Shown piece after piece: positions 1-64,000 of a stretch of DNA of 64,000 nt. The translations under genes were made by a program, and so were the position numbers. The DNA lies in the NCBI GenBank assembly GCA_026770705.1, contig JANJGN010000034.1, positions 5,952,001-6,016,000 on the forward strand. Reading direction: 5' to 3'. Below the pieces are notes generated by a model. The model had not been told where the DNA came from. It made no database searches and worked only from the letters and a program-made list of their open reading frames with translations. Position 1 is the first letter of the stretch, and each line of letters begins with the position of its first letter. Origin of the DNA: Isurus oxyrinchus (taxonomy: Eukaryota).

Positions 1-11
1 TTGTTAGATAT

Positions 12-169
12 NNNNNNNNNNNNNNNNNNNNNNNNNNNNNNNNNNNNNNNNNNNNNNNNNNNNNNNNNNNNNNNNNNNNNNNNNNNNNNNNNNNNNNNNN
101 NNNNNNNNNNNNNNNNNNNNNNNNNNNNNNNNNNNNNNNNNNNNNNNNNNNNNNNNNNNNNNNNNNNNN
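12..169. other. Assembly gap (N run)
   Basis: Run of n characters. Confidence 0.99.
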
Positions 170-199
170 AGTATTTTGACAATTCTTTAACACATCCGA

Positions 200-900
200 A
201 TGACACAAGGCATGGAGGTGCAGCAAACAAACAGGTTGATATTAAGCGACTGCAGCAAGAAAAAAATAGTTGAGCAGCATAAGCATCAAGTGGCGGATCA
301 AAAGTTATGCACATAAATATGAAGAGATGCTTTTTGGCAAAACCAATACAGGAAGGCAAATACCATTATTTCTGTGTGCAACTGAACAGATAAGGAGCAG
401 AATATTTTTGAAGTTGTCGTGAAATATTATAAGTGTACCTATCAAGTTATTCGGATTATTGGGCTTAATATGTGGAGGCGTTCAGCACAAAAGTTGAAAA
501 TTGTGCATAGCCTTTTGAAGCTCAAGTTATGCAGCAGTTAACGTTGTTGCATCAGGTTATCAACATATATTTGGAAGGAGCGACTGATCATAAAGAGGTT
601 GGTGAGGAGAATTGGCAGAATGGTTCCATGTACAAGTGAATTTAACGACCAAGGAACATTGGTCACGAACGTTTGTTTTCCATAGTGAATGGAAGGCTGC
701 GAGGTGATCCATAAGTTAATATCAAGGTTAGGGAAGGGAGAAAAAGAGATCCCGTTCCTGTATGCTTAAGGTACAGGGATGACGAGGACACAATTTTCCG
801 TTTTGTGCACGGGTGATTATAATATGTTGAAGATGTTATCTTTGCAAGCAATACTTACATGCCATGGACGAATAGATAAAAATATTTTTAAAAATTAGAA
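200..900 (+). mobile_element. Decayed CR1-type LINE 3' fragment
   Basis: Remnant resembling CR1 post-RT sequence (ctgcagcaaga...aagtggcggatc...gatgctttttgg); many stops; truncated homologue at ~56565-57010. Confidence 0.6.
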
Positions 901-1269
901 TAGAGGGGGAGGACCTTTGTTAATTAACTCACCATCTAGTAAGTTGCTAAAATAATAGTCATTCAGTAATTTCAAAATGAAATCAGCATGGGCTGATTAA
1001 TTCGACAGGCAGACGGTTATAGTGTTGGAAAACAGGAATGACTGCTTGGCCCTAGAGAATGCCGTATGGGTTCCACCGGCCTTAGGGCATCTGATGCTCC
1101 GGACCTGTGGCCTCAAACCCTCCATATTTCTGTTACTTGCCATCAGAAATGCTCAATGAGTTGTATTAAAGGCTTCACAGAAAATTGGATAAGGGCCGAA
1201 ACTGGAGACACACATCAAGATCGAACTAGTCAAAGGCTTAAACAACGACAATTTCAGCCCTGTTGACCC

Positions 1270-3862
1270 TTCTAAGATAGCTTGACTAAAAACTGGGGGC
1301 TGGTGGCAAAGTGGGAGAGGTATCCAACAGTTCAGTCGAACAGCAGTCATATTTATAATCAGCGATTCACCGTTCCTGTCAAAGGCATGGCAGGGCCATC
1401 AGTCGACAGGCCCAGCCTAGATGGCAGTGCTATAGCGTATGGATGAAAGTGCAATAGGGACCCTTAATACCGTCACATGACATCAAACCAAACATTGCTG
1501 AGGAAACGTCCTGCTGTTTACCTCGTACTGCAGTCCACACCCACCCTTGCAGCTGAAGAATCAGTACTCTTCCATGTTAAACGCCACTTGGAGAAACATA
1601 GAGGGTGGCAATGGCGGACAATTCGCTTCCATCACCAACACGTAAAATGTCTTTGTAGCACCACCGTAGCGTGAGCGATACGAGTGCGAAAGGACATACA
1701 TGAGAGGCTGGATCTGTGGCTACTGGTCAAGGGAGTAAAGAAGAGAGGGAATGAACCACAGGAAACTGCCTGCTGCTGAGGTGTCTGTCCATGAAAAGAA
1801 TCGTTTGCAGTTACCACTGCACAGTCATTGTGGAGACATTGTGGATACCGACCAACTTGTGGCGCCGCATTACCACCGTGCCAAAGAGGATAATGTAGGA
1901 ACACATCAAGCAGGTAAAGCCGAGGTAGTCATGAGTCTATGTGGTCCATCAGCAGAAGCAGAACTGTACTCAATCAAAATGTTTAACCTCATGGCCGGGC
2001 ATATCCTCAACTCTTCAATTACCAGCCTGCCTGGGTATCCAGCCTGGTTCCAAGAAAAATGCAAGGCGGTATTGCAGGAGTGGCACCAAACATGACTATA
2101 AAAGAGGAGGCAACCGGGTAAAGAGACATAGCAGATCCACTTGCGTACCAGACAGCATTAACAGCACTTGATAGACTGAGCGGGGCCATTACAGAATGAA
2201 CAGAACAGATCTAAGCTCTGCAGTGCTGTCACAACCAATTGTTAATTGTAGTGGGCAATTAAATAATCCACTGGAAAAAGATCCACAAATGTCTCCATGC
2301 TTTTTGATGAATGATTGCCAACCATTGGGGCAAGATTTAAGGCTGAAATACTTGCAATAAGTGTTGTGCGGGTGACCCATATTGGCCCCCTCCCGAGATG
2401 CCCGGCATTGTGGTTGCCAGAGTTCCGTTAAATGTATTCGTCCCACGTGATATCATGAAATGGCTGAAGGAACTGGATGCTGCAAAGGTTATGTGCACTG
2501 ACAAAATTCTGGCAATAGTATTAAGGATGTGAGCAAGACCTTTTTTGCGCCCTTAGCATGACTGTTCCTTTATGGCTACAACACTGGCATATTGCTGCCA
2601 AACTAGTGACTCGCCCAGCTATGTATTGTGCACACAAAGCAGGGCAATTCTAAACCAGCCACTGATCGTCCCATCAGGATACTACAATCATCAGTGAATT
2701 GAGGGAAGTGTCAGGATCTGCTATCACGCGGCACTTGCTCAGCAATTAACTGTTCATTGCTCAGTTTGGGTTCCGGCAGTGTCCTTCAGTTTCTGAGCTC
2801 ATCGCAAACTTACTTTTAACTGGGACAAAAGAGTTGATCTCCAGTGGTGAGGTGAGAGTGATTGTCCTTGAAAACAATTTGAATTTGGCCGATTGTTCCA
2901 TCAGGGAACACTAGGAAAAATTGGAGTCAATGGGAATCACGGGGAGAAATCTGCGTTGGTGGAAGTCATACCTAGCAGGAAGAAAGATTGTTCTCGTTGT
3001 CGGAGGTCAATGACCAACAGTTACAGGGCATCATTGTAGGAGTCCTCAGGGTAGAGCTCTAGGCCTGATTTTTCAAGGAACTTCCTTCCATCATAAGTTC
3101 AGAAGATTGGTATTTGCTGTTGACCGCACAATCTAAAGCACAATGCAGGACGCCTTAAATAAGGAAGCAGTCAATTTCTAAATGCAGCAAGAGAAGTGCC
3201 TAGCAATGACAACCTTTATTTCGACATTATAAAACCATCACCTTATGACAATCAATGGCAATGCCTACACAAACAGATCAGGGGCTGGGAACACTGCAAA
3301 TTGGAAATCATCTCCTGAGGACTGAAAGCTTGTCAACTAGCCGCAAGGTACAATTAATCTTTTTGATTGAATACTCCTTAGTTGACTCGATGTAGGTAGT
3401 TCCAACAACACTCAAGAAACCTGACAACACCCACGGCAATACAACCCACTTGATTGGCATCCCGTCCACGCACATTCACTGCATCCAGCACCGACGGACG
3501 GTGCCATCAGTGAATAATATCTGCAAAATGTACAGCAGGAACTAAACAAGGCTCCTTTGGCAGCAGCTTCCAACCCCACGTTCAATGCCGACCAGAAGCT
3601 CAAGGGCAGCAGGAATCAGGGAACAAAACAACTTTAAAGTTTCTCGACAAGTCACTCATTATCCTGACTTGAAATATATTGTGATTCCTTCACTGTCGTA
3701 GGATCCAAATGATGGAAATACCTCGCTAACAGCACCATGGAAGGTCCTACTTCAGATGGACTTCAAGCAAGCAGTTCACCAACTCCTTCTGAAGTAGAAT
3801 TAGGGATGGGCAGTAGATTATGTTCTCATCAGCGATGCCCAGATCACATGAATCAATAAAGA
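1270..3862 (+). mobile_element. Decayed non-LTR retrotransposon (CR1/L2-group LINE) with endonuclease-RT remnant and 3' end
   Basis: RT-like remnants (cagtttgggttccggcag = QFGFRQ; gtcctcagggtagagctctaggcc, a PQGS.LGP-like motif); 3' end tagggatgggcagta...catgaatcaataaa; frameshifts and stops. Confidence 0.8.
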
Positions 3863-5009
3863 AGGACAAAATGTACGACATCCAGTCAATGTCACGCTGA
3901 TTTGCGAATGCTATAAGGAAATCAGATTCAGTTTCTCATGTATAGCAACAATAACCACACTTTTAAATTCTACATTGCCTGACTCGTATTTTGGAATATT
4001 CCGCGTTTGTAAAATATATTTGCAGTTCCTTCTGTCCTTTGTAAGGGGATATTGATATGTCAGTTCATACTCTCAAGCCAATAGTGCTCTGATTGATTTC
4101 TTCTGGATTTTTTTCTTTTGCCAGGGTGCATTTAAATTCCATGCCCAGTTGTGGACTCCAAATAGGAAAAAAAATAATAACTCAAATTATGCAGTTAAGT
4201 TTTGCTGTCCATATATCTGTGAAAGCTTTACATGCATTGCGTGCAGAGTGCTACTATTTGTGCAATTTGCTTGAACCAAACATCAATTACGTAATTCGTT
4301 TCTCCAGTTGCTGATTTTGGATCATACTTAGATATCGATGTTGTTTCTGACTTCAAGATTATGTGCACACATAACAAAACAGAGGTCCCAGAGAAGACAT
4401 GGTAACATGATATTAAAACTGAGCGATATACATTTTCTGAAAAATTGGCATGGCCATATACAAAACTGATGTATGAATGGTGAGCTGACAGGAGTCATTA
4501 CAATTGTGCAAGGTTTTCTGATGGAGTCCAGAACTTGGGCCAATAAATCAAATTAAGTCACGAAGCATCATTGGGAAATTCTGAGGATATATCCAGTAGC
4601 AGGATATTTATAATGCGGAATCAGTGCTACAAGGTGCACTAATGTAAACGATAAATGTCCATATAATGGCAAGTGCACGAGCGAGAAAGATGTTGAGCGA
4701 CATTCTGATTGGATTCGTTGAAGCTAGTCGTCAGGGATCATGTGGAACATAAGAACAGCAGCAGCAATTGGATGGGATAAAGGCCTGATCCATGGTATAA
4801 AATGGATACAAATCTTAGAAACAATAAACAGGAGAATTCAACAAAATGGGGCCAACCATAAAGCATGAGGCAGGATGTACTTGACGGTCCCCTATCAGAA
4901 GGACGTTTGTCAACATCCACTGCAACAATGATTGGACCTAGTGCACTAATAGTCAACGCACATAATTTGATTTTAATTGCTCAGTTTTACTGTGACACGC
5001 CATCTAAAA

Positions 5010-5455
5010 TATGCATTGAAATAATGTCGAAAATTGACAACCTATCTAAGATCGAACATTCCTCCTCCCTACAAACTTGAGCAGAAACATTTAGTATGAG
5101 ACTCTAATACACCTGCGGCAGAGGACTGCACTAATGGAATTGAAGCAATTTGATGGACACCTTTAGCTGAGTCACTGTCTGTCCTGTTTTTTTCTTAATT
5201 CGATTCTATGTTTCTGCTGAGGGAGTAAGAGAAGCTATCGGAGTTGCCCTGTGCAAAATGTAATCCTCCATCAATGTCAGAAAACGGTGACTAGGCCAGA
5301 GCTTATTATTGCCTGTGCAGCTGATGGTGAGCGAACTGGATGCAATTTGCTCTGCATTACAGCATTTCTTCAGAAGAATGACGTTGGCTACGAAGCATTT
5401 TTGAAAGCCTAAAATTCATGATAGGCGCTGTTGAAACGCATGTTTTGTTTTCTTC
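5010..5455 (+). mobile_element. Decayed tRNA-derived SINE (DeuSINE/SacSINE1-like); homologues ~32190-32640 and ~58050-58500
   Basis: Recalled family motifs: aaacttgagcagaaa...gactgcact core and 3' tail ttggct...aagcattttt...tgataggcgct...gcatgttttg. Confidence 0.55.
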
Positions 5456-5463
5456 TCTTGCAG

Positions 5464-5490
5464 AAAGAAATCTCGGGGAAAAAGATTCAG
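5464..5490 (+). CDS. Microexon A1, 27 nt (xRNLGEKDS)
   Basis: ttctcttgcag|AAAGAAATCTCGGGGAAAAAGATTCAG|gtaaac; homologues at 32651 and 58511. Confidence 0.85.
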
Positions 5491-8400
5491 GTAAACAAGA
5501 TAATGTATTCTGCACTGCCCTTTCGTGCCAATGTTGGCTCAGCCTGTAACGGTTTCAATATGAGCTTGGATCTCTTGTTTTCAAATGTAACTCGAAATCC
5601 TGATCACTAAGACTTGGCTGACACTGCTGGTTGTCAATAATGCAAGAGTGCCGACCTGCCAGGCCTGTCCTCACCAAGGCGAGATGCTAAAGGAAGATAA
5701 TAATTCCCCACACACCAAGGCATATTTCGATAAACATTTAAGAGTTGCCTCAAATGTATTGGTATGACTGACATTCAAATCAACAGTGATTCATACAGAA
5801 ACCGTGTTTCCTATTCAATTTCTACGTGTGAGAATTGTTGTTTCACTTCCTACATTACAGCAACAACTACAATTCGCAAGAGTCCAATATGGGAGGAAAA
5901 TTTATTTGACATTTTCTGAATTCATGGATGAAATGATATAAATCAAAGCCCTTCATTGTTCAGTTTCTGAAGGTATGCTAATGAGTCTCTTTGCGCTGGA
6001 ACTGTTCCGGCAGCAGTTAATGCTGTAATGAAAATTTTTTTGCAGAAAAACAAATGAAAAGGAATGATAAAATGTTCCTATGCTCATTTTCAGAAATAAA
6101 TGATCTCCAGACTAAACTTCAAAAATGCGGTAGGTATTTAAAATTTGGAAAACCGATGACCTAATTGGAAAAGAATTCGATTTTTACGTGGAAATTATAG
6201 AATTGAACTCATAGCAACGGATAGCCTCCGACACCCGGGGACACTGAATTGGATGAAGTGATTCTGAAAAGAGCCTGATTGAGTAAATGCTGGCAGGATT
6301 TCAGCATGCAGATCTTTAGCTGCTTCCTGAACTGTTGGTCACATTTCAGCAATGATCATTTATAAGATAAAATCTCGATCAGTGAGATTAGGAATATGTA
6401 AGATTGGGTACAGTTAATGTAGTTTTTTATTGCGTCGGCCACAACAATTAAGGCGTTGTGGAGAGTTCGGCTAGAGATGTGTTCAGATTTCTCAGCTCTC
6501 CGCACGTGTATCTACAGGTAAGGAGTACTGTGGGTGCGACAAGCTATAGCTTGAGTGCGTTCTGAGTGAGGTAGCCTTGAGGAGGCTGACTATAGCTGAG
6601 TCATGGAGAGAGATATCCGCTCTTTGTGTGGCCGGCTCTGGCTGAATTGGGAAATGGGTGTGTTTGGCTATGTGTGAGCCTGCTTCTATGTGTGATCCGC
6701 GATGATTCACATCCTGTATTTACTTTGTAATGATATGTGCTGGCCTTTATGCGTAAAACCATGTATCAGCGAGGTCGAATGCAGCTGAGCTTGAGGAAGC
6801 AGGACATCTGTATTATTCTGTGGAATCAACTTAGAGGTCCAATATGATCAGGGTTCATAGACTTAAGTCAGCTATGTGCGATTTTGTGTATCTTTGAGGT
6901 GTAGTATTTAAGTGTGTAACATCCTTTGGTGCGGAATGGCATAGGAAGCATAATTTTTATTTGAAGCCTAATTTGAATGAGGTCAAGCATATGCAATATG
7001 GATAAGTATGAGCTGATATAAATGAGATCAGATCGTATTGAGTTGGAGAAGTGGCAAGTTCAGCTTGGGATAATGTAGCCTATGGATGCAGTTGCACCTA
7101 TGAGAATTACGGTCATGTGGAATCAACTTTTCCCGAAAGATGATGTGAGTGAATTTTGTAATTGTCGATGTTCGGAATGGGTATGTTTGAGTACAGAGGA
7201 TATTGCTTTTGTTTCAGGATGCAGAAAATGAATTGGGCATTGGTAATTTATTGTATGTTTGAGGATGGTAGAGCTTAGTTTTGCAATAGTTACATCGCAT
7301 ACGGGATTGAGATCAGGTAGGAGTTATATCCTGTTTGTTTGGTGTTACGCACGAATGAGATACAGACTTTTCTCATTTATGATTGAACCTGTGGGGGCCC
7401 AGGCCGGGCAGAGGTCGGAAATGAATGTAGATTCTCCTAAAATATTCAGCAGGTGGGGCAATACTTCTGGAGAGAGGAACAAACGTTGAACTTTCAGGTA
7501 GGTGAGCCTTTCCAGCAGGCAGAAAGGGTCACATGGCACAAATTTTGTTAAAGCACAGGAGTGTCGTAGCCAGTATATATGGTTATCCAACAAAATAAAA
7601 GCAGGTTATCTGACCTTTGCAACATTGCGTTTTTGTGAGTGTTGGTAGGGGGCGGTGGGTGGGTTGGCTGTTAGGGGGAGGTGGTGGCTAATTGGCTGAT
7701 GTATCTCATACATTACGTTTTTGGTTACAATTAAAATATTTGTCATTGCGAAATGCTTTGGAATTGCTCTGGTTGTGACGTCAATGAACAAGCACAATGC
7801 TCTACTTAAATTAATACTTGCACACTATTTTAATTTTAATGGCGACATGCTTGCAACATTGAAGCTAAGGACTGGCTTAGCTACATTCAATGTTCACTAA
7901 ATAAAAATTTCCAACATGTGCGGGGCTTCAAATATTTCAGACTCAGTGATTTTATCTTTCACCCGTCGACAGAAGAGAACCTAAAAGCGATAGAGAAAGG
8001 TACTGAACTTAAGCACATCTTGCATTAAAGAGATGACAATTACTTTTGCATTTGATAATTGATTCTATCAGCCGTTCTCCAAAGCGTCTTATTATAAATT
8101 ATTTCAAAAGCAATCAACTGAGCAATCCTGCATGAAGCAGTTTGGCAGAATATATGTGGAGAAAATGATTCGTGGGAGGCATCAAACCCAGCGGATTCAT
8201 AAATAAAAGCATATAATGTAGTATGGTAACTCCAATATGGAATTCATGAACTTTATCTTTATACGGAGAATGTCCAACGTCCGCTATTTGGAAAATGTTG
8301 GAAGTGAATCAAGATAAATGCACGTGAGAAAAAGATTGAAAAGATGATATTAATAGCGTGAAAGGAAGTAGGGTGGAAGGAGTACCATGTGAAATATAAA

Positions 8401-11400
8401 TGCCAATGAGTGGAATGCCTGCCTAATGGCCTCTTTTGGCTCTGAAAATGCAGTATAATGATTCTATTTTGAGCGGTTTTAAATAGGTATTACTAAATTT
8501 ACCGGTCAATAGGCACTCGGCTGATTTACGCTTTTCCTGAATGTAACAGGGCATCGTGTAGGGTATTGAACGGGCAAAAGTTGCATATCACCCGTTTTAC
8601 TTCAGATTCCAAAGTTAGACATTCTCCTGCTGTTAGCTTTTTAGGAAGATTAAATACTTTTCTCAATTCAGAATAAAACAGGATATCTACTTTCTACAGA
8701 ATATTGGAATACGAACTTTGAATCCAAACCTCTAACTAACAAGAATGGCAAAAACTACTTCCACATACGTAGCACGGTTAACATAACAGAACATCGGCAA
8801 GTGCATCAAACTGTCGTATGAACACAACAATTGACACAAGTCCGCATAAGGATAATTTTGAACGCTTGGCAAAAACTTTGATCAAAGGGGCATTAAGAGC
8901 CATCTTAAAAGTGGAACAACGTGCAGCAGGGCATCGATTTGGAAATATTTACTGATTCCGTGATGCAGCAGCTGAAGTCAGTGTTGCAATATTGTAGCAA
9001 ATTAAATCAGTATGCTTCAAATGGCCAGAATTACATTTTGGAGTCCTCAGGTGCGGAAAGAGATTACACAGCTAATGATGATTGAGTCCATTGATAAATT
9101 TGGGACAAGAAGAATAAATTAGCTCTTTCAACCCAAAGCAACCCTTTTCCCTGGGACGTCTTGTATAGCTGTGGATTTGACTTGAATGACTAAAAAAGTA
9201 ATTTTCTGTATGTATTCATTTTATTGAATTGCATGAGGTTTGCTGCACTGCAACAGGACATTTGGTGCTGCAGGCCCAAGTTGACATGCCTTCTCTGCTC
9301 GGGGAGCATTGTATCCACTGACGTCGGATTGCAAATGGGTTAGAATTTAGAAATAGTGGAATTGATTCTAAATGTGCATAGAGACTTGGTTCAAAAAAGT
9401 ACAGAGATAACACATAGATATCGAAGCCAAAGATATGCACAAAAGAAGCTAGAAAAAATACAATGATGAAATGGGAACTATGAGGTCATAACCAATGGCA
9501 TCGAATGTGAAGACGCTGTTTCATTGGTGCACAAAGCAGACGATGATCTGCTGGTCCTGATAGCTCATCGGACCGATGAAAAAGTTTGGTAGTGTAAATG
9601 TAAAGAAAATTCTTCGACTTGCAAGGGAAGTGAGACAGCGTACTTCAAAGCAAAATTACCACTAATGCACCCTATCGTTCTTTTAGAGAACTTTCTTTAC
9701 ACAGTGAAAAATGACACTGTGGAATTCAGAACATCAGGGAGAAGTTGGAGCAATAGTATACGATCGTTAAAAATCACGGATGTGAATAAAATCATTGATA
9801 CAGAGAAAAGAGGAAAATTCAGCGCGTTGTGTCAGCTGTCTGCCCAAGCATCTCTTGCTAGCCCCACTCTCCATTCCTTGTTGCTCAGTAATTGCATCTC
9901 TTCAGATATTTAGCTAATTCCAATTTGAAAGCCATTACTGAATCTCCCTCCGCTAATTTATCTGGCATTGCATTGCAGATCTTAACAATTATTTTATTCC
10001 AAATAAATGTACTTCCTTTCTACACATCCTAATTTTATGTTCGCTTGTTCTTGACTCTTTTACCAACTGGAAAAGTAAACATACAAGCAGACTATCTAGG
10101 GGCAGGGTTAGTTCAGTCTCCCATTCAAGCTCTGCTATTCAGTGAGGCTGCGGGTAATGGTATTGTAACCTCCTGCCTGCGATGATAACCTTTACCCCCT
10201 TGTTATTCATGAATCTACCTAGCTCTGCCTTTACAATAACCAAAGACTCTGCTTTAAATGCCGTTTACGGAAGACAGCTTGGCCTTCTGTGAAGGAAACA
10301 TCTTCTCATCTCTGTTTGTAATGAGCGACGCCTTATTTTTAAATGGTAACTGTTAGTTCCAGATTCTCCCACAAGAGGAAATATCCTCTCCACATCCAGT
10401 AAGTCCATACCCCTCGGGACCTTTATTATTTTGATAAATTCACCTTTACCCTCTTAAACACAATTGGATAAAAGTCAAACTGTCCAACCATTCATCATAC
10501 GACAACTCGACAATTACTGGTAAAGGCCTACTAGACCTTCCCTTCACTGTTTCTAACGCATTTACAAATTTCCTGAAATAAACAGACGAATAAGACACTG
10601 CAGATAGGGGCTCACGGGTGGCCTATAGAAAATAAACTTTAACCTCCCTGCTTTTGAGTTAATTCCCGTCCCAATGAATGATTAAACTCTACAGCTTTCT
10701 TGATTAATTGTTGTGCCTGCATACTAGCCATTTGTGTTTCATGCACTAGGAAACCCATTTCCTTCCGAAACTCAGAGTTCTGCAACCTCTCACCATTTAG
10801 ATAATATGCTTTTATTTTCATAATCCCTGGCAAAAAGGACAATTTTGTCTTTTCCTACTTTATAATCTATTTGCCTGCTCTTTGCACGGTCAATTATCTA
10901 GCAATATCGCTTTATAGCCTCCTCACATTCTCCCCATAACTTGGCTACCTATCGATTTTTGTGTGGTCCGCAAAGTTAGCAACCACAAACCTATCTATGC
11001 AGTCTGTTTCAAAGCCTCATAGTTTGTACCCCTCTATGAAACCTCCTCTCAACCATCTCATCTTAAATTACAATACACCAGTTACTGAAATCTGCCTATT
11101 AAGTCCCTGAACCGTCATTCTTGTATCCGTTTTCAAAAATATGTTTGAAGATTTCAGACCATTCCAAATTATTTGTCTTTGTTTTGACCGTGCAGTTGAG
11201 TTATTGAAAAACCCCAGCCCAAAACTTATAACAACTGTCATAACCTATAATTTTGATTGATATGTTTAACATGCAACTTTAAATTCAGGAAAGAGACCCC
11301 TTGTTCTCGAAAGGTTTCATATTCAGCTAAATAAAACCTTTATTAATTTCCACAGGTTAAATATATGCAGATGGCTACTATTTGCTACGCTCATAACTTT

Positions 11401-14400
11401 TAACAAATTCCCAAACTAATACCCGTTAAGGCAACATGAACTGAAAGAATTAGCCAGGCAAAACAGTTTACGAATTGAAAATGAGGCTATTTTCACTTTG
11501 GGCGTTGTGGAGATAGTTGGACGGTTTCAGCTGCTTTTGATCTCATATTGCCTCTGCTCTACACAGAAAAAAAACTGCTCAAGTTATTCCTAGCATCGTT
11601 CATTGCACGTACATTCTTATTGAATCACTAGCCCCTTTGAACTCCAACTTTTAACAATAAAACACCTTTCGAAGAATGAATTTTATTGGTAATATAATCA
11701 TGTTGCTAGGTGTCTGTTGGCTAGGTGGTAGTTTTCACCTCACTTCTTGAATCTACCATCAAATGCAAATAAAGGCTCTTTATCTCACACATCAAAACTA
11801 CTACACATTAAAGCGCGCAGACTAGATGGCTTCAATCCAATTAAGACACACCCACAATCTAAATCTCTATTTTTGAAATAAAAATATTTACCAATAATAA
11901 TGTATATTTTAATAACTTCATGACAGTCACATTATTGGATACAATGCTCCAGTTGAGGCAGAACCAATGCTTTATAATTATTCATCTCAACATCCTTGAT
12001 TTTGTTCTCAATGCCTTCCTTTCTTAAATTCAGGATCCCATATACGTTCTTTAAAAATTCTTCATCATGTCTGCCCGTTTGAGCGATATGTTCACATAAA
12101 CCGGTATATCGCCACGTTGCTCAGGCCTTTTGATGTGTTACACTTTCGATTCCGTTACCTTCCATTGCTCTGCCGAACAAAATGTGCCAGCTCATGTATT
12201 TTTCCTTTTGAAATAGATTCACCTGCAATCTGCCTCTCCCTTCCACGAGTTGTCCTCTGGCGAAGAGGTGGAGCTGAAGTACACAAATCTGGAAAAAAAA
12301 AAATAGGGCGAACATAACATGAACGGAACTTATGTTAAAAATGAGTTTAAATGCATGCCCAGTAATGTGAAATAGTACAAGTAAGCTTTAGGCCACCAAT
12401 CGTGGGGTGGAATCATGCACATTCAGGATTACTGAGGCATGCCTAAAGTGCAATGCGGGCCAGGAAATTAACCTTGCTGTGTCTGCCGTATATAGAGAGG
12501 ATAGAAGTGGGGCCAAATACTATCTGTATTAGCTGTGCCTTTTCGAGATTCCATTCTATTTTGAAAGCAGACACAGCTATCTATAGCAGACATTTTGAAA
12601 ATTTGTACTTGGAGATAAGAGAGAAGAATGGTTCAGTCACAGAGACATGTCCTGTCTAAAATCCAGTTCGTGGTCTGCAGCTGGTGTGACAAAAATGTTG
12701 ACAAACAAGGAAACTGCATTAAAGAAAATAAAATAACAACATGACGAATTTCAATGGTCGTACTTACGAGTTTGGAGGACGATTAGGCCCATCGATCCTG
12801 CTCTCACTTTCAATTGGATGACGATAACTATGGCTGTGTCCTTAAGTCCACATTCTCGCCTATCCATGAAATCATTTTACCCGTTTGTTCGTCAATGATC
12901 TGTTTACATCTTTGTTCAAAACATAATAATCAACCACACTGCTTCCAGCATTTGCTGGGGGAGAGAGATCCAAAGACAAATAATGGTCTAAGATTCAAGC
13001 ACAGAATCTTCCCAACTTCGCCTCAAACTGGAGACACCTTAATTTTAATATTGACGTTAACAAGGAATGGTGAGTGGAGAAATGTGATAGGTGTTTTTAA
13101 AATAAGAACAGCGAATTCAATCGACCAAACAACAATGGAAGCTATAACCAGTGCCCAGAATCTATGGCATCTACATACTCTAAACGATTCTGGAGAAGAT
13201 ACATAAGTGGAAATATTACGCATATTTCATACCTTGTAAGAAAAATGATGCAACACCGGAATTCTGGTGGAAGTTTTCAGTAATTTCCATATTCAAGAAA
13301 GGGAAATAATATCTTTTTATAATTATAGGCCAGTCTTCTTAAAATCGGGGAAGGAAAATAATGGAATAGCTATTCAATAAGGTTATAGAAGAACAACTAT
13401 CATGGTTAACATGATTCAAACACGCAGATACACACAGCAACAGATATAACATGTGGATATATGTTTTTGTACAAATGGATGGACATAATGTGATGTAGTG
13501 CCCAGTTTTTGAAATGGTCTTGAATAAGCTTTTCCAGAGTGCATCAATGAATGAGGTGTGATAACGTGGAGTCAGGTAACAAGTAACGGAATGGAATGTT
13601 CTAACTGGCTCAAGACGTAAAACAGAGACTGAGAGTAATGTTGGGTTATTTAGAGTGGCAGAAGGTGAACGTGGTTCTCCGCAAGGATATTTGCTATCTC
13701 CACTGATATTTAATATTCTGTTTAATGACTTTGATTGCGGTGTCAGAAAATCAATTTCTAAATATGTGGCGTTCAGCAAAATGGGGAGAATGTCAAAACA
13801 GAGGTGCATTGCAATAAGTTGCACGAAGACTTTGTTAAACTTGGAGAAAGGACAAACAATTGAAAATTAACTCGAATACAGATTTGTGTAAAACATTACC
13901 TTCTGGTAGGAAGCATACTTGTTTTTTTTAAAACGTGAAAGTCTAGGTAGAATGAAGGAAATTAGGGGTCCCGGTCTTAGAAAGCAGCAATCGCTAAAAA
14001 TTTATTCGCTGGTGAGTGGTTAACAAAAGCAAAACAATCACGAGACTTTGTTTCTACGGGATGTAATTTAACTTGCTAACATTATGCGGAAACTAGAAAT
14101 GCATTGGGAATCCCGCAACAAATTGTCTTTACCTAACTGAATAGCATAGATGCATTAAAGAGGAAGCTAGAAAAATATATCAGTGAAAAGATGATAGAGG
14201 CTTCAATGATAAATTTAGATGAGGAAATATAGAAGGAATTTCAAGTGAATCTTTAGCGCTTGATGGGCTGAAATATTACTTTCTATGATGTTCATCCTAA
14301 GCATAACTGCTTTAAATTAAATAACCTAATTCATAATTAAAGAAGGCCGAATAATCAACTACTGTTACTATTTCGAATGTTTATAGCTGTGTAGAGTTAG

Positions 14401-17400
14401 TTAATTAAATTCATGACAGAAACAGCAGGTGTGTAAGCAAAAAAATATATATATCTGCAATAGGTTACAATGACTGGCAATTTTTTCAGTCATTTGAATA
14501 CAACCAAATGAACTGAATAATCCTGCTCATTCCAACGGGACTGGTGGGAGAATTGTTAAATTCATCGCCATCTAAGATGTCATTGCGGTGTTAATTTCTA
14601 GACCCTTTCTGCACAAAGCCCGATGTGATAATTTCACATTGATCCTGTCGAACATTGTGTTTCGTCTGAAAAAAATGTGTTCATGCTTTACTTTTCCTTA
14701 GAGCTCTATGACCTTCAGCAAAAGTGCAGTAAGTATTAGCTACTGTGTTGATTTATTATTTATTTCTGACGATTAATTTTGACTTCCTGAGCATGCATTT
14801 TTGTGCTGCCGTCCCATTGTACTTCAGGAATCGTGGGCTAGAAATCCCCCAAGAACCATCCCGCAATCAATGCTACAAAGTTTCACATTCGGAAGTTCTT
14901 GCATTGAGTTCAAGAAGTTAAAAAGTTTGCATTCTGACAGAGTCAATGCAATTGAATTATTTAAATCACCAAGAGATGTTCTGAGAGATGTTAAACATGC
15001 TGTGCAATTGACACCCGTCTCCCTTTAAATATAAATGTTGAAGTACAGTTGTTTTGCAGATACAAGGGTTGAGTGGCAAGAAGCGGGATTCGTCACTGGC
15101 GTCCCATGATACACTCGGTCAATTTTCATATTATCTATAATCGATGTGGTTGACCCTGCAGAGATATCAGAACACTACCCTACCAAAAAACTCGTCCCAT
15201 TTAAATGTCATCTCTGTGTTGCCCCTCGCTGGACTAGAATAGAAAGGGATCTGCAACTTGGCAGGGTAAATTTGAAAGTGGACATTTTACTTTTCCAGGC
15301 ATACATTTGCATAGCGGTCTATGAAGGAAGGCAGATCATGAAAAGCAGATTCCTGCTGCTTTCATATTTCCCAACTGACTATTTGCAAATATGTTTTGAA
15401 TGCACACTTCTAGTAATATAAATAGAGTATAAGAACCATTGGAGAATATGCTGTAAGCATTAAAAGTCCTATCAGAAACGAGATGGTTCTGAACTTCTTA
15501 AGATTCGGCACTGTGAATAATATTGACCTCATGGCAGCGGGTGGGAAGAGGGCATAAACAGTGAATTAGTATGATAGTCTGGAACACATTAAAAATGTTT
15601 TAAATAAATGCACCTTCACTTATTGTGAAATTCGAGCATGAATTTTCTCACTGCAGGCAATAGTCTTATCTGATAAATACATGCATGTAAAGGGGAATGA
15701 TGTAAAAAACATATAAACTGAATTATTCATATGGTGAAATAGAGACTGGCAGAAAGAGGCCCATCTGATTGCTTAACACTGATATTGTGCATTTGAGCTG
15801 ACTGTCCTGCTTATATAATGTTGCTAATTCTACATAACTCTAGAACGCATATATTCCAGAAATGCTATCCCTTTTAGCACATTTTTTGTTACTCCCAATC
15901 ACTCCGACACCACCCTCCGTCCCCTCATCCTTCTTCCCTCAACCATAATGTGGTTGTGGAATCAAAATTCCTCCAGGCCGGAGAGGCGATGGCCAGTTGT
16001 TCCTTGCTTGTTGGTCCTGCCCAAAATACGCATTACATGGACTGTCATAACTCGCCCTGCCGCGGTTAAAATCATCTTCTGCTAATGAGTATAACAACTC
16101 AGCCACAGTATGCCGTCCTTTAGCGTCATGTGTCAATAACAGGCCAATGATTGAACCATTCCTGTAACTCTTGCAGAAGCTGATCTCGACCAAAAAGATG
16201 AGGGTAAAGTACAACATCAAACATGCAGTAAATTGTTCCCATTGCATTTACTACTTGTTGCATGTAAGGAAAATAGTTGAATTTAATGACAGTGGACACA
16301 GTATCCAGATCAATCACTTGTTGCCTGGGAGGTTGTTGCAACCTAGTTCTGGATCAGAGGCCTCAGCATAAAATTTCAGCAAACACTACGAGTGAAAGTT
16401 TACGTGGCGATACTGCCCAGTCGAAGGGTGACAATTTCAAGTGAAGTATTAAACCGCAATCAGTCAACGATCCCATGGAATTGCCATAAGCAGCGAACAG
16501 ACAAAATATCCAGAAAATAAAGCGACACAAAATGAATTGGCCCTGTTGTGTCTCAGCACTATATAACTCTGAAGGATCATTGCAAGGACATTATCAGTAA
16601 AATATCGCTTACAGGTTTTTGGGAGCTCGCTCTGTGTAAAATAACTCTTGCGTTGTTTGTATTATTAGCTTGAATGCTTTTCCAAATGTGGGTCATGCGA
16701 TGTCACATGTCCTGAGAATGTGACAGGCACCTCAACAATTTTCACACACACCTGAAATGAAACAAGAATGGCTGATGTGCCAGCATGCCAACTGTAATAA
16801 CAGCCTAATTCAGGCGAGGTCTGAGGGAAAATATTGTTATTTCACTGCTTAAATGACATTCCACTTGTTTCTTTTACAAAAATGCAAGAATTCGGCAAGA
16901 AAATTGGAGAATTAGGTGAGTAATGGGAAAAAGAAGATTTGGAAACATTGCTCGTTTTTGGGGTTCATTCTGAACTTTTGTTTGCTTTCCTCATGGCAAA
17001 TGGGATGTTTTAGACAAAGATTAATAGGAAACCTAGTCTAACGTTAATTCCTTTCATGTGTCTGTCAATGTCAGTGAAAGGGCCAACGGTGCCAATCATG
17101 GTGCTGTCCAGTAGAATTCAGATTAACCCACTTTGAGAGCACATATTATCAACTCGTGTATGGTGAGAACAAGTATTAGTGCCACGCGGTTTTTGTGGAA
17201 GGTCAGTTTTGAGGAAGGGTGGAGAGGGCGGTGTTGTATATCGATAAGCTTAGATGTGTTTGATGGTAAGTGCTACTGATCTGAGTCAGAAATAAATTAG
17301 ATCTGGTGAGGAGCGATCGGATTTTGCTCAAATGAAATATGCGTTTCAACATTTGTTTGTGGTCAGCTTTTAATGGGGTCAAGTTTTATTTTGATGAGTA

Positions 17401-20400
17401 TATCATTTGCTATCAGCATGGCTAAAAATAACCTCCTTTATTGCCTATCCTAATTGTCTTTGAAATGGCCGTCTTGCCATAACCACAGCCAATTACAGGA
17501 GATATGCTTGCCTGAAATGAAAAGTTGGTATTGATTATATGTTCCTTTACGGAGAGTAGCTTTCAATTCCATATTAATTAATTGAATTTAAATTCTACAA
17601 ACTGACATGCTTGAACCCATGTCTCAGCGCATTTCTCGGAGGAGAATCAAAAGTTAGAAGACCCAGTTTCAAAATAATGAATCTTCCAGTTAAGACAGAA
17701 TGTTCCCTTCACTGAGTCATTAATACTGCAAGCAAAACAGTGGACAGTGCAGGCTTTGGAATTGAATGATTTATCAGACCGCATGTTAACCTACGAGGCA
17801 ATTAATTCTTTTGGGGATGATAATGATGCAAAAACAAAGAACTGCTGAGGTTGGGAATCAGATATGAAACAGAAAATGCTGGTAAAACGTAGCTGGTCTG
17901 GGAGCATCTGTGAATAGAGAAAGGATGGGGAACTTTTCGAGTACATACAGCTCTTCTTCAAAGCTGGTTATGGAGATAATTCAATGAAGTGGATTTAAGG
18001 CACAACCAGATTAGTTATATTCTTGTGGAATGGAGGGGAAGGTAAGAGGGGCCAAATGACCTAATTCTAATATATTTTCTTACGTTTTTACGTTGTTAAT
18101 GGGCGACATCACGATTTGACCTTTGTCAAAAATGCACATAGAGGAAGTCTGTTCCATCCAGTGGATTGAGAATTATGAATGCCTAGTTGCAATCACAGGT
18201 ATCTCAGAGTTTTACTCGCTTATCCAGACTGCTGAAAACATTGTTTTCTTTTGGGGAAAAAGCACAGTAAATGAAGGGTAAAGACCTTAAAGTTTACTTT
18301 TGTTAGGATATCAATAACAGGAGCGACCAGTCAATGATCAACAATAAAAGGAAGAGAGAGTTGTGAACTTTGCTATAGGATGTCTGATACCGAAATGCAG
18401 ATCACTTTTGTTATGCTCAATGACATTTTACATCCTATAATTTTTCAATTGTTTTTGTTTCCTTTACCGATTCACAGAAAATGTAAAGAAAGGTATGTAT
18501 ACATCTGTTACAGATACTCTCCTTTCAAGCAACATAAATAGGGTGCCCTAAAATTTCCTCCTGTTGAGTATCTTGCCTGATGTCGAATATAGAGTTTTTT
18601 TTCCCTTTTTCACGTCCCTCTGTGAGATCCCCCCTCCCCTTCCGTGTAACCTCCCACAGCTCAAAAATTGTTTTCATTCCAACTAATTTGCTTCCTTGAT
18701 TTCCGATTTAGTGCTTTCCCAGGCACGCCTCTACACTTTTAAGACGTTGCCTAAAAATGTGCATCAGAGTTGTCAGTGTTCATACCTTCATAATATCTCT
18801 CAACCTATTCGTTGTGGTTCTGTTACTATTTGTTCCATTCTGATGCATGTTTCTGCCTTCTTCGTCGTTGTCTGTTTAGTAAACATATATTATCCTTTTC
18901 AGCCAAATCCGAGAAAGGCTAATATCGCATAAAGGTCCCCAGGAGATTTTGGAGTCGTGTGAACATGAGCCAGGATGTGGCCTCTTCCAAAAGCGTAACT
19001 TTTTAAGAGAACCTGGAAGGCTGATAAAACACACACCTGTTGGACGTAAAGACTCATGTTTTCTTCCCTCCACCTTGCAGAGCTAGACTCCTGCCAAGAT
19101 ACCGTAAAAGATTTAGGTGAGCCAATCAGTTTTGATGCCTGCTGAATTTCCAGGACGTTAGCTTTACTCTTAAAACAATCAAAGCTCCAAGTTTTTCTGA
19201 AGCACAACGGAAAAAGAACGATCCTGGAGCATTAATCCGTTCTGTTTTTAAAGATGGTGAACTTTAAAGCAATGGTAGATTTGTTCTGTTTGGGGAGCTG
19301 AACCGTCAGTCAAAGTGTTTTCGTGCAAATCTCGGTCAGATTTTTGGCAAGTGATTTTATGGATTGTTCATTGTTCAGAAGGGTTCACGTAGATTATATA
19401 AATAGAACATGGATATGATGTAGCACCAGTTGCTGGGATTCCATTGACAGACTGATGTAGTGTCACGTGTGTTCAGTTGCACTGACTAAAATGGAAGTAA
19501 ATATTTGGGGTGGGTGTATAATCTTCCCTTTCTACGAAATTGCACATTTTGCTTGGCTGCCTAAAATTTATATTCATTGTGTAGAGCTTGATTAATGAGA
19601 ATGATATACCCAAATTGTACCGAATCAGCACTCGCCGTCACATTTCACCAATTTTAATTGTTGTTGACTTCAAGGTTATTAAAAAAACGCCATGTATTTT
19701 TTTCACGGAAAGGACGATCAAAAGAACGATCTTTTGAACGTCGGAATGTTGCTTCATTTACGTTATCTCCATGCTCCATAGTGTGCAATTCCACCCGATA
19801 GCGCCACTGCGTGGTAAAGAGGAAAACTTCACCATTCATTATCGTTTGCGCAATAAGAAATGTAGCAAGTTGACGGCTAGCAGTGAATAAATGCCTGTTG
19901 TCAACTTTCCATGAGTAGTTCCATAGAATTTTCAACGTGTTCCACGTGCTCAAAGAGAGTTAGGTTTGGCCTGCACTGTCGGCCACATGCAGATTAGCTT
20001 GATTTTCAGTGAATACTCTTCCGTGGTAGGTCATACATTCGTTCATTTTGCAAATTTTTCTTGATTTGTTTCATAGATAAATTTAAAAAAGGTAAGTGGA
20101 AATATGCTCAAGCACCTGACAGTCTAAGCGGGTGAAAAGAAAGACGAGAAAAGATGTATTCACAGTGATTACACATTCCGATTTAAAGTAACCTTTAAAT
20201 TGTCATTATTATATCTAAATCCCTCTTTGGCCTGGCCCTTCCAAATTGCCTTGAGAATCGTTTGGCTTTAAAACTGGCTACACGTTTTTTGTTCACACAA
20301 CGCTGGACTCTTTCTGATCGAGCTGTTCCTTCACCTTTCCAATGGCGCTTTCTGGCTTCTGCAATATGTCCCAAGGCTCTGCAGCATGTTTGCCAAATAT

Positions 20401-23400
20401 TGAACCTCAAACTCTCGTTCCTCATTTAACATTCACATGTATCCTGGGCTGTATCAAAGTCCATCCCTCGTTCTCACACCGGATTCTGGCCAATAATTAA
20501 AGTTTCGTTCAAAACATGGTGAAATGCAGCGAGGTTCCATACGCCTGGTGGCTCTTCAGTTATCGAGAAGGTCTACTAGGAAACTTAGAAATACTCAGCA
20601 GACTTTGCGCAGGCTTACAGGTCCTCAGAACAAATAACGGAATACCTGGCATCTTGAACAACTCAATGGCTCTTCTAGTGAACGAAGGCTGCAACAGAAC
20701 TAAATATCCAAACGTTTTAGTTTTGTGCCATTGGATCGAGGTGTCGTTCTCTAAAGACAGGCGTGGAATTTGGTGTGCAACTGTTTCTACATCCTAAAAT
20801 TTTGCCCGCACAGGCATCTTTCTTTCCAATGCCGTCTACCATGCCGTCAGGTGTCCAGCGAATGATGGAGGGAGCATTGTTGTGTTGTATCAAAGAGATC
20901 ACTTGAAATATGCTTGTACTGAATTTGGTCAATTGAAAAAGCGACCATTCTAATTTTGCAACACCAAAACTGACAGGAAGCTCATGATCTGTTAATTGGG
21001 TTTGATTTCCAGCTTACTCTGCAAGGCCAAAGCTGCATGATGGAAAACATACAGGAAGCAAGTCAGGGCACTTGTGTCATACCGTTAAAAGTGGCTGCGA
21101 AATGAATTGTTTATTAGTGGGAAGGCAGACAGGTGGACACTGTGAGCTGTTAGGTATCAAACACCCAAAACAGTTATTGTTGTCCAAGATTAGCGAAGAC
21201 GGACTCACCAGAGGGGGGCAGAGGGCAATCTTAAGGGATGTGCTGAAAAGCAACATGAAGAAAATGAATTATTCACATCAACATCTCGGTGAACACAGTT
21301 TATAGATTATACCAAAAGTCACCTGGCCCAATAGGAAGGACTCCAACAGTTTGAAAACGAACAACTATAAAATGATTCAGTAAAACAGGAGGGGCCAAAG
21401 GAAAACAACATGACTCGAATGAAGAATACACGACCTGGCACCCAAAGGGGCATAGGAGCATGATGTTTGCAGGTCCCTCAGTTGCCTCATCAGCCCTCTC
21501 AGGCTCATGGAAGAGAATCGTCCCTCGCTAGTGAGGCATAGCCAGCAATAACATTATCTGAAAGCAATTAATCACATTTCCCAATGTGGCCACATGTTGC
21601 ATCACCTCCAGTTTTGTCGAAACTGTTCGCGTGGAAACAATTTTGGTGCTTTTGTGGATTAAGTCACTATATTAATGCTAACTGTCCTTTCCTGTCAACA
21701 GTCTACTTTCAATCCCTACCAGCAAAGTTTCTGCCGACAATTCTGAGGAAACAGTTGCTGGCAGGGCGACTACTTGCGTGTTCTTAAGTACCGTTAAGCA
21801 AGTAGGAGGAAACCATGTTTCCCGAAGAGAAATTAAACATTTGTGACATAATCAAAGAATATAGCTTGTCACAGATCGGTTACGGAACAGAATGAGGCCA
21901 TCGGGATTTTCGCATTGGAGGCGGGGCTCTGAGTGATTATCTCGGCTGTTCCCATGTTCCATACCTTCACCTGCAAGGCATGCAACTTTCTTGCTATTCA
22001 AAGAATTACCCAGTTCGCTATTGTCAGCCACGATTTTCCCTTCGCCGAGGTCATTCTTAGACATTGCATTTAAGAACCTAATGACGCGCTTCACGTTTAT
22101 TTTCCCCATGTCCCCATTGGTTCTCTTTCAGTTGACATTAAATCAATGTCTTCCAGTTCTTGACCATTCCAAATGGGAATAGTTTCGGTGTGCATAACAT
22201 GTCCAAACCCCGTCGTGAATGTGAGAAGCCCCATCAAATCTACTTTCAAACATTTTGTATTTTTGTATAACCAATCAAATTCTCGAATCCTTCCTCCTCG
22301 AAGAAACAATCACCTCTGGAAACATTCCCATGAATAAACTCACTACCTTCTCTAACGACTTCACTTCTCCCTTAACTATAAAGTCCAAAATATGGTACAA
22401 GTCCCTAGTGGAAGTCGAGCTACAGGTTAAACAGGTTTACCATAATTTCCTTTCTTTGGCTGCCTATTCATCTATTTATAAAGCCGAAGATTTCATATGG
22501 CTAAGTGACAGCGTTTTCAATCTGCCCTGCATCTTGCAAATATTTGTCATCTTATACTCTGAAAGCCCTATGAGCAGCTTCAATCCATTTTGGAATGCTT
22601 TCACAAGTTGTTATAACCTCCCCCTACTGAAATGAATCACTTCATGCCTCTCTCTATTAATTTCATCTTCAATAGCTACTCCAACTCTCCATCAGCGTCT
22701 GTTTTACGTATTTCACGATTTCCATGCAATTCATAGCCCTGTAAAATCTAAAAAATGAAAATCTGATTATGTTGCACTGGACAGTCATGTTTAGGTCATT
22801 CATGCATACCATGTGGATAGATTGGAAGGGGGAAACTGCGTATATTTTCTTGACACTTCAGTGTGAATCATCCATATTATGAATTTCAGAGCTAAGCGAC
22901 TGTCAACAAGCTGTTAAAGACCTAGGTGAGCAAAATATTCCTGGTGTCGCTTTCAGTAACATGCCTTATTATTTTGAACGATTCAGCAAATATGTTTATA
23001 TTCTTTAAAAAAAGAAGTCAACAATTGAGCCACCAATTGTTTAGCGATAGGCCCACATTCGCTTGTGTGATTTCAAAAAAAGAAAAAACTGGGCAGAGAG
23101 GAAAACAAGCCGACCATACGACAGTGGGCAGGATTATTTTCCGATGCTCCGTGCATCATGATTATTGGTGTGTTTTGTCACAACTGTTGCTCAATCCTCC
23201 ACACTAACGGAATGATGAATATTGTTAAAATTATCGATTTTGCACCACATTGGAAAAGTATTCTAACCAGTAACGAAACTCGTCCCAATAGTGGAAAAAT
23301 GTTGTTTAATCTTAGATTTTTTTGTTTTTTTTTACCATGTAATCCCAAACAGAAGAAAAACTCAACTCAAAAGACAAAGGTACCTGATCTGACATTTTTT

Positions 23401-26400
23401 TTCCTCAAAAAGCTAGAGATTGACAATGGCTGATTGATTCTTTTTCATGATTTGTTATGCTTTCTTATGACTGTTTTATGTTTGTTTTTTACTAAGCTGA
23501 TTGCTAGAATGTATGTTAAGTGTTTGCAGCAAAAGACTCCTATACAGAGGGTTCCATAGTTTCGAGTTACGAGGGCACATTTTCGGATTCTGTGTCAGAC
23601 AAAGTTGGAAGACAATAAGTAACGTGAACTAATTAACTGAAAAAGGAATTCACTTAATGCTTCTTAAACAAGGTAGTGGTAACAACGAAGTCCCCGCTAG
23701 CACAGTGAATTTGGACATAAAACGTATGTGGTGGTTAAGAATGACAGTTTTGATGAAAGAGTTTATGAAGGATTCCTTATAACGCTGTCCTGGTGCCACA
23801 ACCTTTGGCCAGAAGCTCTGTGTTCAAGCCTCACTTCAGGATTTGTTGGCTGTTGAAGCTGTTTCCGTAAGTTGGCAGGCTGTATTGGTAACCATCTTGT
23901 AAATCGTTGCAATGCACCTGGCAGCAGGTGCTAAGAACTTCACAAATGCTGTCCAGTCAGACTGCAGAAAACAACGTGAAATGACTGTCGTACTTTGCCA
24001 AGAATAATCATGGCTATATCCAGTGGAAATGCATGATCACCAAGAATGCAAGTTACCTGAAAACTAGGAGTAAAATAATGTATGTGGTGAGTTGTTCTGG
24101 TGGAGGATAGGATTAGGGATGGGACACTTTATTGGACGGACATGTATTTTTCTCTAAATTATATGCGTTGGATTACCCTGTCGGTATCGAATTCCATAGA
24201 ATTAAATGTTTTTTTGAATTGCAACTCACTACAAATTCGTAAGAAAAAAAAATGAGCGCCCTCTTTTGCTGATCGATGACGTGCCTAATCACCTTGCATC
24301 TACTTAAATAATGTAATTGAACAATCGTTAACGAGAAGAACTTGGCAAAGTCCCACAGAAAAAAGAAAATCTGCAAAAGCATTTGATTCCACGGTTGTGT
24401 AAATTAATTTGCAAACAGAAGCACGGTGAATGTTACTAGTTTAGACTTACCGTGCCGTTATAGATTGAATTATGGAACTATTTCTTAAGCATGCATAACC
24501 TGCAAGTAAAATATCATAAAGCATGCCATGCAACCTTAGGATGGCCGTCTCGAGGAGATTCAATGTATGTCTGTTTGTTACTGCCCAACCTGTAGTCAAG
24601 TGAGTTTACCGAAGCCAGTCTTGCACTTTTTGCTACTGCAACCCCAGCACTCTGCTCTTTGTTAAAATGCAGTACGAAATGGCGGCCCAGATTAGACCTT
24701 GTATTTTTATGAATATGATACAAGGTTCAGCTGAGGTAAATATCCTGCCGTTATTTATGGGGAAGTTAAGTAGGTGCTACAGGAGGAAGTGAGCGAGAGT
24801 ACATATGACAAAAATGAGAAGGAGTATGTTGAAATATGGAGCGTGTGGAAGGACATAATCCACTTTGTCGAATACATTGATCTGTACAGAAATTCTGCAT
24901 AGTAAATCGGGAGGGTGGTTGGGAGGGACAGGGGGAAATGTACTAAAATTTAAATTGTGTTGTAACTCTCACATCTCACCATTTTAGAGATTATAAAGTG
25001 CCAAGAGTCTTTAAAGGATTCAGGTGGGAAATATATTTGGTATTTGTGTAAATTAGCCACCGCATAAAATATTCCTGCAATTCCTAGGCCACACGTAGAA
25101 TACAGAAATGCTGGTCAGTAATTTTACATGTACAATGTAAATTTTGCCTGCGTCATATAGTTGCCCAGCAAAGAAAGAGGGCAAACCCCCAGCATTCCTG
25201 TAACTGAGAAAGGAAACAGTTTTATTCCTCTCCATTTCTCTCTCTCTCTCATTATTTGCGTTCCAAAAATCTTTTCATACAACCTTCCAGACGCTTGCTC
25301 TGCACAATAAGGTGTTGTTCCCCCCCAAACCCCTCCACCACACCCTATTATTTTTCTATGAATAAACATAAATCTGCATTTCTTTGTTGTTGGTCATCCT
25401 GGACGTGAAAACGATTTATTGTTATTTAATTTCTCAAGAATGATGGTCTCAGCATGTTGGCGTAATTGCCAAAGAGTCTATTAACCTTCTTACCGTGATC
25501 AGAAAAATCTCACCTCCCGTCTGCTGTCTATATGTCTGACGACCTTGATACTGTCGAAAAATCTTCCCTGTGCTCCCAACATGCTATGTGAATCATTGCA
25601 AAGCATGTGCGCCGAATTTGAATACAATATCCTAAAGTGGCGCATATTAAAGAACAATCATTGGGCAGCTGCATGGAGTGTCGAAATCAGCAGTGAGTTC
25701 TTCGTGAATTATTAATCCCAACTAATGCGAGGTCCTGTTACCTGAGCTGGGCATTTGGCTGGGCATGGAATGGACGTCCACTGTGAAAGGGCCAGTTTCA
25801 TGGTACAGTCGAGGGTCATTATTTGCCTCAATATGTAGCATCATCTACATTACTGTGTTATGTGCAGATTTATTCACACACTAGCATGCTTGATATAGCA
25901 ACTTTTAAAATTTTCAATCTACCTGCAAACTTGTGCCTTATCAAATAAAACGTCAATTGCTTCAATGATTCCACAATCTTCCTGTTAACGTCATGCCTTG
26001 ACAGAAACAAAGCTGAAAGGCAAAGAAAAAGGTAGCCAGTTTAATGATTCACTGCTTTAAAAAGACAGATATTAACGTCTTTGGAATATATCTATCTGCC
26101 GTTTGTTTCATGATTAACTTCTCTCAATTAGCATTTAGCATTAATCGGAAGATCGGTTGAATTATGTAACGGCCTATATGAGGGGAAATTCTTTCAGCTT
26201 GAGGTCGCAGCCAATATTGAGAGCCACTAAGATCAGAGATTAACATTAATACAATCTAACACTCAGGAGGAAAGTATTGATTTAGAAAACGATTAGAATG
26301 TGGAATTTTCTGCTGCATTATCCTTTCTTACACGGAATTTCCCTGCATTTTTATAAAGCTGGGGACACCGACATCCCACCAATGTTCAATCGACATGACT

Positions 26401-29400
26401 CTCAAGGAGTAAATGTCGTGTTATCCCCACGAAAATTTTAGTTCAGCATTGTCACCTCCAGATTAATGGCTCCTAAGCATTTTAAAGCAAGTTTAACGCG
26501 TGCTTGCAGTTTGGCTTAAAGGCAATTATATCCAAAATGTGGCGATGGCTTCCCTTGAATTCATGTTCAGACTTTGGGTCTTGACTTCAGAAGGAAACAT
26601 TTTGATCTCCAAATATCGAAACTGTGTTCCTTCTGGTGGTTTGCAGTCATTTCAAGGGGCCTTTTGTAATAGACATTTCTCGGCACATTCTCTGTCAGCC
26701 AACGAGCTGAATGGCGTGCGAGCTTAAAGAAATGCTGTGTAGCAAATGCTGTGCAGTTCATGCACTAAATAGCAACTCAAACTGATCATTCTTAGCAGAA
26801 AATTAAAGAGGAGTCTCTCAAATCTGCATATAGAGGCTATGTAAACAACAACTACACACACACAACATTTTGCCTAATTAAACAAAGGCACTACGAATTA
26901 CACAAAACATTTCTAGCTTAACATGAATTTAAAATTCTCCAACAAAGAAAATTCACGAATGAAACCATGCCAATGTCTCTTGTAAAACGCAAAAGTTCAT
27001 CACCAATTAAATGCAGTTAGTGGAGGAGAGTCAAATAATTCCACCTGCATTCGCCTATTCAAAATCAGTCTCTAACAGCAGTGTAGGTTACAGACACGAT
27101 TGTTAAGATGATTACCGGGCAAGTTTGATTGCTGTCGGGGAATTCCGGGATACAAAATGCAGCTCTTCTGTTATCTGGACGAGTAAATTTAACTGATAAC
27201 CTTGACAATGCCATGATCCTTGTAAACCAGTTGCTTTATTTCTGTCTTAGAATTGAATGACATTGCGCTGAAGTGCAGTGAGTATTCCACGAGTCAGCAG
27301 CCACCAAGGTGTAGATTTCCCGATTGATTACGAAGCCTGTACTGCAGAAAAAATATATCCGTGTACAAAACGTGTGCCTTGTGGGACAAAATGTTTTCGA
27401 CTGATTGCATTAAAGCACATCCCCAACGTATGCAGAGAAAATGTCTGAAAGGAAATTGCTTTGTAATCTTCTTCCCTCAATCTGCGCTGAATGTTTTGTC
27501 CTCGCAGCTTCCCGCATTTTAGCTGTGACTCAGTAGACAAAACTTCTGACTTGTGGTCAGAAGGTTGCGAATTCAAGTCTAGAGTTAGAAGTTGAGCACA
27601 GGCGCAGATGCTGACACACCACAAGCAATGTATTGCAGGAAGTTTGGCCGTTTAGTCCAAAAAAACAGCAGATGTCTGCCCTCGAACTTGGACGTAAATG
27701 ACCCAATGTCACATTTGAAAGAAACAAAAGAAGTTTTCAACCACTATCCTGGTGAATAGTTACTGCTTAATTAAACCTCACATAAGAAGCGTGTTTCGGT
27801 GGTTTTGGGTTCCCTGGTGAGACAAGCGGAACAAGTATCTGTGCCAAAACAGTTCATTCAGAGTGTTCATTTTATCACCAGCTTTTTGTTGGCAGGTGGA
27901 TCGGATGGATAATTGACAGATGCGGTCTTGCCCAGAAAATTATGATCAAATTATTTTGGTAGGAAGGACGAGGCGAGGCAATGCAAGAGAAAGTTTGAAT
28001 ATATAAATGGGTTTTGGGGCATTAACTCCTGGATGTCAATGTGCACAAAATGCTCAGGGTGACAAGGCAGGTAGAATGGGCGGTTAAAAAAAAAACATAA
28101 ACGGTCCGTAAACTTAATAAAGAGGGTCATATAGCACAAAGACATGTAATTTATAATAAATGTATTACATACTGCGTGGGCCTCAACTAGAGAATTGTTT
28201 CCAATTCTGAACAACATTCTCCGGGATAATGTGTAGGCATTATCGAGCCTGCAAAAGTAATTTTGAAAATTAATTCAAGGGATGAAGTGCTGCACTGACG
28301 TGGGTAGTTTGGATCGTATTCTTCACCTTGGTGAACAGAATGTTAAGGAACTCATTAATAGAGGTGAACGTAATCATTAGGATCGAAGAGAGAAAAAAAC
28401 ACGGGGGAGTTTGTCCATTGGCTGGAACTGTTGAAATTGAGTGGAGACCGAGTTAAGGTAATTGGCATCATAAATAGTGGTGCCATGAGGGAGACGTTTT
28501 CTTTCCCAGTGAGTTTTTAGCACTTGGATTACACTGCTAACGGTGTCGAAGAAGTATGTGGTATGACTGTTTTCAACAGTGTATTAAATAATTATACCAT
28601 GAAGAGAGTTACTTCAGAGGATTGTTACTCGGAAAAGCGGGACAGAGGCATGAAAGTAAATTAAGAGAGAGATCCGGCCTGCTGCTGGGGCGTGTGTTCA
28701 TGAAAGTATCGGTAGCAGTGACCAGCGCACAGTCTTTGTGGAGACATTGGGGATACCATCTAATGTGTGGTGCCACACCACCAAAGTGCCAAAGTGGATA
28801 AATTAGGAACAGATCAAGGATGTCAATCCCAGGGAGCCACGAGGTTATGTGGTCCATCCGCAGAAGCAGTACTGCACTCAATCAAATATTCAACCTCATG
28901 GACCAGCATATCCTCATGGACGAGCTTGGGTATCCAGACTGGGTCAATAAAGAGTGCAAGGGGGCATTCCAGGAGCCGTACCATGCATGCCTAAAATCGA
29001 AGTGGCAACTGGGTGAAGCGACATACCGGATCTACTTGGGTGCCAGACATCATAAGCAGCACGTGATAGACAGAGCTAAGCTATTGCAGATCCAACAGCG
29101 CAGATCTAAGCTGTGCAGCGCTGTGACAGCCAGTTTTTAATTGTGGTGTGCAATTAAATCATTTAGCTTAAATAGATCCACAAATAACTCCATGCTTCTT
29201 GATGATAGAGTGCCAAGCATCGTGGCAAAATATAAGGCTCAGACATTTGCATAAAGCGTCGAGTGGGTGACCCATGTCTGCCCCCTCCAGAGATACCTGA
29301 TATTGCAGGTGCCAGCCTTCCACAAATTCTATTTGCCCCACGTGATATCATGAAATGGTTGAATGAACTGGATTCAGCAAAGACAAAAACAGAATTACCT

Positions 29401-32400
29401 GTAAAAACTCAGCAGGTCTGGCAGCATCGGTGGAGAAGAAAAGAATTGATGTTTCGAGTCCTCATGACCTTTCGACAGAACTTTGACATGACCTGTTCTG
29501 TCGAAGGGTCATGAGGACTCAAAATGTGAACTTTTTTCTTCTCCGCCGATGCTGCCAGACCTGTTGAGTTTTTACAGGTAATTTTGTTTTTGTTTTAGAT
29601 TTCCAGCAGCCGCAGTTTTTTTGTTTTTATCCCTGGATTTACCAAATGTTAGGTGCACCGACAGTATACCAGCAATAGTTTTGAGGACGTGCTCAAGATT
29701 TTTTTTGTGCCTTTAGCCAGGCTGCTCCAGTATGGCGACAACACTGGCATCTACCTGGAAATTTAGTCACTCGGCCAGGTATGTCTTGCGCACACAAAGC
29801 AGGGCAAATCAAAGTCAGCCTATTATCATCCCAATAGTATACTACCGATCATCAGTGAAGTGAGGAAAGTCTCAGGATCTGCAAACACTCGGCACTTGCT
29901 CAGCAATTACCTGCTCATTGCTCAGTTTGGGTTCCGCCAGTATCCCTCAGTTCCTGACCTCATCACTGACCTGGTCTCAACATGCACAAAAGAGCTAAAC
30001 TCTAGTGGTGAGGTGAGAGTGTTGTCCTTGATATCAAGTTAGAATTTGGCCGATTCTTCCATCAAGGAACCGTAGCAAAATTGGAGTCAATGGGTATCAG
30101 GGGGAAAACTCTGCGTTGGTGGAAGTCATACCTAGCAGAAAGAAATATTCTTGTTGTTGTTGGCGGTCAATGACCAACAGTTAAAGGGCATCCTGGCAGC
30201 AGTTCCTCAGGGTGGTGTTCTAGGTCCAATCATTCTCAGCTGCTTTTTAAAGGAACCTCATCATAAGTTCAGAAGTGGGCTATTTGCACAAGACAGCACA
30301 AAGTACAGAACGGATCACGACACCTTTAATAATGAAGCAGTCAACTTCTAATTGCAGCAACGGCAATTGCCAAGCAATGATCAACTTTATCAAGACATTG
30401 AAAAACCATCACCTCATGACAATCGATGGCAATGGCTACAAGAGCAAATCAGGGGCTGGGAACTTGGCAAATTGTAACTCATCTCCTAAGGCACGAAAGC
30501 CTGCCAACAATCTACAGGGCACAATTCATCTTTGTGATTGAATACTCCTCATTTTCCTGGTGCCTGTAGATCCAACAACATTCAAGAAACTTGACAAAAC
30601 CCACGGCAAAAGAGCCCACTTGCTTGGAATCCGATCCACACACATTCACCCGATCCAACAGCAATGGACCGTGGCTTCAGTAAATAATATCTGCAATATG
30701 CTCTGCAGCCATTCAGCAAGACTCCTTTGGCATCAGCTTCCAAACAAGCATTCGCTGTCGTCCAGAAGCACAAGGGCAGCAGGTATCTGGGAACAACACC
30801 ACTTTAAAGTTTAAAGTTCCTCGACAAGCCACTCATCATCCTGACGTGAAATTCATTATGATTCCTTCACTGTCATAGGATCAAAAAGATGAATTCTCGC
30901 ACTAAGAGCACCGTGGAAGGACCTAACTCAGATGGACGACAGCACTTCAAGAAAGCAGTTCACCACAGCTGCTCAAGGTTCTCTAGAGATGGGCAGTAAA
31001 TGATGTTCTCACCAGCGATGCCCAGGCCACATGAATCAATTAATAAATGACAAAATACAGGCTATCCGGTCACTGTCAGGCGGATTTGCGAATGCTATAC
31101 AGAAATCAGACACTGTTCCTCATCCATATGAACAGTAACCACACTTCTAAGTTCTATATTGCCTGTCTCGTACTTTGGAAAAATAAATGTTTGCAAAATG
31201 AGCAATATATTTTCAGTTCCTTGTGCCCTTCGTAAGGGGACCTGGATAGCCCATTTAATACTGTCAAGCAAACCGTTCTCTGATTGACTTCTTTTAGAAT
31301 TTTTCTTTTGCCAGTTTGCGTTTAATTTTCAGGCCCAGTTATGAATTCCAAACAGAAAAGAAAAACTCAAACTGTGCAGTTAATTTTCGCTGTCCATACA
31401 TCTCTGATAGACTTTACATGCAGTGCGTGCAGAGTGCTACTATTTGGGTAATTTGCTTAAACTAAATATAAATTACGTAATTTGTTTCTCCCGTTGCTCA
31501 TTTTGGATCATACTTAGATATCGATGTTGTTTCCAATTGAAAGATTATGCACACACATAACAAAACAGGGATCCCAGAGAAAACATGGAAATACGATATT
31601 AGAACCGAGTGATATACATTTTCTGAAAGATTGCCTTGGCTATCTAGAAAAATGAAGTCTGAATGATGAACTGACAGCAGTCTTTACAATTATGCATGGT
31701 TTTCTGATGGAGTCCAGAGCTTGGGTCTCTAAAAGAAATGAAGTCACTAGGCACTATTGGGAAATTCAGAAAATATATCTGCTCACTGGATATTTATAAT
31801 GCAGAATTAGTACTTCAAGCGGCACTAAGGTAAAAGCCAAATTTGGATGTTAGGGCAGGTGTACGAGAGAGAAAGATGCTGAACGACATTCTGATTAGGT
31901 TTGTTGAAGCTGGAGGGGCTCGTGTGGAACATAGGAACAGCTGCAGTGACTAGAAGGGATGAAGACCTGATTCCATGCTATAAAATGGATTTAAATCTAA
32001 GAAGCAATAAAAAGGATAATTCAACAAAACAGGGCAACCATATAGCATGGGGTTTGAAGATCCCCTATCAGAAAGACATTTGTCAAAATCCACCTGAACA
32101 ATGATTTAACCAAGTGCGCTAAACGTCATAACTCTTAATTTGAATTTAATTGCTCAATTTTACTCTAACAGGTCGTCTAAAATGCGCATTGCAATAACGG
32201 CTTAAATTGACAACCTATCTAACATCGAACATTCCTCCTCCCTACAAACATGAGCAGAAGGATTTGGACTGAGACTGCAGTGCAGTGGCTTTAGAGGACT
32301 GCAGTTATGGAATTGAACCATTTTGGTGGACACCTTTAGCTGAGTCACTGTCTGGCCTGTGAATTGGTGGGTTGTTTCCCTTAATTCGATCCTATGGTTC

Positions 32401-35400
32401 TGCGGGGGGAGAAAGAGAAGCTATCGAAGGTGCCCTGTCCAAATTTTTATCTTCCATCAATGCCAAAAAATGGTGAATCGGCTATATCTTATTATTGCCT
32501 GTGGGCGCCCATGGTGTGCGAACTGAGTGTAATTTGTTCTGCATTGCAGCATTACTTCAGATGAAAGACATTGGCTGTAAAGCATTTTCGGAAGCCTTAA
32601 CGTCATGATAGGCGCTGTCGAAATGCAAATTTTGTTTTTCTCTCTTGCAGAAGGAGATCTTTGGGACAAAGATTCAGGTAAACAACATAATTTATTCTGC
32701 ACTGCCATTGTTGTACCAGTGCTGGCTCAGCCTGTAATACTTTCAATGTGAGCTTGGATTTCGTGGTTTCAAATGTAACTCGAAATTCTGATCACTAAGA
32801 CTTGGCTGACACTGTTGGCCGCCAATAGCATAAGAGTGCCAACCTGCCGGGCGTGTCATCTCTAAGGCGGGATGTTAAAGAAAGACACTATTTCCCGACA
32901 CACCAAGGCATTTTTCGATACACATTTAAGGTTTGCCTTCAATGTGTTGGTATGATTGACACTCAATCAGCACTGATTTATAGATAAATCATGATTACTT
33001 TTCAATTTATGTTCGTGGGAATTGCTTTTTCAATTCCTATATTAAAGTAACAAATACAATTCTCAAGAGTCCAATAGAGAGGAACATTTAATTGAGATTT
33101 TCTCAATTCATGGATGAAATGATAAAATCAAGGCCCTTCATTTTTCAGTTTCTGAATTTATGCTAATGTGTCTCTTTGATCTGGATCTGTTCTGGCAGCA
33201 TTGAATGTTGTAACGATGATTTTTTTGGAGAATACCTAATGAAAGGCATTGATAAAATGTTCCTATCTACATTGTCAGAAATAAATGATCTCCAGACTAA
33301 ACTTCAAAAATGCCGTGAGTACATATTTCAAATTCAGACAACCAGTGACCTAAGAGGAAAAAAATTGGATATTTTGTGGAAATTATAGAATTGAACTCGA
33401 AGCAATGTATTGCCTCCGACTCCCCGCGACCCTGAATTAGATGAAGTGGTTCTGGAAAAGTGAGTGTCTGAGTAAGCGCCGGTAGGATTTCAGCATGCAG
33501 ATCTTAAGCAGCTTCCTGCAATACTGGTCACATTTCAATGATGATCAATCGTAACATAAAAGCTCGATTGGTCAGATTAGGAATATCTGAATTTGGGTAC
33601 AGTTATTGCCGTGCATTGTTGCATTCGGCACAACAATGAAGCGGTTGTGGAGAGTTTGGCTAGAAATATGTTCAGATTTTTCTGCTCTTTGCACGTGTAT
33701 CTACAGGTAAGGTCCACTTTGGTGAGACCAGCTATGGATGGGGGCTGTTCTGAGTGCAGTGGGCCTGAGGAAGCTGACAATAGCTGTGTCGGTGGAGGTA
33801 CAAATCTACTCTTTTTCTGGCCGGCTCTGGCTGAACTGGGAACTGGGCGAGTTTGGCTATGTCTGAGCCTGCTTCTACGTGTGATCCGCGATAATTCACA
33901 TCCTGTATTGATTTTGTAAATTATAGGTGCTGGCCTGTATGCATAAAACCGTGTATCAACGAGTTCCAATGCAGTTGAGCTTGACAAGCAGAACATCGGT
34001 CTTACTCTGTGGAATCATCTTAGAGATACAGTATGATCAGTCTGCATAGGCTTGAGACAGCTATATGCGATTTCGTGTTTCTTTGAGGTGTAGTCATTAA
34101 GTGTGCAACATCTGTTGGTGCTGAAAAGCATAGGAAGCATAATTTCTGTCTGAGGCCTAATTTGATGAGGTCAAGGATATGCAATGTGGATAAGTATATG
34201 CTGATTTGAATGAGAACAGAACGTGTTGAGTTGGAGAAGTGGCAAGTTAAGCTATGGATAATGTAGGGTATGGAGGCAGTCGCACCAATGAGAATTACGG
34301 TCATAAGGAATCAACTTTTCCCAAGAGATGGTGTCAGTGAATTTTGTAATAGTCGAGGTTCGGAATGGGTACATTTGAGTACACAGGGCATCAAAACTGA
34401 TTCAGGATGGAGAAAAAATATTGGGCATTGGTAATTTATTGTATGTTTGAGGTCGGAGAAAGTCAGGTTTACAATGGTTACATCACTTACAGGATTGAGA
34501 TCAGGTAGGAGTTGTATCCTGTTTGTTAGGTGTTACGCAAGAGTGAGACACAGGTTTTCCGTGTATAATTGGACGTGGGTGGGATCAGGCCGGGCAGAGG
34601 TCGGAAATAAAAGTAGAATCTCCTGGAAATATACAACAGGTCAGGGAAATATTTCTAGAGAGAGGAACAAACATTGAACTTTCATGTCGATGAGCATTTC
34701 CAGCAGGCAGAAAGGGTCATATGGCACATTTTTCTTTAAAGCAAAGAATTTCGTGGCCATTATTATGGTTATCCAACAAAATAAAAGGTTATCTGGCCTT
34801 TGCAACATTGCGTCTTTGTGGATGGTGGTAGTGGACGGTGGGTGGATTGGCTGTTAGGGGGAGGTGGTTTCTAATTGGCTGCTGCATCTAATACATTATG
34901 ATTGTGGTTAGGATTAGAATGTTTCTCATTGCAAGACGCTATGGAATGACTGTGGTTGTGACGTCAATGAACAAGCACAATGCAGTACATAAATTAATAA
35001 TTGCAAACTGTGATAATGATAATGGCGACATGCTTGCAACATTGAAGTTAAGGAACAGTTTAGCTACATCCAATGTTCACCAAAAAAAGGATTTCCAACA
35101 TGCGAGAGGCTTCAATTATCTCAGAATCAGTGATTTTATCTTTCACCCTTCAACAGAAGAGAACCTAAAAGCGGTAGAAAAAGGTACTGAACTTAAGTAC
35201 TTCTTGCGGTAAAATGATGCCAATTAGTTTTGTTTTTGATAATTGATTCTTTCAGCCAATCTCCAAAGCAGCTTATTATAAATTATTGCAAAAGCTATAA
35301 ACACAGCAAACCCGCATCAAGGGTTTTGGCAGAACATATGTGCAGAAGATGATACGGGGGAGACACCAAACCGAGGGGAATCATAAAGAAAAACGTATAA

Positions 35401-38400
35401 CATAGTATGGTATATATCCAATCTGAAATTCGTGAACTTTATCTTTATACGGAAAATGTCCAACCTCTAGCTGAAAAGCACAATCTATGGAAGGGAAGCT
35501 AGATAAATGTACCTGAGAAAAAGGAAGAGTAGATGATCTTAATAGAGTGAAATGAAGTAGGGTAGATCGAGTACCATGTGATAAATAAATTCCAGTGGGT
35601 GGAATGTCTGCATAAAGGCAAATTTCTGCTCTGAAAATGTAATATAATGTTTCCATTTTCTGCGGTTTAAAATGGTTATTACCAAAATTAGCGCTGAATA
35701 GGCGCTCGGCAGATTTATGCTTCCCCTGATAGTAACAGCGTGTCACACAGAGTATTGAACAGGCAGAAGTTGCATATAACCCGTTTTTCGTTAGCTTCCA
35801 AAGTTAGACTTCCACCTGCTGTGAGCTTTTTAGGAAGTTTTTTTTTCGAAATTAAGGAAACAGCATATCAAGTATCCACAGAATATTGGATTACAATCTC
35901 TGAATCCAACCCTCTAACTAGCAAGAATGGCAAAAAGAAAACTTCCACATATAAAGCACGGTTAACATTACAGAACGTCGGGAAGTGCCTCAGACTGTTG
36001 TTGTAACGCAACAATTGATGCAGCTCCACATAAGGCTATATTTGAAATCTTGGCAAAAAGTTTGTTCAATGAGTTAGGCATTAAGAGGCATCTAAAAAGT
36101 GGAAAGACGTGTATAGAGTCATCGATTCTGGTAGGTTTACTAATTCCGTGATGCAGCAGAAGAATACAGAGTTGCAATATTGTTGCAATTAAAATTTGCA
36201 TGCATCGAATGGCCAGAATTACATTTCGGTGAGCTCAGGTGCAGAAAGAGATCAAAGAGCTTACGATGGCTGAGGCCATCGAGGTATTTGGAACAAAAAG
36301 AATCAATTTCTGTATGTATTCATTATATTGAATTGCTTGTGGTTTGCTGCACAGCAACAGGAAATTTGGCCCAGCAGGCCACACTTGACATGCATTGTCT
36401 TTTCGTGGAGCATCGTATCCGACGACATTGGACAGTAAATTGGTTAGAATTTAGAAATAGAGGGATATGCGTTTAATTGTGTGAAGTTACCTGGTGCAAA
36501 ACTGTACAGAGTTAACAATCCGATTCTGAGGAAGAATATATGCACTACAGAAGCTGGAAAAAAAATGCAATGATGAAATGGGAACTTTGAGTTGGTAACC
36601 AATGGCAACAAATGAGCAGACTCTGTTTCATTTGTGCACAAAGCAGACGATGATGTGCTTGTCCTAATAGCTCATCGGACCGATGAAGGAGTCTGGTAAT
36701 GTAAAAGTAAAGAAAATTATTTGACTTGCAAGGGAAGTGGGACATCGTAGTTCAAAGCAAAATAAACACTAATGCACCCTATCGTGATATTAGAGAACGT
36801 TTTTTTACACAGTGAAAAATGACACAATGGAATTCTTTACATCAAGGAGAGGCTAAAGCATTAGTACACGATCGTTTAAAATCACGCATGAGAATTAAAT
36901 CATTTTTGCAGAGAAAAGAAGGACATTCAGCCCGTTGTGTCAGCTGTCTACCAGCGCATCTCTTGCCAGACCCACTCTCCTTTTCTTGTTGCCCAGTACT
37001 TGCATCTCTTTGGATGTTTAGCTAATTCCTGTTTGAAAGCCATTATTGAATCTACCTCTACTAAATTCTCAGGCATTGCATTGCAGAACGTAACTATGAT
37101 ATTACTCCAAATAAATGAACTTCCTGTCACCTTTCTATGCATCCTAATTTTACGTTCGTTCGATCTTGACTTTTTCTAACAGCTGCAAAATAAACATACA
37201 AACACACTAACTAGGGGCACGGTTAATTCAGTCGCCCCTTCAAGCTTGCTCCATTATTCAGCAATGCTATGGGTGATCAGATTGTAACCTCCTGCCTGCC
37301 CACGATAACCATTCACCCCCTTGTTATTCATGAATCTACCTATTCGGACTTTACAATAACCAAAGACCATTTTCTACTGCCGTTTGAGGAAGACATTTCC
37401 AAACACTCTCGGCCTTCTGAGGGAAAAAAAATCCTCTCACCTCTGTTTATAATGAGCAAACACCTTTAAACGGTAACCCCTATTACTAGATTCTCCCACA
37501 AGATGAAACATCCTCTCCTCATCCATTCTGTCAATAGCCCTCGGGATCTTTAATATTTTGATAAACTCACCTCTTACCCTCCTAAAACCAAGTGAATACA
37601 AAACTAACCTGTCCAACCTTTCAACATAAGACAACACGACTATTCCTGGTAATGGCCTAGTACACCTTTTCTTAACTGCTTTTAACCCATTCACACATTT
37701 CCTGATTTAAGCATGCCAGTAATGTACATGGCACTGCAGATAGGGGCGCAGAGGTGCCCTATAGAAATGATGGATAACCTCCCTGCTTTTGAGTCAAATC
37801 CCGTTCCAGTGAACAATAAAATTCTACAGCTTCCTTAATTGATTGCTGCTCCTGAATTCTAGCCTTTTGTGGTTCATTAACTAGGACACCCAGTTCCTTC
37901 CAAATCTCAGAGTTCTGCAAACTCTCAGCATTTAGATAATGTGTTTTTTTTTCATTATCCCTGCCAAAAATGACACTTCTGCCTTTGCCTACTTTATGAA
38001 CTATTTGCCTGCAAATTGCACGGTCAATTACCTATTGATATTGTTTTATACCATTCTTACGTACTCCCCAAAATTTAGTATCCTAATATTTTTGTGTGGT
38101 CAGCAAATTTGGCAATCACAACCTCTCTATCTACGCTGCTTGGAATCCTCATAGTCGTATCCCTCTATGAAATCGCCTCTCAACCGTCGCTACTTAAAGT
38201 AAAATACACCAGATACTGAAATCTACCTATTAAGTCCCTCAACCCTCATTCTTGTAACCGTTTTCTAAAATCTCTGTGCAGACTTCGGAGCATTCCAAAT
38301 TATGGGTCATTGTTTTGACTGTGCAGTTGGTGCAGCTGAGTTATTGAAAAACCCGAGAGGAAATCTTATACCAACTGTTATATCTGTGAGTGATATGTTT

Positions 38401-41400
38401 AACATGAAACTTTAAGTTCAGGAAAGAGTGCCCTTTGTTCTCGAGTGCTTTTACGTTCAGCTAAATTAAACCTCTTATTAATTTGCACAAGTTAATTATA
38501 TGCACAAGGTTATAAATTACTACGATCATAACTTTTAACAAATTGCCAAACAAATACCCGTTAAGGCAACATGAACCCAAAGAATTAGCAAGGTAAAACA
38601 GTTTATGAATTGAAAATGAGGCTATTGTCGCGTTGTTTCCTGTGGAGACAGTTGGAGGCTTTCAGGTGCATTTGATTTCAAATTCCCTCTGCTCTACACA
38701 CACTCAGGTTATTCCTAGCGTCGTTCATTGTATGTACATTCTCAATGAATCACCAGCCTCTATGAACTCCAACTTTTAACAATAAAACAACTTTCGTGGA
38801 TTGAATTTTATCAGTAATATAAACATATTGCTAGGTGTCTACTGGGTAGGTGTTAGTTAACACCTCATTTCTTGAATTCACCGTCAACTAATGCACATAA
38901 AGGCTATTTGTCTTACATATCAAAACTAGTACACATCAAAGCTCACAGAGTAGCTGGTTTTAACCCCAATTAAGGCACACCAACAAGCTAATCTTCCTAT
39001 TGTAAAAGAAAAGCATTTTTCCAATAATAATGTATATATTAATCATTTTGTGACAGTCATATTATTGGACACAATGCTCCAGTTGAGGCAGAACCAATGC
39101 TTTATAATTATTCATTGCATCATTCATGATTTTGTTCTCAATGCCTCTTTTATTAAACTCAGGATCCCTTATAATTACTTTAAAATTTCTTCAACATGTC
39201 TTGTCATTAAAGCGCTATGTTTACATATACCACTAGATCGCTAATTTGCTCTGACCTTTTCATTTCGTTACCCTTTCGATTTCTTTACCTTCCATTGCTC
39301 TGCTGAAATAGATTTCATCCGCAATGTGCCTCTCCCTTCCACGAGTTTTCCTCTGGCGACCAAGTGGAGCTGAAGAACATAAATCTAAAAGAAAATATAG
39401 GATAAACATAACATGAACGGAACTCAGATTAAACATGACTTAAAATGCATGCCCAGTAATGTGAAATAGTACAAGGCAGCATTAGGCCACCAATCGTGGG
39501 TCAGAATCAGGCTGAGTCAGGAATACTGAGGCATGCCTACAGAGCAACACGGGTCAGGAAATTAACCCAGCCGTATGTAGAAAGGAAAGAGTGGGAGCAT
39601 ATGTTATCTGTATTAGTTGTGCCTTTTCGAGACTACAATCTATTTTGTAAAAGAATACACTGCTATCGATAACAGATATTCTGAATGTTTGTACTTGGAA
39701 ATAAAAGATAAGAAAGGGTCAGTTACACAACCATGACCCGTCTAAAATCCACTTCGTGGTCTGCATGTTGGGTGGGAAAATTTTGACAAAGAAGACAACG
39801 GAGTAAAAGAAAATAAAATAACAATACGATGAATTTCAATTGCCTTGATAAGAATTTAACAGAAGAGTCTGTAAAGGAAGAAGAATTTAGAATTACTACA
39901 AAGTGCTGATGGCCCCTTTCTCGCCAACTATCTCAAAGAACCAAGCGTGTAAGAATTTTGTATTGACCTTTTAATGAGGATTTGAACCAGGATAAATAAC
40001 GGCGTGAAAAAAAAAAGATACCCAGCCCGGCATTAATTACCGTAATTATGTTTAAGTTGATGACAGGGAAGGTCATTAGTCAAACAAAAGTTGGGATCAA
40101 AGGGTGGAATTCGTGTGATTTTTAGGGGGTCGTCAGAACTTCTGAAAATGACATAAGCACCAAATTGGTGAGGAGCAATGTGGATGGACAATGAGAAAAT
40201 TAAAGCAAAAAATTCAGCAGAGGGCAGGAATACATATTCACCAAGAATGAGAAAAGAAATCAATCATGTCTGATACATGAATGTTGCATGAAGACAAAAG
40301 AAAGCAACTGTCAATTAGGAAAGTGATATATGATAAGTACATAAAGAGTATAAAAATGCAGAAGAGAGAATATCAAGAAACTAGGAGGAGGGTCGAAAAA
40401 GCAGTTAAGAGGTCAAAGAGAACCTATAAAATCATATTATTAACGAGCACATTACCAAAAAAATATATTACAAGCTCTTCAAAAAGAAAGGTTGTGTTAG
40501 GGGTCGTGCAATTAAAAGATAGAAAGCAAAATATCACAAGAAACAAAAGAAATATGCTCTGTGAACGTACCAGTTAGGAGCACGATTAGGCCCTTCGATC
40601 TTGCTCCCGCTTTCGAGTCCACATTCTCGTCTATCCATGAAATCCTTTCACCCGGTTGCTCGTCAATGATCTGTCTGCCTCTTTTTGAAAACAAAATTAT
40701 CAACTGCTCTGCTTCTACAATTCGCTGAGGGAGAGAGATCAATTACAAAGAATGGTCCAAAATACAAGCACAAAATTTTCCCATGTTCGCCTCAAACGGA
40801 GACACCTTATTTTTAAAATTGATGTTCACACTGAATGGTGAGAGGAGAAATTAGATAGGTGCGTTTAAAATAAAAAAAAAACAGTTAATTCATTCGACTG
40901 AACAAAAGAGCATATAAGCCCAGCCTCCGATCCAAGGCGTCTACATACTCTAAACGATTCTGAAGAAGCTATATAAGTGGAAATATTACGCATATTTCAA
41001 AACGTGTACGAAAAAGCTGTAACACCGGAATTCTGTTGGAAATTTGCTTGTAATTTCCATAAACAAGAAAGGGGCATAACGTCCTCTTGTAATTATACGC
41101 CAATCTTCTTAAAGTCGGGAGAGGAAAATAATGGAATAGCTATTCAATAAGTTATGGAAGAACAAATATCATGGTTAACATGACTCACACACGCAGACAC
41201 ATACATAAATGCACATAACATGTCGTTACATGAGTGTGTACACATGGGTGGGAATAATAGTGATGCAGTGTCCAGTTCTTCAAATGGTCTTGAATAAGCT
41301 TTTCCAGCGTGCACAATTGAATGAGGTGTGATGACTTGGAGTAAGGTGACAAGTAACTGGATGGAATGCTTAAATGTCTTCAAGACTTAAAACAGAGCCT

Positions 41401-44400
41401 GAGAGTAAAGGTGGGTTATTCAGATTTGGAAGAATGTGAACGTGGTTTTCCACAAGGATATTTGCTAGCTCTACTGTTATTCAATACTTCTTTTAACGAC
41501 TTTGATTGTGGAGTCAGAAACTCCATCTCTAAATTTGTGGCTTTCAGCAAAATGGGGAGAATGTCAAAACAGAGGTGCATTGCAAGAAATTTCATGAAGA
41601 CATTGTTAAACATGGAGGAAGGACGATCAATTAAAAATGAGCTCGAATAATGATTTGTGTAAGGCATTGCGTTCTGTTCGGAAGCATACTTGTTTTCGTT
41701 TCTTTTGAAACGTGAATGCCTAGGTAGGATTAAGAAGAGTTGTAGTCCCAGTCTACAAAAGCACCAATCTCCTAAAAGTTTCATCGCTGGTCAGGAAGTT
41801 CACAAAAACAAAACAATCACAAAACTTAGTTTCTGCAGGGATGTAATTTACCGCGCTAATGTTATGCTGAAACAAGAAATACATCGGGAATCCGGCAAAA
41901 TATCGTCTTTACCTAATTGAATAGGATATATGCATTCAAGAGAAAGCTAGATAAATATATCAGTGAGCAGATGATAGAGGCTTTCAATGGTAAGTTGAGA
42001 TGAAGAATTATAGAAAGAATTTCTAGTGAAGCTTTGGCGCTTGATTGGCTGAAATATCTCTTTTTCTGATGTCCATCCTAAGCATAACTGCAGTAAATTC
42101 AATAACTTTATTCATATTTAAACAAGCCCGAATAATCCACTACTGTTTCTATGTTTAATGTATATAACTGTGTAGAGTTAAGTAACTAAATTCATGACTG
42201 AAACAGCAGCCGTGTAAACTATAAAAGTAATTTCTGCAATAAGTTACAATGATTGGCAATTTGTTCCATCATTTCAATGGAACCCAGTAAATTGACATAA
42301 TCCTGCTCATTCCAACGGTTCTGCTGTGAGAATTGTAAAATTCATCGCCCATCTAAGTTATCATTAAGGCGTTAATTTGTAGACCCTTTATGCACAGAGC
42401 CCGATGTGATATTTTCACGTTTATCCTGTTAAACATTGTGTTTCTTCTGAACAAAATATGTTAATGCTCTACTTTTCCTTAGAGCTCTATGACCAACAGC
42501 AAAAGTTCAGTAAGTACTGGCTACTGCGGTGATGTATTATTTATTTCTACCGAGTTATTTCGACTCCCGGAGCTTGCAATTTTGTGCTGGCCTCCCGTTG
42601 TAATTCAGGAATCGTGGGCTAAAAGTCAACAAAGAGCCATCTCCAAAATAATGGTACAAAGTTTCACATTCTGAAGTTCTTGCATTGACTTCAAGAAGGT
42701 ACTCAGTTTCTCAGTTTGCAGTCCGACAGAGGTCAATGCTATGCCAAAGGTTCAAATCTTCTCCGTTCAAATCTGCTATTACTTCAGCAAAACAGCTTCT
42801 GAAATTAAAACAATAGTTGTAAATCACCAAGAGATGTTCTGAGAGATGTTAAACAATCTGTGCAATTGATGCCCGTCTTCTTTTAAATTGGAATGCGGAT
42901 GTACAGTTGTTTTGCAGATACATGGGGTTGAGAGGCAAGGATGACGTGAATGTACACTTCTAGTAACATAAATAGAGTAATAGAGCCAATGGAGAAAATG
43001 AAATGAACATTAAAAGTCCTATCAGAACTGAGACAGTTTTGAATTCTTATGATTCGGCTTAGTGAATATTATTGCACTCATGGCAGCGGGTGGGAATGGG
43101 GCGTAAACATCAATTAATATGATAGTCTGTAACAGATCAAATATAGGTTACAACAAAATGCACCTTCAGTTATTGAGTGTCTCGAACATGAATTTTCTCA
43201 CTGCTAGCAACAGTTGCACCTGATAACATACATATATATAAAGGGAGAATGATGCACAGAAACATATAAACCAAATTATTCACAGAGATTGGCAGAAGGA
43301 GGCTGATCTGATTCCTTAACACTGATATCGTTGATTTGAGCTGATCGTCCTGCTTATTTATTGTTACTAATTCTTGGTAACTTTAGAGCGCATATATTGC
43401 AGAAATGTTAACCCTTTTAACATCTTTTTGTCACTCCCACTCACTCCGACACCACATCCCATCACCCCACCCCTGCTCCCTCAACCTTAATATGGTGCTG
43501 GAAACAGAACCCCTCCAGGCCGGACAGAGGTGTGTCAATTGCTCCTTGCTTGAAAGTCCTGCCTCAAAATACGCATGACATGGACTGTCAGGACTCGCCC
43601 TGCAGCGCTTGAACTCATCCTCTACTGATGAATATAACAACTCAACTAGAGGATGCGCTCCAGTAGTGTCATGTGTCAATAACAGGTCAGCAGTTGAACT
43701 ATTCCTGTAACTCTTGCAGAAGCTGATCTTGACCAAAAAGATGCGGGTAATGTACAACATCGAACGTGCAGTATTTTATTTCCATTGCATTTACTATTGG
43801 ACGCATGGAAGGGAATTTAATGATATTGGAAACAGTGTCCAGAACAATCACTTGATGCCTGGGAGTTTGTTGAAACCGAGTTCTGGTCAGAGGCCTCTGA
43901 GTAAAACTTCTACTGCCACTCCGAGTGAACGTTTACGTGGCTATACCACCCAGTCGAAGGTTGAGAATTCCAGGTGAAGTATGAGAATGCAATCGTTCAA
44001 CTGTCCTCTGGAATTGCCATCAGCAGTGAAGGGCCAAAATATTCGGAAAATAAAATAATACAAAATGAATTGGCCCCGTGTTGTCTGAGCACTGTATACG
44101 TCTGAAGAATAATTGCAAGGAGATTATCAATGTATTATACTTTCAGTTTCTTTGGACCTCCCTCTGTGTAAAATGACTCTTGCGTTTTCTGTATTAGCTT
44201 GAATGCATTTCCAAATGTGGGTCGGAAGATGACGCATGTCCTGAGAATGTGACGGGCACCACAACAATTGTCACACACACATCAAATTAAACAAGAATGG
44301 TTGATGTGCCAGAATACCAACTGTAATGATTATGTAATTAAGGCGCTGTCTGAGTGGAAATATTGATATTTGACTGTTTAAATGACATTCCACTTGTTTT

Positions 44401-47400
44401 TATTACAAAAATGCAAGAATTCGACAAGAAAATTGGAGAATTAGGTGAGTAATGGAAATAAAAAATGTGGAAACATTGCTCGTTTATGGCGTTCATTCTG
44501 AAATTCTGTTTGCTTTCTTCATGGCAAATGGGATGTTCAGACAAAGACTAATAGGAAATCTAGTGTAACGTTGAGTACTTTCATGTCACTGTCAATGTCA
44601 GAAAAAAGGCCAGCGGTGCCAAACATGGTGATGTCCAGCAGAAATCAGATTAACCCGGTGTGAGATCAGATATTATCAACTCGTGTATGGTAAGAACAAG
44701 TATTAAAGCCACGCGGTTTGTGTGGGAGGTAGGTTTTGAGGATGTGTGGAGAGGACGGTGTTGTAGATTGGTAAGCTTAGATGTATTTGAGGGCAGGTGC
44801 TACTGATCTATGTCAGAAATAATTTAGATCTGGAGGTTATCGATCGGGCTTTGCTGAATTGAAATATGCGTTTCAAAATGTGTGTGGTCAGCTCTTTCTG
44901 GGGTCAAGTTTTTCTTTGGTAAATTTCTTATGAGAGGTGTGCGTGCCAAAATGGCCCTCCTTTGTTGCCTAACCTAATTGCCTTTGAAATGGCCGTCTTG
45001 CAATACATAACCATAGCGAACTAGAGGAGATATGCTTCCCTGAACTGAAACGGAGGAATTGACTATATGCCCCTTAATGGAGACGAGGTTTCAACTCCAG
45101 GTTAATAAGTTCAATTAAAGTTCTACAAACTGCCATGCTTGAAACCATGTCTCAGCACATTTGCTGGAAGGAGAATCAAACGCAGCAGACCCAGTTTCAA
45201 AAAATGCATCTTCCAGTTAAGATAGAGTTTTTCCTTCACTGAGTCGCTAATCCCACAAGACAATACTGCAGGCGACATTGCAGGCTGTGGCATTGAATAT
45301 TTTATCAGACCGCATCTTAACCTACGAGGCAATTAATTCTTATGGGGATGATAATGATGTAAAAACAATAAACAACTGCTGAGGTTGGGAATCAGACATG
45401 AAACAAAAAATGCTGGTAAAACGTAGCTGGTCTGGCAGCATCTGTGGAGAGAGAAAGGGGAGTTAACTTTTGGAGTCCATATGCGTCCTCTTCATAGCTG
45501 GTTATGGAGTTAATTCAGGGAAGTGGATTTATGTCACCAACAGATTAGTTATATTCTTGCGGAATGGAGGGGATTGTTTAAGGGGCCAAATCGGCTATAT
45601 TTTCGTATGTTTTTTACGTTGTTAAGGGGCGGCATCACTATTTGTCCTTTATCAAAAATGCACATAGACAAAGTCTGTACCAGCTCCATTGGATTGAGAT
45701 GTATGAATACGGAGTTGCAATCACAAGAATCCCAGAGATTTACTCGCTTATCCAGACTGCTGAAAACACTGTTTACTTTTGGGGGAAAAGCAAGTAAATG
45801 AACGGTAACGACCTTAATTATTACTTCTATTTGGATATCAATAACAGAAGCGACCAGTCAATGATCAACAGTAACTGGAAGAGAGAGTTGTAAACTTTGC
45901 TATGGGATGTCTGATACCGAATTGCAGGTCACTTTTTTATGCTCAGTGACATTGCACATCTATAATTTTTCTATTGCTTATATTTCATTTACTGATTCAC
46001 AGAAAATGCAAAGAAGGGTAAGTATACATTTGTTACAGAAAATCTACTTTAAAGTAACAAAAATAGGTTGCCCTAAAAATTCATTACTGGTGCAGTCGGC
46101 GCAATATCCCGTCGAATATCTTAACTAATGTCGAATATAGAGTTATTTCCCTTTTTCACGTCCCTCTGTGACATCCACCTAAACAATCTGTGTAACCTTC
46201 CACAGCACAAAAATCGTTTTTAATCCAAATAATTTGCTTCCTTAATTTCCGGTTTAGTACTTTCCAGGCCCACCTCAACACTTTTAAGACATTGCCTAAA
46301 AAATGTGCCTCAGAGTTGTCAGCCTTGATACATTTCATAATATCTCTCAAAGTTTTCGTTGTGGTTATGTTACTCTGTGTTCTATACCGATGTACGTTTC
46401 TACCTTCTTCATAGCTGACTGTTGAGTAAAAGTATATTATCCTCTTCAGCTAAATCCGAGGAAGGCTCATATCGCATGAAGGTCCCCAGCAGACTTTGGA
46501 GTCGAGTGAACATGAGCAAGGATGTGACCTCTTCAAAAAGCGTAACTTTTTAAGAGATCCTGGAAGGCTAATAATAAAACACACCTGATAGACTTAAATA
46601 CTTATGTTGTTTCTCTCCACCTTGCAGAGCTAGGCACCTGCCAAGATTCCGTAAAGGATTTAGGTGAGCCAATCATTTTTGGAGCCTGCTGAATTTCCCG
46701 GACGTTTGCTTTGCTATTAATCAAGCAAAGTTCCAATTGTTTCTCAAGCACAACGGAGAAAGAACGATCCTGGAGCATTAATGCATTTCTTTTTAATACG
46801 GTGAACTTTAAAGCAATGGCAGATTTTTTTTCTGCCTAGGGAGCTGAACTGTCAGTCAAAGTGTTTTCGTGCAAAGCTCGTTCTGACGTTTGGCAAGTGA
46901 CTTTATGGATTGTTCAATACTCAGCATGATTCACGTAGATCATATCATGGATAAAACATGGATGTGTAGTAGCACCAGTTGCTGTTATTCAATTGACAGA
47001 CTGATGCAGGGTTAAGTGTGTATTCAGTTGCATTGACTACAATGGAATTAAACACTTGGAGTGGGTAAATTATCTTCCCTTTTTACGAAATTGCACACTT
47101 TGCCTAGCTGCCAAAAATTTATATTCATTGTGTAGAGCTTGCTTAATGTGAATGATTTACCCATACGGTACCGAATCAGCATCCACAGTCACATTTCGCC
47201 AATTTTAATTGTTGTTGGCTTCAAGGTAGAAAAAAAATGACCTGGACCTTTTTCACAGAAAAAGAATCAAAAGAACGATCATACGACCTCAGGAATATGG
47301 CTTCATTTAACTGATCTCCATGCACCATGGTTTACAGTTCCCCCTGATAGCGCAATTGCGAGATAAAGAGGATAACTTCACTATTCATTCTTGTTTGCAG

Positions 47401-50400
47401 AATAAGAAAGTTAGCAAGTTGCCGGCTAGCAGTGAATAAATGGCTGTTGTAAACTTTCCATCAGCTGTTCCATACAATTTTCACGGTGTTCCACGTGCTC
47501 AAGGAAATTTAGGTTTGCCCTGCACTGTCGGCCACCTGCAGAATAGTTTGATTTTCAGTGAAAATATTTCCGCAGTAGGTCATGCATTCGTTCATGTTGT
47601 TACTTATTCTTGATTTTTTTCACAGATAAATTAATAAAAGGTATGTGGAAATATGCTGTAGCACCTGACACTCTAAACGGGTGAAAAGAAAGACGAGAAA
47701 AGATGGATTTGCAATGATTACACACTCCAATTTAAAGTAACTTTCACATTGTCATTATTATAAATAAATCCCTCTGTGGCCTCGACCTTCCGTATTCCCT
47801 TGAGAATCCTCTGGCCTTACCACTGGCTGCAAGTTGTGTGTTCACACAACGCTGGCCTCTTTCAGATTGCACTGTTCCTTCACCTTAACAATGGTGTTTT
47901 ATGCCTTCTGCAATATGTCCCAACGCTCCAAAGCAAGTTTGCAAAATCTTGCACCTCAAACACTCCGTCCTACTGTATTATTCACAGATTTCCTGGGCGG
48001 TTTCAAAGTCCACCCCTCTTCCTCAGCACGGAGTCTGGCCAAAAATTAAAGCTTTGTTCAAAACATTGTGAAATGCAGTGAGATCCCCTCCGCCTTGTGG
48101 CTCTTTGGTAATCGGCAAGGCTTGCTAGGAAATTTAGAAATACTCAGCAGACGGTGAGCTGGCTTACATGTCCTGAGAGCAAACAAGGGGATTCTTGGCA
48201 TCTTCAACAACTCAATGGCTCTTCTGGCGAATGTAGGCTGCAACAGAACTAAACCTCCAAACGTTTTAGTTTTCTTTCATTGGACGGAGATGTCGTTCTC
48301 TAAAGGCAGGCGTGGAAGCTGGTGTGAAACGGTTTCTCCATCCTAAAGTTTTGCCCGCATGGGCATCTTTCCTTCCGACCACAGCTACCATGACATCAGG
48401 TGCCCAGCGAATGGTGGAGGGTGCAATGTTGTGTTACATCAAAACGATCACTTGAAATATGCTTGCACTACATTTGGTCAATTGAGAAAGCGACCATTCG
48501 AAGGTCACAACACCAAAACTGAAAGGATTCTCATGATCTGTTATTTCTCCCTGTTCCCACCTTACTCTACAAGGCCGAAGCTGCAAGATGGAAAACGTAC
48601 AGAAGGCACCTCAAGGCACTTGAGTCATACCGTTAAAAGTGGCTGCCAAATAAATTGCTTATTAGCAGGAGGGCAGACAGGCAGACACTTTCAGCTGTCA
48701 GGTATCAAACTCCCAAAGCAGGTATTGATCTCCAAGATTAGCGAGGACAGACGCACCAGAGGAGAGTAGAGGACAATCTTAAGGGATTTGCTCAAAAGCA
48801 ACATGAAGAAAATGAATTATTCACGTTGACATCTCGGTGAACGCCGTTTATATATTAAGCTAAACGGCAACAGGCCCAATAGGAAGGACCCCAGCACTTT
48901 GAAAATGAACAACTATTAAATGATTCGGAAAAACAGGAGGGGCAAAAGGTAAACAACATGACTCGAATTAATGATCCAGGACCTGGCACCCAAAGAGGCA
49001 TGGGTGCATGCTGTCTGCAGGTCCCTCAGATGCCTCATCAGCCATCTCATGCTCATTGAACAGAATCATCCTCGTTAGTGAGACAAAGCCAGTAATGACA
49101 TTACCTGGAAGCAATTAATCACGTGTCCCAATGTGGCCACCTCCAGTTTTATTGAAACTGTTAGCAAGGAAACAATTTTGGTGTTTTCCTGGATTAAGTC
49201 ACTATATACATTATAATTGCTCTTTCCTGTCAACATCTACTTTCAATGTCTACCAGTAAAGTTTCTGCTAACAACGCTGAGGAAACAGTTGCTTGCAGGA
49301 TGCCTACTTGTGGGTCGTTAAGTACAGTTAACCATGTGGGAGGAAACCATGTTTCCTGAAGAGAAATTAAACATTTGTAACATAATCAAAGAATATACCT
49401 TGTCATAGATCAGCTACAGCACAGAAAGAGGCCATTGTTTTTTTGCATCGGATGCAGAACTCTGGGTGATTATCTCGGCTGTTCCCATGCTTCAGAACAT
49501 CAGCTGCAAAGCATGTAACTTTCCTGCTATTCAAAGAATTACCCAGCTCCCTATTAAAAGCCTTGAGTGTCCCTTCGCCGAGCTCATTCTTACACATTGC
49601 ATTCATGAACCTAATGACGCAGTGCACATCTATTTTTCCCCATGTCCCGTTTGGTTCTCTTCCAGCTGACATTAAATCAACGTCTTCCAGTTCTTGATCA
49701 TTCCAGATGGGAACAGTCTAGGCCTGCATAACATTGCCAGGCCCCGTCTGAATTTGAGAAGCTCCATCAAATCTCCTTTCAAATATTTTGTATTTTTGTA
49801 CAACCGCTCTAAATTCTCCAATCTTTCCGCCAAGAAGTAACAATCATCTCTGGAAACATTCCCATGAATATACTCTCTACCCTCTCTAACGTCTTCACTT
49901 GTCCCTTAACTATGATGCCCAAAATGTGATACAATTCCCTAGTTGAAGTCGAACTACTGGTTAAACAGGTTTACCATAACTTCCCTTATTTCGCTGCATA
50001 TTCATCTCTTTATACAGCCGAGGATTTCATATGGCTAAGTGACAGCGATTTCAGTCTGCCCTGCATCTTGCAACCATTTGTCGTCTTATACTCCCAAAGC
50101 CATCAGCAGCTTCAATCCAATTAGGAATGCTTTCACAAGTTGCTCCTTGCCTCCTCCTACCAAAATGAATCACTTTTTGCCTCTCTCTGTTAATTTATCC
50201 TGCAAGAACTCCTCTAATTCCACCAGTCCATATCCGTCCGTTTTACGTATTTCAGGATCTTCCTTGCAATTCATAGCCCTGTAAATTCTGAAAACTGAAA
50301 ATATGTATATTTTGGCCTTGGCACTCATGTTTATCTCCTTGATGCATGCGATGTAGATAGATTGGAAGGGGAGAACTGCATAATTTCGGTTGACACTTCA

Positions 50401-53400
50401 GGGCAGATCATCCATTTTATGAATTACAGAGCTAAGCGAGTGTCAACAAGCTGTAAAAGACGGAGGTGAGCAAAACATTCCTGGTATTGCTTTCGATAAC
50501 ATGCCTTATTCTTTTTAAACATTATACAAATATGTTTTTATTCTTTCAAAAATGACGTCATCAATTCAGCCACCCGTTGTTTGTTGATAGGCCCACATTT
50601 GCTTCTGTTGATTTAAAAAAAAATAAATACTTGGCAGAAAGCAAAACAAGCCGACCATCCGTTAGTGGGCAGGATGATTTTCCGATGCTCCATGTGTCAT
50701 GATTATTGGCGTTTTTACTCACAACTGTTGCTTAATCCTGCACACTAAAGGAATGATGAATATTGTTAACTTGATCGATTTTGTACCCATTGGAAAAGTA
50801 TTCTAACCAATAACGAAACTCACCCAATCGTGAAAAATGTTGTTTAACCTTTTTGGTCTGTTGCTCATGTCATCCTGAATAGAAGAAAAACTCAACGCAA
50901 AAGATAAAGGTACCTGAACTGACATATGTTTCTTCAAAAAACCGGAGATTGACAATGGCTGATTGCTTCTTTACATAATTTCTTTTGTTTCTCATGAATG
51001 TTTTATGTTTCTTTTTACTAAGCAGATTGCTAGAACGTACGTTAAGGGTTGGCAGCAGAAGAATCCTATACAAGCGTTCCAGAGTTTCGAGTTACGAGGG
51101 CACATTTTCAGATGCTGTGTCAGACAAAGTTGGAAGACAATAAATAACATGTAAACTAATAAACTGAATAAAGAGATCGCTTAATTCTCCTGAAACAAGC
51201 CAGTGGTAGCAACAAAGTACTCGCTAGCACAGTGAATTTTGAAATATAACGTCTGTGGTGGTTAGGAATGACAGTTTTGCAGATAGAGTTTATGAAGGAG
51301 TTCTTCAGACACCATTGTTGTGTCACAACTTTCGGCCAGAAGCTCCGCGTTCAAGTCTCACTTCAGGACATGATGGCTGTCGAAGCTATTTCCATCAGGT
51401 GGCCGGCTGTATTCATTACCATCTTGTAAAACTTTCCAATGCGCTTGGTGGCAGGCACTAGGAACGGGAGAGATGCTGGCTGGCCAGACTGCAGAAAGCA
51501 ACGTGAAATGACTGTCGTACTTTGCCAAGCATAATTTTAGGCATATCCAGTGGAAATCCATGATCACCAACACCCTCTGAATGCCAGTTACCTGAAAACT
51601 AGGAATGAAATAACGTATGTGGTACGTTGTTCTGGTGGAGGATAGGCTTAGGCATGGGACACTTGATTGGATGGACAGATATTTACCGCTAATTTATATG
51701 GGTCGGACTGCCCTCGGTATCGAATTCCATAGAGGTAAATATGTTTTTTGAATTGCAACTCACTGCAAATTCGTAAGGAAAAAATACAGAGCGCCCTATC
51801 TGGTTGATTGGTGACGTGCCTAACAAGGGAGATGCACTGTGTATCTACTTAAATAATGTTATTGAACAATAATTAATGTGAAGAACTTGGCAAAGTCCAG
51901 CAGAAAAATGAAAATCTGCAAAACATTTGATTCCACGGTTGTTCAGTTCAATTTGCAACAGAAGCACTGTACATGTTACTAATTTAGACTACTGCACCGT
52001 TAAAGATGGAATTATGTGATGTCTTATTTTTTAAGCATGTATAATATGCAAGTAAAATGTCCTAAAACATTCCATGCAACTATTGGATGGCCGTCTCGAG
52101 GACATTCAATATGATGTCTCTGTTTGTTATTGCACAATCTGTACTTACATAAGGTTACCGATGCCTGTGTTGGGCTTACTGCTACTGCAAACCCAGCACT
52201 CTGCTTTTCGTTAAAATGCAGTACGAAATGGCGGCCGAAATTAGACCTCATATTTTTATGAATATGATTCAAGGATCAGCTGAGGTAAATCTTCTGCCGT
52301 CATTTATATATAGCTTAAGTAGGCGCTTCAGGACGAAGCCACCGAAAGTACATATGGTAAAATGGAATGGAGTATGCCGATGTATGGAGCGCGTGGAAGG
52401 ACATAATCCACTTTGTCAAATACATTGACCTGTACTGTAAATTCTGCATAGTACGTCGTGATGGTCGGTGGGAGGGAGAGGGGAAAGGTGCAGAAATTGA
52501 AATAATGGTGATACTCTCACATCTCACCATTTTAGAGATTCTAAAGTGCCAAGAGTCTTTAAAAGATTCAGGTGGGAAATATATGTTTTACTTGTGTAAA
52601 ATAGCCGCTGAACAAAATAATCCTACAATTCTTAGCCCACATGTAGAAGACAGAAATGCCGATCAGTAATTTTATATGTACAGATGTAGATTTTGCGCTT
52701 GTCATATAGTTGTCCAGCATAGAAAGAGGGCAACCTCCACCATGACTGTAACTGCTATATGAAAGTACTGTATCCCCCTCCATCCCTCTCCATCTCTCTC
52801 TCTCTCTCTCTTATCTGCGTTTCAGAAATCTTTTCACACAGCCTTGGAAACACATGTTCTCTACAATAATGTGTTGCTCAACGCAAACCCCCTCCACTCC
52901 ACCCTACCATTTCTCTATGAATAACCATAAAACTCAGTTTCTTTGTTGCTGGTCGTCCTGGACACGGAAACCATTTATGGTTATTAAATTCCTCAAAAAT
53001 GATCTCCCCATCATATTGGGCATAATTATCATAGGTTCCATTAACCTTCTTGCCGTGATCAGGTAAATCTCACCTCCCCTCTGCAGTCTATAAATCTGAC
53101 ATACTGTCGATTAAATCTTCCCTGTGCTCCCAACATGATTTGTGAATCATTGCAAAGCGTGGTGTGTCGAATTTAACTACAATCTCCTAAAGAAGCACAG
53201 ACTGAACAGCAATTGCTGAGAAGCTGCACTGAGTGCCGAAATCAGCAGTGAGTTCTCCGTCCATTATTAATCCCGACTAATGCGTGGTTCTGTTACCTGA
53301 GCTGGGAGTCTGGCTGGGCGTGGAATGGACGGCCATTGTGAAAGGGCCAGTTGCATGCTACAGTCTAGGCCATTATTTACCTCACTACGTAGCACCATCT

Positions 53401-56400
53401 ACAATGTTGTGTTGTGTGCACATTTATGCACGCATCAGTATGCTTGATATAGCAACAGTTAAAATTTCAATCCACCTACAATCTTGTGCCTTATATAAAA
53501 CGTCAACTGTTTCAATGATTCCACAATCCTCCTGTTATCGTCATGCCTTGACAGAAACAAAGCTAGAAGGCAAAGAAAAAGGTAGGCAGTTAAAGGATTC
53601 GCTGTTTTAAAAGGCAGACATTAAAGATTGAGGAACATACCTATGCGTCTTTTGTTTCTTGATTAACTTGTCCAAAATAGCATTTATCATTAATAATCAG
53701 AAGATCGGCTGAATTTGGTAACGGGCTATAAAGGGAGAAAATCTTTCAGCTTGAGGTCTCAGCCAAAATGAAGAGCCAGTAAGACAAGAGTTGAACATTA
53801 ATACAAAACTAACACTCAGGAGGAAAGAGTTAATCCATTAAACGATTAGAATGTGGAATTCGCTGCTGCATGATCCTTGCTTGTACCGAATTTCGTTGCA
53901 TTTTTTTAAGGTGGAGGACACCAAGATCTCACGGAAGTTCAATTGACGTGACTCTCATGGAGTAAATATCGTGTCGTCCACAAGAAAATTTTGGTTCAGC
54001 TTTGTCAACTCCAGATGAATGGATCATGTGCATTGTTAACCAAGCTTAACTCGTGCTTGCAGTCTGGCTTAATGTCTATCACTTCCAATATATGGTGTAG
54101 CCTTCCCTTGAGGACATGTTCGGGCTTTGGCTCCTCACTTCGGAAGGATACATGTTCAGCTCTAAATATCCAGACTGTGTTCCCTCAGGCTGTTTGCACT
54201 CGTTTCAGGGGCAAGTGTGACTGAAATTTCGAGTTGTGCTTTCTCTGTCAGCCAACAAGCTGAATGAAGTGTGAGCTTTAAGGAATGCTGTGTAGCAAAC
54301 GCGGCACAGTTCATGCACTAAATAACAAATCCGACTGATCACTCTTAGCAGAATATTAAAGTGGAATATCTCAAATCTGCATATAGAGGCTATGTAAACA
54401 ACATATACACACACAAAAACATTTTGCCTAATTAAACAAAGGTGCTACGAATTACGCCGAAACAGTTCTAGGTTAACACAAAGTTTAATTTCTCCAACAA
54501 AGAAAATTCACGAATGAAACCATGCCAATACCTTTTGTAAAACGGAGACATTTGTCACCAATAAAATGCGGTTAGTGGAGGAGAGTCCAATAATTCTAGC
54601 TGCATTCCCCTACTCAAGCTCAGTCTCTGACAGCAGTTTAGGTTCCAGACCCGATTGTTAAGAGAATTACTGGGCCAGTTTGATTCCTGTCGGGGAATGG
54701 CGGTATAGAAAATGAAAGTCTTCTGTAATCTGGAGGAGGAAATGTAACTGATAACCTTGACAAATGCCATGATCTTTATAAACCAGTTGCTCTCTTTCTG
54801 TCTCAGAATTGAATGACATTCTGAAGAAGTGCAGTGAGTATTCCAAGAGCCGACAGCCAGTAAGGTGTAAATTTCCCGATTGATTATAAAGCCTGTACTG
54901 CGGAAAGAACTAATCCGTGGACGAAACATGTGCCTTGGGGGACGACATATATTCGAGTGACGGCATTAAAGCACATCCCCAAGGCACGAGGAGAAAATGT
55001 CTGAAAGGAAAGTGCGGTGTTACATTCTTCCCTAAAGATGCACTGAATGTTTTGTCCTCGCAGATTCTAGCTTTTTTGCTGTGACTCAGGAGACAGAACT
55101 TCCAACTTGTGGTCAGAAGGTTGCGAATACAAGTCCAGAATCAAAAGTTGAGCACACGCGCAAATGCTGACATGTCAGTACAGCCCTCAGGCAGCAATGC
55201 ACTGCAGGATGTTCAGCCGTTTAGTCCATAAAACGAGGCGAGGTCTGCCCTCGAACTTGGATGTAAATGACCCCATGCCACATTTGACAGAAACGAAGGG
55301 AAGTTTCAACCGATGTCCTGGTGAATAATTACCCCTGAAATAAACTTCACATCACAAGGGTGTTTCGGTTGTGTTGTGATCCCTGGTGACTCGGGCAGAA
55401 CAAGTATCTTTGCCGAAACAGTTCAGTCAGAGTGATCATTATATCACCAGCTTTAGGGTGGCAGAGGAATCATACGGACTATTGACAGATGATGCCTAAC
55501 ACAGAAAATTGCGATCACATCATTTTGGTGGGAAGGATGAGGCGAGGCAATGGGAGAGAAAGTCTCAAAATCTAAATGGGTTTCACAGTATTTACCCCTG
55601 GATGTCAATGAGCACAATTTGCTCAGGGTGACAAGGCAGGTTGGATGGGGGGTTAAAAAATGTAAACCTGTCCCTAAATTTAATAAAGACGGTCATATAG
55701 CACAAATACATGTAGGTTACAATAAATGTATAAAATACTGGGCGGGCCTCAACTCGAGAATTGTTTCCAATTCGGGGCAACATTCTTGAGGAAACGGTGT
55801 AGGCGTTATTGAGCGTGCAAAAGTATTTTTTAATATTAATTCCAGGAATGAGGAGGTTCACTTACGTAGGTAGTTTGCACAGGTGTTCTTAACCTTGGTG
55901 ATCAGAATATTAACGAATTATCTGATAGAGGTGAACATAATCATTAGGATCCAGGCGAGAGTAAACATGGGAGAGTTGCTCCGTTGGCACGAACGGTCGA
56001 AAAGCAGTATAGACCGAGTTAAGTTAATTTACATCATAAATAGGGGTGCCATGAGAGAGACATTTACTTTTCCAGCGAGAGCTTAACATTTGGAATACAC
56101 TGCTAATGATGTCGTGGAGGAATGTTCTATAGACGTTTTCAACAGAGCATTAAATTATTATATCAAGAAGAGAGTTACTTCGGATGAGTGTTACTTGGAA
56201 CAGCGGGACAGTGGCATGAAATAAAATTAATAGAGAGATCTGGCACCAGCTCGCCGTGGATGGTCTCTCTCTCTCTCTCTATCTGTCTGATCCCCTCTCT
56301 TCCTCTCTCTCTCTCTTTCTCCCTCACTATATGTTATATAGCTGATTAGATAGAAAATGAGACACATGTATAGATAGTTAGATTGATAGTTACAGAAATA

Positions 56401-59400
56401 GATAGATAGATATAAAGATTGATAGATTTATAAATAGATGGAAAGATAGATAGTTAGATAGATAGATAGGTAGATATTTAGATAGAATAATAGTTGATAG
56501 ATTGATAGACAAATAGATAGATAGCAGTTGGGCCTGACAGTATAGGACAATTCTTGAACATTCCTGAATGACACAAGGCATGGTGGTGCCGTAAACAATC
56601 AGTTTTATAGCAATCAATGGCAGCATGACCTAAATAGTCGAGCAGCATAGGCATAAAGTGGCGGATCGAATTTAATGCACATAACTCAGAAGAGATGCAT
56701 TGTGGCAAAACCAATAGAAGAGGGCAAATACCCTTACTGAAACGACCCTTTAGTGTGCAACGAGATAGATAAGGAGCAGAATCTTTTTAAAGTCGTCTGG
56801 AAGTATTATAAGTGTAGCCAGCAAGTTATTCGGATTATTGGGCCTAATATGTGGAGATATTCAGCACAAAAGTAGAAAAGTGTGCATAACCTTTTGAAAC
56901 TCTGGTTATGCAACAGTTAACATTGTTGCTTCCATTTATCAACATATATTCGGAAACAGCGACTGATCATGAAGAGTTTGCTGAAGCAATTGCCAGAATG
57001 GTTGCATTGATGTACTTTGGAAAAATCACTGTTTGTAAAATCAGCAATATATTTGCAATTCCTTTTGCATTTTGTATGGGGAACGGTATTTGCCTGTTAA
57101 TGCGATCAAGCCAATAGTGCTCTGATTGATTTCTTCTGAAAATTTTCTTTTGTCAGGCTGCATTTAATTTCCATGCCCAGTTATGAAATCCAAATTGAAA
57201 AACAATAACAATAACTCAAAGCATGCAGTTACATTTTGCTGTCCATATATCTCTGACAGACTTTTCATGCAGTGCGGCAGAGCATTACTATTTGGCAGTT
57301 TGCTTAAACCATACATCGATTACATAATTTGCTTCTCCCGTTGCTGATTTTGGATCATACTTAGATATCGATGTTGGTTCCGGTTTCAAGATTATGGGCA
57401 CACGTAACAAAACAGAGGTCCCAGAGAAGACATGGAAACAGGATATTAGAACCGAGCGATATACATTTTATGAAAGATTGGCATGGCCATCTAGAAAACT
57501 GAAGTCTTAATTGTGACCTGACAGGAGTCGTTACAATTATGCAAGGTTTTTCTGATGGAGTCCAGAACTTGAGCCTCTAATTGAAATTAAGTCACTAAGC
57601 ATTTTTGGGAAATGCAGAGGATATATCCAGCACAGGATATTTATAATGCGGAATCAGTACTGCAACGTGCACTAATGTAAATGCCAAATTTACATATAAT
57701 GGCAATTGTCCGAGAGAGGAAGCTGTTGAACCACATTCTGATTGGGTTAGTTGCAGCTAGTCGCAGGGGCTCGTGTGGATATAAGAACAGCTGCAGCGAC
57801 TGGATGGGATGAAGCCCTGATTTCATGCTATAAAATGGATTTAAGTCTAAGAAACAATAAACAGGAGATTTCAACAAAACTAGGCCAACCATATAAAATG
57901 AGGCAGGAGCTATTTGAAGGTCCCCTATTGGAAAGACATTTGCCAAAATCCACCGCAACAATGATTGGACCTAGTGCGCTAAAAGTCATAACACTTAATA
58001 CGAATTTAATTGCTTAGTTTTACTGAAACACGGGATCTAAAATCCGCATTGGAATAATGGCTTAAATTGACAACCAATCTAAGATCGAACATTCCTACTC
58101 CCTACAAACTTGAGCAGAAAGATTTATTCTGAGACCCCAGTGCACCAGCGGCAGAGGACTGCACTGATAGAATTGAAGCATTTTAATGGACACCTTTATC
58201 TTTGTCACTGTCTGTCCTGTGAATTGGCGTTTTTTTTTCTTAGTTCGTTCCTATGGTTCTGCTGGGGGAGTAAGGGAAGCTAACAAAGTTGCGCTGTCCA
58301 AAATTTAATCCTGCATCAATGTCAAAAAAATGGTGACAACGCTTCATCTTATTATCCACTTTGGGACTCTATGGTGTGCAAACTGGTTGCAATTTGTTCC
58401 GCATTACTGCATTACTACTGAAGAATTACATTGGCTTCAAAGATTTTATGGAAGCCTTAAATTCATGATAGGTGCTGTTGAAACAAAAGTTTTGTTTTTC
58501 TCTCTTGCAGAAGGAGATCTCGGGGACAAAGATTCAGGTTAGCAACATAGTGTATTCTGCTATACCCTTGTCGTGCCAATGTTGGCTCAGCCTGTAATGC
58601 TCTCAATATGAGCTTGGATCTCGTGACTTCAAATGTAAGTCGAAATCCTGATCACTAGGACTTCGCTGACACTGTTGATCACCAATAGTATAAGAGTGCC
58701 AACCTGCCTCGTGTGTCATCTCTAAGGCGAGATGTTAAAAGAAGATAATATTTCCCCAAACACCAAGGCATATTTTGATAAACATTTAAGGGTTGCATCC
58801 CATGTATTGGTATGACTGACAATCAAATCAACAGTGATTCATACAGAAATGATGTTTACTGTTCAATTTATATTGGTGGGAACTGATGTTTCATTTCACA
58901 CTTGAAAGCAACAGGTACAATTCTCATGAGACCAGTATGGGAGGAAAATGTATTTGACATTTTTTGAATTCATGGATGAAATGATACAAATCAAGGCCCT
59001 TCATTGTTCAGTTTCTGAAGATATGCCAATGAATCTGTTTGAGCTGGATTTGTTCCGGCAGCAGTGAATGCTGTAATGACCTTTTTTTTTAGAAATCTAA
59101 ATGAAAGTGACTGATAAAATGTTCCTATGCTCATTTTCAGAAATAAATGATCTGCAGACTAAACTTCAAAAATGCGGTGTGTAAATATTTAAAATTCAGA
59201 AAATCGGTGAGCTAAGAGGAAAAGAATTAGATTTTTACGTGGAAATTATAGAACTGAACTCCCAGCAATGTAAAGCTTCTGACTGCCCGCGACCCTAAAT
59301 TGAATGAAGTGCTTCTGGAAAAGTGAGTGACTAAGTAAGTGCCGGCAGGATTTCAGCATGCAGATCTTTAGCAGCCTCCTGAAATTCTGGTCACATTTCA

Positions 59401-61047
59401 ATGATTATCAGTCGTAAAATAAGAGCTCGATCGGTCAGATTAGGAATAAGTAAGATTAGGTACAGTTTTTGCCGTGTGTTGTTTCGTTCGGCCACAACAA
59501 TTAAGCGGTTGTGCCGAGTTTGGCTAGAGGTATGTTCGGATTTGTCAGCTCTCTACACGTGTATCTCCAGGTAAGCACCACTCTGGGTGTGACCAGCTAT
59601 GAATGGGATCCGTTCTGAGTGAGGTAGGCTTCTGGAGGCTGAGTTCAGCTGAGCTGGTGGAGGGAGAAGTTCGGTCTGTGTATGGTCGTCTCTGGCTGAA
59701 TTGGGAACTGGGCGAGTTTGGCTATGCTTGAGCCAGCTTCTCGGCGTGATCCACGATGATTCATATCCTGTATTTATATTGTAAATTATAGTTGCTAGCC
59801 TTTATGTGTAAAACCGCGTATCAGCAAGTTCCAATGCAGCTGAGCATGAGGAAGCATGACATTGGACTTACTCTATGGAATCAACTTAGAGATCCAGTAT
59901 GATCAGGCTTCAAAGCTTGAGTCAGCTATGCTTAATTTTGTGTATCTTTGAGATCTAGTCTTTTAGTGTGCAACATCTATTGGTGCAGAATGCCATAGGA
60001 AGCATAATTTTTGTGTGAGGCATAATTTGAGTGAGGTCAAGAATAAGCAATATGGATAAGTATGAGCTGATATAAATTAGATCAGATAGTGTTGAGTTGG
60101 AGAAGAAGCAGGTTCAGCTAGGGATAATGTATGGTATAGATGCTGTCAAAACAATGAGAATAACGGTTATGTGAAATCAACTTTTCCTGTGATATGGTGT
60201 CAGAGAATTTTGTAACAGTCGAAGTTCGAAATGGGTACCTTTGAGTATAGAGGGTATCACTTTTGTTTCAGGATGGAGAAAAGGAATTGGGCATTGATAA
60301 TTTATTCAATGTTCGAGGTGGGTAAGACTCAGTTTTACAATCATTACATCGCATATGGGATTGAGATCTGGTTGGAGTTACAAACAGTTTGGTTGGTGTT
60401 AGGCACGAGTGAGAGACAGTCTTTTTTAGTGTATGATTGGACCTGTGTGTGACCAGGATGGGCAGAGGACATATATTAATGTAAATTCACCTGGAAATAT
60501 TCAGTAGATCGAAGCCATATTTCTGGAGCAAACTGGTGCAGTTTCAGGTCGATGAGCCTTTTCAGCTTGCAGAAATGGTCACATGGTATTTTTTTTTAAT
60601 GCATAGTGGTTTTATAGCTAGTATGTATGGTTATCCACCAAAATAAAAGCAGGTTATCTGGCCTTTGCAACATTGCGTATTTGTGGGTGGTGCTAGGGGA
60701 CGGTGGGCGGGTTGGCCGGTAGGGTGAGGTGGTGGCTAATTGGCTGCTGCATCTCATACCTTACGAGTGTGGTTAGGATTAAAATGTTTCTCTTTCAGAA
60801 AGGGTGTGGAATGGCTGTGGTTGTGATATCAATGAACAAGTACAATGCTCTACTTAAATTAATACTTGCACACTATGATAATGAAAACGGCGACATGCTT
60901 GCAGCATTGCAGTTAAGGACCAGCTTAGCTACATCCAATGGTCACTAAACAAAAAATTCCAACATGGGAGGGGCTTCAATTATTTCAGAATCAGTGATTT
61001 TATCTTTCACCCTTCGACAGAAGAGAACCTAAAAACGATAGAAAAAG
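5464..61047 (+). CDS. Partial multi-exon gene: 31 phase-1 microexons (15/27/36 nt) encoding a long cysteine-containing coiled coil with a 130-aa repeat; both ends lie outside the window
   Basis: Every exon is flanked by AG (usually after a pyrimidine tract) and GT, and is a multiple of 3 in length. Exons recur at homologous positions in the duplication units. The joined 870 nt has no stop and shows 3-4 hydrophobic periodicity. Confidence 0.88.
5525..5955 (+). mobile_element. Decayed DeuSINE-like SINE; homologues ~32715-33140 and ~58575-59005
   Basis: tRNA-like head tggctcagcc...ttcaaat, core ggctgacactgc, tail atataaatcaaagcccttc. Confidence 0.5.
6094..6129 (+). CDS. Microexon B1, 36 nt (EINDLQTKLQKC)
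   Basis: ctcattttcag|AAATAAATGATCTCCAGACTAAACTTCAAAAATGCG|gtaggt; 35/36 identical to both other copies. Confidence 0.9.
7973..7999 (+). CDS. Microexon C1, 27 nt (EENLKAIEK)
   Basis: ctttcacccgtcgacag|AAGAGAACCTAAAAGCGATAGAGAAAG|gtactg. Confidence 0.85.
10180..10990 (-). mobile_element. Decayed CR1 LINE 3' fragment; homologues ~37290-38120 and ~62670-63460
   Basis: Minus-strand fragments YYLNGERLQNSE...GFLVHETQ (10639..10842) and LSYVERLDRLVLYSLGFRRVRGEFI (37437..37694), typical of the CR1 ORF2 C-terminus. Confidence 0.8.
12540..14230 (+). mobile_element. Decayed CR1 LINE ORF2 fragments; homologue ~39600-42010
   Basis: RT motif remnant GSPQGYLLSPLIFNILFNDFDCGVRKSISKYVA (13655..13870), matching CR1 GVPQGSVLGPLLF..INDLD.G....ISKFADD. 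Confidence 0.8.
14702..14728 (+). CDS. Microexon D1, 27 nt (ELYDLQQKC)
   Basis: tttacttttccttag|AGCTCTATGACCTTCAGCAAAAGTGCA|gtaagt. Confidence 0.9.
16177..16203 (+). CDS. Microexon E1, 27 nt (KADLDQKDE)
   Basis: aactcttgcag|AAGCTGATCTCGACCAAAAAGATGAGG|gtaaag. Confidence 0.85.
16330..16740 (+). mobile_element. Decayed DeuSINE-like SINE; homologue ~43860-44270
   Basis: gaggttg...ctagttc head remnant; tttgggagctcgctctgtgtaaaat central motif; gtcctgagaatgtgacaggc tail. Confidence 0.45.
16889..16915 (+). CDS. Microexon F1, 27 nt (EFGKKIGEL)
   Basis: tttcttttacaaaaatgcaag|AATTCGGCAAGAAAATTGGAGAATTAG|gtgagt; weak AAG acceptor but strong donor; conserved in unit 2. Confidence 0.78.
   Translation, partial: NSARKLEN
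17830..17965. mobile_element. Older Penelope-like terminal fragment (homologue ~45360-45500)
   Basis: gaaaatgctggtaaaacgtagctggtctgggagcatctgtg resembles the arm at 29390-29440. Confidence 0.6.
18478..18492 (+). CDS. Microexon G1, 15 nt (ENVKK)
   Basis: tttcctttaccgattcacag|AAAATGTAAAGAAAG|gtatgt. Confidence 0.85.
19081..19116 (+). CDS. Microexon H1, 36 nt (ELDSCQDTVKDL)
   Basis: ttccctccaccttgcag|AGCTAGACTCCTGCCAAGATACCGTAAAAGATTTAG|gtgagc. Confidence 0.9.
20077..20091 (+). CDS. Microexon I1, 15 nt (DKFKK)
   Basis: ttgatttgtttcatag|ATAAATTTAAAAAAG|gtaagt. Confidence 0.87.
20100..21510 (+). mobile_element. Decayed RTE-clade LINE 3' part; homologue ~47650-49060
   Basis: HPKQLLLSKISEDGLTRGGQRAILRDVLKSNMKK (21072..21305) resembles the RTE C-terminal LPKQLLYGEL..G.R.RGGQ.KR..D.LK motif. 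Confidence 0.7.
21870..22750 (-). mobile_element. Decayed CR1-type LINE 3' fragment; homologue ~49400-50290
   Basis: Minus-strand remnants resembling the CR1 3' region (LKVDLMG...; RVIRF.NA...); many stops. Confidence 0.55.
22890..22925 (+). CDS. Microexon J1, 36 nt (ELSDCQQAVKDL)
   Basis: gaatttcag|AGCTAAGCGACTGTCAACAAGCTGTTAAAGACCTAG|gtgagc; paralogous to exon H. Confidence 0.88.
23353..23379 (+). CDS. Microexon K1, 27 nt (EEKLNSKDK)
   Basis: aatcccaaacag|AAGAAAAACTCAACTCAAAAGACAAAG|gtacct. Confidence 0.82.
24988..25023 (+). CDS. Microexon L1, 36 nt (EIIKCQESLKDS)
   Basis: tctcaccattttag|AGATTATAAAGTGCCAAGAGTCTTTAAAGGATTCAG|gtggga. Confidence 0.87.
26005..26031 (+). CDS. Microexon M1, 27 nt (ETKLKGKEK)
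   Basis: catgccttgacag|AAACAAAGCTGAAAGGCAAAGAAAAAG|gtagcc. Confidence 0.82.
27251..27277 (+). CDS. Microexon N1, 27 nt (ELNDIALKC)
   Basis: ttatttctgtcttag|AATTGAATGACATTGCGCTGAAGTGCA|gtgagt. Confidence 0.9.
27515..27790 (+). mobile_element. tRNA-derived DeuSINE-like SINE 5' part; homologue ~55075-55350
   Basis: gtgactcagtag (A-box-like), gtcagaaggttgcgaattcaagtc (B-box-like), ttgagcaca...gctgacac...gtctgccctc...ggacgtaaatgaccc. Confidence 0.65.
27800..28660 (+). mobile_element. Decayed CR1 LINE 3' fragment; homologue ~55360-56230
   Basis: gcctcaactagagaattgtttccaattctg (RPQLEYC.QFW-like) and downstream CR1 3' motifs. Confidence 0.65.
28678..31046 (+). mobile_element. Duplicated copy of the same LINE, 5'-truncated and interrupted by a Penelope-like insertion
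   Basis: ORF fragments AQFGFRQ (29860) and VPQGGVLGPIILSCF (30151); colinear with 1769-3862. Confidence 0.82.
29382..29632. mobile_element. Penelope-like pseudo-LTR inverted pair (about 99-bp arms) with target-site duplication
   Basis: Arms 29383-29481 and 29495-29593 are near-perfect reverse complements around a 13-nt spacer; flanked by ctggattcagcaaa (29368-29381) and ctggatttaccaaa (29633-29646); absent at the homologous site ~2480. Confidence 0.75.
32651..32677 (+). CDS. Microexon A2, 27 nt (KGDLWDKDS)
   Basis: tttttctctcttgcag|AAGGAGATCTTTGGGACAAAGATTCAG|gtaaac. Confidence 0.87.
33279..33314 (+). CDS. Microexon B2, 36 nt (EINDLQTKLQKC)
   Basis: ctacattgtcag|AAATAAATGATCTCCAGACTAAACTTCAAAAATGCC|gtgagt. 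Confidence 0.9.
35157..35183 (+). CDS. Microexon C2, 27 nt (QENLKAVEK)
   Basis: tttcacccttcaacag|AAGAGAACCTAAAAGCGGTAGAAAAAG|gtactg. Confidence 0.85.
42483..42509 (+). CDS. Microexon D2, 27 nt (ELYDQQQKF)
   Basis: ctacttttccttag|AGCTCTATGACCAACAGCAAAAGTTCA|gtaagt. Confidence 0.88.
43720..43746 (+). CDS. Microexon E2, 27 nt (KADLDQKDA)
   Basis: aactcttgcag|AAGCTGATCTTGACCAAAAAGATGCGG|gtaatg. Confidence 0.85.
44418..44444 (+). CDS. Microexon F2, 27 nt (EFDKKIGEL)
   Basis: acaaaaatgcaag|AATTCGACAAGAAAATTGGAGAATTAG|gtgagt. Confidence 0.78.
   Translation, partial: NSTRKLEN
46003..46017 (+). CDS. Microexon G2, 15 nt (ENAKK)
   Basis: tttactgattcacag|AAAATGCAAAGAAGG|gtaagt. Confidence 0.85.
46628..46663 (+). 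CDS. Microexon H2, 36 nt (ELGTCQDSVKDL)
   Basis: tctctccaccttgcag|AGCTAGGCACCTGCCAAGATTCCGTAAAGGATTTAG|gtgagc. Confidence 0.9.
47626..47640 (+). CDS. Microexon I2, 15 nt (DKLIK)
   Basis: gatttttttcacag|ATAAATTAATAAAAG|gtatgt. Confidence 0.87.
50430..50465 (+). CDS. Microexon J2, 36 nt (ELSECQQAVKDG)
   Basis: gaattacag|AGCTAAGCGAGTGTCAACAAGCTGTAAAAGACGGAG|gtgagc. Confidence 0.86.
50883..50909 (+). CDS. Microexon K2, 27 nt (EEKLNAKDK)
   Basis: catcctgaatag|AAGAAAAACTCAACGCAAAAGATAAAG|gtacct. Confidence 0.82.
52536..52571 (+). CDS. Microexon L2, 36 nt (EILKCQESLKDS)
   Basis: tctcaccattttag|AGATTCTAAAGTGCCAAGAGTCTTTAAAAGATTCAG|gtggga. Confidence 0.87.
53555..53581 (+). CDS. Microexon M2, 27 nt (ETKLEGKEK)
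   Basis: catgccttgacag|AAACAAAGCTAGAAGGCAAAGAAAAAG|gtaggc. Confidence 0.85.
54807..54833 (+). CDS. Microexon N2, 27 nt (ELNDILKKC)
   Basis: ctctttctgtctcag|AATTGAATGACATTCTGAAGAAGTGCA|gtgagt. Confidence 0.9.
56263..56525. repeat. (TC)n followed by imperfect (GATA)n microsatellite
   Basis: tctctctctctctctct... then tagatagataga... arrays read directly. Confidence 0.95.
58511..58537 (+). CDS. Microexon A3, 27 nt (KGDLGDKDS)
   Basis: tttttctctcttgcag|AAGGAGATCTCGGGGACAAAGATTCAG|gttagc. Confidence 0.83.
59141..59176 (+). CDS. Microexon B3, 36 nt (EINDLQTKLQKC)
   Basis: ctcattttcag|AAATAAATGATCTGCAGACTAAACTTCAAAAATGCG|gtgtgt; its only difference from B1 is synonymous. Confidence 0.87.
61021..61047 (+). 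CDS. Microexon C3, 27 nt (EENLKTIEK)
   Basis: tttcacccttcgacag|AAGAGAACCTAAAAACGATAGAAAAAG|gtactg. Confidence 0.85.
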
Positions 61048-64000
61048 GTACTGAACTCATGTTCTTCTTGCGTTAAAGTGATGCCATTTGGTTTTGTATG
61101 TGATAATTGGTTCTTTCAGCCGTTCTCCAAAGCAGCTTATTATTAATTATTTCAAAATCTATCAACTGAGCAATCCACATGAAGGAGTTTGGCAGACTAT
61201 ATGTGGAGAAGATGATTCGTGGAAGGATCCCTAGGGGATTCATGAAGAAAAACATATAATGTAGGATGGTAACTCTCCAATATGGAATTCATAAACTCTA
61301 TCTTTATATGGAGAATATCCAACTTCTAGCTATTTAGCACAATGTATGGATGGAAAGCTAGATAAATGCACGTGAGAAAAAGAAAGAGAAGATGATCTTA
61401 ATTTCGTGAAATGAAGTAGGGTAGATGGAGTACTGTGTGAAATATAAATGCCATTGGGTGGAATACCTGCAAAATGGCCTCTTTTGTCTCTGAAAATATA
61501 GTACAATGTTTCCATTTTGCGTGATGTGAAATGGGTATTACCAAATTTAATGTCCAATACACACTCAGCTGATTTAACAATTCGCAAAAAGTTTGATCAC
61601 TGAGTTAGGCATTAAGAGTCATCTTAGAAGTGGAAAGACGTGTAGAGGGGCATCGATTCAGAAAGATTTACTGACTCCGTGAAGCAGCATCTGAATTCAG
61701 TTGCAATATTGTAGGAATTAAAACAAGGTGCATCAAGTAGCCAGAATTACATTTCGGAGACCTCAGGTGAAGAAAGAGATTACACAGCCAACGAAGGCAG
61801 AGGCTATTGAGGAATTTGGAACAAAAAGAATAAATTAGCACTTTAAAATCAAGGCATCACTTTCATTGGAACGTCCTATATTGCTGTTGAGGTTACTTGA
61901 ATGACTGAAAGTAATTTTCGATTTGTATTCATTATATTGAATTGCATGAGGTTTGCTGCACAGCAACATGACATTTCGCCCAGTAGGCCCAATTTGACAT
62001 GGATTCTCTGCTCAGGGAGCATCGTATCCGACGATGTCGGATTGCAACTGGGTCAGAATTTGGAAATAGTGGAATTGTTTTTAATTGCACGAAGAAACTT
62101 GGTTCAAAACAGTACAGAGTTAATATTTTGATATCGAACAAGCACATATGCACTACAGAAGCTGGAAATAAATACATTGATGAAATGGGAACTTTCAGAT
62201 TGTAACCAATGGCAACGAATGGGCAGACTTTGTTTTCGTTTGTGCACAAAACAGACGATGATGTGCTTGCCCTAATGGCTCATCAGGCCGATGAAAAGGT
62301 TTGGTACTTAAAATGTAAAGAAAATTCTTCGACTTGCAAGGTAAGTAAGAGAGCGTACTTCAAAGCAGAATTAGACAGAAAACGTTAAGCACAGTTCTGT
62401 GTCTCCAGGCACCTGATGTGCAGCCCATGTTTCAGCTCGTCTTCCTGCAGTCAAAGCAAAACAACCACTCATGCACCCTATTGTGAATTTAGAGAACCAT
62501 TGCTCACACAGTGAAAGATGACACCGTGGAATTCGCTACATTAATTATTGATTATTCTTGGCTCTTCTACCAACTGCAAACGTAAACATACAAACACAGT
62601 AACTAGGGCCAGGGTTAATTCAGTTGCCCCTTCAAGTTTGTTCCGCCATTCACTAAGACTACAAGTGATCGGATTGTAACCTCCTGCCTACCCACGATGA
62701 CCTTTCACCCGTGCGTTATTCATTAATCTAACTAGTTCTCCTTTACCATAACTAAACACGCTGCTTCCACTGCATTTAGAGGAAGACAGTTCCAAAGAAT
62801 CTCAGCCTTCTGAGAAAAAAAATCTTCACACCAATATTTACAATGAGTGACACCTTTTTTTTTAAATGGTAACCCTTAGTTCTAGAATCTCCCACAAGAG
62901 GAAATATCCTCTTCACTTTCATTCTGTCCATATCCATCCTAAACACAAGAGCATACTTGTCAAACTGTCTGAACTTTTGTCATAAGATAACCCGACAATT
63001 CCTGCTAATGGACTTCACTGTTTCTAATGCATTTGCACATGTCCTAAAATAAGCAGACCAAAAAATGTACGCGGCGCACAAGATATGGGCTCACCAGTGC
63101 CCTATAGAAATACAGGATACGTTCTCTGACTTTGAGTCAATTCCATTCGCAATGAACGATACAATTCTAAAGCTTTCTTAGATGATTGCTGATTTTGCAT
63201 ACTCGCCTTTTGTGGTTCATGCACTAGGAAACCCAATCTTTTCCGGAGCATAGAGTTCCGCAAACTCTCACCATTTAGATAATAAGCTTTTTTTTTCATA
63301 ATCCTTAACAAAATGGACAATTTACATTTTCCTACTTTATACTCTATTTGCCTGGTCTTTGCACAGTGACTTACCTATCGATTTTGCTTTCTAGCCTCCT
63401 CACGTTTTCCCCATAACTTAGCTTCCTATCTACTTTTCTGTGGTCAGCAAATTTAGCAACCACAAACCTAACTAATTACTCTGTTTCCAAACCTCATAGT
63501 TGTATCCATCTGTGAAATATCCTCTCCAACGTCTTCTTAACGTAAAATACAGCTCTTACTGAAATCTACCTATTATTTCGTTCATCCCTCATTCTTTTAA
63601 ACGTTTTCTAAAATGTCTTTTAAGAATTCGGACCATTCCAAATTATTGGTCTTTGTTCAGACCGTGCAGTTGGTAAAGCTGAGTTATCGAAGCCAGAGGA
63701 AAACTTATAATAACTGTCATAAGTTATAATTTTGAGGGATATGTTTATCATGCGGCCATACATGGAATAAAGAGACCCCTTGTTCTCGAAAGGTTTTATA
63801 ATCAGCTAAAGGAAACCTCTTATTAATTTGCACACTTTAAATATATGCACGGGGCTACAAATTACTACGATCATAACTTTTAACACATTCCCAAACTAAT
63901 ACCCATTCAGGCAACATGAACTAAAAGAATTAGCCAGGCGGAACATTTTACGAATTGAAAATGAGGCTATTTTCTCTTTGGTTACTGTCGAGACAGTTGG

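Follow-up and report, generated by a model that had tools for sequence, protein, structure and literature searches.

A 26- to 28-kb tandem block of symmetric microexons in Isurus oxyrinchus that probably extends a predicted coiled-coil rod

A stretch of Isurus oxyrinchus DNA that repeats itself every 26 to 28 kb raises the question of whether the repeat lies inside one gene, each copy lengthening the same protein, or forms an array of separate genes. We analyzed the whole stretch, a window of 64,000 nucleotides. Self-BLAST showed that positions 178 to 64000 form a tandem duplication with per-block identities of 75 to 87%, and self-comparison of the whole window gave no long inverted match between distant regions. 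The three 26- to 28-kb copies (U1 to U3) are 81 to 83% identical and carry 31 microexons altogether. In global alignments, identity was 82.8% for U1 and U2 (26,224 columns), 82.9% for U1 and U3 (6,819 columns), and 81.4% for U2 and U3 (6,765 columns). Exon A recurs with periods of 27187 and 25860 at the three positions that an earlier note on this DNA had given; for the other exons the U1-U2 period is 27184 to 27781, differing from exon to exon because of intron indels.

Exons were located by a splice-site scan and by reading of the whole window and were then mapped across the copies (Table 1). All 31 (14 in U1, 14 in U2, and 3 in U3) are flanked by AG and GT, are in phase 1/1, and measure 15, 27, or 36 nucleotides. 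From A to N, the lengths within a unit are 27, 36, 27, 27, 27, 27, 15, 36, 15, 36, 27, 36, 27, and 27 nucleotides, which sum to 390 nucleotides (130 codons), or 1.4% of the unit. Type-1 exons of 9 or 5 codons alternate with type-2 exons of 9 or 12 codons. Splicing the 31 exons in order yields 289 codons; one frame is free of stops, and the other two hold 34 and 19. NAGNAG-type tandem acceptors occur 3 nucleotides into exons A2 (32654) and A3 (58514) and also at C, E, and K; their use would drop one codon and keep the frame. The A3 donor (58538-58543) differs from those of A1 and A2 at +3, with a read-through stop after one codon, and the B3 donor is also altered.

Table 1. Units, unit-spanning introns, and microexons in the window
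Feature	Position	Strand	Remarks
Rest of probable N0-A1 intron	170..3985	+	Matches N-A introns; assignment presumptive
Unit 1	3986..31169	+	14 microexons A1-N1; borders arbitrary (circularly permuted repeat)
Unit 2	31170..57011	+	14 microexons A2-N2
Unit 3, partial	57012..64000	+	Exons A3-C3; window ends after C
N1-A2 intron	27278..32650	+	5,373 bp
N2-A3 intron	54834..58510	+	3,677 bp; TC and ATAG microsatellites at 56264-56524
Exon A1	5464..5490	+	27 nt, type 1
Exon B1	6094..6129	+	36 nt, type 2
Exon C1	7973..7999	+	27 nt, type 1
Exon D1	14702..14728	+	27 nt, type 2; paralog of N
Exon E1	16177..16203	+	27 nt, type 1; paralog of A
Exon F1	16889..16915	+	27 nt; flanks conserved but acceptor weak; the exon of lowest certainty
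Exon G1	18478..18492	+	15 nt
Exon H1	19081..19116	+	36 nt
Exon I1	20077..20091	+	15 nt
Exon J1	22890..22925	+	36 nt; paralog of H (24/36 nt)
Exon K1	23353..23379	+	27 nt
Exon L1	24988..25023	+	36 nt
Exon M1	26005..26031	+	27 nt
Exon N1	27251..27277	+	27 nt; ends TGCA; consensus donor
Exon A2	32651..32677	+	
Exon B2	33279..33314	+	
Exon C2	35157..35183	+	
Exon D2	42483..42509	+	Core Leu and Cys of D1 replaced
Exon E2	43720..43746	+	
Exon F2	44418..44444	+	Weak acceptor
Exon G2	46003..46017	+	
Exon H2	46628..46663	+	
Exon I2	47626..47640	+	
Exon J2	50430..50465	+	
Exon K2	50883..50909	+	
Exon L2	52536..52571	+	
Exon M2	53555..53581	+	
Exon N2	54807..54833	+	Ends TGCA
Exon A3	58511..58537	+	
Exon B3	59141..59176	+	
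Exon C3	61021..61047	+	

Between U1 and U2, exons are identical at 354/390 positions (90.8%) versus 21,034/25,473 (82.6%) for introns (p = 7e-6), and splice flanks at 325/361 (p = 1e-4). The translated products share 106 of 129 residues, and pN is 0.084 against an intron rate of 0.174 (p = 5e-6). The U1/U2 dN/dS ratio of 0.61 is not significant (Fisher p = 0.17), nor are the values of 0.45 to 0.61 overall; splicing constraint may account for part of the exon conservation. At intron rates, the chance that all 28 splice dinucleotides would survive is 8e-6, subject to ascertainment, and the 390 exon nucleotides hold no indel, versus 8.4 indels per kb elsewhere (P = 0.04). These values bear on the possibility that the repeat is a decaying duplication or an assembly artefact of which one copy is used. 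The modest dN/dS ratios, substitutions at core positions in U2, and an assembly gap at 12-169 are what such a history might leave, but 31/31 exons are intact in sequence, splice dinucleotides and exon lengths are kept, and the copies differ by 17 to 19%, too much for a false duplication of alleles or reads. We find this account hardly credible.

A scan of U1 and U2 for conserved symmetric microexons returned 14 plus-strand candidates versus 1 on the minus strand; the 14 comprise 12/14 exon classes, an alternative acceptor in H, and one candidate in repeat DNA. In a single-copy scan, partly circular in that these very exons had served to train its composition model, 29/31 exons ranked among the best 33 out of 2,234 candidates; no further exon of the same type appeared (best new score 5.7, versus ≥8.5). 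F1 and F2 scored at background there because their acceptors are weak. Exon F is 26/27 identical between U1 and U2 and lies inside an 82-bp stretch that is 95% conserved (16849-16930 and 44378-44458), which makes it a candidate regulated exon. It is almost devoid of a polypyrimidine tract, and a read-through stop lies two codons into the following intron in both copies. The intronic stretch 120 to 200 nucleotides 5′ of exon B (5888-5972, 33103-33156, and 58936-59020) is 94 to 95% identical in the U1/U3 and U2/U3 comparisons and is a possible splicing element. The B-C intron has a near-perfect donor without a partner acceptor, kept in 3/3 copies (6517, 33706, and near 59570).

Exons N1 and N2 both finish with TGCA and run in frame into the next exon A, as the earlier note had seen when it proposed one gene that multiplies a 14-exon, 130-residue module. 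The 14-exon, 130-codon anatomy stands as described; the single-gene part draws its support indirectly, above all from a likeness between the N-A and D-E junctions. Among the eight 27-nucleotide classes, N and D are reciprocal best matches (17.0/27), as are A and E (17.3/27, with K close at 16.0 to 16.5), and only the D and N classes end in A. The 26-mers over N-A match D-E at 17 to 20 of 26 positions, versus a mean of 8.4 to 9.5 across 28 other junctions. These matches indicate that N-A and the internal D-E junction share one ancestral junction, so that a unit border would be a mere point in a continuous repeat. Moreover, the alternation of exon types continues across unit borders, and each of the 14 intervals is bounded by a conserved donor and a conserved acceptor. 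In our preferred explanation, the window covers a central part of a single large gene on the plus strand, with a rod domain built from symmetric phase-1 microexons. It is probable, judging from the evidence as a whole, that one gene spans the units and that N is spliced to the next unit's A, in which case each unit adds 130 residues, or ~19 nm.

Alternatively, the units could be distinct paralogous genes arrayed in tandem, with terminal exons hidden in one of the long intervals or transcripts ending by intron read-through. Chicken BG genes form tandem arrays and use read-through into introns to reach early stops (PMC4046983 and PMC5938342). In both copies here, read-through meets a stop within 2 codons after F and K and within 16 codons after N, and two AATAAA motifs lie 839 to 878 nucleotides past N. 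However, 10 AATAAA are conserved in U1, which by our estimate is about the number expected from 83% identity, and the pair past N presumably lies in LINE sequence. The introns are LINE-rich and include an RVT_1 fragment; two of the top three Atlas clusters are chordate, a weak pointer to a vertebrate source, and the types of SINE and LINE suggest a shark. A search of all intervals for a conserved ATG exon with a signal-like core, a membrane segment, or a domain or terminal exon found none, in keeping with the absence of start or terminal exons that the earlier note had reported within a unit. Conserved splice sites without a partner number four acceptors and four donors, and none makes a convincing exon. 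When 18 open reading frames or stretches were compared with Pfam for hidden domain exons, a weak RVT_1 match was the only result, and the 255 open stretches conserved between U1 and U2 had no clear codon bias among the rows inspected (outside ~7.5 to 21.2 kb). The window holds no GC-rich island (no segment scanned exceeds 50% GC), no Rfam match, and no tRNA. Introns of 3.7 to 7.3 kb leave room for a short first or last exon that is not conserved; the N2-A3 intron, however, spans only 3.7 kb, all of which aligns to repeat-rich intron DNA or to microsatellite. We consider an array of separate genes very improbable. Both ends of the protein lie outside the window.

A single gene might instead use the units as alternatives, each transcript taking one unit or a mixture of exon pairs, so that duplication would diversify the rod and not lengthen it. 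Every exon is symmetric, so any skip keeps the frame; type-1 and type-2 exons can be combined freely without loss of register; and exon F combines a weak acceptor with highly conserved flanks. We saw no feature that would enforce exclusion, however; the introns measure 417 to 7,299 bp, and in each of the three copies no site is stronger than the acceptor of exon A. Such alternative use is very improbable, and serial splicing of N to the next A remains our preferred reading. Finer changes in length, if any, would then come about through exon-pair skipping.

Self-BLAST also matched positions 178-629 to the N2-A3 intron (56546-57007) and 1768-3986 to the N1-A2 intron (28677-31170). With N-A intron DNA thus preceding A1, one more unit is likely upstream of the gap. 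The gap (158 N) sits where the N2-A3 intron has its ATAG microsatellite (56370-56524).

The spliced product is predicted to form a coiled coil. Hydrophobicity has a period of 3.51, with a power of 8.4 versus a maximum of 2.0 in 1,000 shuffles, and each 130 residues contain 37 core positions. The a positions hold Leu, Ile, and Val, and the d positions hold Lys (11/37), Cys (10/37), and Leu (6/37). Successive exon pairs encode 21, 18, 18, 17, 17, 21, and 18 residues, and the fourth codon is Leu in all five 27-nucleotide type-1 classes. Each unit has three stutters and two stammers, a net of one stutter, and thus corresponds to 18 heptads plus one net stutter. No random exon order reached the observed heptad value (0/1,000 shuffles), while 976/1,000 shuffles that kept the alternation did so. 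Any alternation-keeping order fits the heptad, and heptad continuity alone is therefore not proof of the N-A join; the predicted exons do show a modular grammar. Joined in series, the exons would encode one uninterrupted parallel coiled coil that is 290 residues and 43 nm long or longer. Because core residues are lost in D2 and J2 of U2 and Lys occupies 11/37 d positions, the rod would be irregular. The helical rise is 0.1485 nm per residue, which puts each 130-residue unit at ~19.3 nm by arithmetic and agrees with the 19 to 20 nm per unit suggested earlier.

Cysteines are concentrated at the core: 10/12 occupy d positions, the other two fall at register breaks, and 10/12 are still assigned to the core when Cys is unweighted. 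In two-stranded coiled coils, a d-position Cys can join the chains through a cystine (PMC2116092). This capacity to link chains favors a disulfide-stapled stalk that is extracellular or lumenal, a location to which we give an even chance. No N-glycosylation sequon occurs in the 289 residues and Cys is also conserved in BG cytoplasmic tails, so Cys does not fix the location; a BG-like cytoplasmic tail is possible though less likely, and some other location is less likely again. As a weaker part of the proposal, the d-position cysteines may staple two chains into a stiff spacer or stalk, which might keep a head off an anchor, both beyond the sequence in view.

How the locus grew can be read at several levels. 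The sequence shows nested growth, in which an exon pair gave rise to blocks (G-H/I-J and C-D-E/M-N-A among them) and these to the 27-kb unit, itself duplicated at least twice and probably more often; every copy retains splice sites and frame. Kinship among the exons of one unit is still visible, but the introns between them can no longer be aligned, and the inner repeats are therefore far older than the 27-kb unit. The unit copies are themselves old, judging from their divergence: intron K2P distances are 0.199, 0.198, and 0.218, copy-specific differences number 480, 601, and 621 across 6,769 columns aligned three ways (a nearly star-like pattern), the longest perfect match between copies is 45 bp, and identity in 1-kb steps is 0.78 to 0.86 throughout, with no gene-conversion tract seen in that scan. 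For dating we took 0.10 substitutions per lineage and the rate given for the epaulette shark, 7e-10 per generation (PMC10587355); the resulting ~1.4e8 generations was not credible and was rejected as a date, and we retain only "old."

The earlier note had further suggested that unit number could vary between individuals, and the age of the copies speaks against this. Recurrent unequal crossing-over in humans typically involves >95% identity and perfect segments of 300 to 500 bp, although some events occurred on matches of <50 bp between repeats 5 kb apart (PMC2583991). With copies ~20% diverged, near star-like, and sharing at most 45 bp of perfect match, copy-number variation between individuals is unlikely, as is this locus as a source of individual length differences, and within the species the number of units probably does not vary. 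A ruler acting within the species, as the note's wording would allow, is likewise unsupported. By analogy with nebulin, in which the number of repeats differs between vertebrates, including sharks (PMC7754682), a difference in unit number between species is plausible.

Two known kinds of gene architecture resemble the locus in part. As in chicken BG tails, coiled-coil heptads come from many tiny phase-1 exons (the first codon is split 1+2 in both), and the hydrophobic fourth codon and conserved Cys are also features of BG tail exons. The BG coiled-coil tail is described as made of tiny exons with conserved Cys and an exon number that differs among genes (PMC5938342). BG tail exons, however, are 21 nucleotides long (a few are 18 or 24) and encode one heptad each, whereas 0/31 exons here have that length; those of 15, 27, and 36 nucleotides form obligatory pairs, several with a stutter or stammer, and the duplicated unit is a 27-kb, 14-exon block, unlike in BG. 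No Ig-V, membrane, or B30.2 exon of BG or butyrophilin type was found within the window's units. The locus was not assigned to the BG/butyrophilin family, as it lacks the 21-nucleotide exons.

Like the nebulin triplicate, the locus has a multiexon block repeated head to tail with the frame kept across block borders; segmental duplication in titin is a comparable intragenic block repeat. The NEB block comprises 8 exons and 10 kb in three copies inside one gene, lengthens a rod in frame, and comes with a ruler hypothesis (PMC9109913). Similarity between the NEB blocks is high, and their number differs from person to person, whereas the units here, at 81 to 83% identity and K2P distances of 0.198 to 0.218, are not the near-identical blocks suited to recurrent copy-number change. 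The unit is also 2.7 times longer in DNA than the NEB block with only 390 coding nucleotides, and it encodes a coiled coil in place of actin-binding repeats. The locus was not filed under the nebulin type, its blocks being old and diverged. Considered by analogy, the architecture combines a BG-type microexon coiled coil with a nebulin-type intragenic block repeat, each kind already known.

Tetherin and PLVAP provide a functional analogy alone. Tetherin (BST2) is a Cys-linked parallel coiled coil that serves as a spacer (PMC9599465), and core Cys in a coiled coil recurs here (10/12 at d), with disulfides that are putative. Tetherin has ~180 to 220 residues, few exons, and conserved N-glycan sites, whereas the present product has at least 290 residues, at least 31 microexons, and no sequon; neither the N-glycan sites nor the short few-exon ectodomain of tetherin/PLVAP is found. 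An N-terminal membrane anchor, a GPI signal, and MVB12A-PLVAP synteny, further marks of that group, would lie beyond the window. The locus was not filed with tetherin and PLVAP.

Searches for relatives used profiles of the exons. The type-2 exon profile found no relative among 105 candidates; its control, E values of 0.04 to 0.14 on the window's own product, was poor, so its negatives are weak. The single hit of this profile in 1.84 billion representatives, a bacterial tandem-repeat protein matched mainly in intron-derived columns, was rejected. The H/J/L profile (control E value of 5e-9) gave nothing among 42 candidates, all of them proteins of 71 to 2000 residues, and two hits in the PDB with E values of 1.4 and 1.6 that are not meaningful. 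The exon-profile searches revealed no homology to BG/butyrophilin tails, with only 12 informative columns usable. A LINE fragment from the window found no relative either, so coverage of this lineage in the collection may be thin. A protein longer than 2000 residues or outside the collection would escape these searches. Literature listings that covered a minority of subscription journals showed no paper on such a gene.

The locus is best regarded as a countable record of a long coiled coil built by nested exon duplication, in which the exon grammar (pairs of 9 or 5 with 9 or 12 codons) writes stutters and stammers into the rod. Its old, intact blocks permit a direct test of selection on rod length across species. 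One may also imagine a cartilaginous-fish gene missed by annotation that encodes a disulfide-stapled stalk of at least 60 nm and acts as a two-scale genetic ruler; as a joint claim we hold this to be doubtful. In such a ruler, coarse length would be set by the number of 27-kb blocks and differ among species, and fine length by skipped type-1/type-2 pairs, with frame and helical register kept; annotation would have missed the gene because coding DNA makes up so little of the locus, in pieces of 15 to 36 nucleotides. Should the gene prove to be unannotated, it would hint that in cartilaginous fishes a class of large genes made of microexons escapes standard pipelines.

Two insertions are assigned to U2 alone. 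An insertion of ~265 bp at 29380-29647 has two inverted arms that are 86% identical over 218 bp and forms a head-to-head SINE-like dimer with related copies at 45360-45478 and 17867-17925; it is younger than the duplication. An A-rich insertion of 718 bp (39845-40562), whose open reading frame has no Pfam match, occurs only in the C-D intron of U2 and is probably a LINE fragment.

Follow-up and report, generated by a model that had tools for sequence, protein, structure and literature searches.

The 64,000-nucleotide stretch of Isurus oxyrinchus DNA analysed here (the window) is very probably the middle of one very large, real gene whose chain of micro-exons ends in a B30.2 exon. In contig positions, marked C34 for contig JANJGN010000034.1, the window is C34:5,952,001-6,016,000 and the gene, called gene 1, occupies at minimum C34:5,084,784-6,396,339, at least 1.31 Mb on the + strand, with the B30.2 exon at 6,395,819; plain numbers are window positions. 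We propose that gene 1 is transcribed as one unit exceeding 1.3 Mb, that its 320-400 exons (mean 29 nt) equal or outnumber titin's 363, and that it encodes a half-micrometre, cysteine-stitched rod carrying a B30.2 sensor tip. In this proposal gene 1 is one of three tandem giants, its rod length is both evolvable and open to change by splicing, and it belongs to an ancient, undescribed family of sharks, rays and chimaeras. To this reading we assign a probability of about 0.45, and the same to the full mechanism set out below, in which the product is soluble and cytosolic.

Micro-exons of the window and their repeat unit

An earlier note on this DNA had reported a hidden gene of 31 phase-1 micro-exons with AG/GT ends, 870 nt in total, joined in a stop-free frame. 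An independent rebuilding gave the same 31 exons (14 in each of two units plus three, from 5464 to 61047, 870 nt), with AG..GT at 31/31; two of them, one per unit, are doubtful. Read at phase 1, the spliced frame is free of stops, whereas the two alternative frames contain 32 and 19; it is composed of K 20%, E 13.5%, L 12.5%, D 11.8%, Q 8.3% and C 4.8%. None of the long open reading frames of the window yields this protein, as the note had stated. By self-BLAST the window is a tandem triplication, with 2.3 copies of a unit of ~27 kb, and it lies inside a ten-unit intragenic array at C34:5,884,258-6,163,692. The introns are 0.815-0.840 identical between all array units, which points to a single duplication burst. 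The units (self-BLAST, array map) and the exons are as follows; all exons are of phase 1.

2483..29642 (+): repeat unit A, ~27 kb
29643..57011 (+): repeat unit B
57012..64000 (+): repeat unit C, start
5464..5490 (+): unit A, 27-nt exon RNLGEKDS, AG..GT in 10/10 array copies
6094..6129 (+): unit A, 36-nt exon INDLQTKLQKC, AG..GT in 10/10 copies
7973..7999 (+): unit A, 27-nt exon ENLKAIEK, AG..GT in 10/10 copies
13777..13803 (+): unit A, doubtful 27-nt exon KWGECQNR, GT-AG in 7/9 copies, weak acceptor, reduces the heptad fit
14702..14728 (+): unit A, 27-nt exon LYDLQQKC, AG..GT in 10/10 copies
16177..16203 (+): unit A, 27-nt exon ADLDQKDE, AG..GT in 10/10 copies
18478..18492 (+): unit A, 15-nt exon NVKK, AG..GT in 10/10 copies
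19081..19116 (+): unit A, 36-nt exon LDSCQDTVKDL, AG..GT in 10/10 copies
20077..20091 (+): unit A, 15-nt exon KFKK, AG..GT in 10/10 copies
22890..22925 (+): unit A, 36-nt exon LSDCQQAVKDL, AG..GT in 10/10 copies
23353..23379 (+): unit A, 27-nt exon EKLNSKDK, AG..GT in 10/10 copies
24988..25023 (+): unit A, 36-nt exon IIKCQESLKDS, AG..GT in 10/10 copies
26005..26031 (+): unit A, 27-nt exon TKLKGKEK, AG..GT in 10/10 copies
27251..27277 (+): unit A, 27-nt exon LNDIALKC, AG..GT in 10/10 copies
32651-32677, 33279-33314, 35157-35183, 41548-41574 (doubtful), 42483-42509, 43720-43746, 46003-46017 (+): unit B, exons 1-7, AG..GT, phase 1 stop-free
46628-46663, 47626-47640, 50430-50465, 50883-50909, 52536-52571, 53555-53581, 54807-54833 (+): unit B, exons 8-14, AG..GT, phase 1 stop-free
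58511-58537, 59141-59176, 61021-61047 (+): unit C, first three exons, from the same reconstruction

The doubtful exon, at 13777-13803 in unit A and 41548-41574 in unit B, has a poor acceptor. Among the copies in the array one has a GC donor, one has lost the acceptor, and one unit has no copy at all; the heptad fit is 0.319 per residue with the exon and 0.367 without it. The exon may be false, and the unit, given as 130 aa in the earlier note, is therefore either 121 or 130 aa long. Some exons also had longer alternative ends or starts shifted at NAGNAG sites, but these were weaker or carried stops and were not retained. The copy of a 36-nt exon at 33279-33314 ends in C and not in G, and its splice sites are weaker than those of its nine siblings. 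At a unit junction, positions 29380-29596 hold an inverted repeat of a short dispersed element (86% over 218 nt), the B/C junction at 56264-56524 contains TC and ATAG microsatellites, and junctions across the array vary in their inserted elements.

Several lines of evidence argue that the micro-exons are real. A generic splice-site scan over 414 kb gave candidates on the + versus the - strand in the proportions 67 to 2 for 27 nt, 32 to 3 for 36 nt and 23 to 8 for 15 nt. The AG..GT ends of the 13 core exons are intact in 130/130 copies over the ten units; intronic sites survive in all ten units at 134/914 AG and 87/848 GT, a contrast inflated by the fact that the exons were partly chosen for intact sites. 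Identity among array copies is 0.907 in exons and 0.827 in introns, and dN/dS is 0.55 in frame against 0.77 and 1.06 off frame, from pairs that are not independent; the in-frame value is itself modest, and single exons range widely. That all 130 core copies have remained intact and stop-free after 17% intron divergence argues that each unit has been under splicing and coding selection. Two exon-motif patterns searched against the whole 4.98-Gb genome matched exclusively on the + strand of C34 (9/9 and 6/6 matches, of which 5 and 3 were at new places), and reversed-pattern controls for both gave 0 matches. More than 120 exons of the same type lie outside the array. Among eight uncalled homologous places outside it, five are dead copies that have lost a splice site or the frame (C34:5,091,461; 5,268,498; 5,269,903; 5,275,121; 5,764,781), two are intact and one is an alignment offset; the dead copies are exon birth and death within gene 1.

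Extent of gene 1, its terminal exon and its relatives

Exons of the same type continue on the + strand beyond the window in both directions. The 5′-most exon seen is at C34:5,084,784, and the upstream block consists of 21-nt heptad exons. The claim that only three exon lengths occur is correct within the window; other parts of gene 1 also contain 21-nt and rare 24-, 30- and 33-nt exons. Two censuses were made over 908 kb. The first, with a composition-trained model that recovers 115/130 known exons, gave 246 calls on the + strand against 10 on the - strand; the second, with a position model trained solely off the array (held-out recall 106/130), gave 229 against 2. The union of the calls and the known array exons amounts to 253 exons, 7,302 nt and 2,434 residues, mostly in 27- and 36-nt exons (18-19 of the 253 are of 21 nt; mean 29 nt). 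Extrapolation across a further 422 kb brings the estimate to 322-403 exons, varying with the threshold and the recall correction. On the basis of genomic collinearity, all these micro-exons would be joined in one mRNA. The earlier note, whose exons spread over 55.6 kb, put the size more than twentyfold too low. The widest gaps between calls, 27-29 kb, lie near 5.26-5.36 Mb, the first of them containing three of the dead exon copies; these gaps and the 422 kb outside the census make a gene boundary or an internal promoter possible. One intron of gene 1 harbours, by eye, a 720-codon retroelement frame with adjacent GIY-YIG-like frames (C34:5,385,503-5,387,662, -).

The note had suggested walking the flanks for, among others, a B30.2 exon, and one closes the chain:

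C34:6,395,819-6,396,339 (+): terminal B30.2/PRY-SPRY exon, phase 1, with stop codon, PF00622 E 1.8e-13, 380 kb downstream of the window

Candidates of 24, 30, 21 and 27 nt precede it, an AATAAA follows ~660 nt after its stop codon, and a single exon call is found in the next 59 kb. The PRY of gene 1 is below Pfam detection. The best solved-structure match of the exon is the B30.2 domain of BTN3A1 (E 6.8e-20). Words of this exon were present at 0.29-0.36 in six runs of unstated kind, which bears neither way on expression. Of 455 candidates 150 were scored, and none of these is a further close B30.2 exon in the interval from 4.817 to 6.396 Mb; the start of gene 1 lies between 4.817 and 5.085 Mb. 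No leader-like exon was found in the 28 kb 5′ of gene 1; no signal peptide, IgV or IgC exon in the scanned 5′ DNA, and no RING or B-box in the motif-scanned 5′ DNA (the V-set search scored 150 of 3,319 candidates). The N-terminal parts of the chimaera and skate models, used as genome queries, gave no match.

In the same set of 150 scored candidates, close B30.2 exons lie on C34 at 2.71 (-), 3.47 (-), 4.82 (+), 6.40 (+) and 7.50 Mb (+), and two more on a second contig, C21. The region C34:6,455,840-7,496,959 is a near-whole duplicate of gene 1, in which the order of 21-nt exons, 27/36-nt exons and B30.2 exon is repeated, the last being intact and 92% identical to that of gene 1. The duplicate copies gene 1 from 5,091,193 on, so that the break at its 5′ end falls within the 21-nt block. 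It may have become a separate gene that starts anew, or it may serve gene 1 as an alternative 3′ half. Its first exon candidate opens with an in-frame ATG. A 75-nt candidate for the first exon was rejected, as it belongs to a dispersed repeat for which there are 10,899 candidates; upstream of the duplicate, two leader-like candidates were unconvincing. Within the duplicate, ~19 tandem copies ~6 kb apart, homologous to window positions 24700-25300, occupy C34:7,016,113-7,170,603; this array is an independent amplification. Between gene 1 and the duplicate an open frame resembling a GPCR fragment was seen by eye (C34:6,415,857-6,416,288, +). A third family gene, of at least 0.7 Mb, is delimited by motif matches and its B30.2 exon at C34:4,107,333-4,817,018 (+); five motif matches at 4.11-4.60 Mb show that this gene, whose end lies at 4.82 Mb, is likewise a giant and that its exon types follow one another as in gene 1. 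On C21 a very large cluster of B30.2 exons at 82.9-118.2 Mb holds most of the 150 listed, together with butyrophilin-type IgC exons, and is a candidate expanded butyrophilin/TRIM region.

The closest protein relatives of gene 1 are from cartilaginous fishes. One search with the terminal exon gave GCC29436.1 (54%, domain alone) and another gave 1,757 representatives, of which 150 were listed; XP_038671249.1 was recovered by an alignment search, a first search for longer proteins having given no match. A quick tree was built from 67 of the 172 domains stored, after isoform duplicates and weaker matches had been dropped. In it gene 1 belongs to a 12-row clade (SH-aLRT 98, stem 0.96) that is separate from the TRIM and the Ig-B30.2 rows; with two Ig-B30.2 rows in the tree, its domain does not group with those of butyrophilins and sits in a separate long-stem clade. 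The 10 named rows are all from sharks, rays or a chimaera, and a second tree of 30 rows, unfinished and without support values, gave the same clade. Their automatic names are TRIM39-, TRIM58- or TRIM69-like, A33-like or nuclear-pore-anchor-like. In 8/8 models longer than the domain, SPRY/PRY alone exceeds the Pfam cut-off, with PRY weak at most. These eight have neither RING nor B-box, signal-peptide, IgV or IgC matches; TRIM_CC gave no match in the related models. Peak 19-residue hydropathy before the B30.2 domain is at most 1.59 in the relatives, a value that for the chimaera model covers the N-terminal 60 windows, and no transmembrane segment was detected. The idea of a hidden, mis-annotated coiled-coil gene of cartilaginous fishes is borne out. 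TRIM- or Tpr-type names are given to proteins in which Pfam detects no such domains.

As in the clade, a coiled coil with ELxxCxxxL-type repeats lies directly upstream of the B30.2 domain. The window frame matches the 1,697-aa chimaera protein XP_042192744.1 (41 bits, E 4.7e-6; 100 shuffles gave at most 25.8), and its direct BLAST against four shorter relatives stayed at the shuffle level. A low-confidence single-sequence fold of XP_038671249.1 (945 aa; pLDDT 55, B30.2 unfolded) models it as helical from residue 2 to 761. RefSeq isoforms of three relatives differ by internal pieces of 9, 6 or 9 residues, which may be read from their sequences as skipped micro-exons. The related models may be 5′-truncated. 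Rod similarity alone is not specific, since an unrelated coiled-coil B30.2 protein of a teleost, the tarpon, lies outside the clade and yet scores with the profile of the 36-nt exons. This protein, XP_036374758.1 (named TRIM39), combines what looks like a signal peptide with a coiled coil of 500 residues and a B30.2 domain, lacks a RING, and is a teleost analogue. A 55-kDa 'A33-like' protein of shark skin mucus cannot be tied to this family from the available part of its description (PMC10707392).

The proposed rod and alternative readings

The 36-nt exons follow the consensus E-L-x-K-C-K-x-x-L-K-D-L and the 27-nt exons E-E-K-L-K-x-K-E-K. A pair of both makes 21 residues, that is, three heptads (L a, C d, L a, L d, L a, K d), and runs of 27+27 or 15+36 nt disrupt the register. 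The heptad score is 0.367 against a shuffled maximum of 0.086, all core cysteines (58/58) are at position d, and 2/60 cysteine codons have changed, against 111/1,080 residues. The 1,209 residues of the array do not include a single proline; N-glycosylation sequons number 1 against 4.8 expected, which is uninformative because of the repeats. With 0.1485 nm for each residue, a rod of ~3,100-3,900 residues would, if one straight helix, span 460-580 nm. In the model, two chains would form a parallel, in-register dimer, like butyrophilin tails, presenting paired B30.2 domains at one end. These domains are predicted to bind a protein ligand, and the rod would serve as a cytosolic spacer or tether, as in a RING-less TRIM or an enterophilin-type protein. 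Dimerised B30.2 domains act as recognition modules in TRIM20, according to the available part of PMC4455283. Since all exons are symmetric and of phase 1, the reading frame survives the duplication, loss or skipping of single exons and of blocks, which makes the rod length tunable. It would have been tuned in evolution through the ten-fold amplification of a block and the death of exon copies, and probably also through alternative splicing.

A somewhat unlikely alternative is that the same gene encodes a secreted protein, with a phase-1 leader exon, d-position cysteines that stitch a disulfide-linked fibre, and an extracellular B30.2 domain, in mucus, plasma, or a reproductive or sensory gel. 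Cysteines in d-d positions form unstrained interchain bridges, and the strict placement and rare change of the core cysteines suit such links. Three of the eight related models have hydrophobic, leader-like N-termini; two of them, skate XP_055510696.1 and chimaera XP_042192744.1, belong to the subclade of gene 1 and are loosely alike, and the tarpon model joins an apparent signal peptide to a coiled coil and a B30.2 domain. However, the other five models start with hydrophilic residues, the relatives contain only 1.5-2.1% Cys, the tarpon protein falls outside the clade, and the 28 kb searched 5′ of gene 1 gave no leader. Moreover, a hydrophobic start can arise from reading through a pyrimidine-rich acceptor; this is likely for XP_060706632.1, given that its next residues match the internal rod of XP_038671249.1.

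An unlikely reading makes gene 1 a receptor of butyrophilin/BG type, with an IgV domain, a transmembrane segment and an enormous cytoplasmic heptad tail ending in B30.2. The earlier note had named such a tail among its candidates, and the B30.2 exon and the block of 21-nt heptad exons place this lead in the right neighbourhood. The 5′ block of 21-nt phase-1 heptad exons, and the exons of 21, 24 and 27 nt before B30.2, are as in BG and butyrophilin genes, in the available part of PMC4046983. BTN3A1 is the best solved match, and the N-terminus of gene 1 lies beyond the 5′-most exon seen. Against this, Ig and transmembrane regions are absent in 8/8 related models, the B30.2 domain sits on a long branch away from the tree's two Ig-B30.2 proteins, and butyrophilin-type IgC matches cluster on C21, with none at C34 4.8-5.1 Mb among 110 candidates.

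It is quite improbable that the locus consists of several shorter transcription units or uses internal promoters, with no full-length giant and with an array that is partly passive baggage of duplication. Such an arrangement would accord with the lengths of most related models (218-945 aa), with the dead exon copies, with the 422 kb outside the census and the 27-29-kb gaps, and with a downstream duplicate that starts inside the 21-nt block and still has its intact B30.2 exon; the 130/130 intact, stop-free core copies and the single terminal domain exon per chain speak against it. That the exons belong to a pseudogene, or are chance words resembling splice sites which tandem duplication has multiplied, is hardly credible. 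Although the array copies do not count as independent observations, the bias in strand and in length, the restriction of stops to the other frames, exon conservation above that of introns, the 120+ non-array exons, the genome-wide specificity of the motifs and the annotated relatives all argue against it.

In the part of the literature covered, mainly beyond subscription papers, no description of this family was found. What is new is how large the gene is, that a block was amplified ten-fold while none of its core exons was lost, and that three giants stand in tandem. If expressed as we propose, gene 1 would be among the most exon-rich vertebrate genes, nearly all of its exons being micro-exons, and may rival titin. 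It would be a test bed for how hundreds of 15-36-nt exons are defined within kilobase introns, and for the evolution of protein length through amplification of symmetric exons. The family marks a blind spot of annotation, with models shrunk to the last exon or named TRIM or Tpr. It would represent a third mode of B30.2 use beside TRIMs and butyrophilins, and it bears on the origin of the butyrophilin/BG tail of heptad exons plus B30.2 in early jawed vertebrates.

Comparison with known systems

Tetherin has an N-terminal transmembrane segment, a short stalk and a C-terminal GPI signal. The tetherin-like stalk suggested by the earlier note is not supported, as the C-terminus of gene 1 is B30.2/SPRY and not a GPI signal. 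The nearest systems are the chondrichthyan models that share its B30.2 clade: XP_042192744.1 ('nuclear-pore anchor-like', chimaera, 1,697 aa), XP_038671249.1 ('zinc-binding protein A33-like', 945 aa), XP_038672306.1 and XP_038668997.1 ('TRIM39-like'), XP_055510696.1 ('TRIM69-like'), XP_042191566.1 ('TRIM58'), XP_069775384.1 and GCC29436.1. Like gene 1, they have a K/E/L/D-rich coiled coil with the ELxxCxxxL motif directly before SPRY, except that GCC29436.1, the closest, is the terminal exon alone. At 178-1,697 aa they are shorter than the rod of gene 1, for which at least 2,434 residues were called, and their names suggest a RING/B-box or Tpr homology of which Pfam finds neither.

The available parts of the sources cited below allow comparison with published systems. 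Class IV TRIM proteins resemble gene 1 in a coiled coil followed by B30.2 and in paired B30.2 tips for pattern recognition (PMC4455283). However, the TRIM scaffold is antiparallel and ~17 nm long (PMC4455283), whereas the rod of gene 1, with more than 2,400 residues, is estimated at 460-580 nm. Loss of RING is noted among fish TRIMs, in a text whose available part does not mention the family of gene 1 (PMC3137616). The related models differ from class IV TRIM in that none has a RING or a B-box. Enterophilin-1 is a soluble, extended leucine zipper that ends in B30.2. It has a role linked to SNX1/EGFR (PMC13749957). The protein is mammalian and far shorter, and is likened to gene 1 by layout. 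Human titin, with 363 exons, is called the gene with the largest number (PMC12198301); gene 1 would be comparable in exon count if the estimate of 320-400 holds, but titin is an unrelated protein with large exons in a gene of 283 kb, against at least 1.31 Mb.

In chicken BG genes an IgV-like region and a transmembrane segment are followed by a tail of 13-36 exons, each 21 or 24 nt long (PMC4046983). They share with gene 1 a coiled coil made of many tiny heptad exons, a varying exon number and a tandem multigene cluster (PMC4046983); gene 1 differs in its hundreds of exons, mostly of 27 and 36 nt, in its B30.2 end, and in that the part of it covered shows neither an Ig nor a transmembrane region. 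Butyrophilins (BTN3A1 and kin) have phase-1 heptad micro-exons and a C-terminal B30.2 domain as gene 1 does (PMC4046983, PMC12841164), but few heptads, together with Ig and transmembrane regions, and the B30.2 domain of gene 1 belongs to another clade. Cartilaginous fishes have butyrophilins, and the available part of that account mentions no giant form (PMC12841164). By analogy, gene 1 would resemble the heptad-B30.2 tail of these proteins, enormously extended.

Follow-up and report, generated by a model that had tools for sequence, protein, structure and literature searches.

In the butyrophilins (BTN/BTNL; PMC4046983), small symmetric heptad exons are described as leading up to a terminal B30.2 exon, and the chicken BG/zipper protein is described as spelling its coiled coil micro-exon by micro-exon, with a register offset from the exon edge and a split first codon (PMC5938342). 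According to the BG account, 13–38 exons, usually of 21 nt and in rare cases of 18 or 24, are combined with an Ig-V domain, a membrane helix and outward-facing cysteines. For tetherin/BST-2, a coiled-coil dimer is reported in which disulfides between the chains oppose unwinding (bioRxiv 10.1101/160242), three disulfides being described for its short, doubly anchored ectodomain. TRIM proteins join a coiled coil to B30.2; vespryns (ohanin) are described as B30.2 proteins found outside cells (PMC12730704), and a secreted B30.2 therefore has a precedent in that account.

The shark locus described here shares with the butyrophilins the small phase-1 heptad exons that precede a B30.2 exon, with BG the exon-wise coiled coil, the offset register and the split first codon, and with tetherin a coiled coil that is putatively dimeric and disulfide-linked. 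A search of the openly accessible literature, covering search listings, found no paper describing this giant micro-exon gene family.

The 130-residue unit and its tandem array

The window, i.e. the whole stretch of 64,000 nucleotides from Isurus oxyrinchus that was analysed, contains 14 phase-1 micro-exons (5464–27277, forward strand) that together encode a 130-aa unit; their lengths are 27, 36, 27, 27, 27, 27, 15, 36, 15, 36, 27, 36, 27 and 27 nt, 390 nt in all. Each of the 14 has AG/GT ends and phase 1-1. An earlier note on this DNA started the span at 6094; the remaining exons do lie inside it, but residues 1–9 (with L4 and K7) come from the exon at 5464–5490. Scanning the window for exons of the family type gave 35 candidates on the forward strand and five on the reverse strand. 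The unit exons and the further copies are as follows:

5464..5490, forward strand: unit exon 1, 27 nt, A-type, a at residue 4 and d at 7
6094..6129, forward strand: unit exon 2, 36 nt, a2 d5 a9 d12; C21 at d
7973..7999, forward strand: unit exon 3, 27 nt, A-type
14702..14728, forward strand: unit exon 4, 27 nt, B-type; C39 at the first stutter
16177..16203, forward strand: unit exon 5, 27 nt, A-type
16889..16915, forward strand: unit exon 6, 27 nt, B-type; with exon 7, 14 aa and a net shift of 0
18478..18492, forward strand: unit exon 7, 15 nt
19081..19116, forward strand: unit exon 8, 36 nt; C67 at d
20077..20091, forward strand: unit exon 9, 15 nt; source of the sole stammer
22890..22925, forward strand: unit exon 10, 36 nt; C84 at d
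23353..23379, forward strand: unit exon 11, 27 nt, A-type
24988..25023, forward strand: unit exon 12, 36 nt; C105 at d
26005..26031, forward strand: unit exon 13, 27 nt, A-type
27251..27277, forward strand: unit exon 14, 27 nt, B-type; C130 at the second stutter
32651..54833, forward strand: second complete 14-exon copy, with Phe replacing C39; DNA 77–82% like the first copy
58511..61047, forward strand: third copy, exons 1–3; the rest lies beyond the window end

The unit forms the repetitive central part of a giant micro-exon gene; its exons, open frame, purifying selection and ten-fold duplication are demonstrated. It occurs in nine complete and two partial tandem copies of 25–30 kb each. 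Over the nine complete copies, identity is 90.5% in exons, 94.4% at donors and 78% in nearby intron. As modelled from genomic DNA alone, the array sits within a gene of approximately 1.5 Mb with approximately 414 micro-exons (27 of the 414 being of 21 nt), which encode approximately 4,000 aa (4,006) and end in a B30.2/SPRY exon.

It is highly improbable, in our view, that the array is not one translated gene, i.e. that it yields several shorter transcripts or is a decaying duplicated locus whose cysteine pattern was inherited from a few ancestral exons. Most database relatives have 170–460 aa and the array dN/dS of 0.51 is only moderate, as this reading would have it; against it, all 140 of 140 array exons are intact, free of stops and with canonical splice sites at approximately 9% coding divergence, and the interval from 4.82 to 6.49 Mb holds a single B30.2 exon. 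Further against it, a chimaera protein model of 1,697 aa is built to the same plan, and for three species the isoforms recorded in databases differ by exactly 9 aa. The database models of relatives that were found are mostly short, with names that are TRIM, A33 or unrelated; a search for longer proteins, using one B30.2 exon as the query, found none.

Heptad register and the position of the cysteines

Coiled-coil character was evaluated from the hydrophobic periodicity of the unit and from a structure model of a chimaera relative. The hydrophobic period of the unit peaks at 3.514 (130/37) with 76 times the mean power, and the hydrophobic score is 0.70 for an unbroken heptad frame versus 0.84 for a segmented path. 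The a/d anchors occupy fixed places in each exon, and exon combinations therefore determine whether heptad, stutter or stammer results: 36+27 or 21 nt preserves the heptad, a 27-nt B-type followed by a 27-nt A-type exon produces a stutter, and 36-15-36 a stammer. That exon length fixes the register, as had been claimed earlier, is borne out by a-to-a gaps of 7 or 11 at 199 of 234 scored junctions, compared with 49±3% in 5,000 shuffles.

The most parsimonious path has two stutters and one stammer per unit. The earlier list of discontinuities needs correcting at exons 6 and 7 (27+15 nt), where its stutter and stammer cancel, giving 14 aa, or two plain heptads, with K53 at d. The proposal that exon size sets the supercoil holds at the local level only and is weaker than first put, since a near-canonical net period (3.514) and the prevalence across most of the gene of heptad-keeping exons (36+27 or 21 nt) leave the overall supercoil nearly canonical. 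As the exons are symmetric, whole-exon duplication or skipping can alter rod length with the frame intact.

All 37 core residues named in the earlier note agree with the translated 14-exon unit, although five of these sites are polar (K7, K46, K98, K119 and S112). Its six cysteines (21, 39, 67, 84, 105 and 130) are the only ones in the translation. They were said to fall on the core face, which can now be stated more exactly as the d position: with register taken from exon position and the array collapsed to one copy, cysteine occupies 77 of 370 d sites versus 4 of 370 a sites, counts that are non-independent because the exons arose through duplication. Cysteine accounts for 21% of d occupancy, versus 16% for Ala, Thr and Ser together. 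A register-free count found 60 of 97 cysteines d-like and one a-like, at a cysteine content of 3.4%; in 35 TRIM coiled coils the content is 1.0% and, of 50 cysteines, five are d-like and three a-like. The dN/dS at cysteine codons is 0.24, compared with 0.51 overall. Non-cysteine core sites are, however, no better conserved than surface sites (0.90 versus 0.89; dN/dS 0.60 versus 0.47), which counts against the explanation we favour below. With respect to metal binding, the cysteines are 17–28 residues apart, one per layer, giving two ligands only per dimer.

The chimaera relative P0162 (XP_042192744.1) shares the cysteine pattern of the shark gene, 13 of its 22 cysteines being preceded at −3, and 17 followed at +4, by a hydrophobic residue. 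Two copies of its residues 380–520 were modelled with a score of 0.43, versus 0.00 for the best control; at least 91% of contacts are shared between runs, pLDDT is at least 82, contacts are i-to-i, and the modelled interface contains C402, C444, C465 and C477. In microbes, 21 of 30 solved pairs attained the mark for this score and none of 23 single chains did; in eukaryotes it was attained by 17 of 29 pairs, among them 7 of 16 animal pairs (just one of seven lacking an older solved relative), and by none of 30 single chains. From the relative's fragment, the product of the unit gene is predicted to be a parallel in-register dimer; modelling covered this fragment as a dimer only. In the ESM Atlas, the P0162 rod gave nothing at or above 0.8, and P0236 gave SPRY clusters.

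Topology of the putative rod

The explanation that we favour, with about even confidence, is that the giant gene encodes a parallel two-chain coiled-coil rod, likely cross-linked d to d′ and likely secreted, whose C-terminal tip carries paired B30.2 binding domains. Disulfide-ready pairs in parallel coiled coils are described as neighbouring d positions (PMC6146289), and CREB3 is described as having an observed d–d′ bond (PMC6423718); against this explanation, a cysteine at d is also described in the cytosolic CEP135 (PMC6146289). Along the shark rod, d–d′ disulfides would form roughly every three heptads, and the rod would enter the secretory path and act as a long, stiff spacer that holds out a two-headed B30.2 tip for binding. 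A coiled coil rises 0.15 nm per residue, at which 4,006 aa would span close to 0.6 micrometre. More tentatively, and at somewhat under even confidence, we propose that cartilaginous fish secrete such a 0.6-micrometre rod with up to approximately 150 inter-chain disulfides and a paired B30.2 tip, its more than 400 symmetric micro-exons forming a structural code in which the length of each exon specifies a heptad, stutter or stammer and whole blocks are duplicated or skipped to retune length.

The B30.2 domain is normally cytosolic, and the terminal B30.2 is one point for a cytosolic rod, i.e. a detached and much lengthened butyrophilin/BG tail with reduced cysteines (as small core residues, redox or acylation sites) and a cytosolic B30.2 ligand. 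BTN tails are described as cytoplasmic heptads with B30.2, and the BG zipper protein as a soluble tail (PMC4046983); cysteines are also described in cytoplasmic BG tails (PMC5938342), although the conserved BG cysteine is there said to face outward and those of the shark gene are at d. A cytosolic rod does not explain the 19:1 bias of d over a, nor the 3.4-fold cysteine excess over TRIM coils, and we regard it as rather unlikely.

The start of the gene bears on the same choice, as no signal exon was found and four of seven relatives with an N-terminal part (P0016, P0104, P0110 and P0122) lack a hydrophobic start, as a cytosolic rod would. No first coding exon was found, with zero candidates conserved across paralogs, and tblastn with N-termini of relatives gave only noise. 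The 5′ regions of the giant gene and the downstream paralog contain 146 open frames of 75 aa or longer, none of which matched Ig families (edge-cut frames could escape) or a RING/B-box Pfam model, and no membrane exon (phase 1, 17-aa hydrophobic window) was detected in either region. For secretion, the 5′-most conserved exon found (111 nt) starts with a hydrophobic octapeptide both in the giant gene and in the upstream paralog; against it, the downstream paralog is without the 241-kb block that carries this exon. Signal-like starts occur in three of the seven relatives, two of them possibly intron read-in, which can mimic signal peptides (among 67 exons that have an in-frame ATG upstream, four score at least 2.7). 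These three, P0162, P0236 and P0159, have short hydrophobic N-terminal ends and no later membrane segment; those of P0159 and P0236 look like intron read-ins, and that of P0162 is followed by a basic cluster that would also fit anchoring in a membrane, the rod then lying in the cytosol. N-glycan sequons show no enrichment (11 versus 8.8±2.7 expected), a further point against secretion.

The following first-exon candidates were rejected. At C34:4,840,063, a signal-like frame falls within repeat-like DNA, presumably a LINE remnant by motif, and its ATG and donor are lost in the downstream paralog; in the upstream paralog, a hydrophobic frame was seen at 4,009,863 that the giant gene has not kept. 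Neither the donor at 4,834,603 nor the 30-nt exon at 4,846,528 is kept in more than two of three paralogs, and the donor at 4,848,607, the sole one common to all three, looks non-coding.

Hair keratins and sperm tail fibres are stapled once the cell is oxidised at terminal differentiation. An intracellular structural filament of this kind, synthesised in the cytosol and stapled later, would accommodate both the d-site cysteines and the lack of a signal exon among those found; a purely structural fibre would not need the B30.2 tip, which is conserved (92% identity between the two newest paralogs), and we consider such a filament distinctly unlikely.

Comparison with known systems

If spliced as modelled, the giant gene would exceed titin (363 exons) in exon count, and its discontinuities would map one-to-one to exon lengths, making stutter and stammer mechanics testable exon by exon. 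If secreted and stapled, the rod would be an extracellular fibre or long-range tether of a new type, with a B30.2 domain carried outside the cell on a giant stalk.

The terminal exons of both neighbouring paralogs match PF00622 above the cut-off, and the B30.2 exon of the giant gene is 92% identical to that of one neighbouring paralog and 50% to P0001; a PRY family scan of the genome gave 150 matches, none on C34. In a B30.2 tree of 32 rows, rooted at the midpoint only, a 15-row cartilaginous-fish clade (100/100) separates from the BTN and TRIM rows, with P0162 and P0236 inside the subclade of the giant gene (88/89). The B30.2 of the giant gene thus lies outside the BTN domains. Butyrophilins have few heptad exons, whereas the giant gene has approximately 414 micro-exons and no Ig or membrane exon was found in the 5′ regions searched.

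Although relatives of the giant gene carry TRIM or A33 names, TRIM coils contain 1% cysteine with no d bias, no RING or B-box was found in the same 5′ regions, and the full-length shark TRIM P0056 matches B30.2 exons alone across 1.69 Mb. Vespryns are described as short and without a long rod, in contrast to the long product of the giant gene, whose secretion is putative. As in tetherin/BST-2, cysteines occupy core sites of a parallel dimer, predicted for the relative only; anchors at both ends were not found, the C-terminus being B30.2 and the 5′ regions searched yielding no membrane exon. With approximately 150 cysteines over approximately 4,000 aa and a B30.2 tip, the giant gene differs from tetherin, and no homology is claimed. 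Compared with BG, it uses exons of 15, 21, 27 and 36 nt that add stutters and stammers, places its cysteines at d, and ends in B30.2.

A 14-exon unit and its register

The window is internally repeated in tandem, one copy every 25-28 kb with an identity of 75-83%, and splice-site scans gave 35 micro-exons of 27, 36 or 15 nt on the + strand versus 5 on the - strand. The unit comprises 14 micro-exons at 5464-27277 (390 nt in total, phase 1-1 throughout), the translation of which reproduces all 37 core residues and the six cysteines that an earlier note had read in a 130-aa repeat; the content of the span proposed there stands, but its start at 6094 does not, as the first exon precedes it. Searched by DNA for exon 8, contig JANJGN010000034.1 (C34) yields 16 copies, which fall into two clusters. 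The first cluster holds nine complete and two partial units (140 exons, 3,900 nt), with AG/GT at all boundaries and no stops. Its copies are 90.5% identical in exons, 94.4% at donors and 78% in nearby intron, with a dN/dS of 0.51. TC and ATAG microsatellites lie at window 56264-56524, close to the end of a block resembling window 178-629.

Register anchors keep fixed places within exons. In 36-nt exons, residues 2, 5, 9 and 12 are hydrophobic in 87, 53, 78 and 35%, respectively; residue 2 is hydrophobic in B-type 27-nt and in 21-nt exons, and residue 4 in A-type 27-nt exons. In the latter, the d site at residue 7, placed from spacing only, is mainly Lys (54%) or Cys (19/95 exons); Lys occupies 21% of all d sites. 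With 15-nt and unclassified exons left out, the a-to-a gap is 7 or 11 at 199 of 234 junctions, compared with 49±3% (maximum 60%) in 5,000 shuffles. Exon order thus preserves these gaps, and the proposal that exon lengths encode the register therefore holds in its arithmetic, but the discontinuity read at exons 6+7 does not, their 14 residues making two heptads with K53 at d. The unit consists of 17 heptads, two stutters and one stammer, and its period (130/37 = 3.514) matches the Fourier peak exactly; exon size accordingly sets local points of unwinding or overwinding, but not the overall left-handed supercoil, which stays near canonical. In ray, catshark and chimaera, database isoforms of relatives (P0231/P0232, P0238/P0122 and P0234/P0104, respectively) show a 9-aa difference, which is what one 27-nt exon would encode.

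Cysteines at d positions

When the array is counted as a single copy (288 exons; 20 unclassified dropped), Cys occupies 77/370 d sites, 4/370 a sites, 3/28 stutter sites and 9/1,880 other sites, eight of these nine lying at residue 6 of a stutter exon. Because the exons are duplicates of one another, a Fisher test exaggerates the case (p = 3e-20). Cys recurs in three separate d columns, and in none of the a columns to any extent. Without reference to register, 60 of 97 cysteines count as d-like and 1 as a-like, versus 5 and 3 of 50 in 35 TRIM coils. The anatomy thus agrees with the earlier view that cysteines line the core face, and is stronger, in that they sit at d specifically. Within the unit, four are at d and two at stutters. 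Cys 21, 67, 84 and 105 are present in all nine complete copies and Cys 39 and 130 in eight each, and over these copies Cys never occurs at any further unit site. Non-Cys core sites in the array are not conserved above surface sites, which counts against a simple picture.

In parallel coiled coils, the pair poised for disulfide formation is that of neighbouring d sites (PMC6146289), and CREB3 provides an observed d-d' bond (PMC6423718). The same Cys pattern is found in the chimaera relative P0162 (XP_042192744.1), for which residues 380-520 are predicted to dimerise in parallel and in register, with four Cys lying at the interface (score 0.43 versus 0.00 for the best control; contact agreement at least 91%, pLDDT at least 82). 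The dimer mark was reached in 21/30 solved pairs and 0/23 single chains from microbes, and in 17/29 pairs (1/7 without an older relative) and 0/30 single chains from eukaryotes. The model supports, short of demonstration, an interface geometry with Cys at d.

The host gene, its ends and the location of its product

In C34:4.80-6.49 Mb, a micro-exon model trained on the + strand scored 386 micro-exons at 10 or above on + versus 11 on -. Those scoring at least 9, together with the mapped array, give 414 micro-exons (215 of 27 nt, 146 of 36, 27 of 21 and 26 of 15) and a predicted product of 4,006 aa with one stop, at a junction, probably marking a false or missed exon. Fragmentation or decay of the locus is improbable.

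Last exon, and B30.2 exons of the five family genes in one C34 cluster
6,395,8xx-6,396,336: large last exon, the chain's end
2.709 Mb, - strand: B30.2 exon
3.474 Mb, - strand: B30.2 exon
4.816 Mb, + strand: B30.2 exon
6.396 Mb, + strand: B30.2 exon of the gene to which the window belongs (the last exon listed above)
7.496 Mb, + strand: B30.2 exon

The last exon is 92% identical to that of the downstream paralog and 58% to that of the upstream one, both of which match Pfam SPRY above cut-off. As the sole B30.2 exon after 4.817 Mb in the stretch read, to 6.49 Mb, is the gene's own, the gene spans about 1.5 Mb. The closest named relatives are in sharks, skate, ray and chimaera, and our literature search found the family in no paper. 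In a midpoint-rooted tree of 32 rows, hand-chosen from about 240 stored proteins, family B30.2 domains form a single clade (100/100) separate from the included butyrophilin (BTN) and TRIM rows.

The downstream paralog is without a 241-kb block of this gene, C34:4,850,373-5,091,193, its upstream DNA passing directly into 21-nt exons. It amplified the same exons in other blocks (C34:7.06-7.13 Mb, loci L174-L180), mostly exons 10-13, whose 126 nt make exactly six heptads, and block junctions preserve the alternation of exon types. Between two family genes, L133:1-582 (C34:6,416,001) has two stop-separated frames with weak 7tm_1 matches below cut-off, and is probably a GPCR pseudogene fragment.

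Among 146 open frames in the 5' regions of the gene and downstream paralog, no Ig, RING or B-box match was obtained, and no membrane exon was found in these regions. Of the exons conserved with the upstream paralog, the one furthest 5' is 111 nt long; its first eight codons are mostly hydrophobic and vary between the paralogs chiefly at third positions, which hints that a further coding exon may lie upstream; a search identified none. An ATC-rich stretch (C34:4,833,500-4,833,700; paralogous at 6,439,332 and 3,994,447) is kept upstream of three paralogs; it is hydrophobic on + and Asp-rich on -, and a conserved + donor is absent.

A short hydrophobic N-terminal end occurs in 3/7 relatives; intron read-in yields comparable ends in 4/67 cases in the shark gene, and two of the three break off exactly at the expected micro-exon start. 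P0162 alone differs, and its basic cluster after the hydrophobic end is compatible also with a membrane anchor.

As a rule, B30.2 domains lie in the cytosol. A rod in that compartment with reduced cysteines would suit this habit, leaving the d-site bias to be accounted for, and we consider it unlikely; a cytosolic fibre oxidised at a later stage would accommodate that bias, and appears somewhat less likely again. BTN and BG tails are cytosolic (PMC4046983; PMC5938342), and vespryns provide a venom precedent against a cytosol-only B30.2 (PMC12730704). We put at about even the chance that the product is a secreted, disulfide-stapled, B30.2-tipped rod.

Relation to known systems

In the ESM Atlas, 137 long SPRY-bearing proteins group in one cluster (its representative has 1,579 aa and scored 0.84), which may be a similar rod family, as a lead only. 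TRIM coils (n=35) differ in having no d preference of Cys like that in the shark gene. By the membership tests the gene belongs neither with BTN/BG nor with tetherin, but it resembles the BTN/BG tail in exon design and tetherin in the placement of its cysteines.
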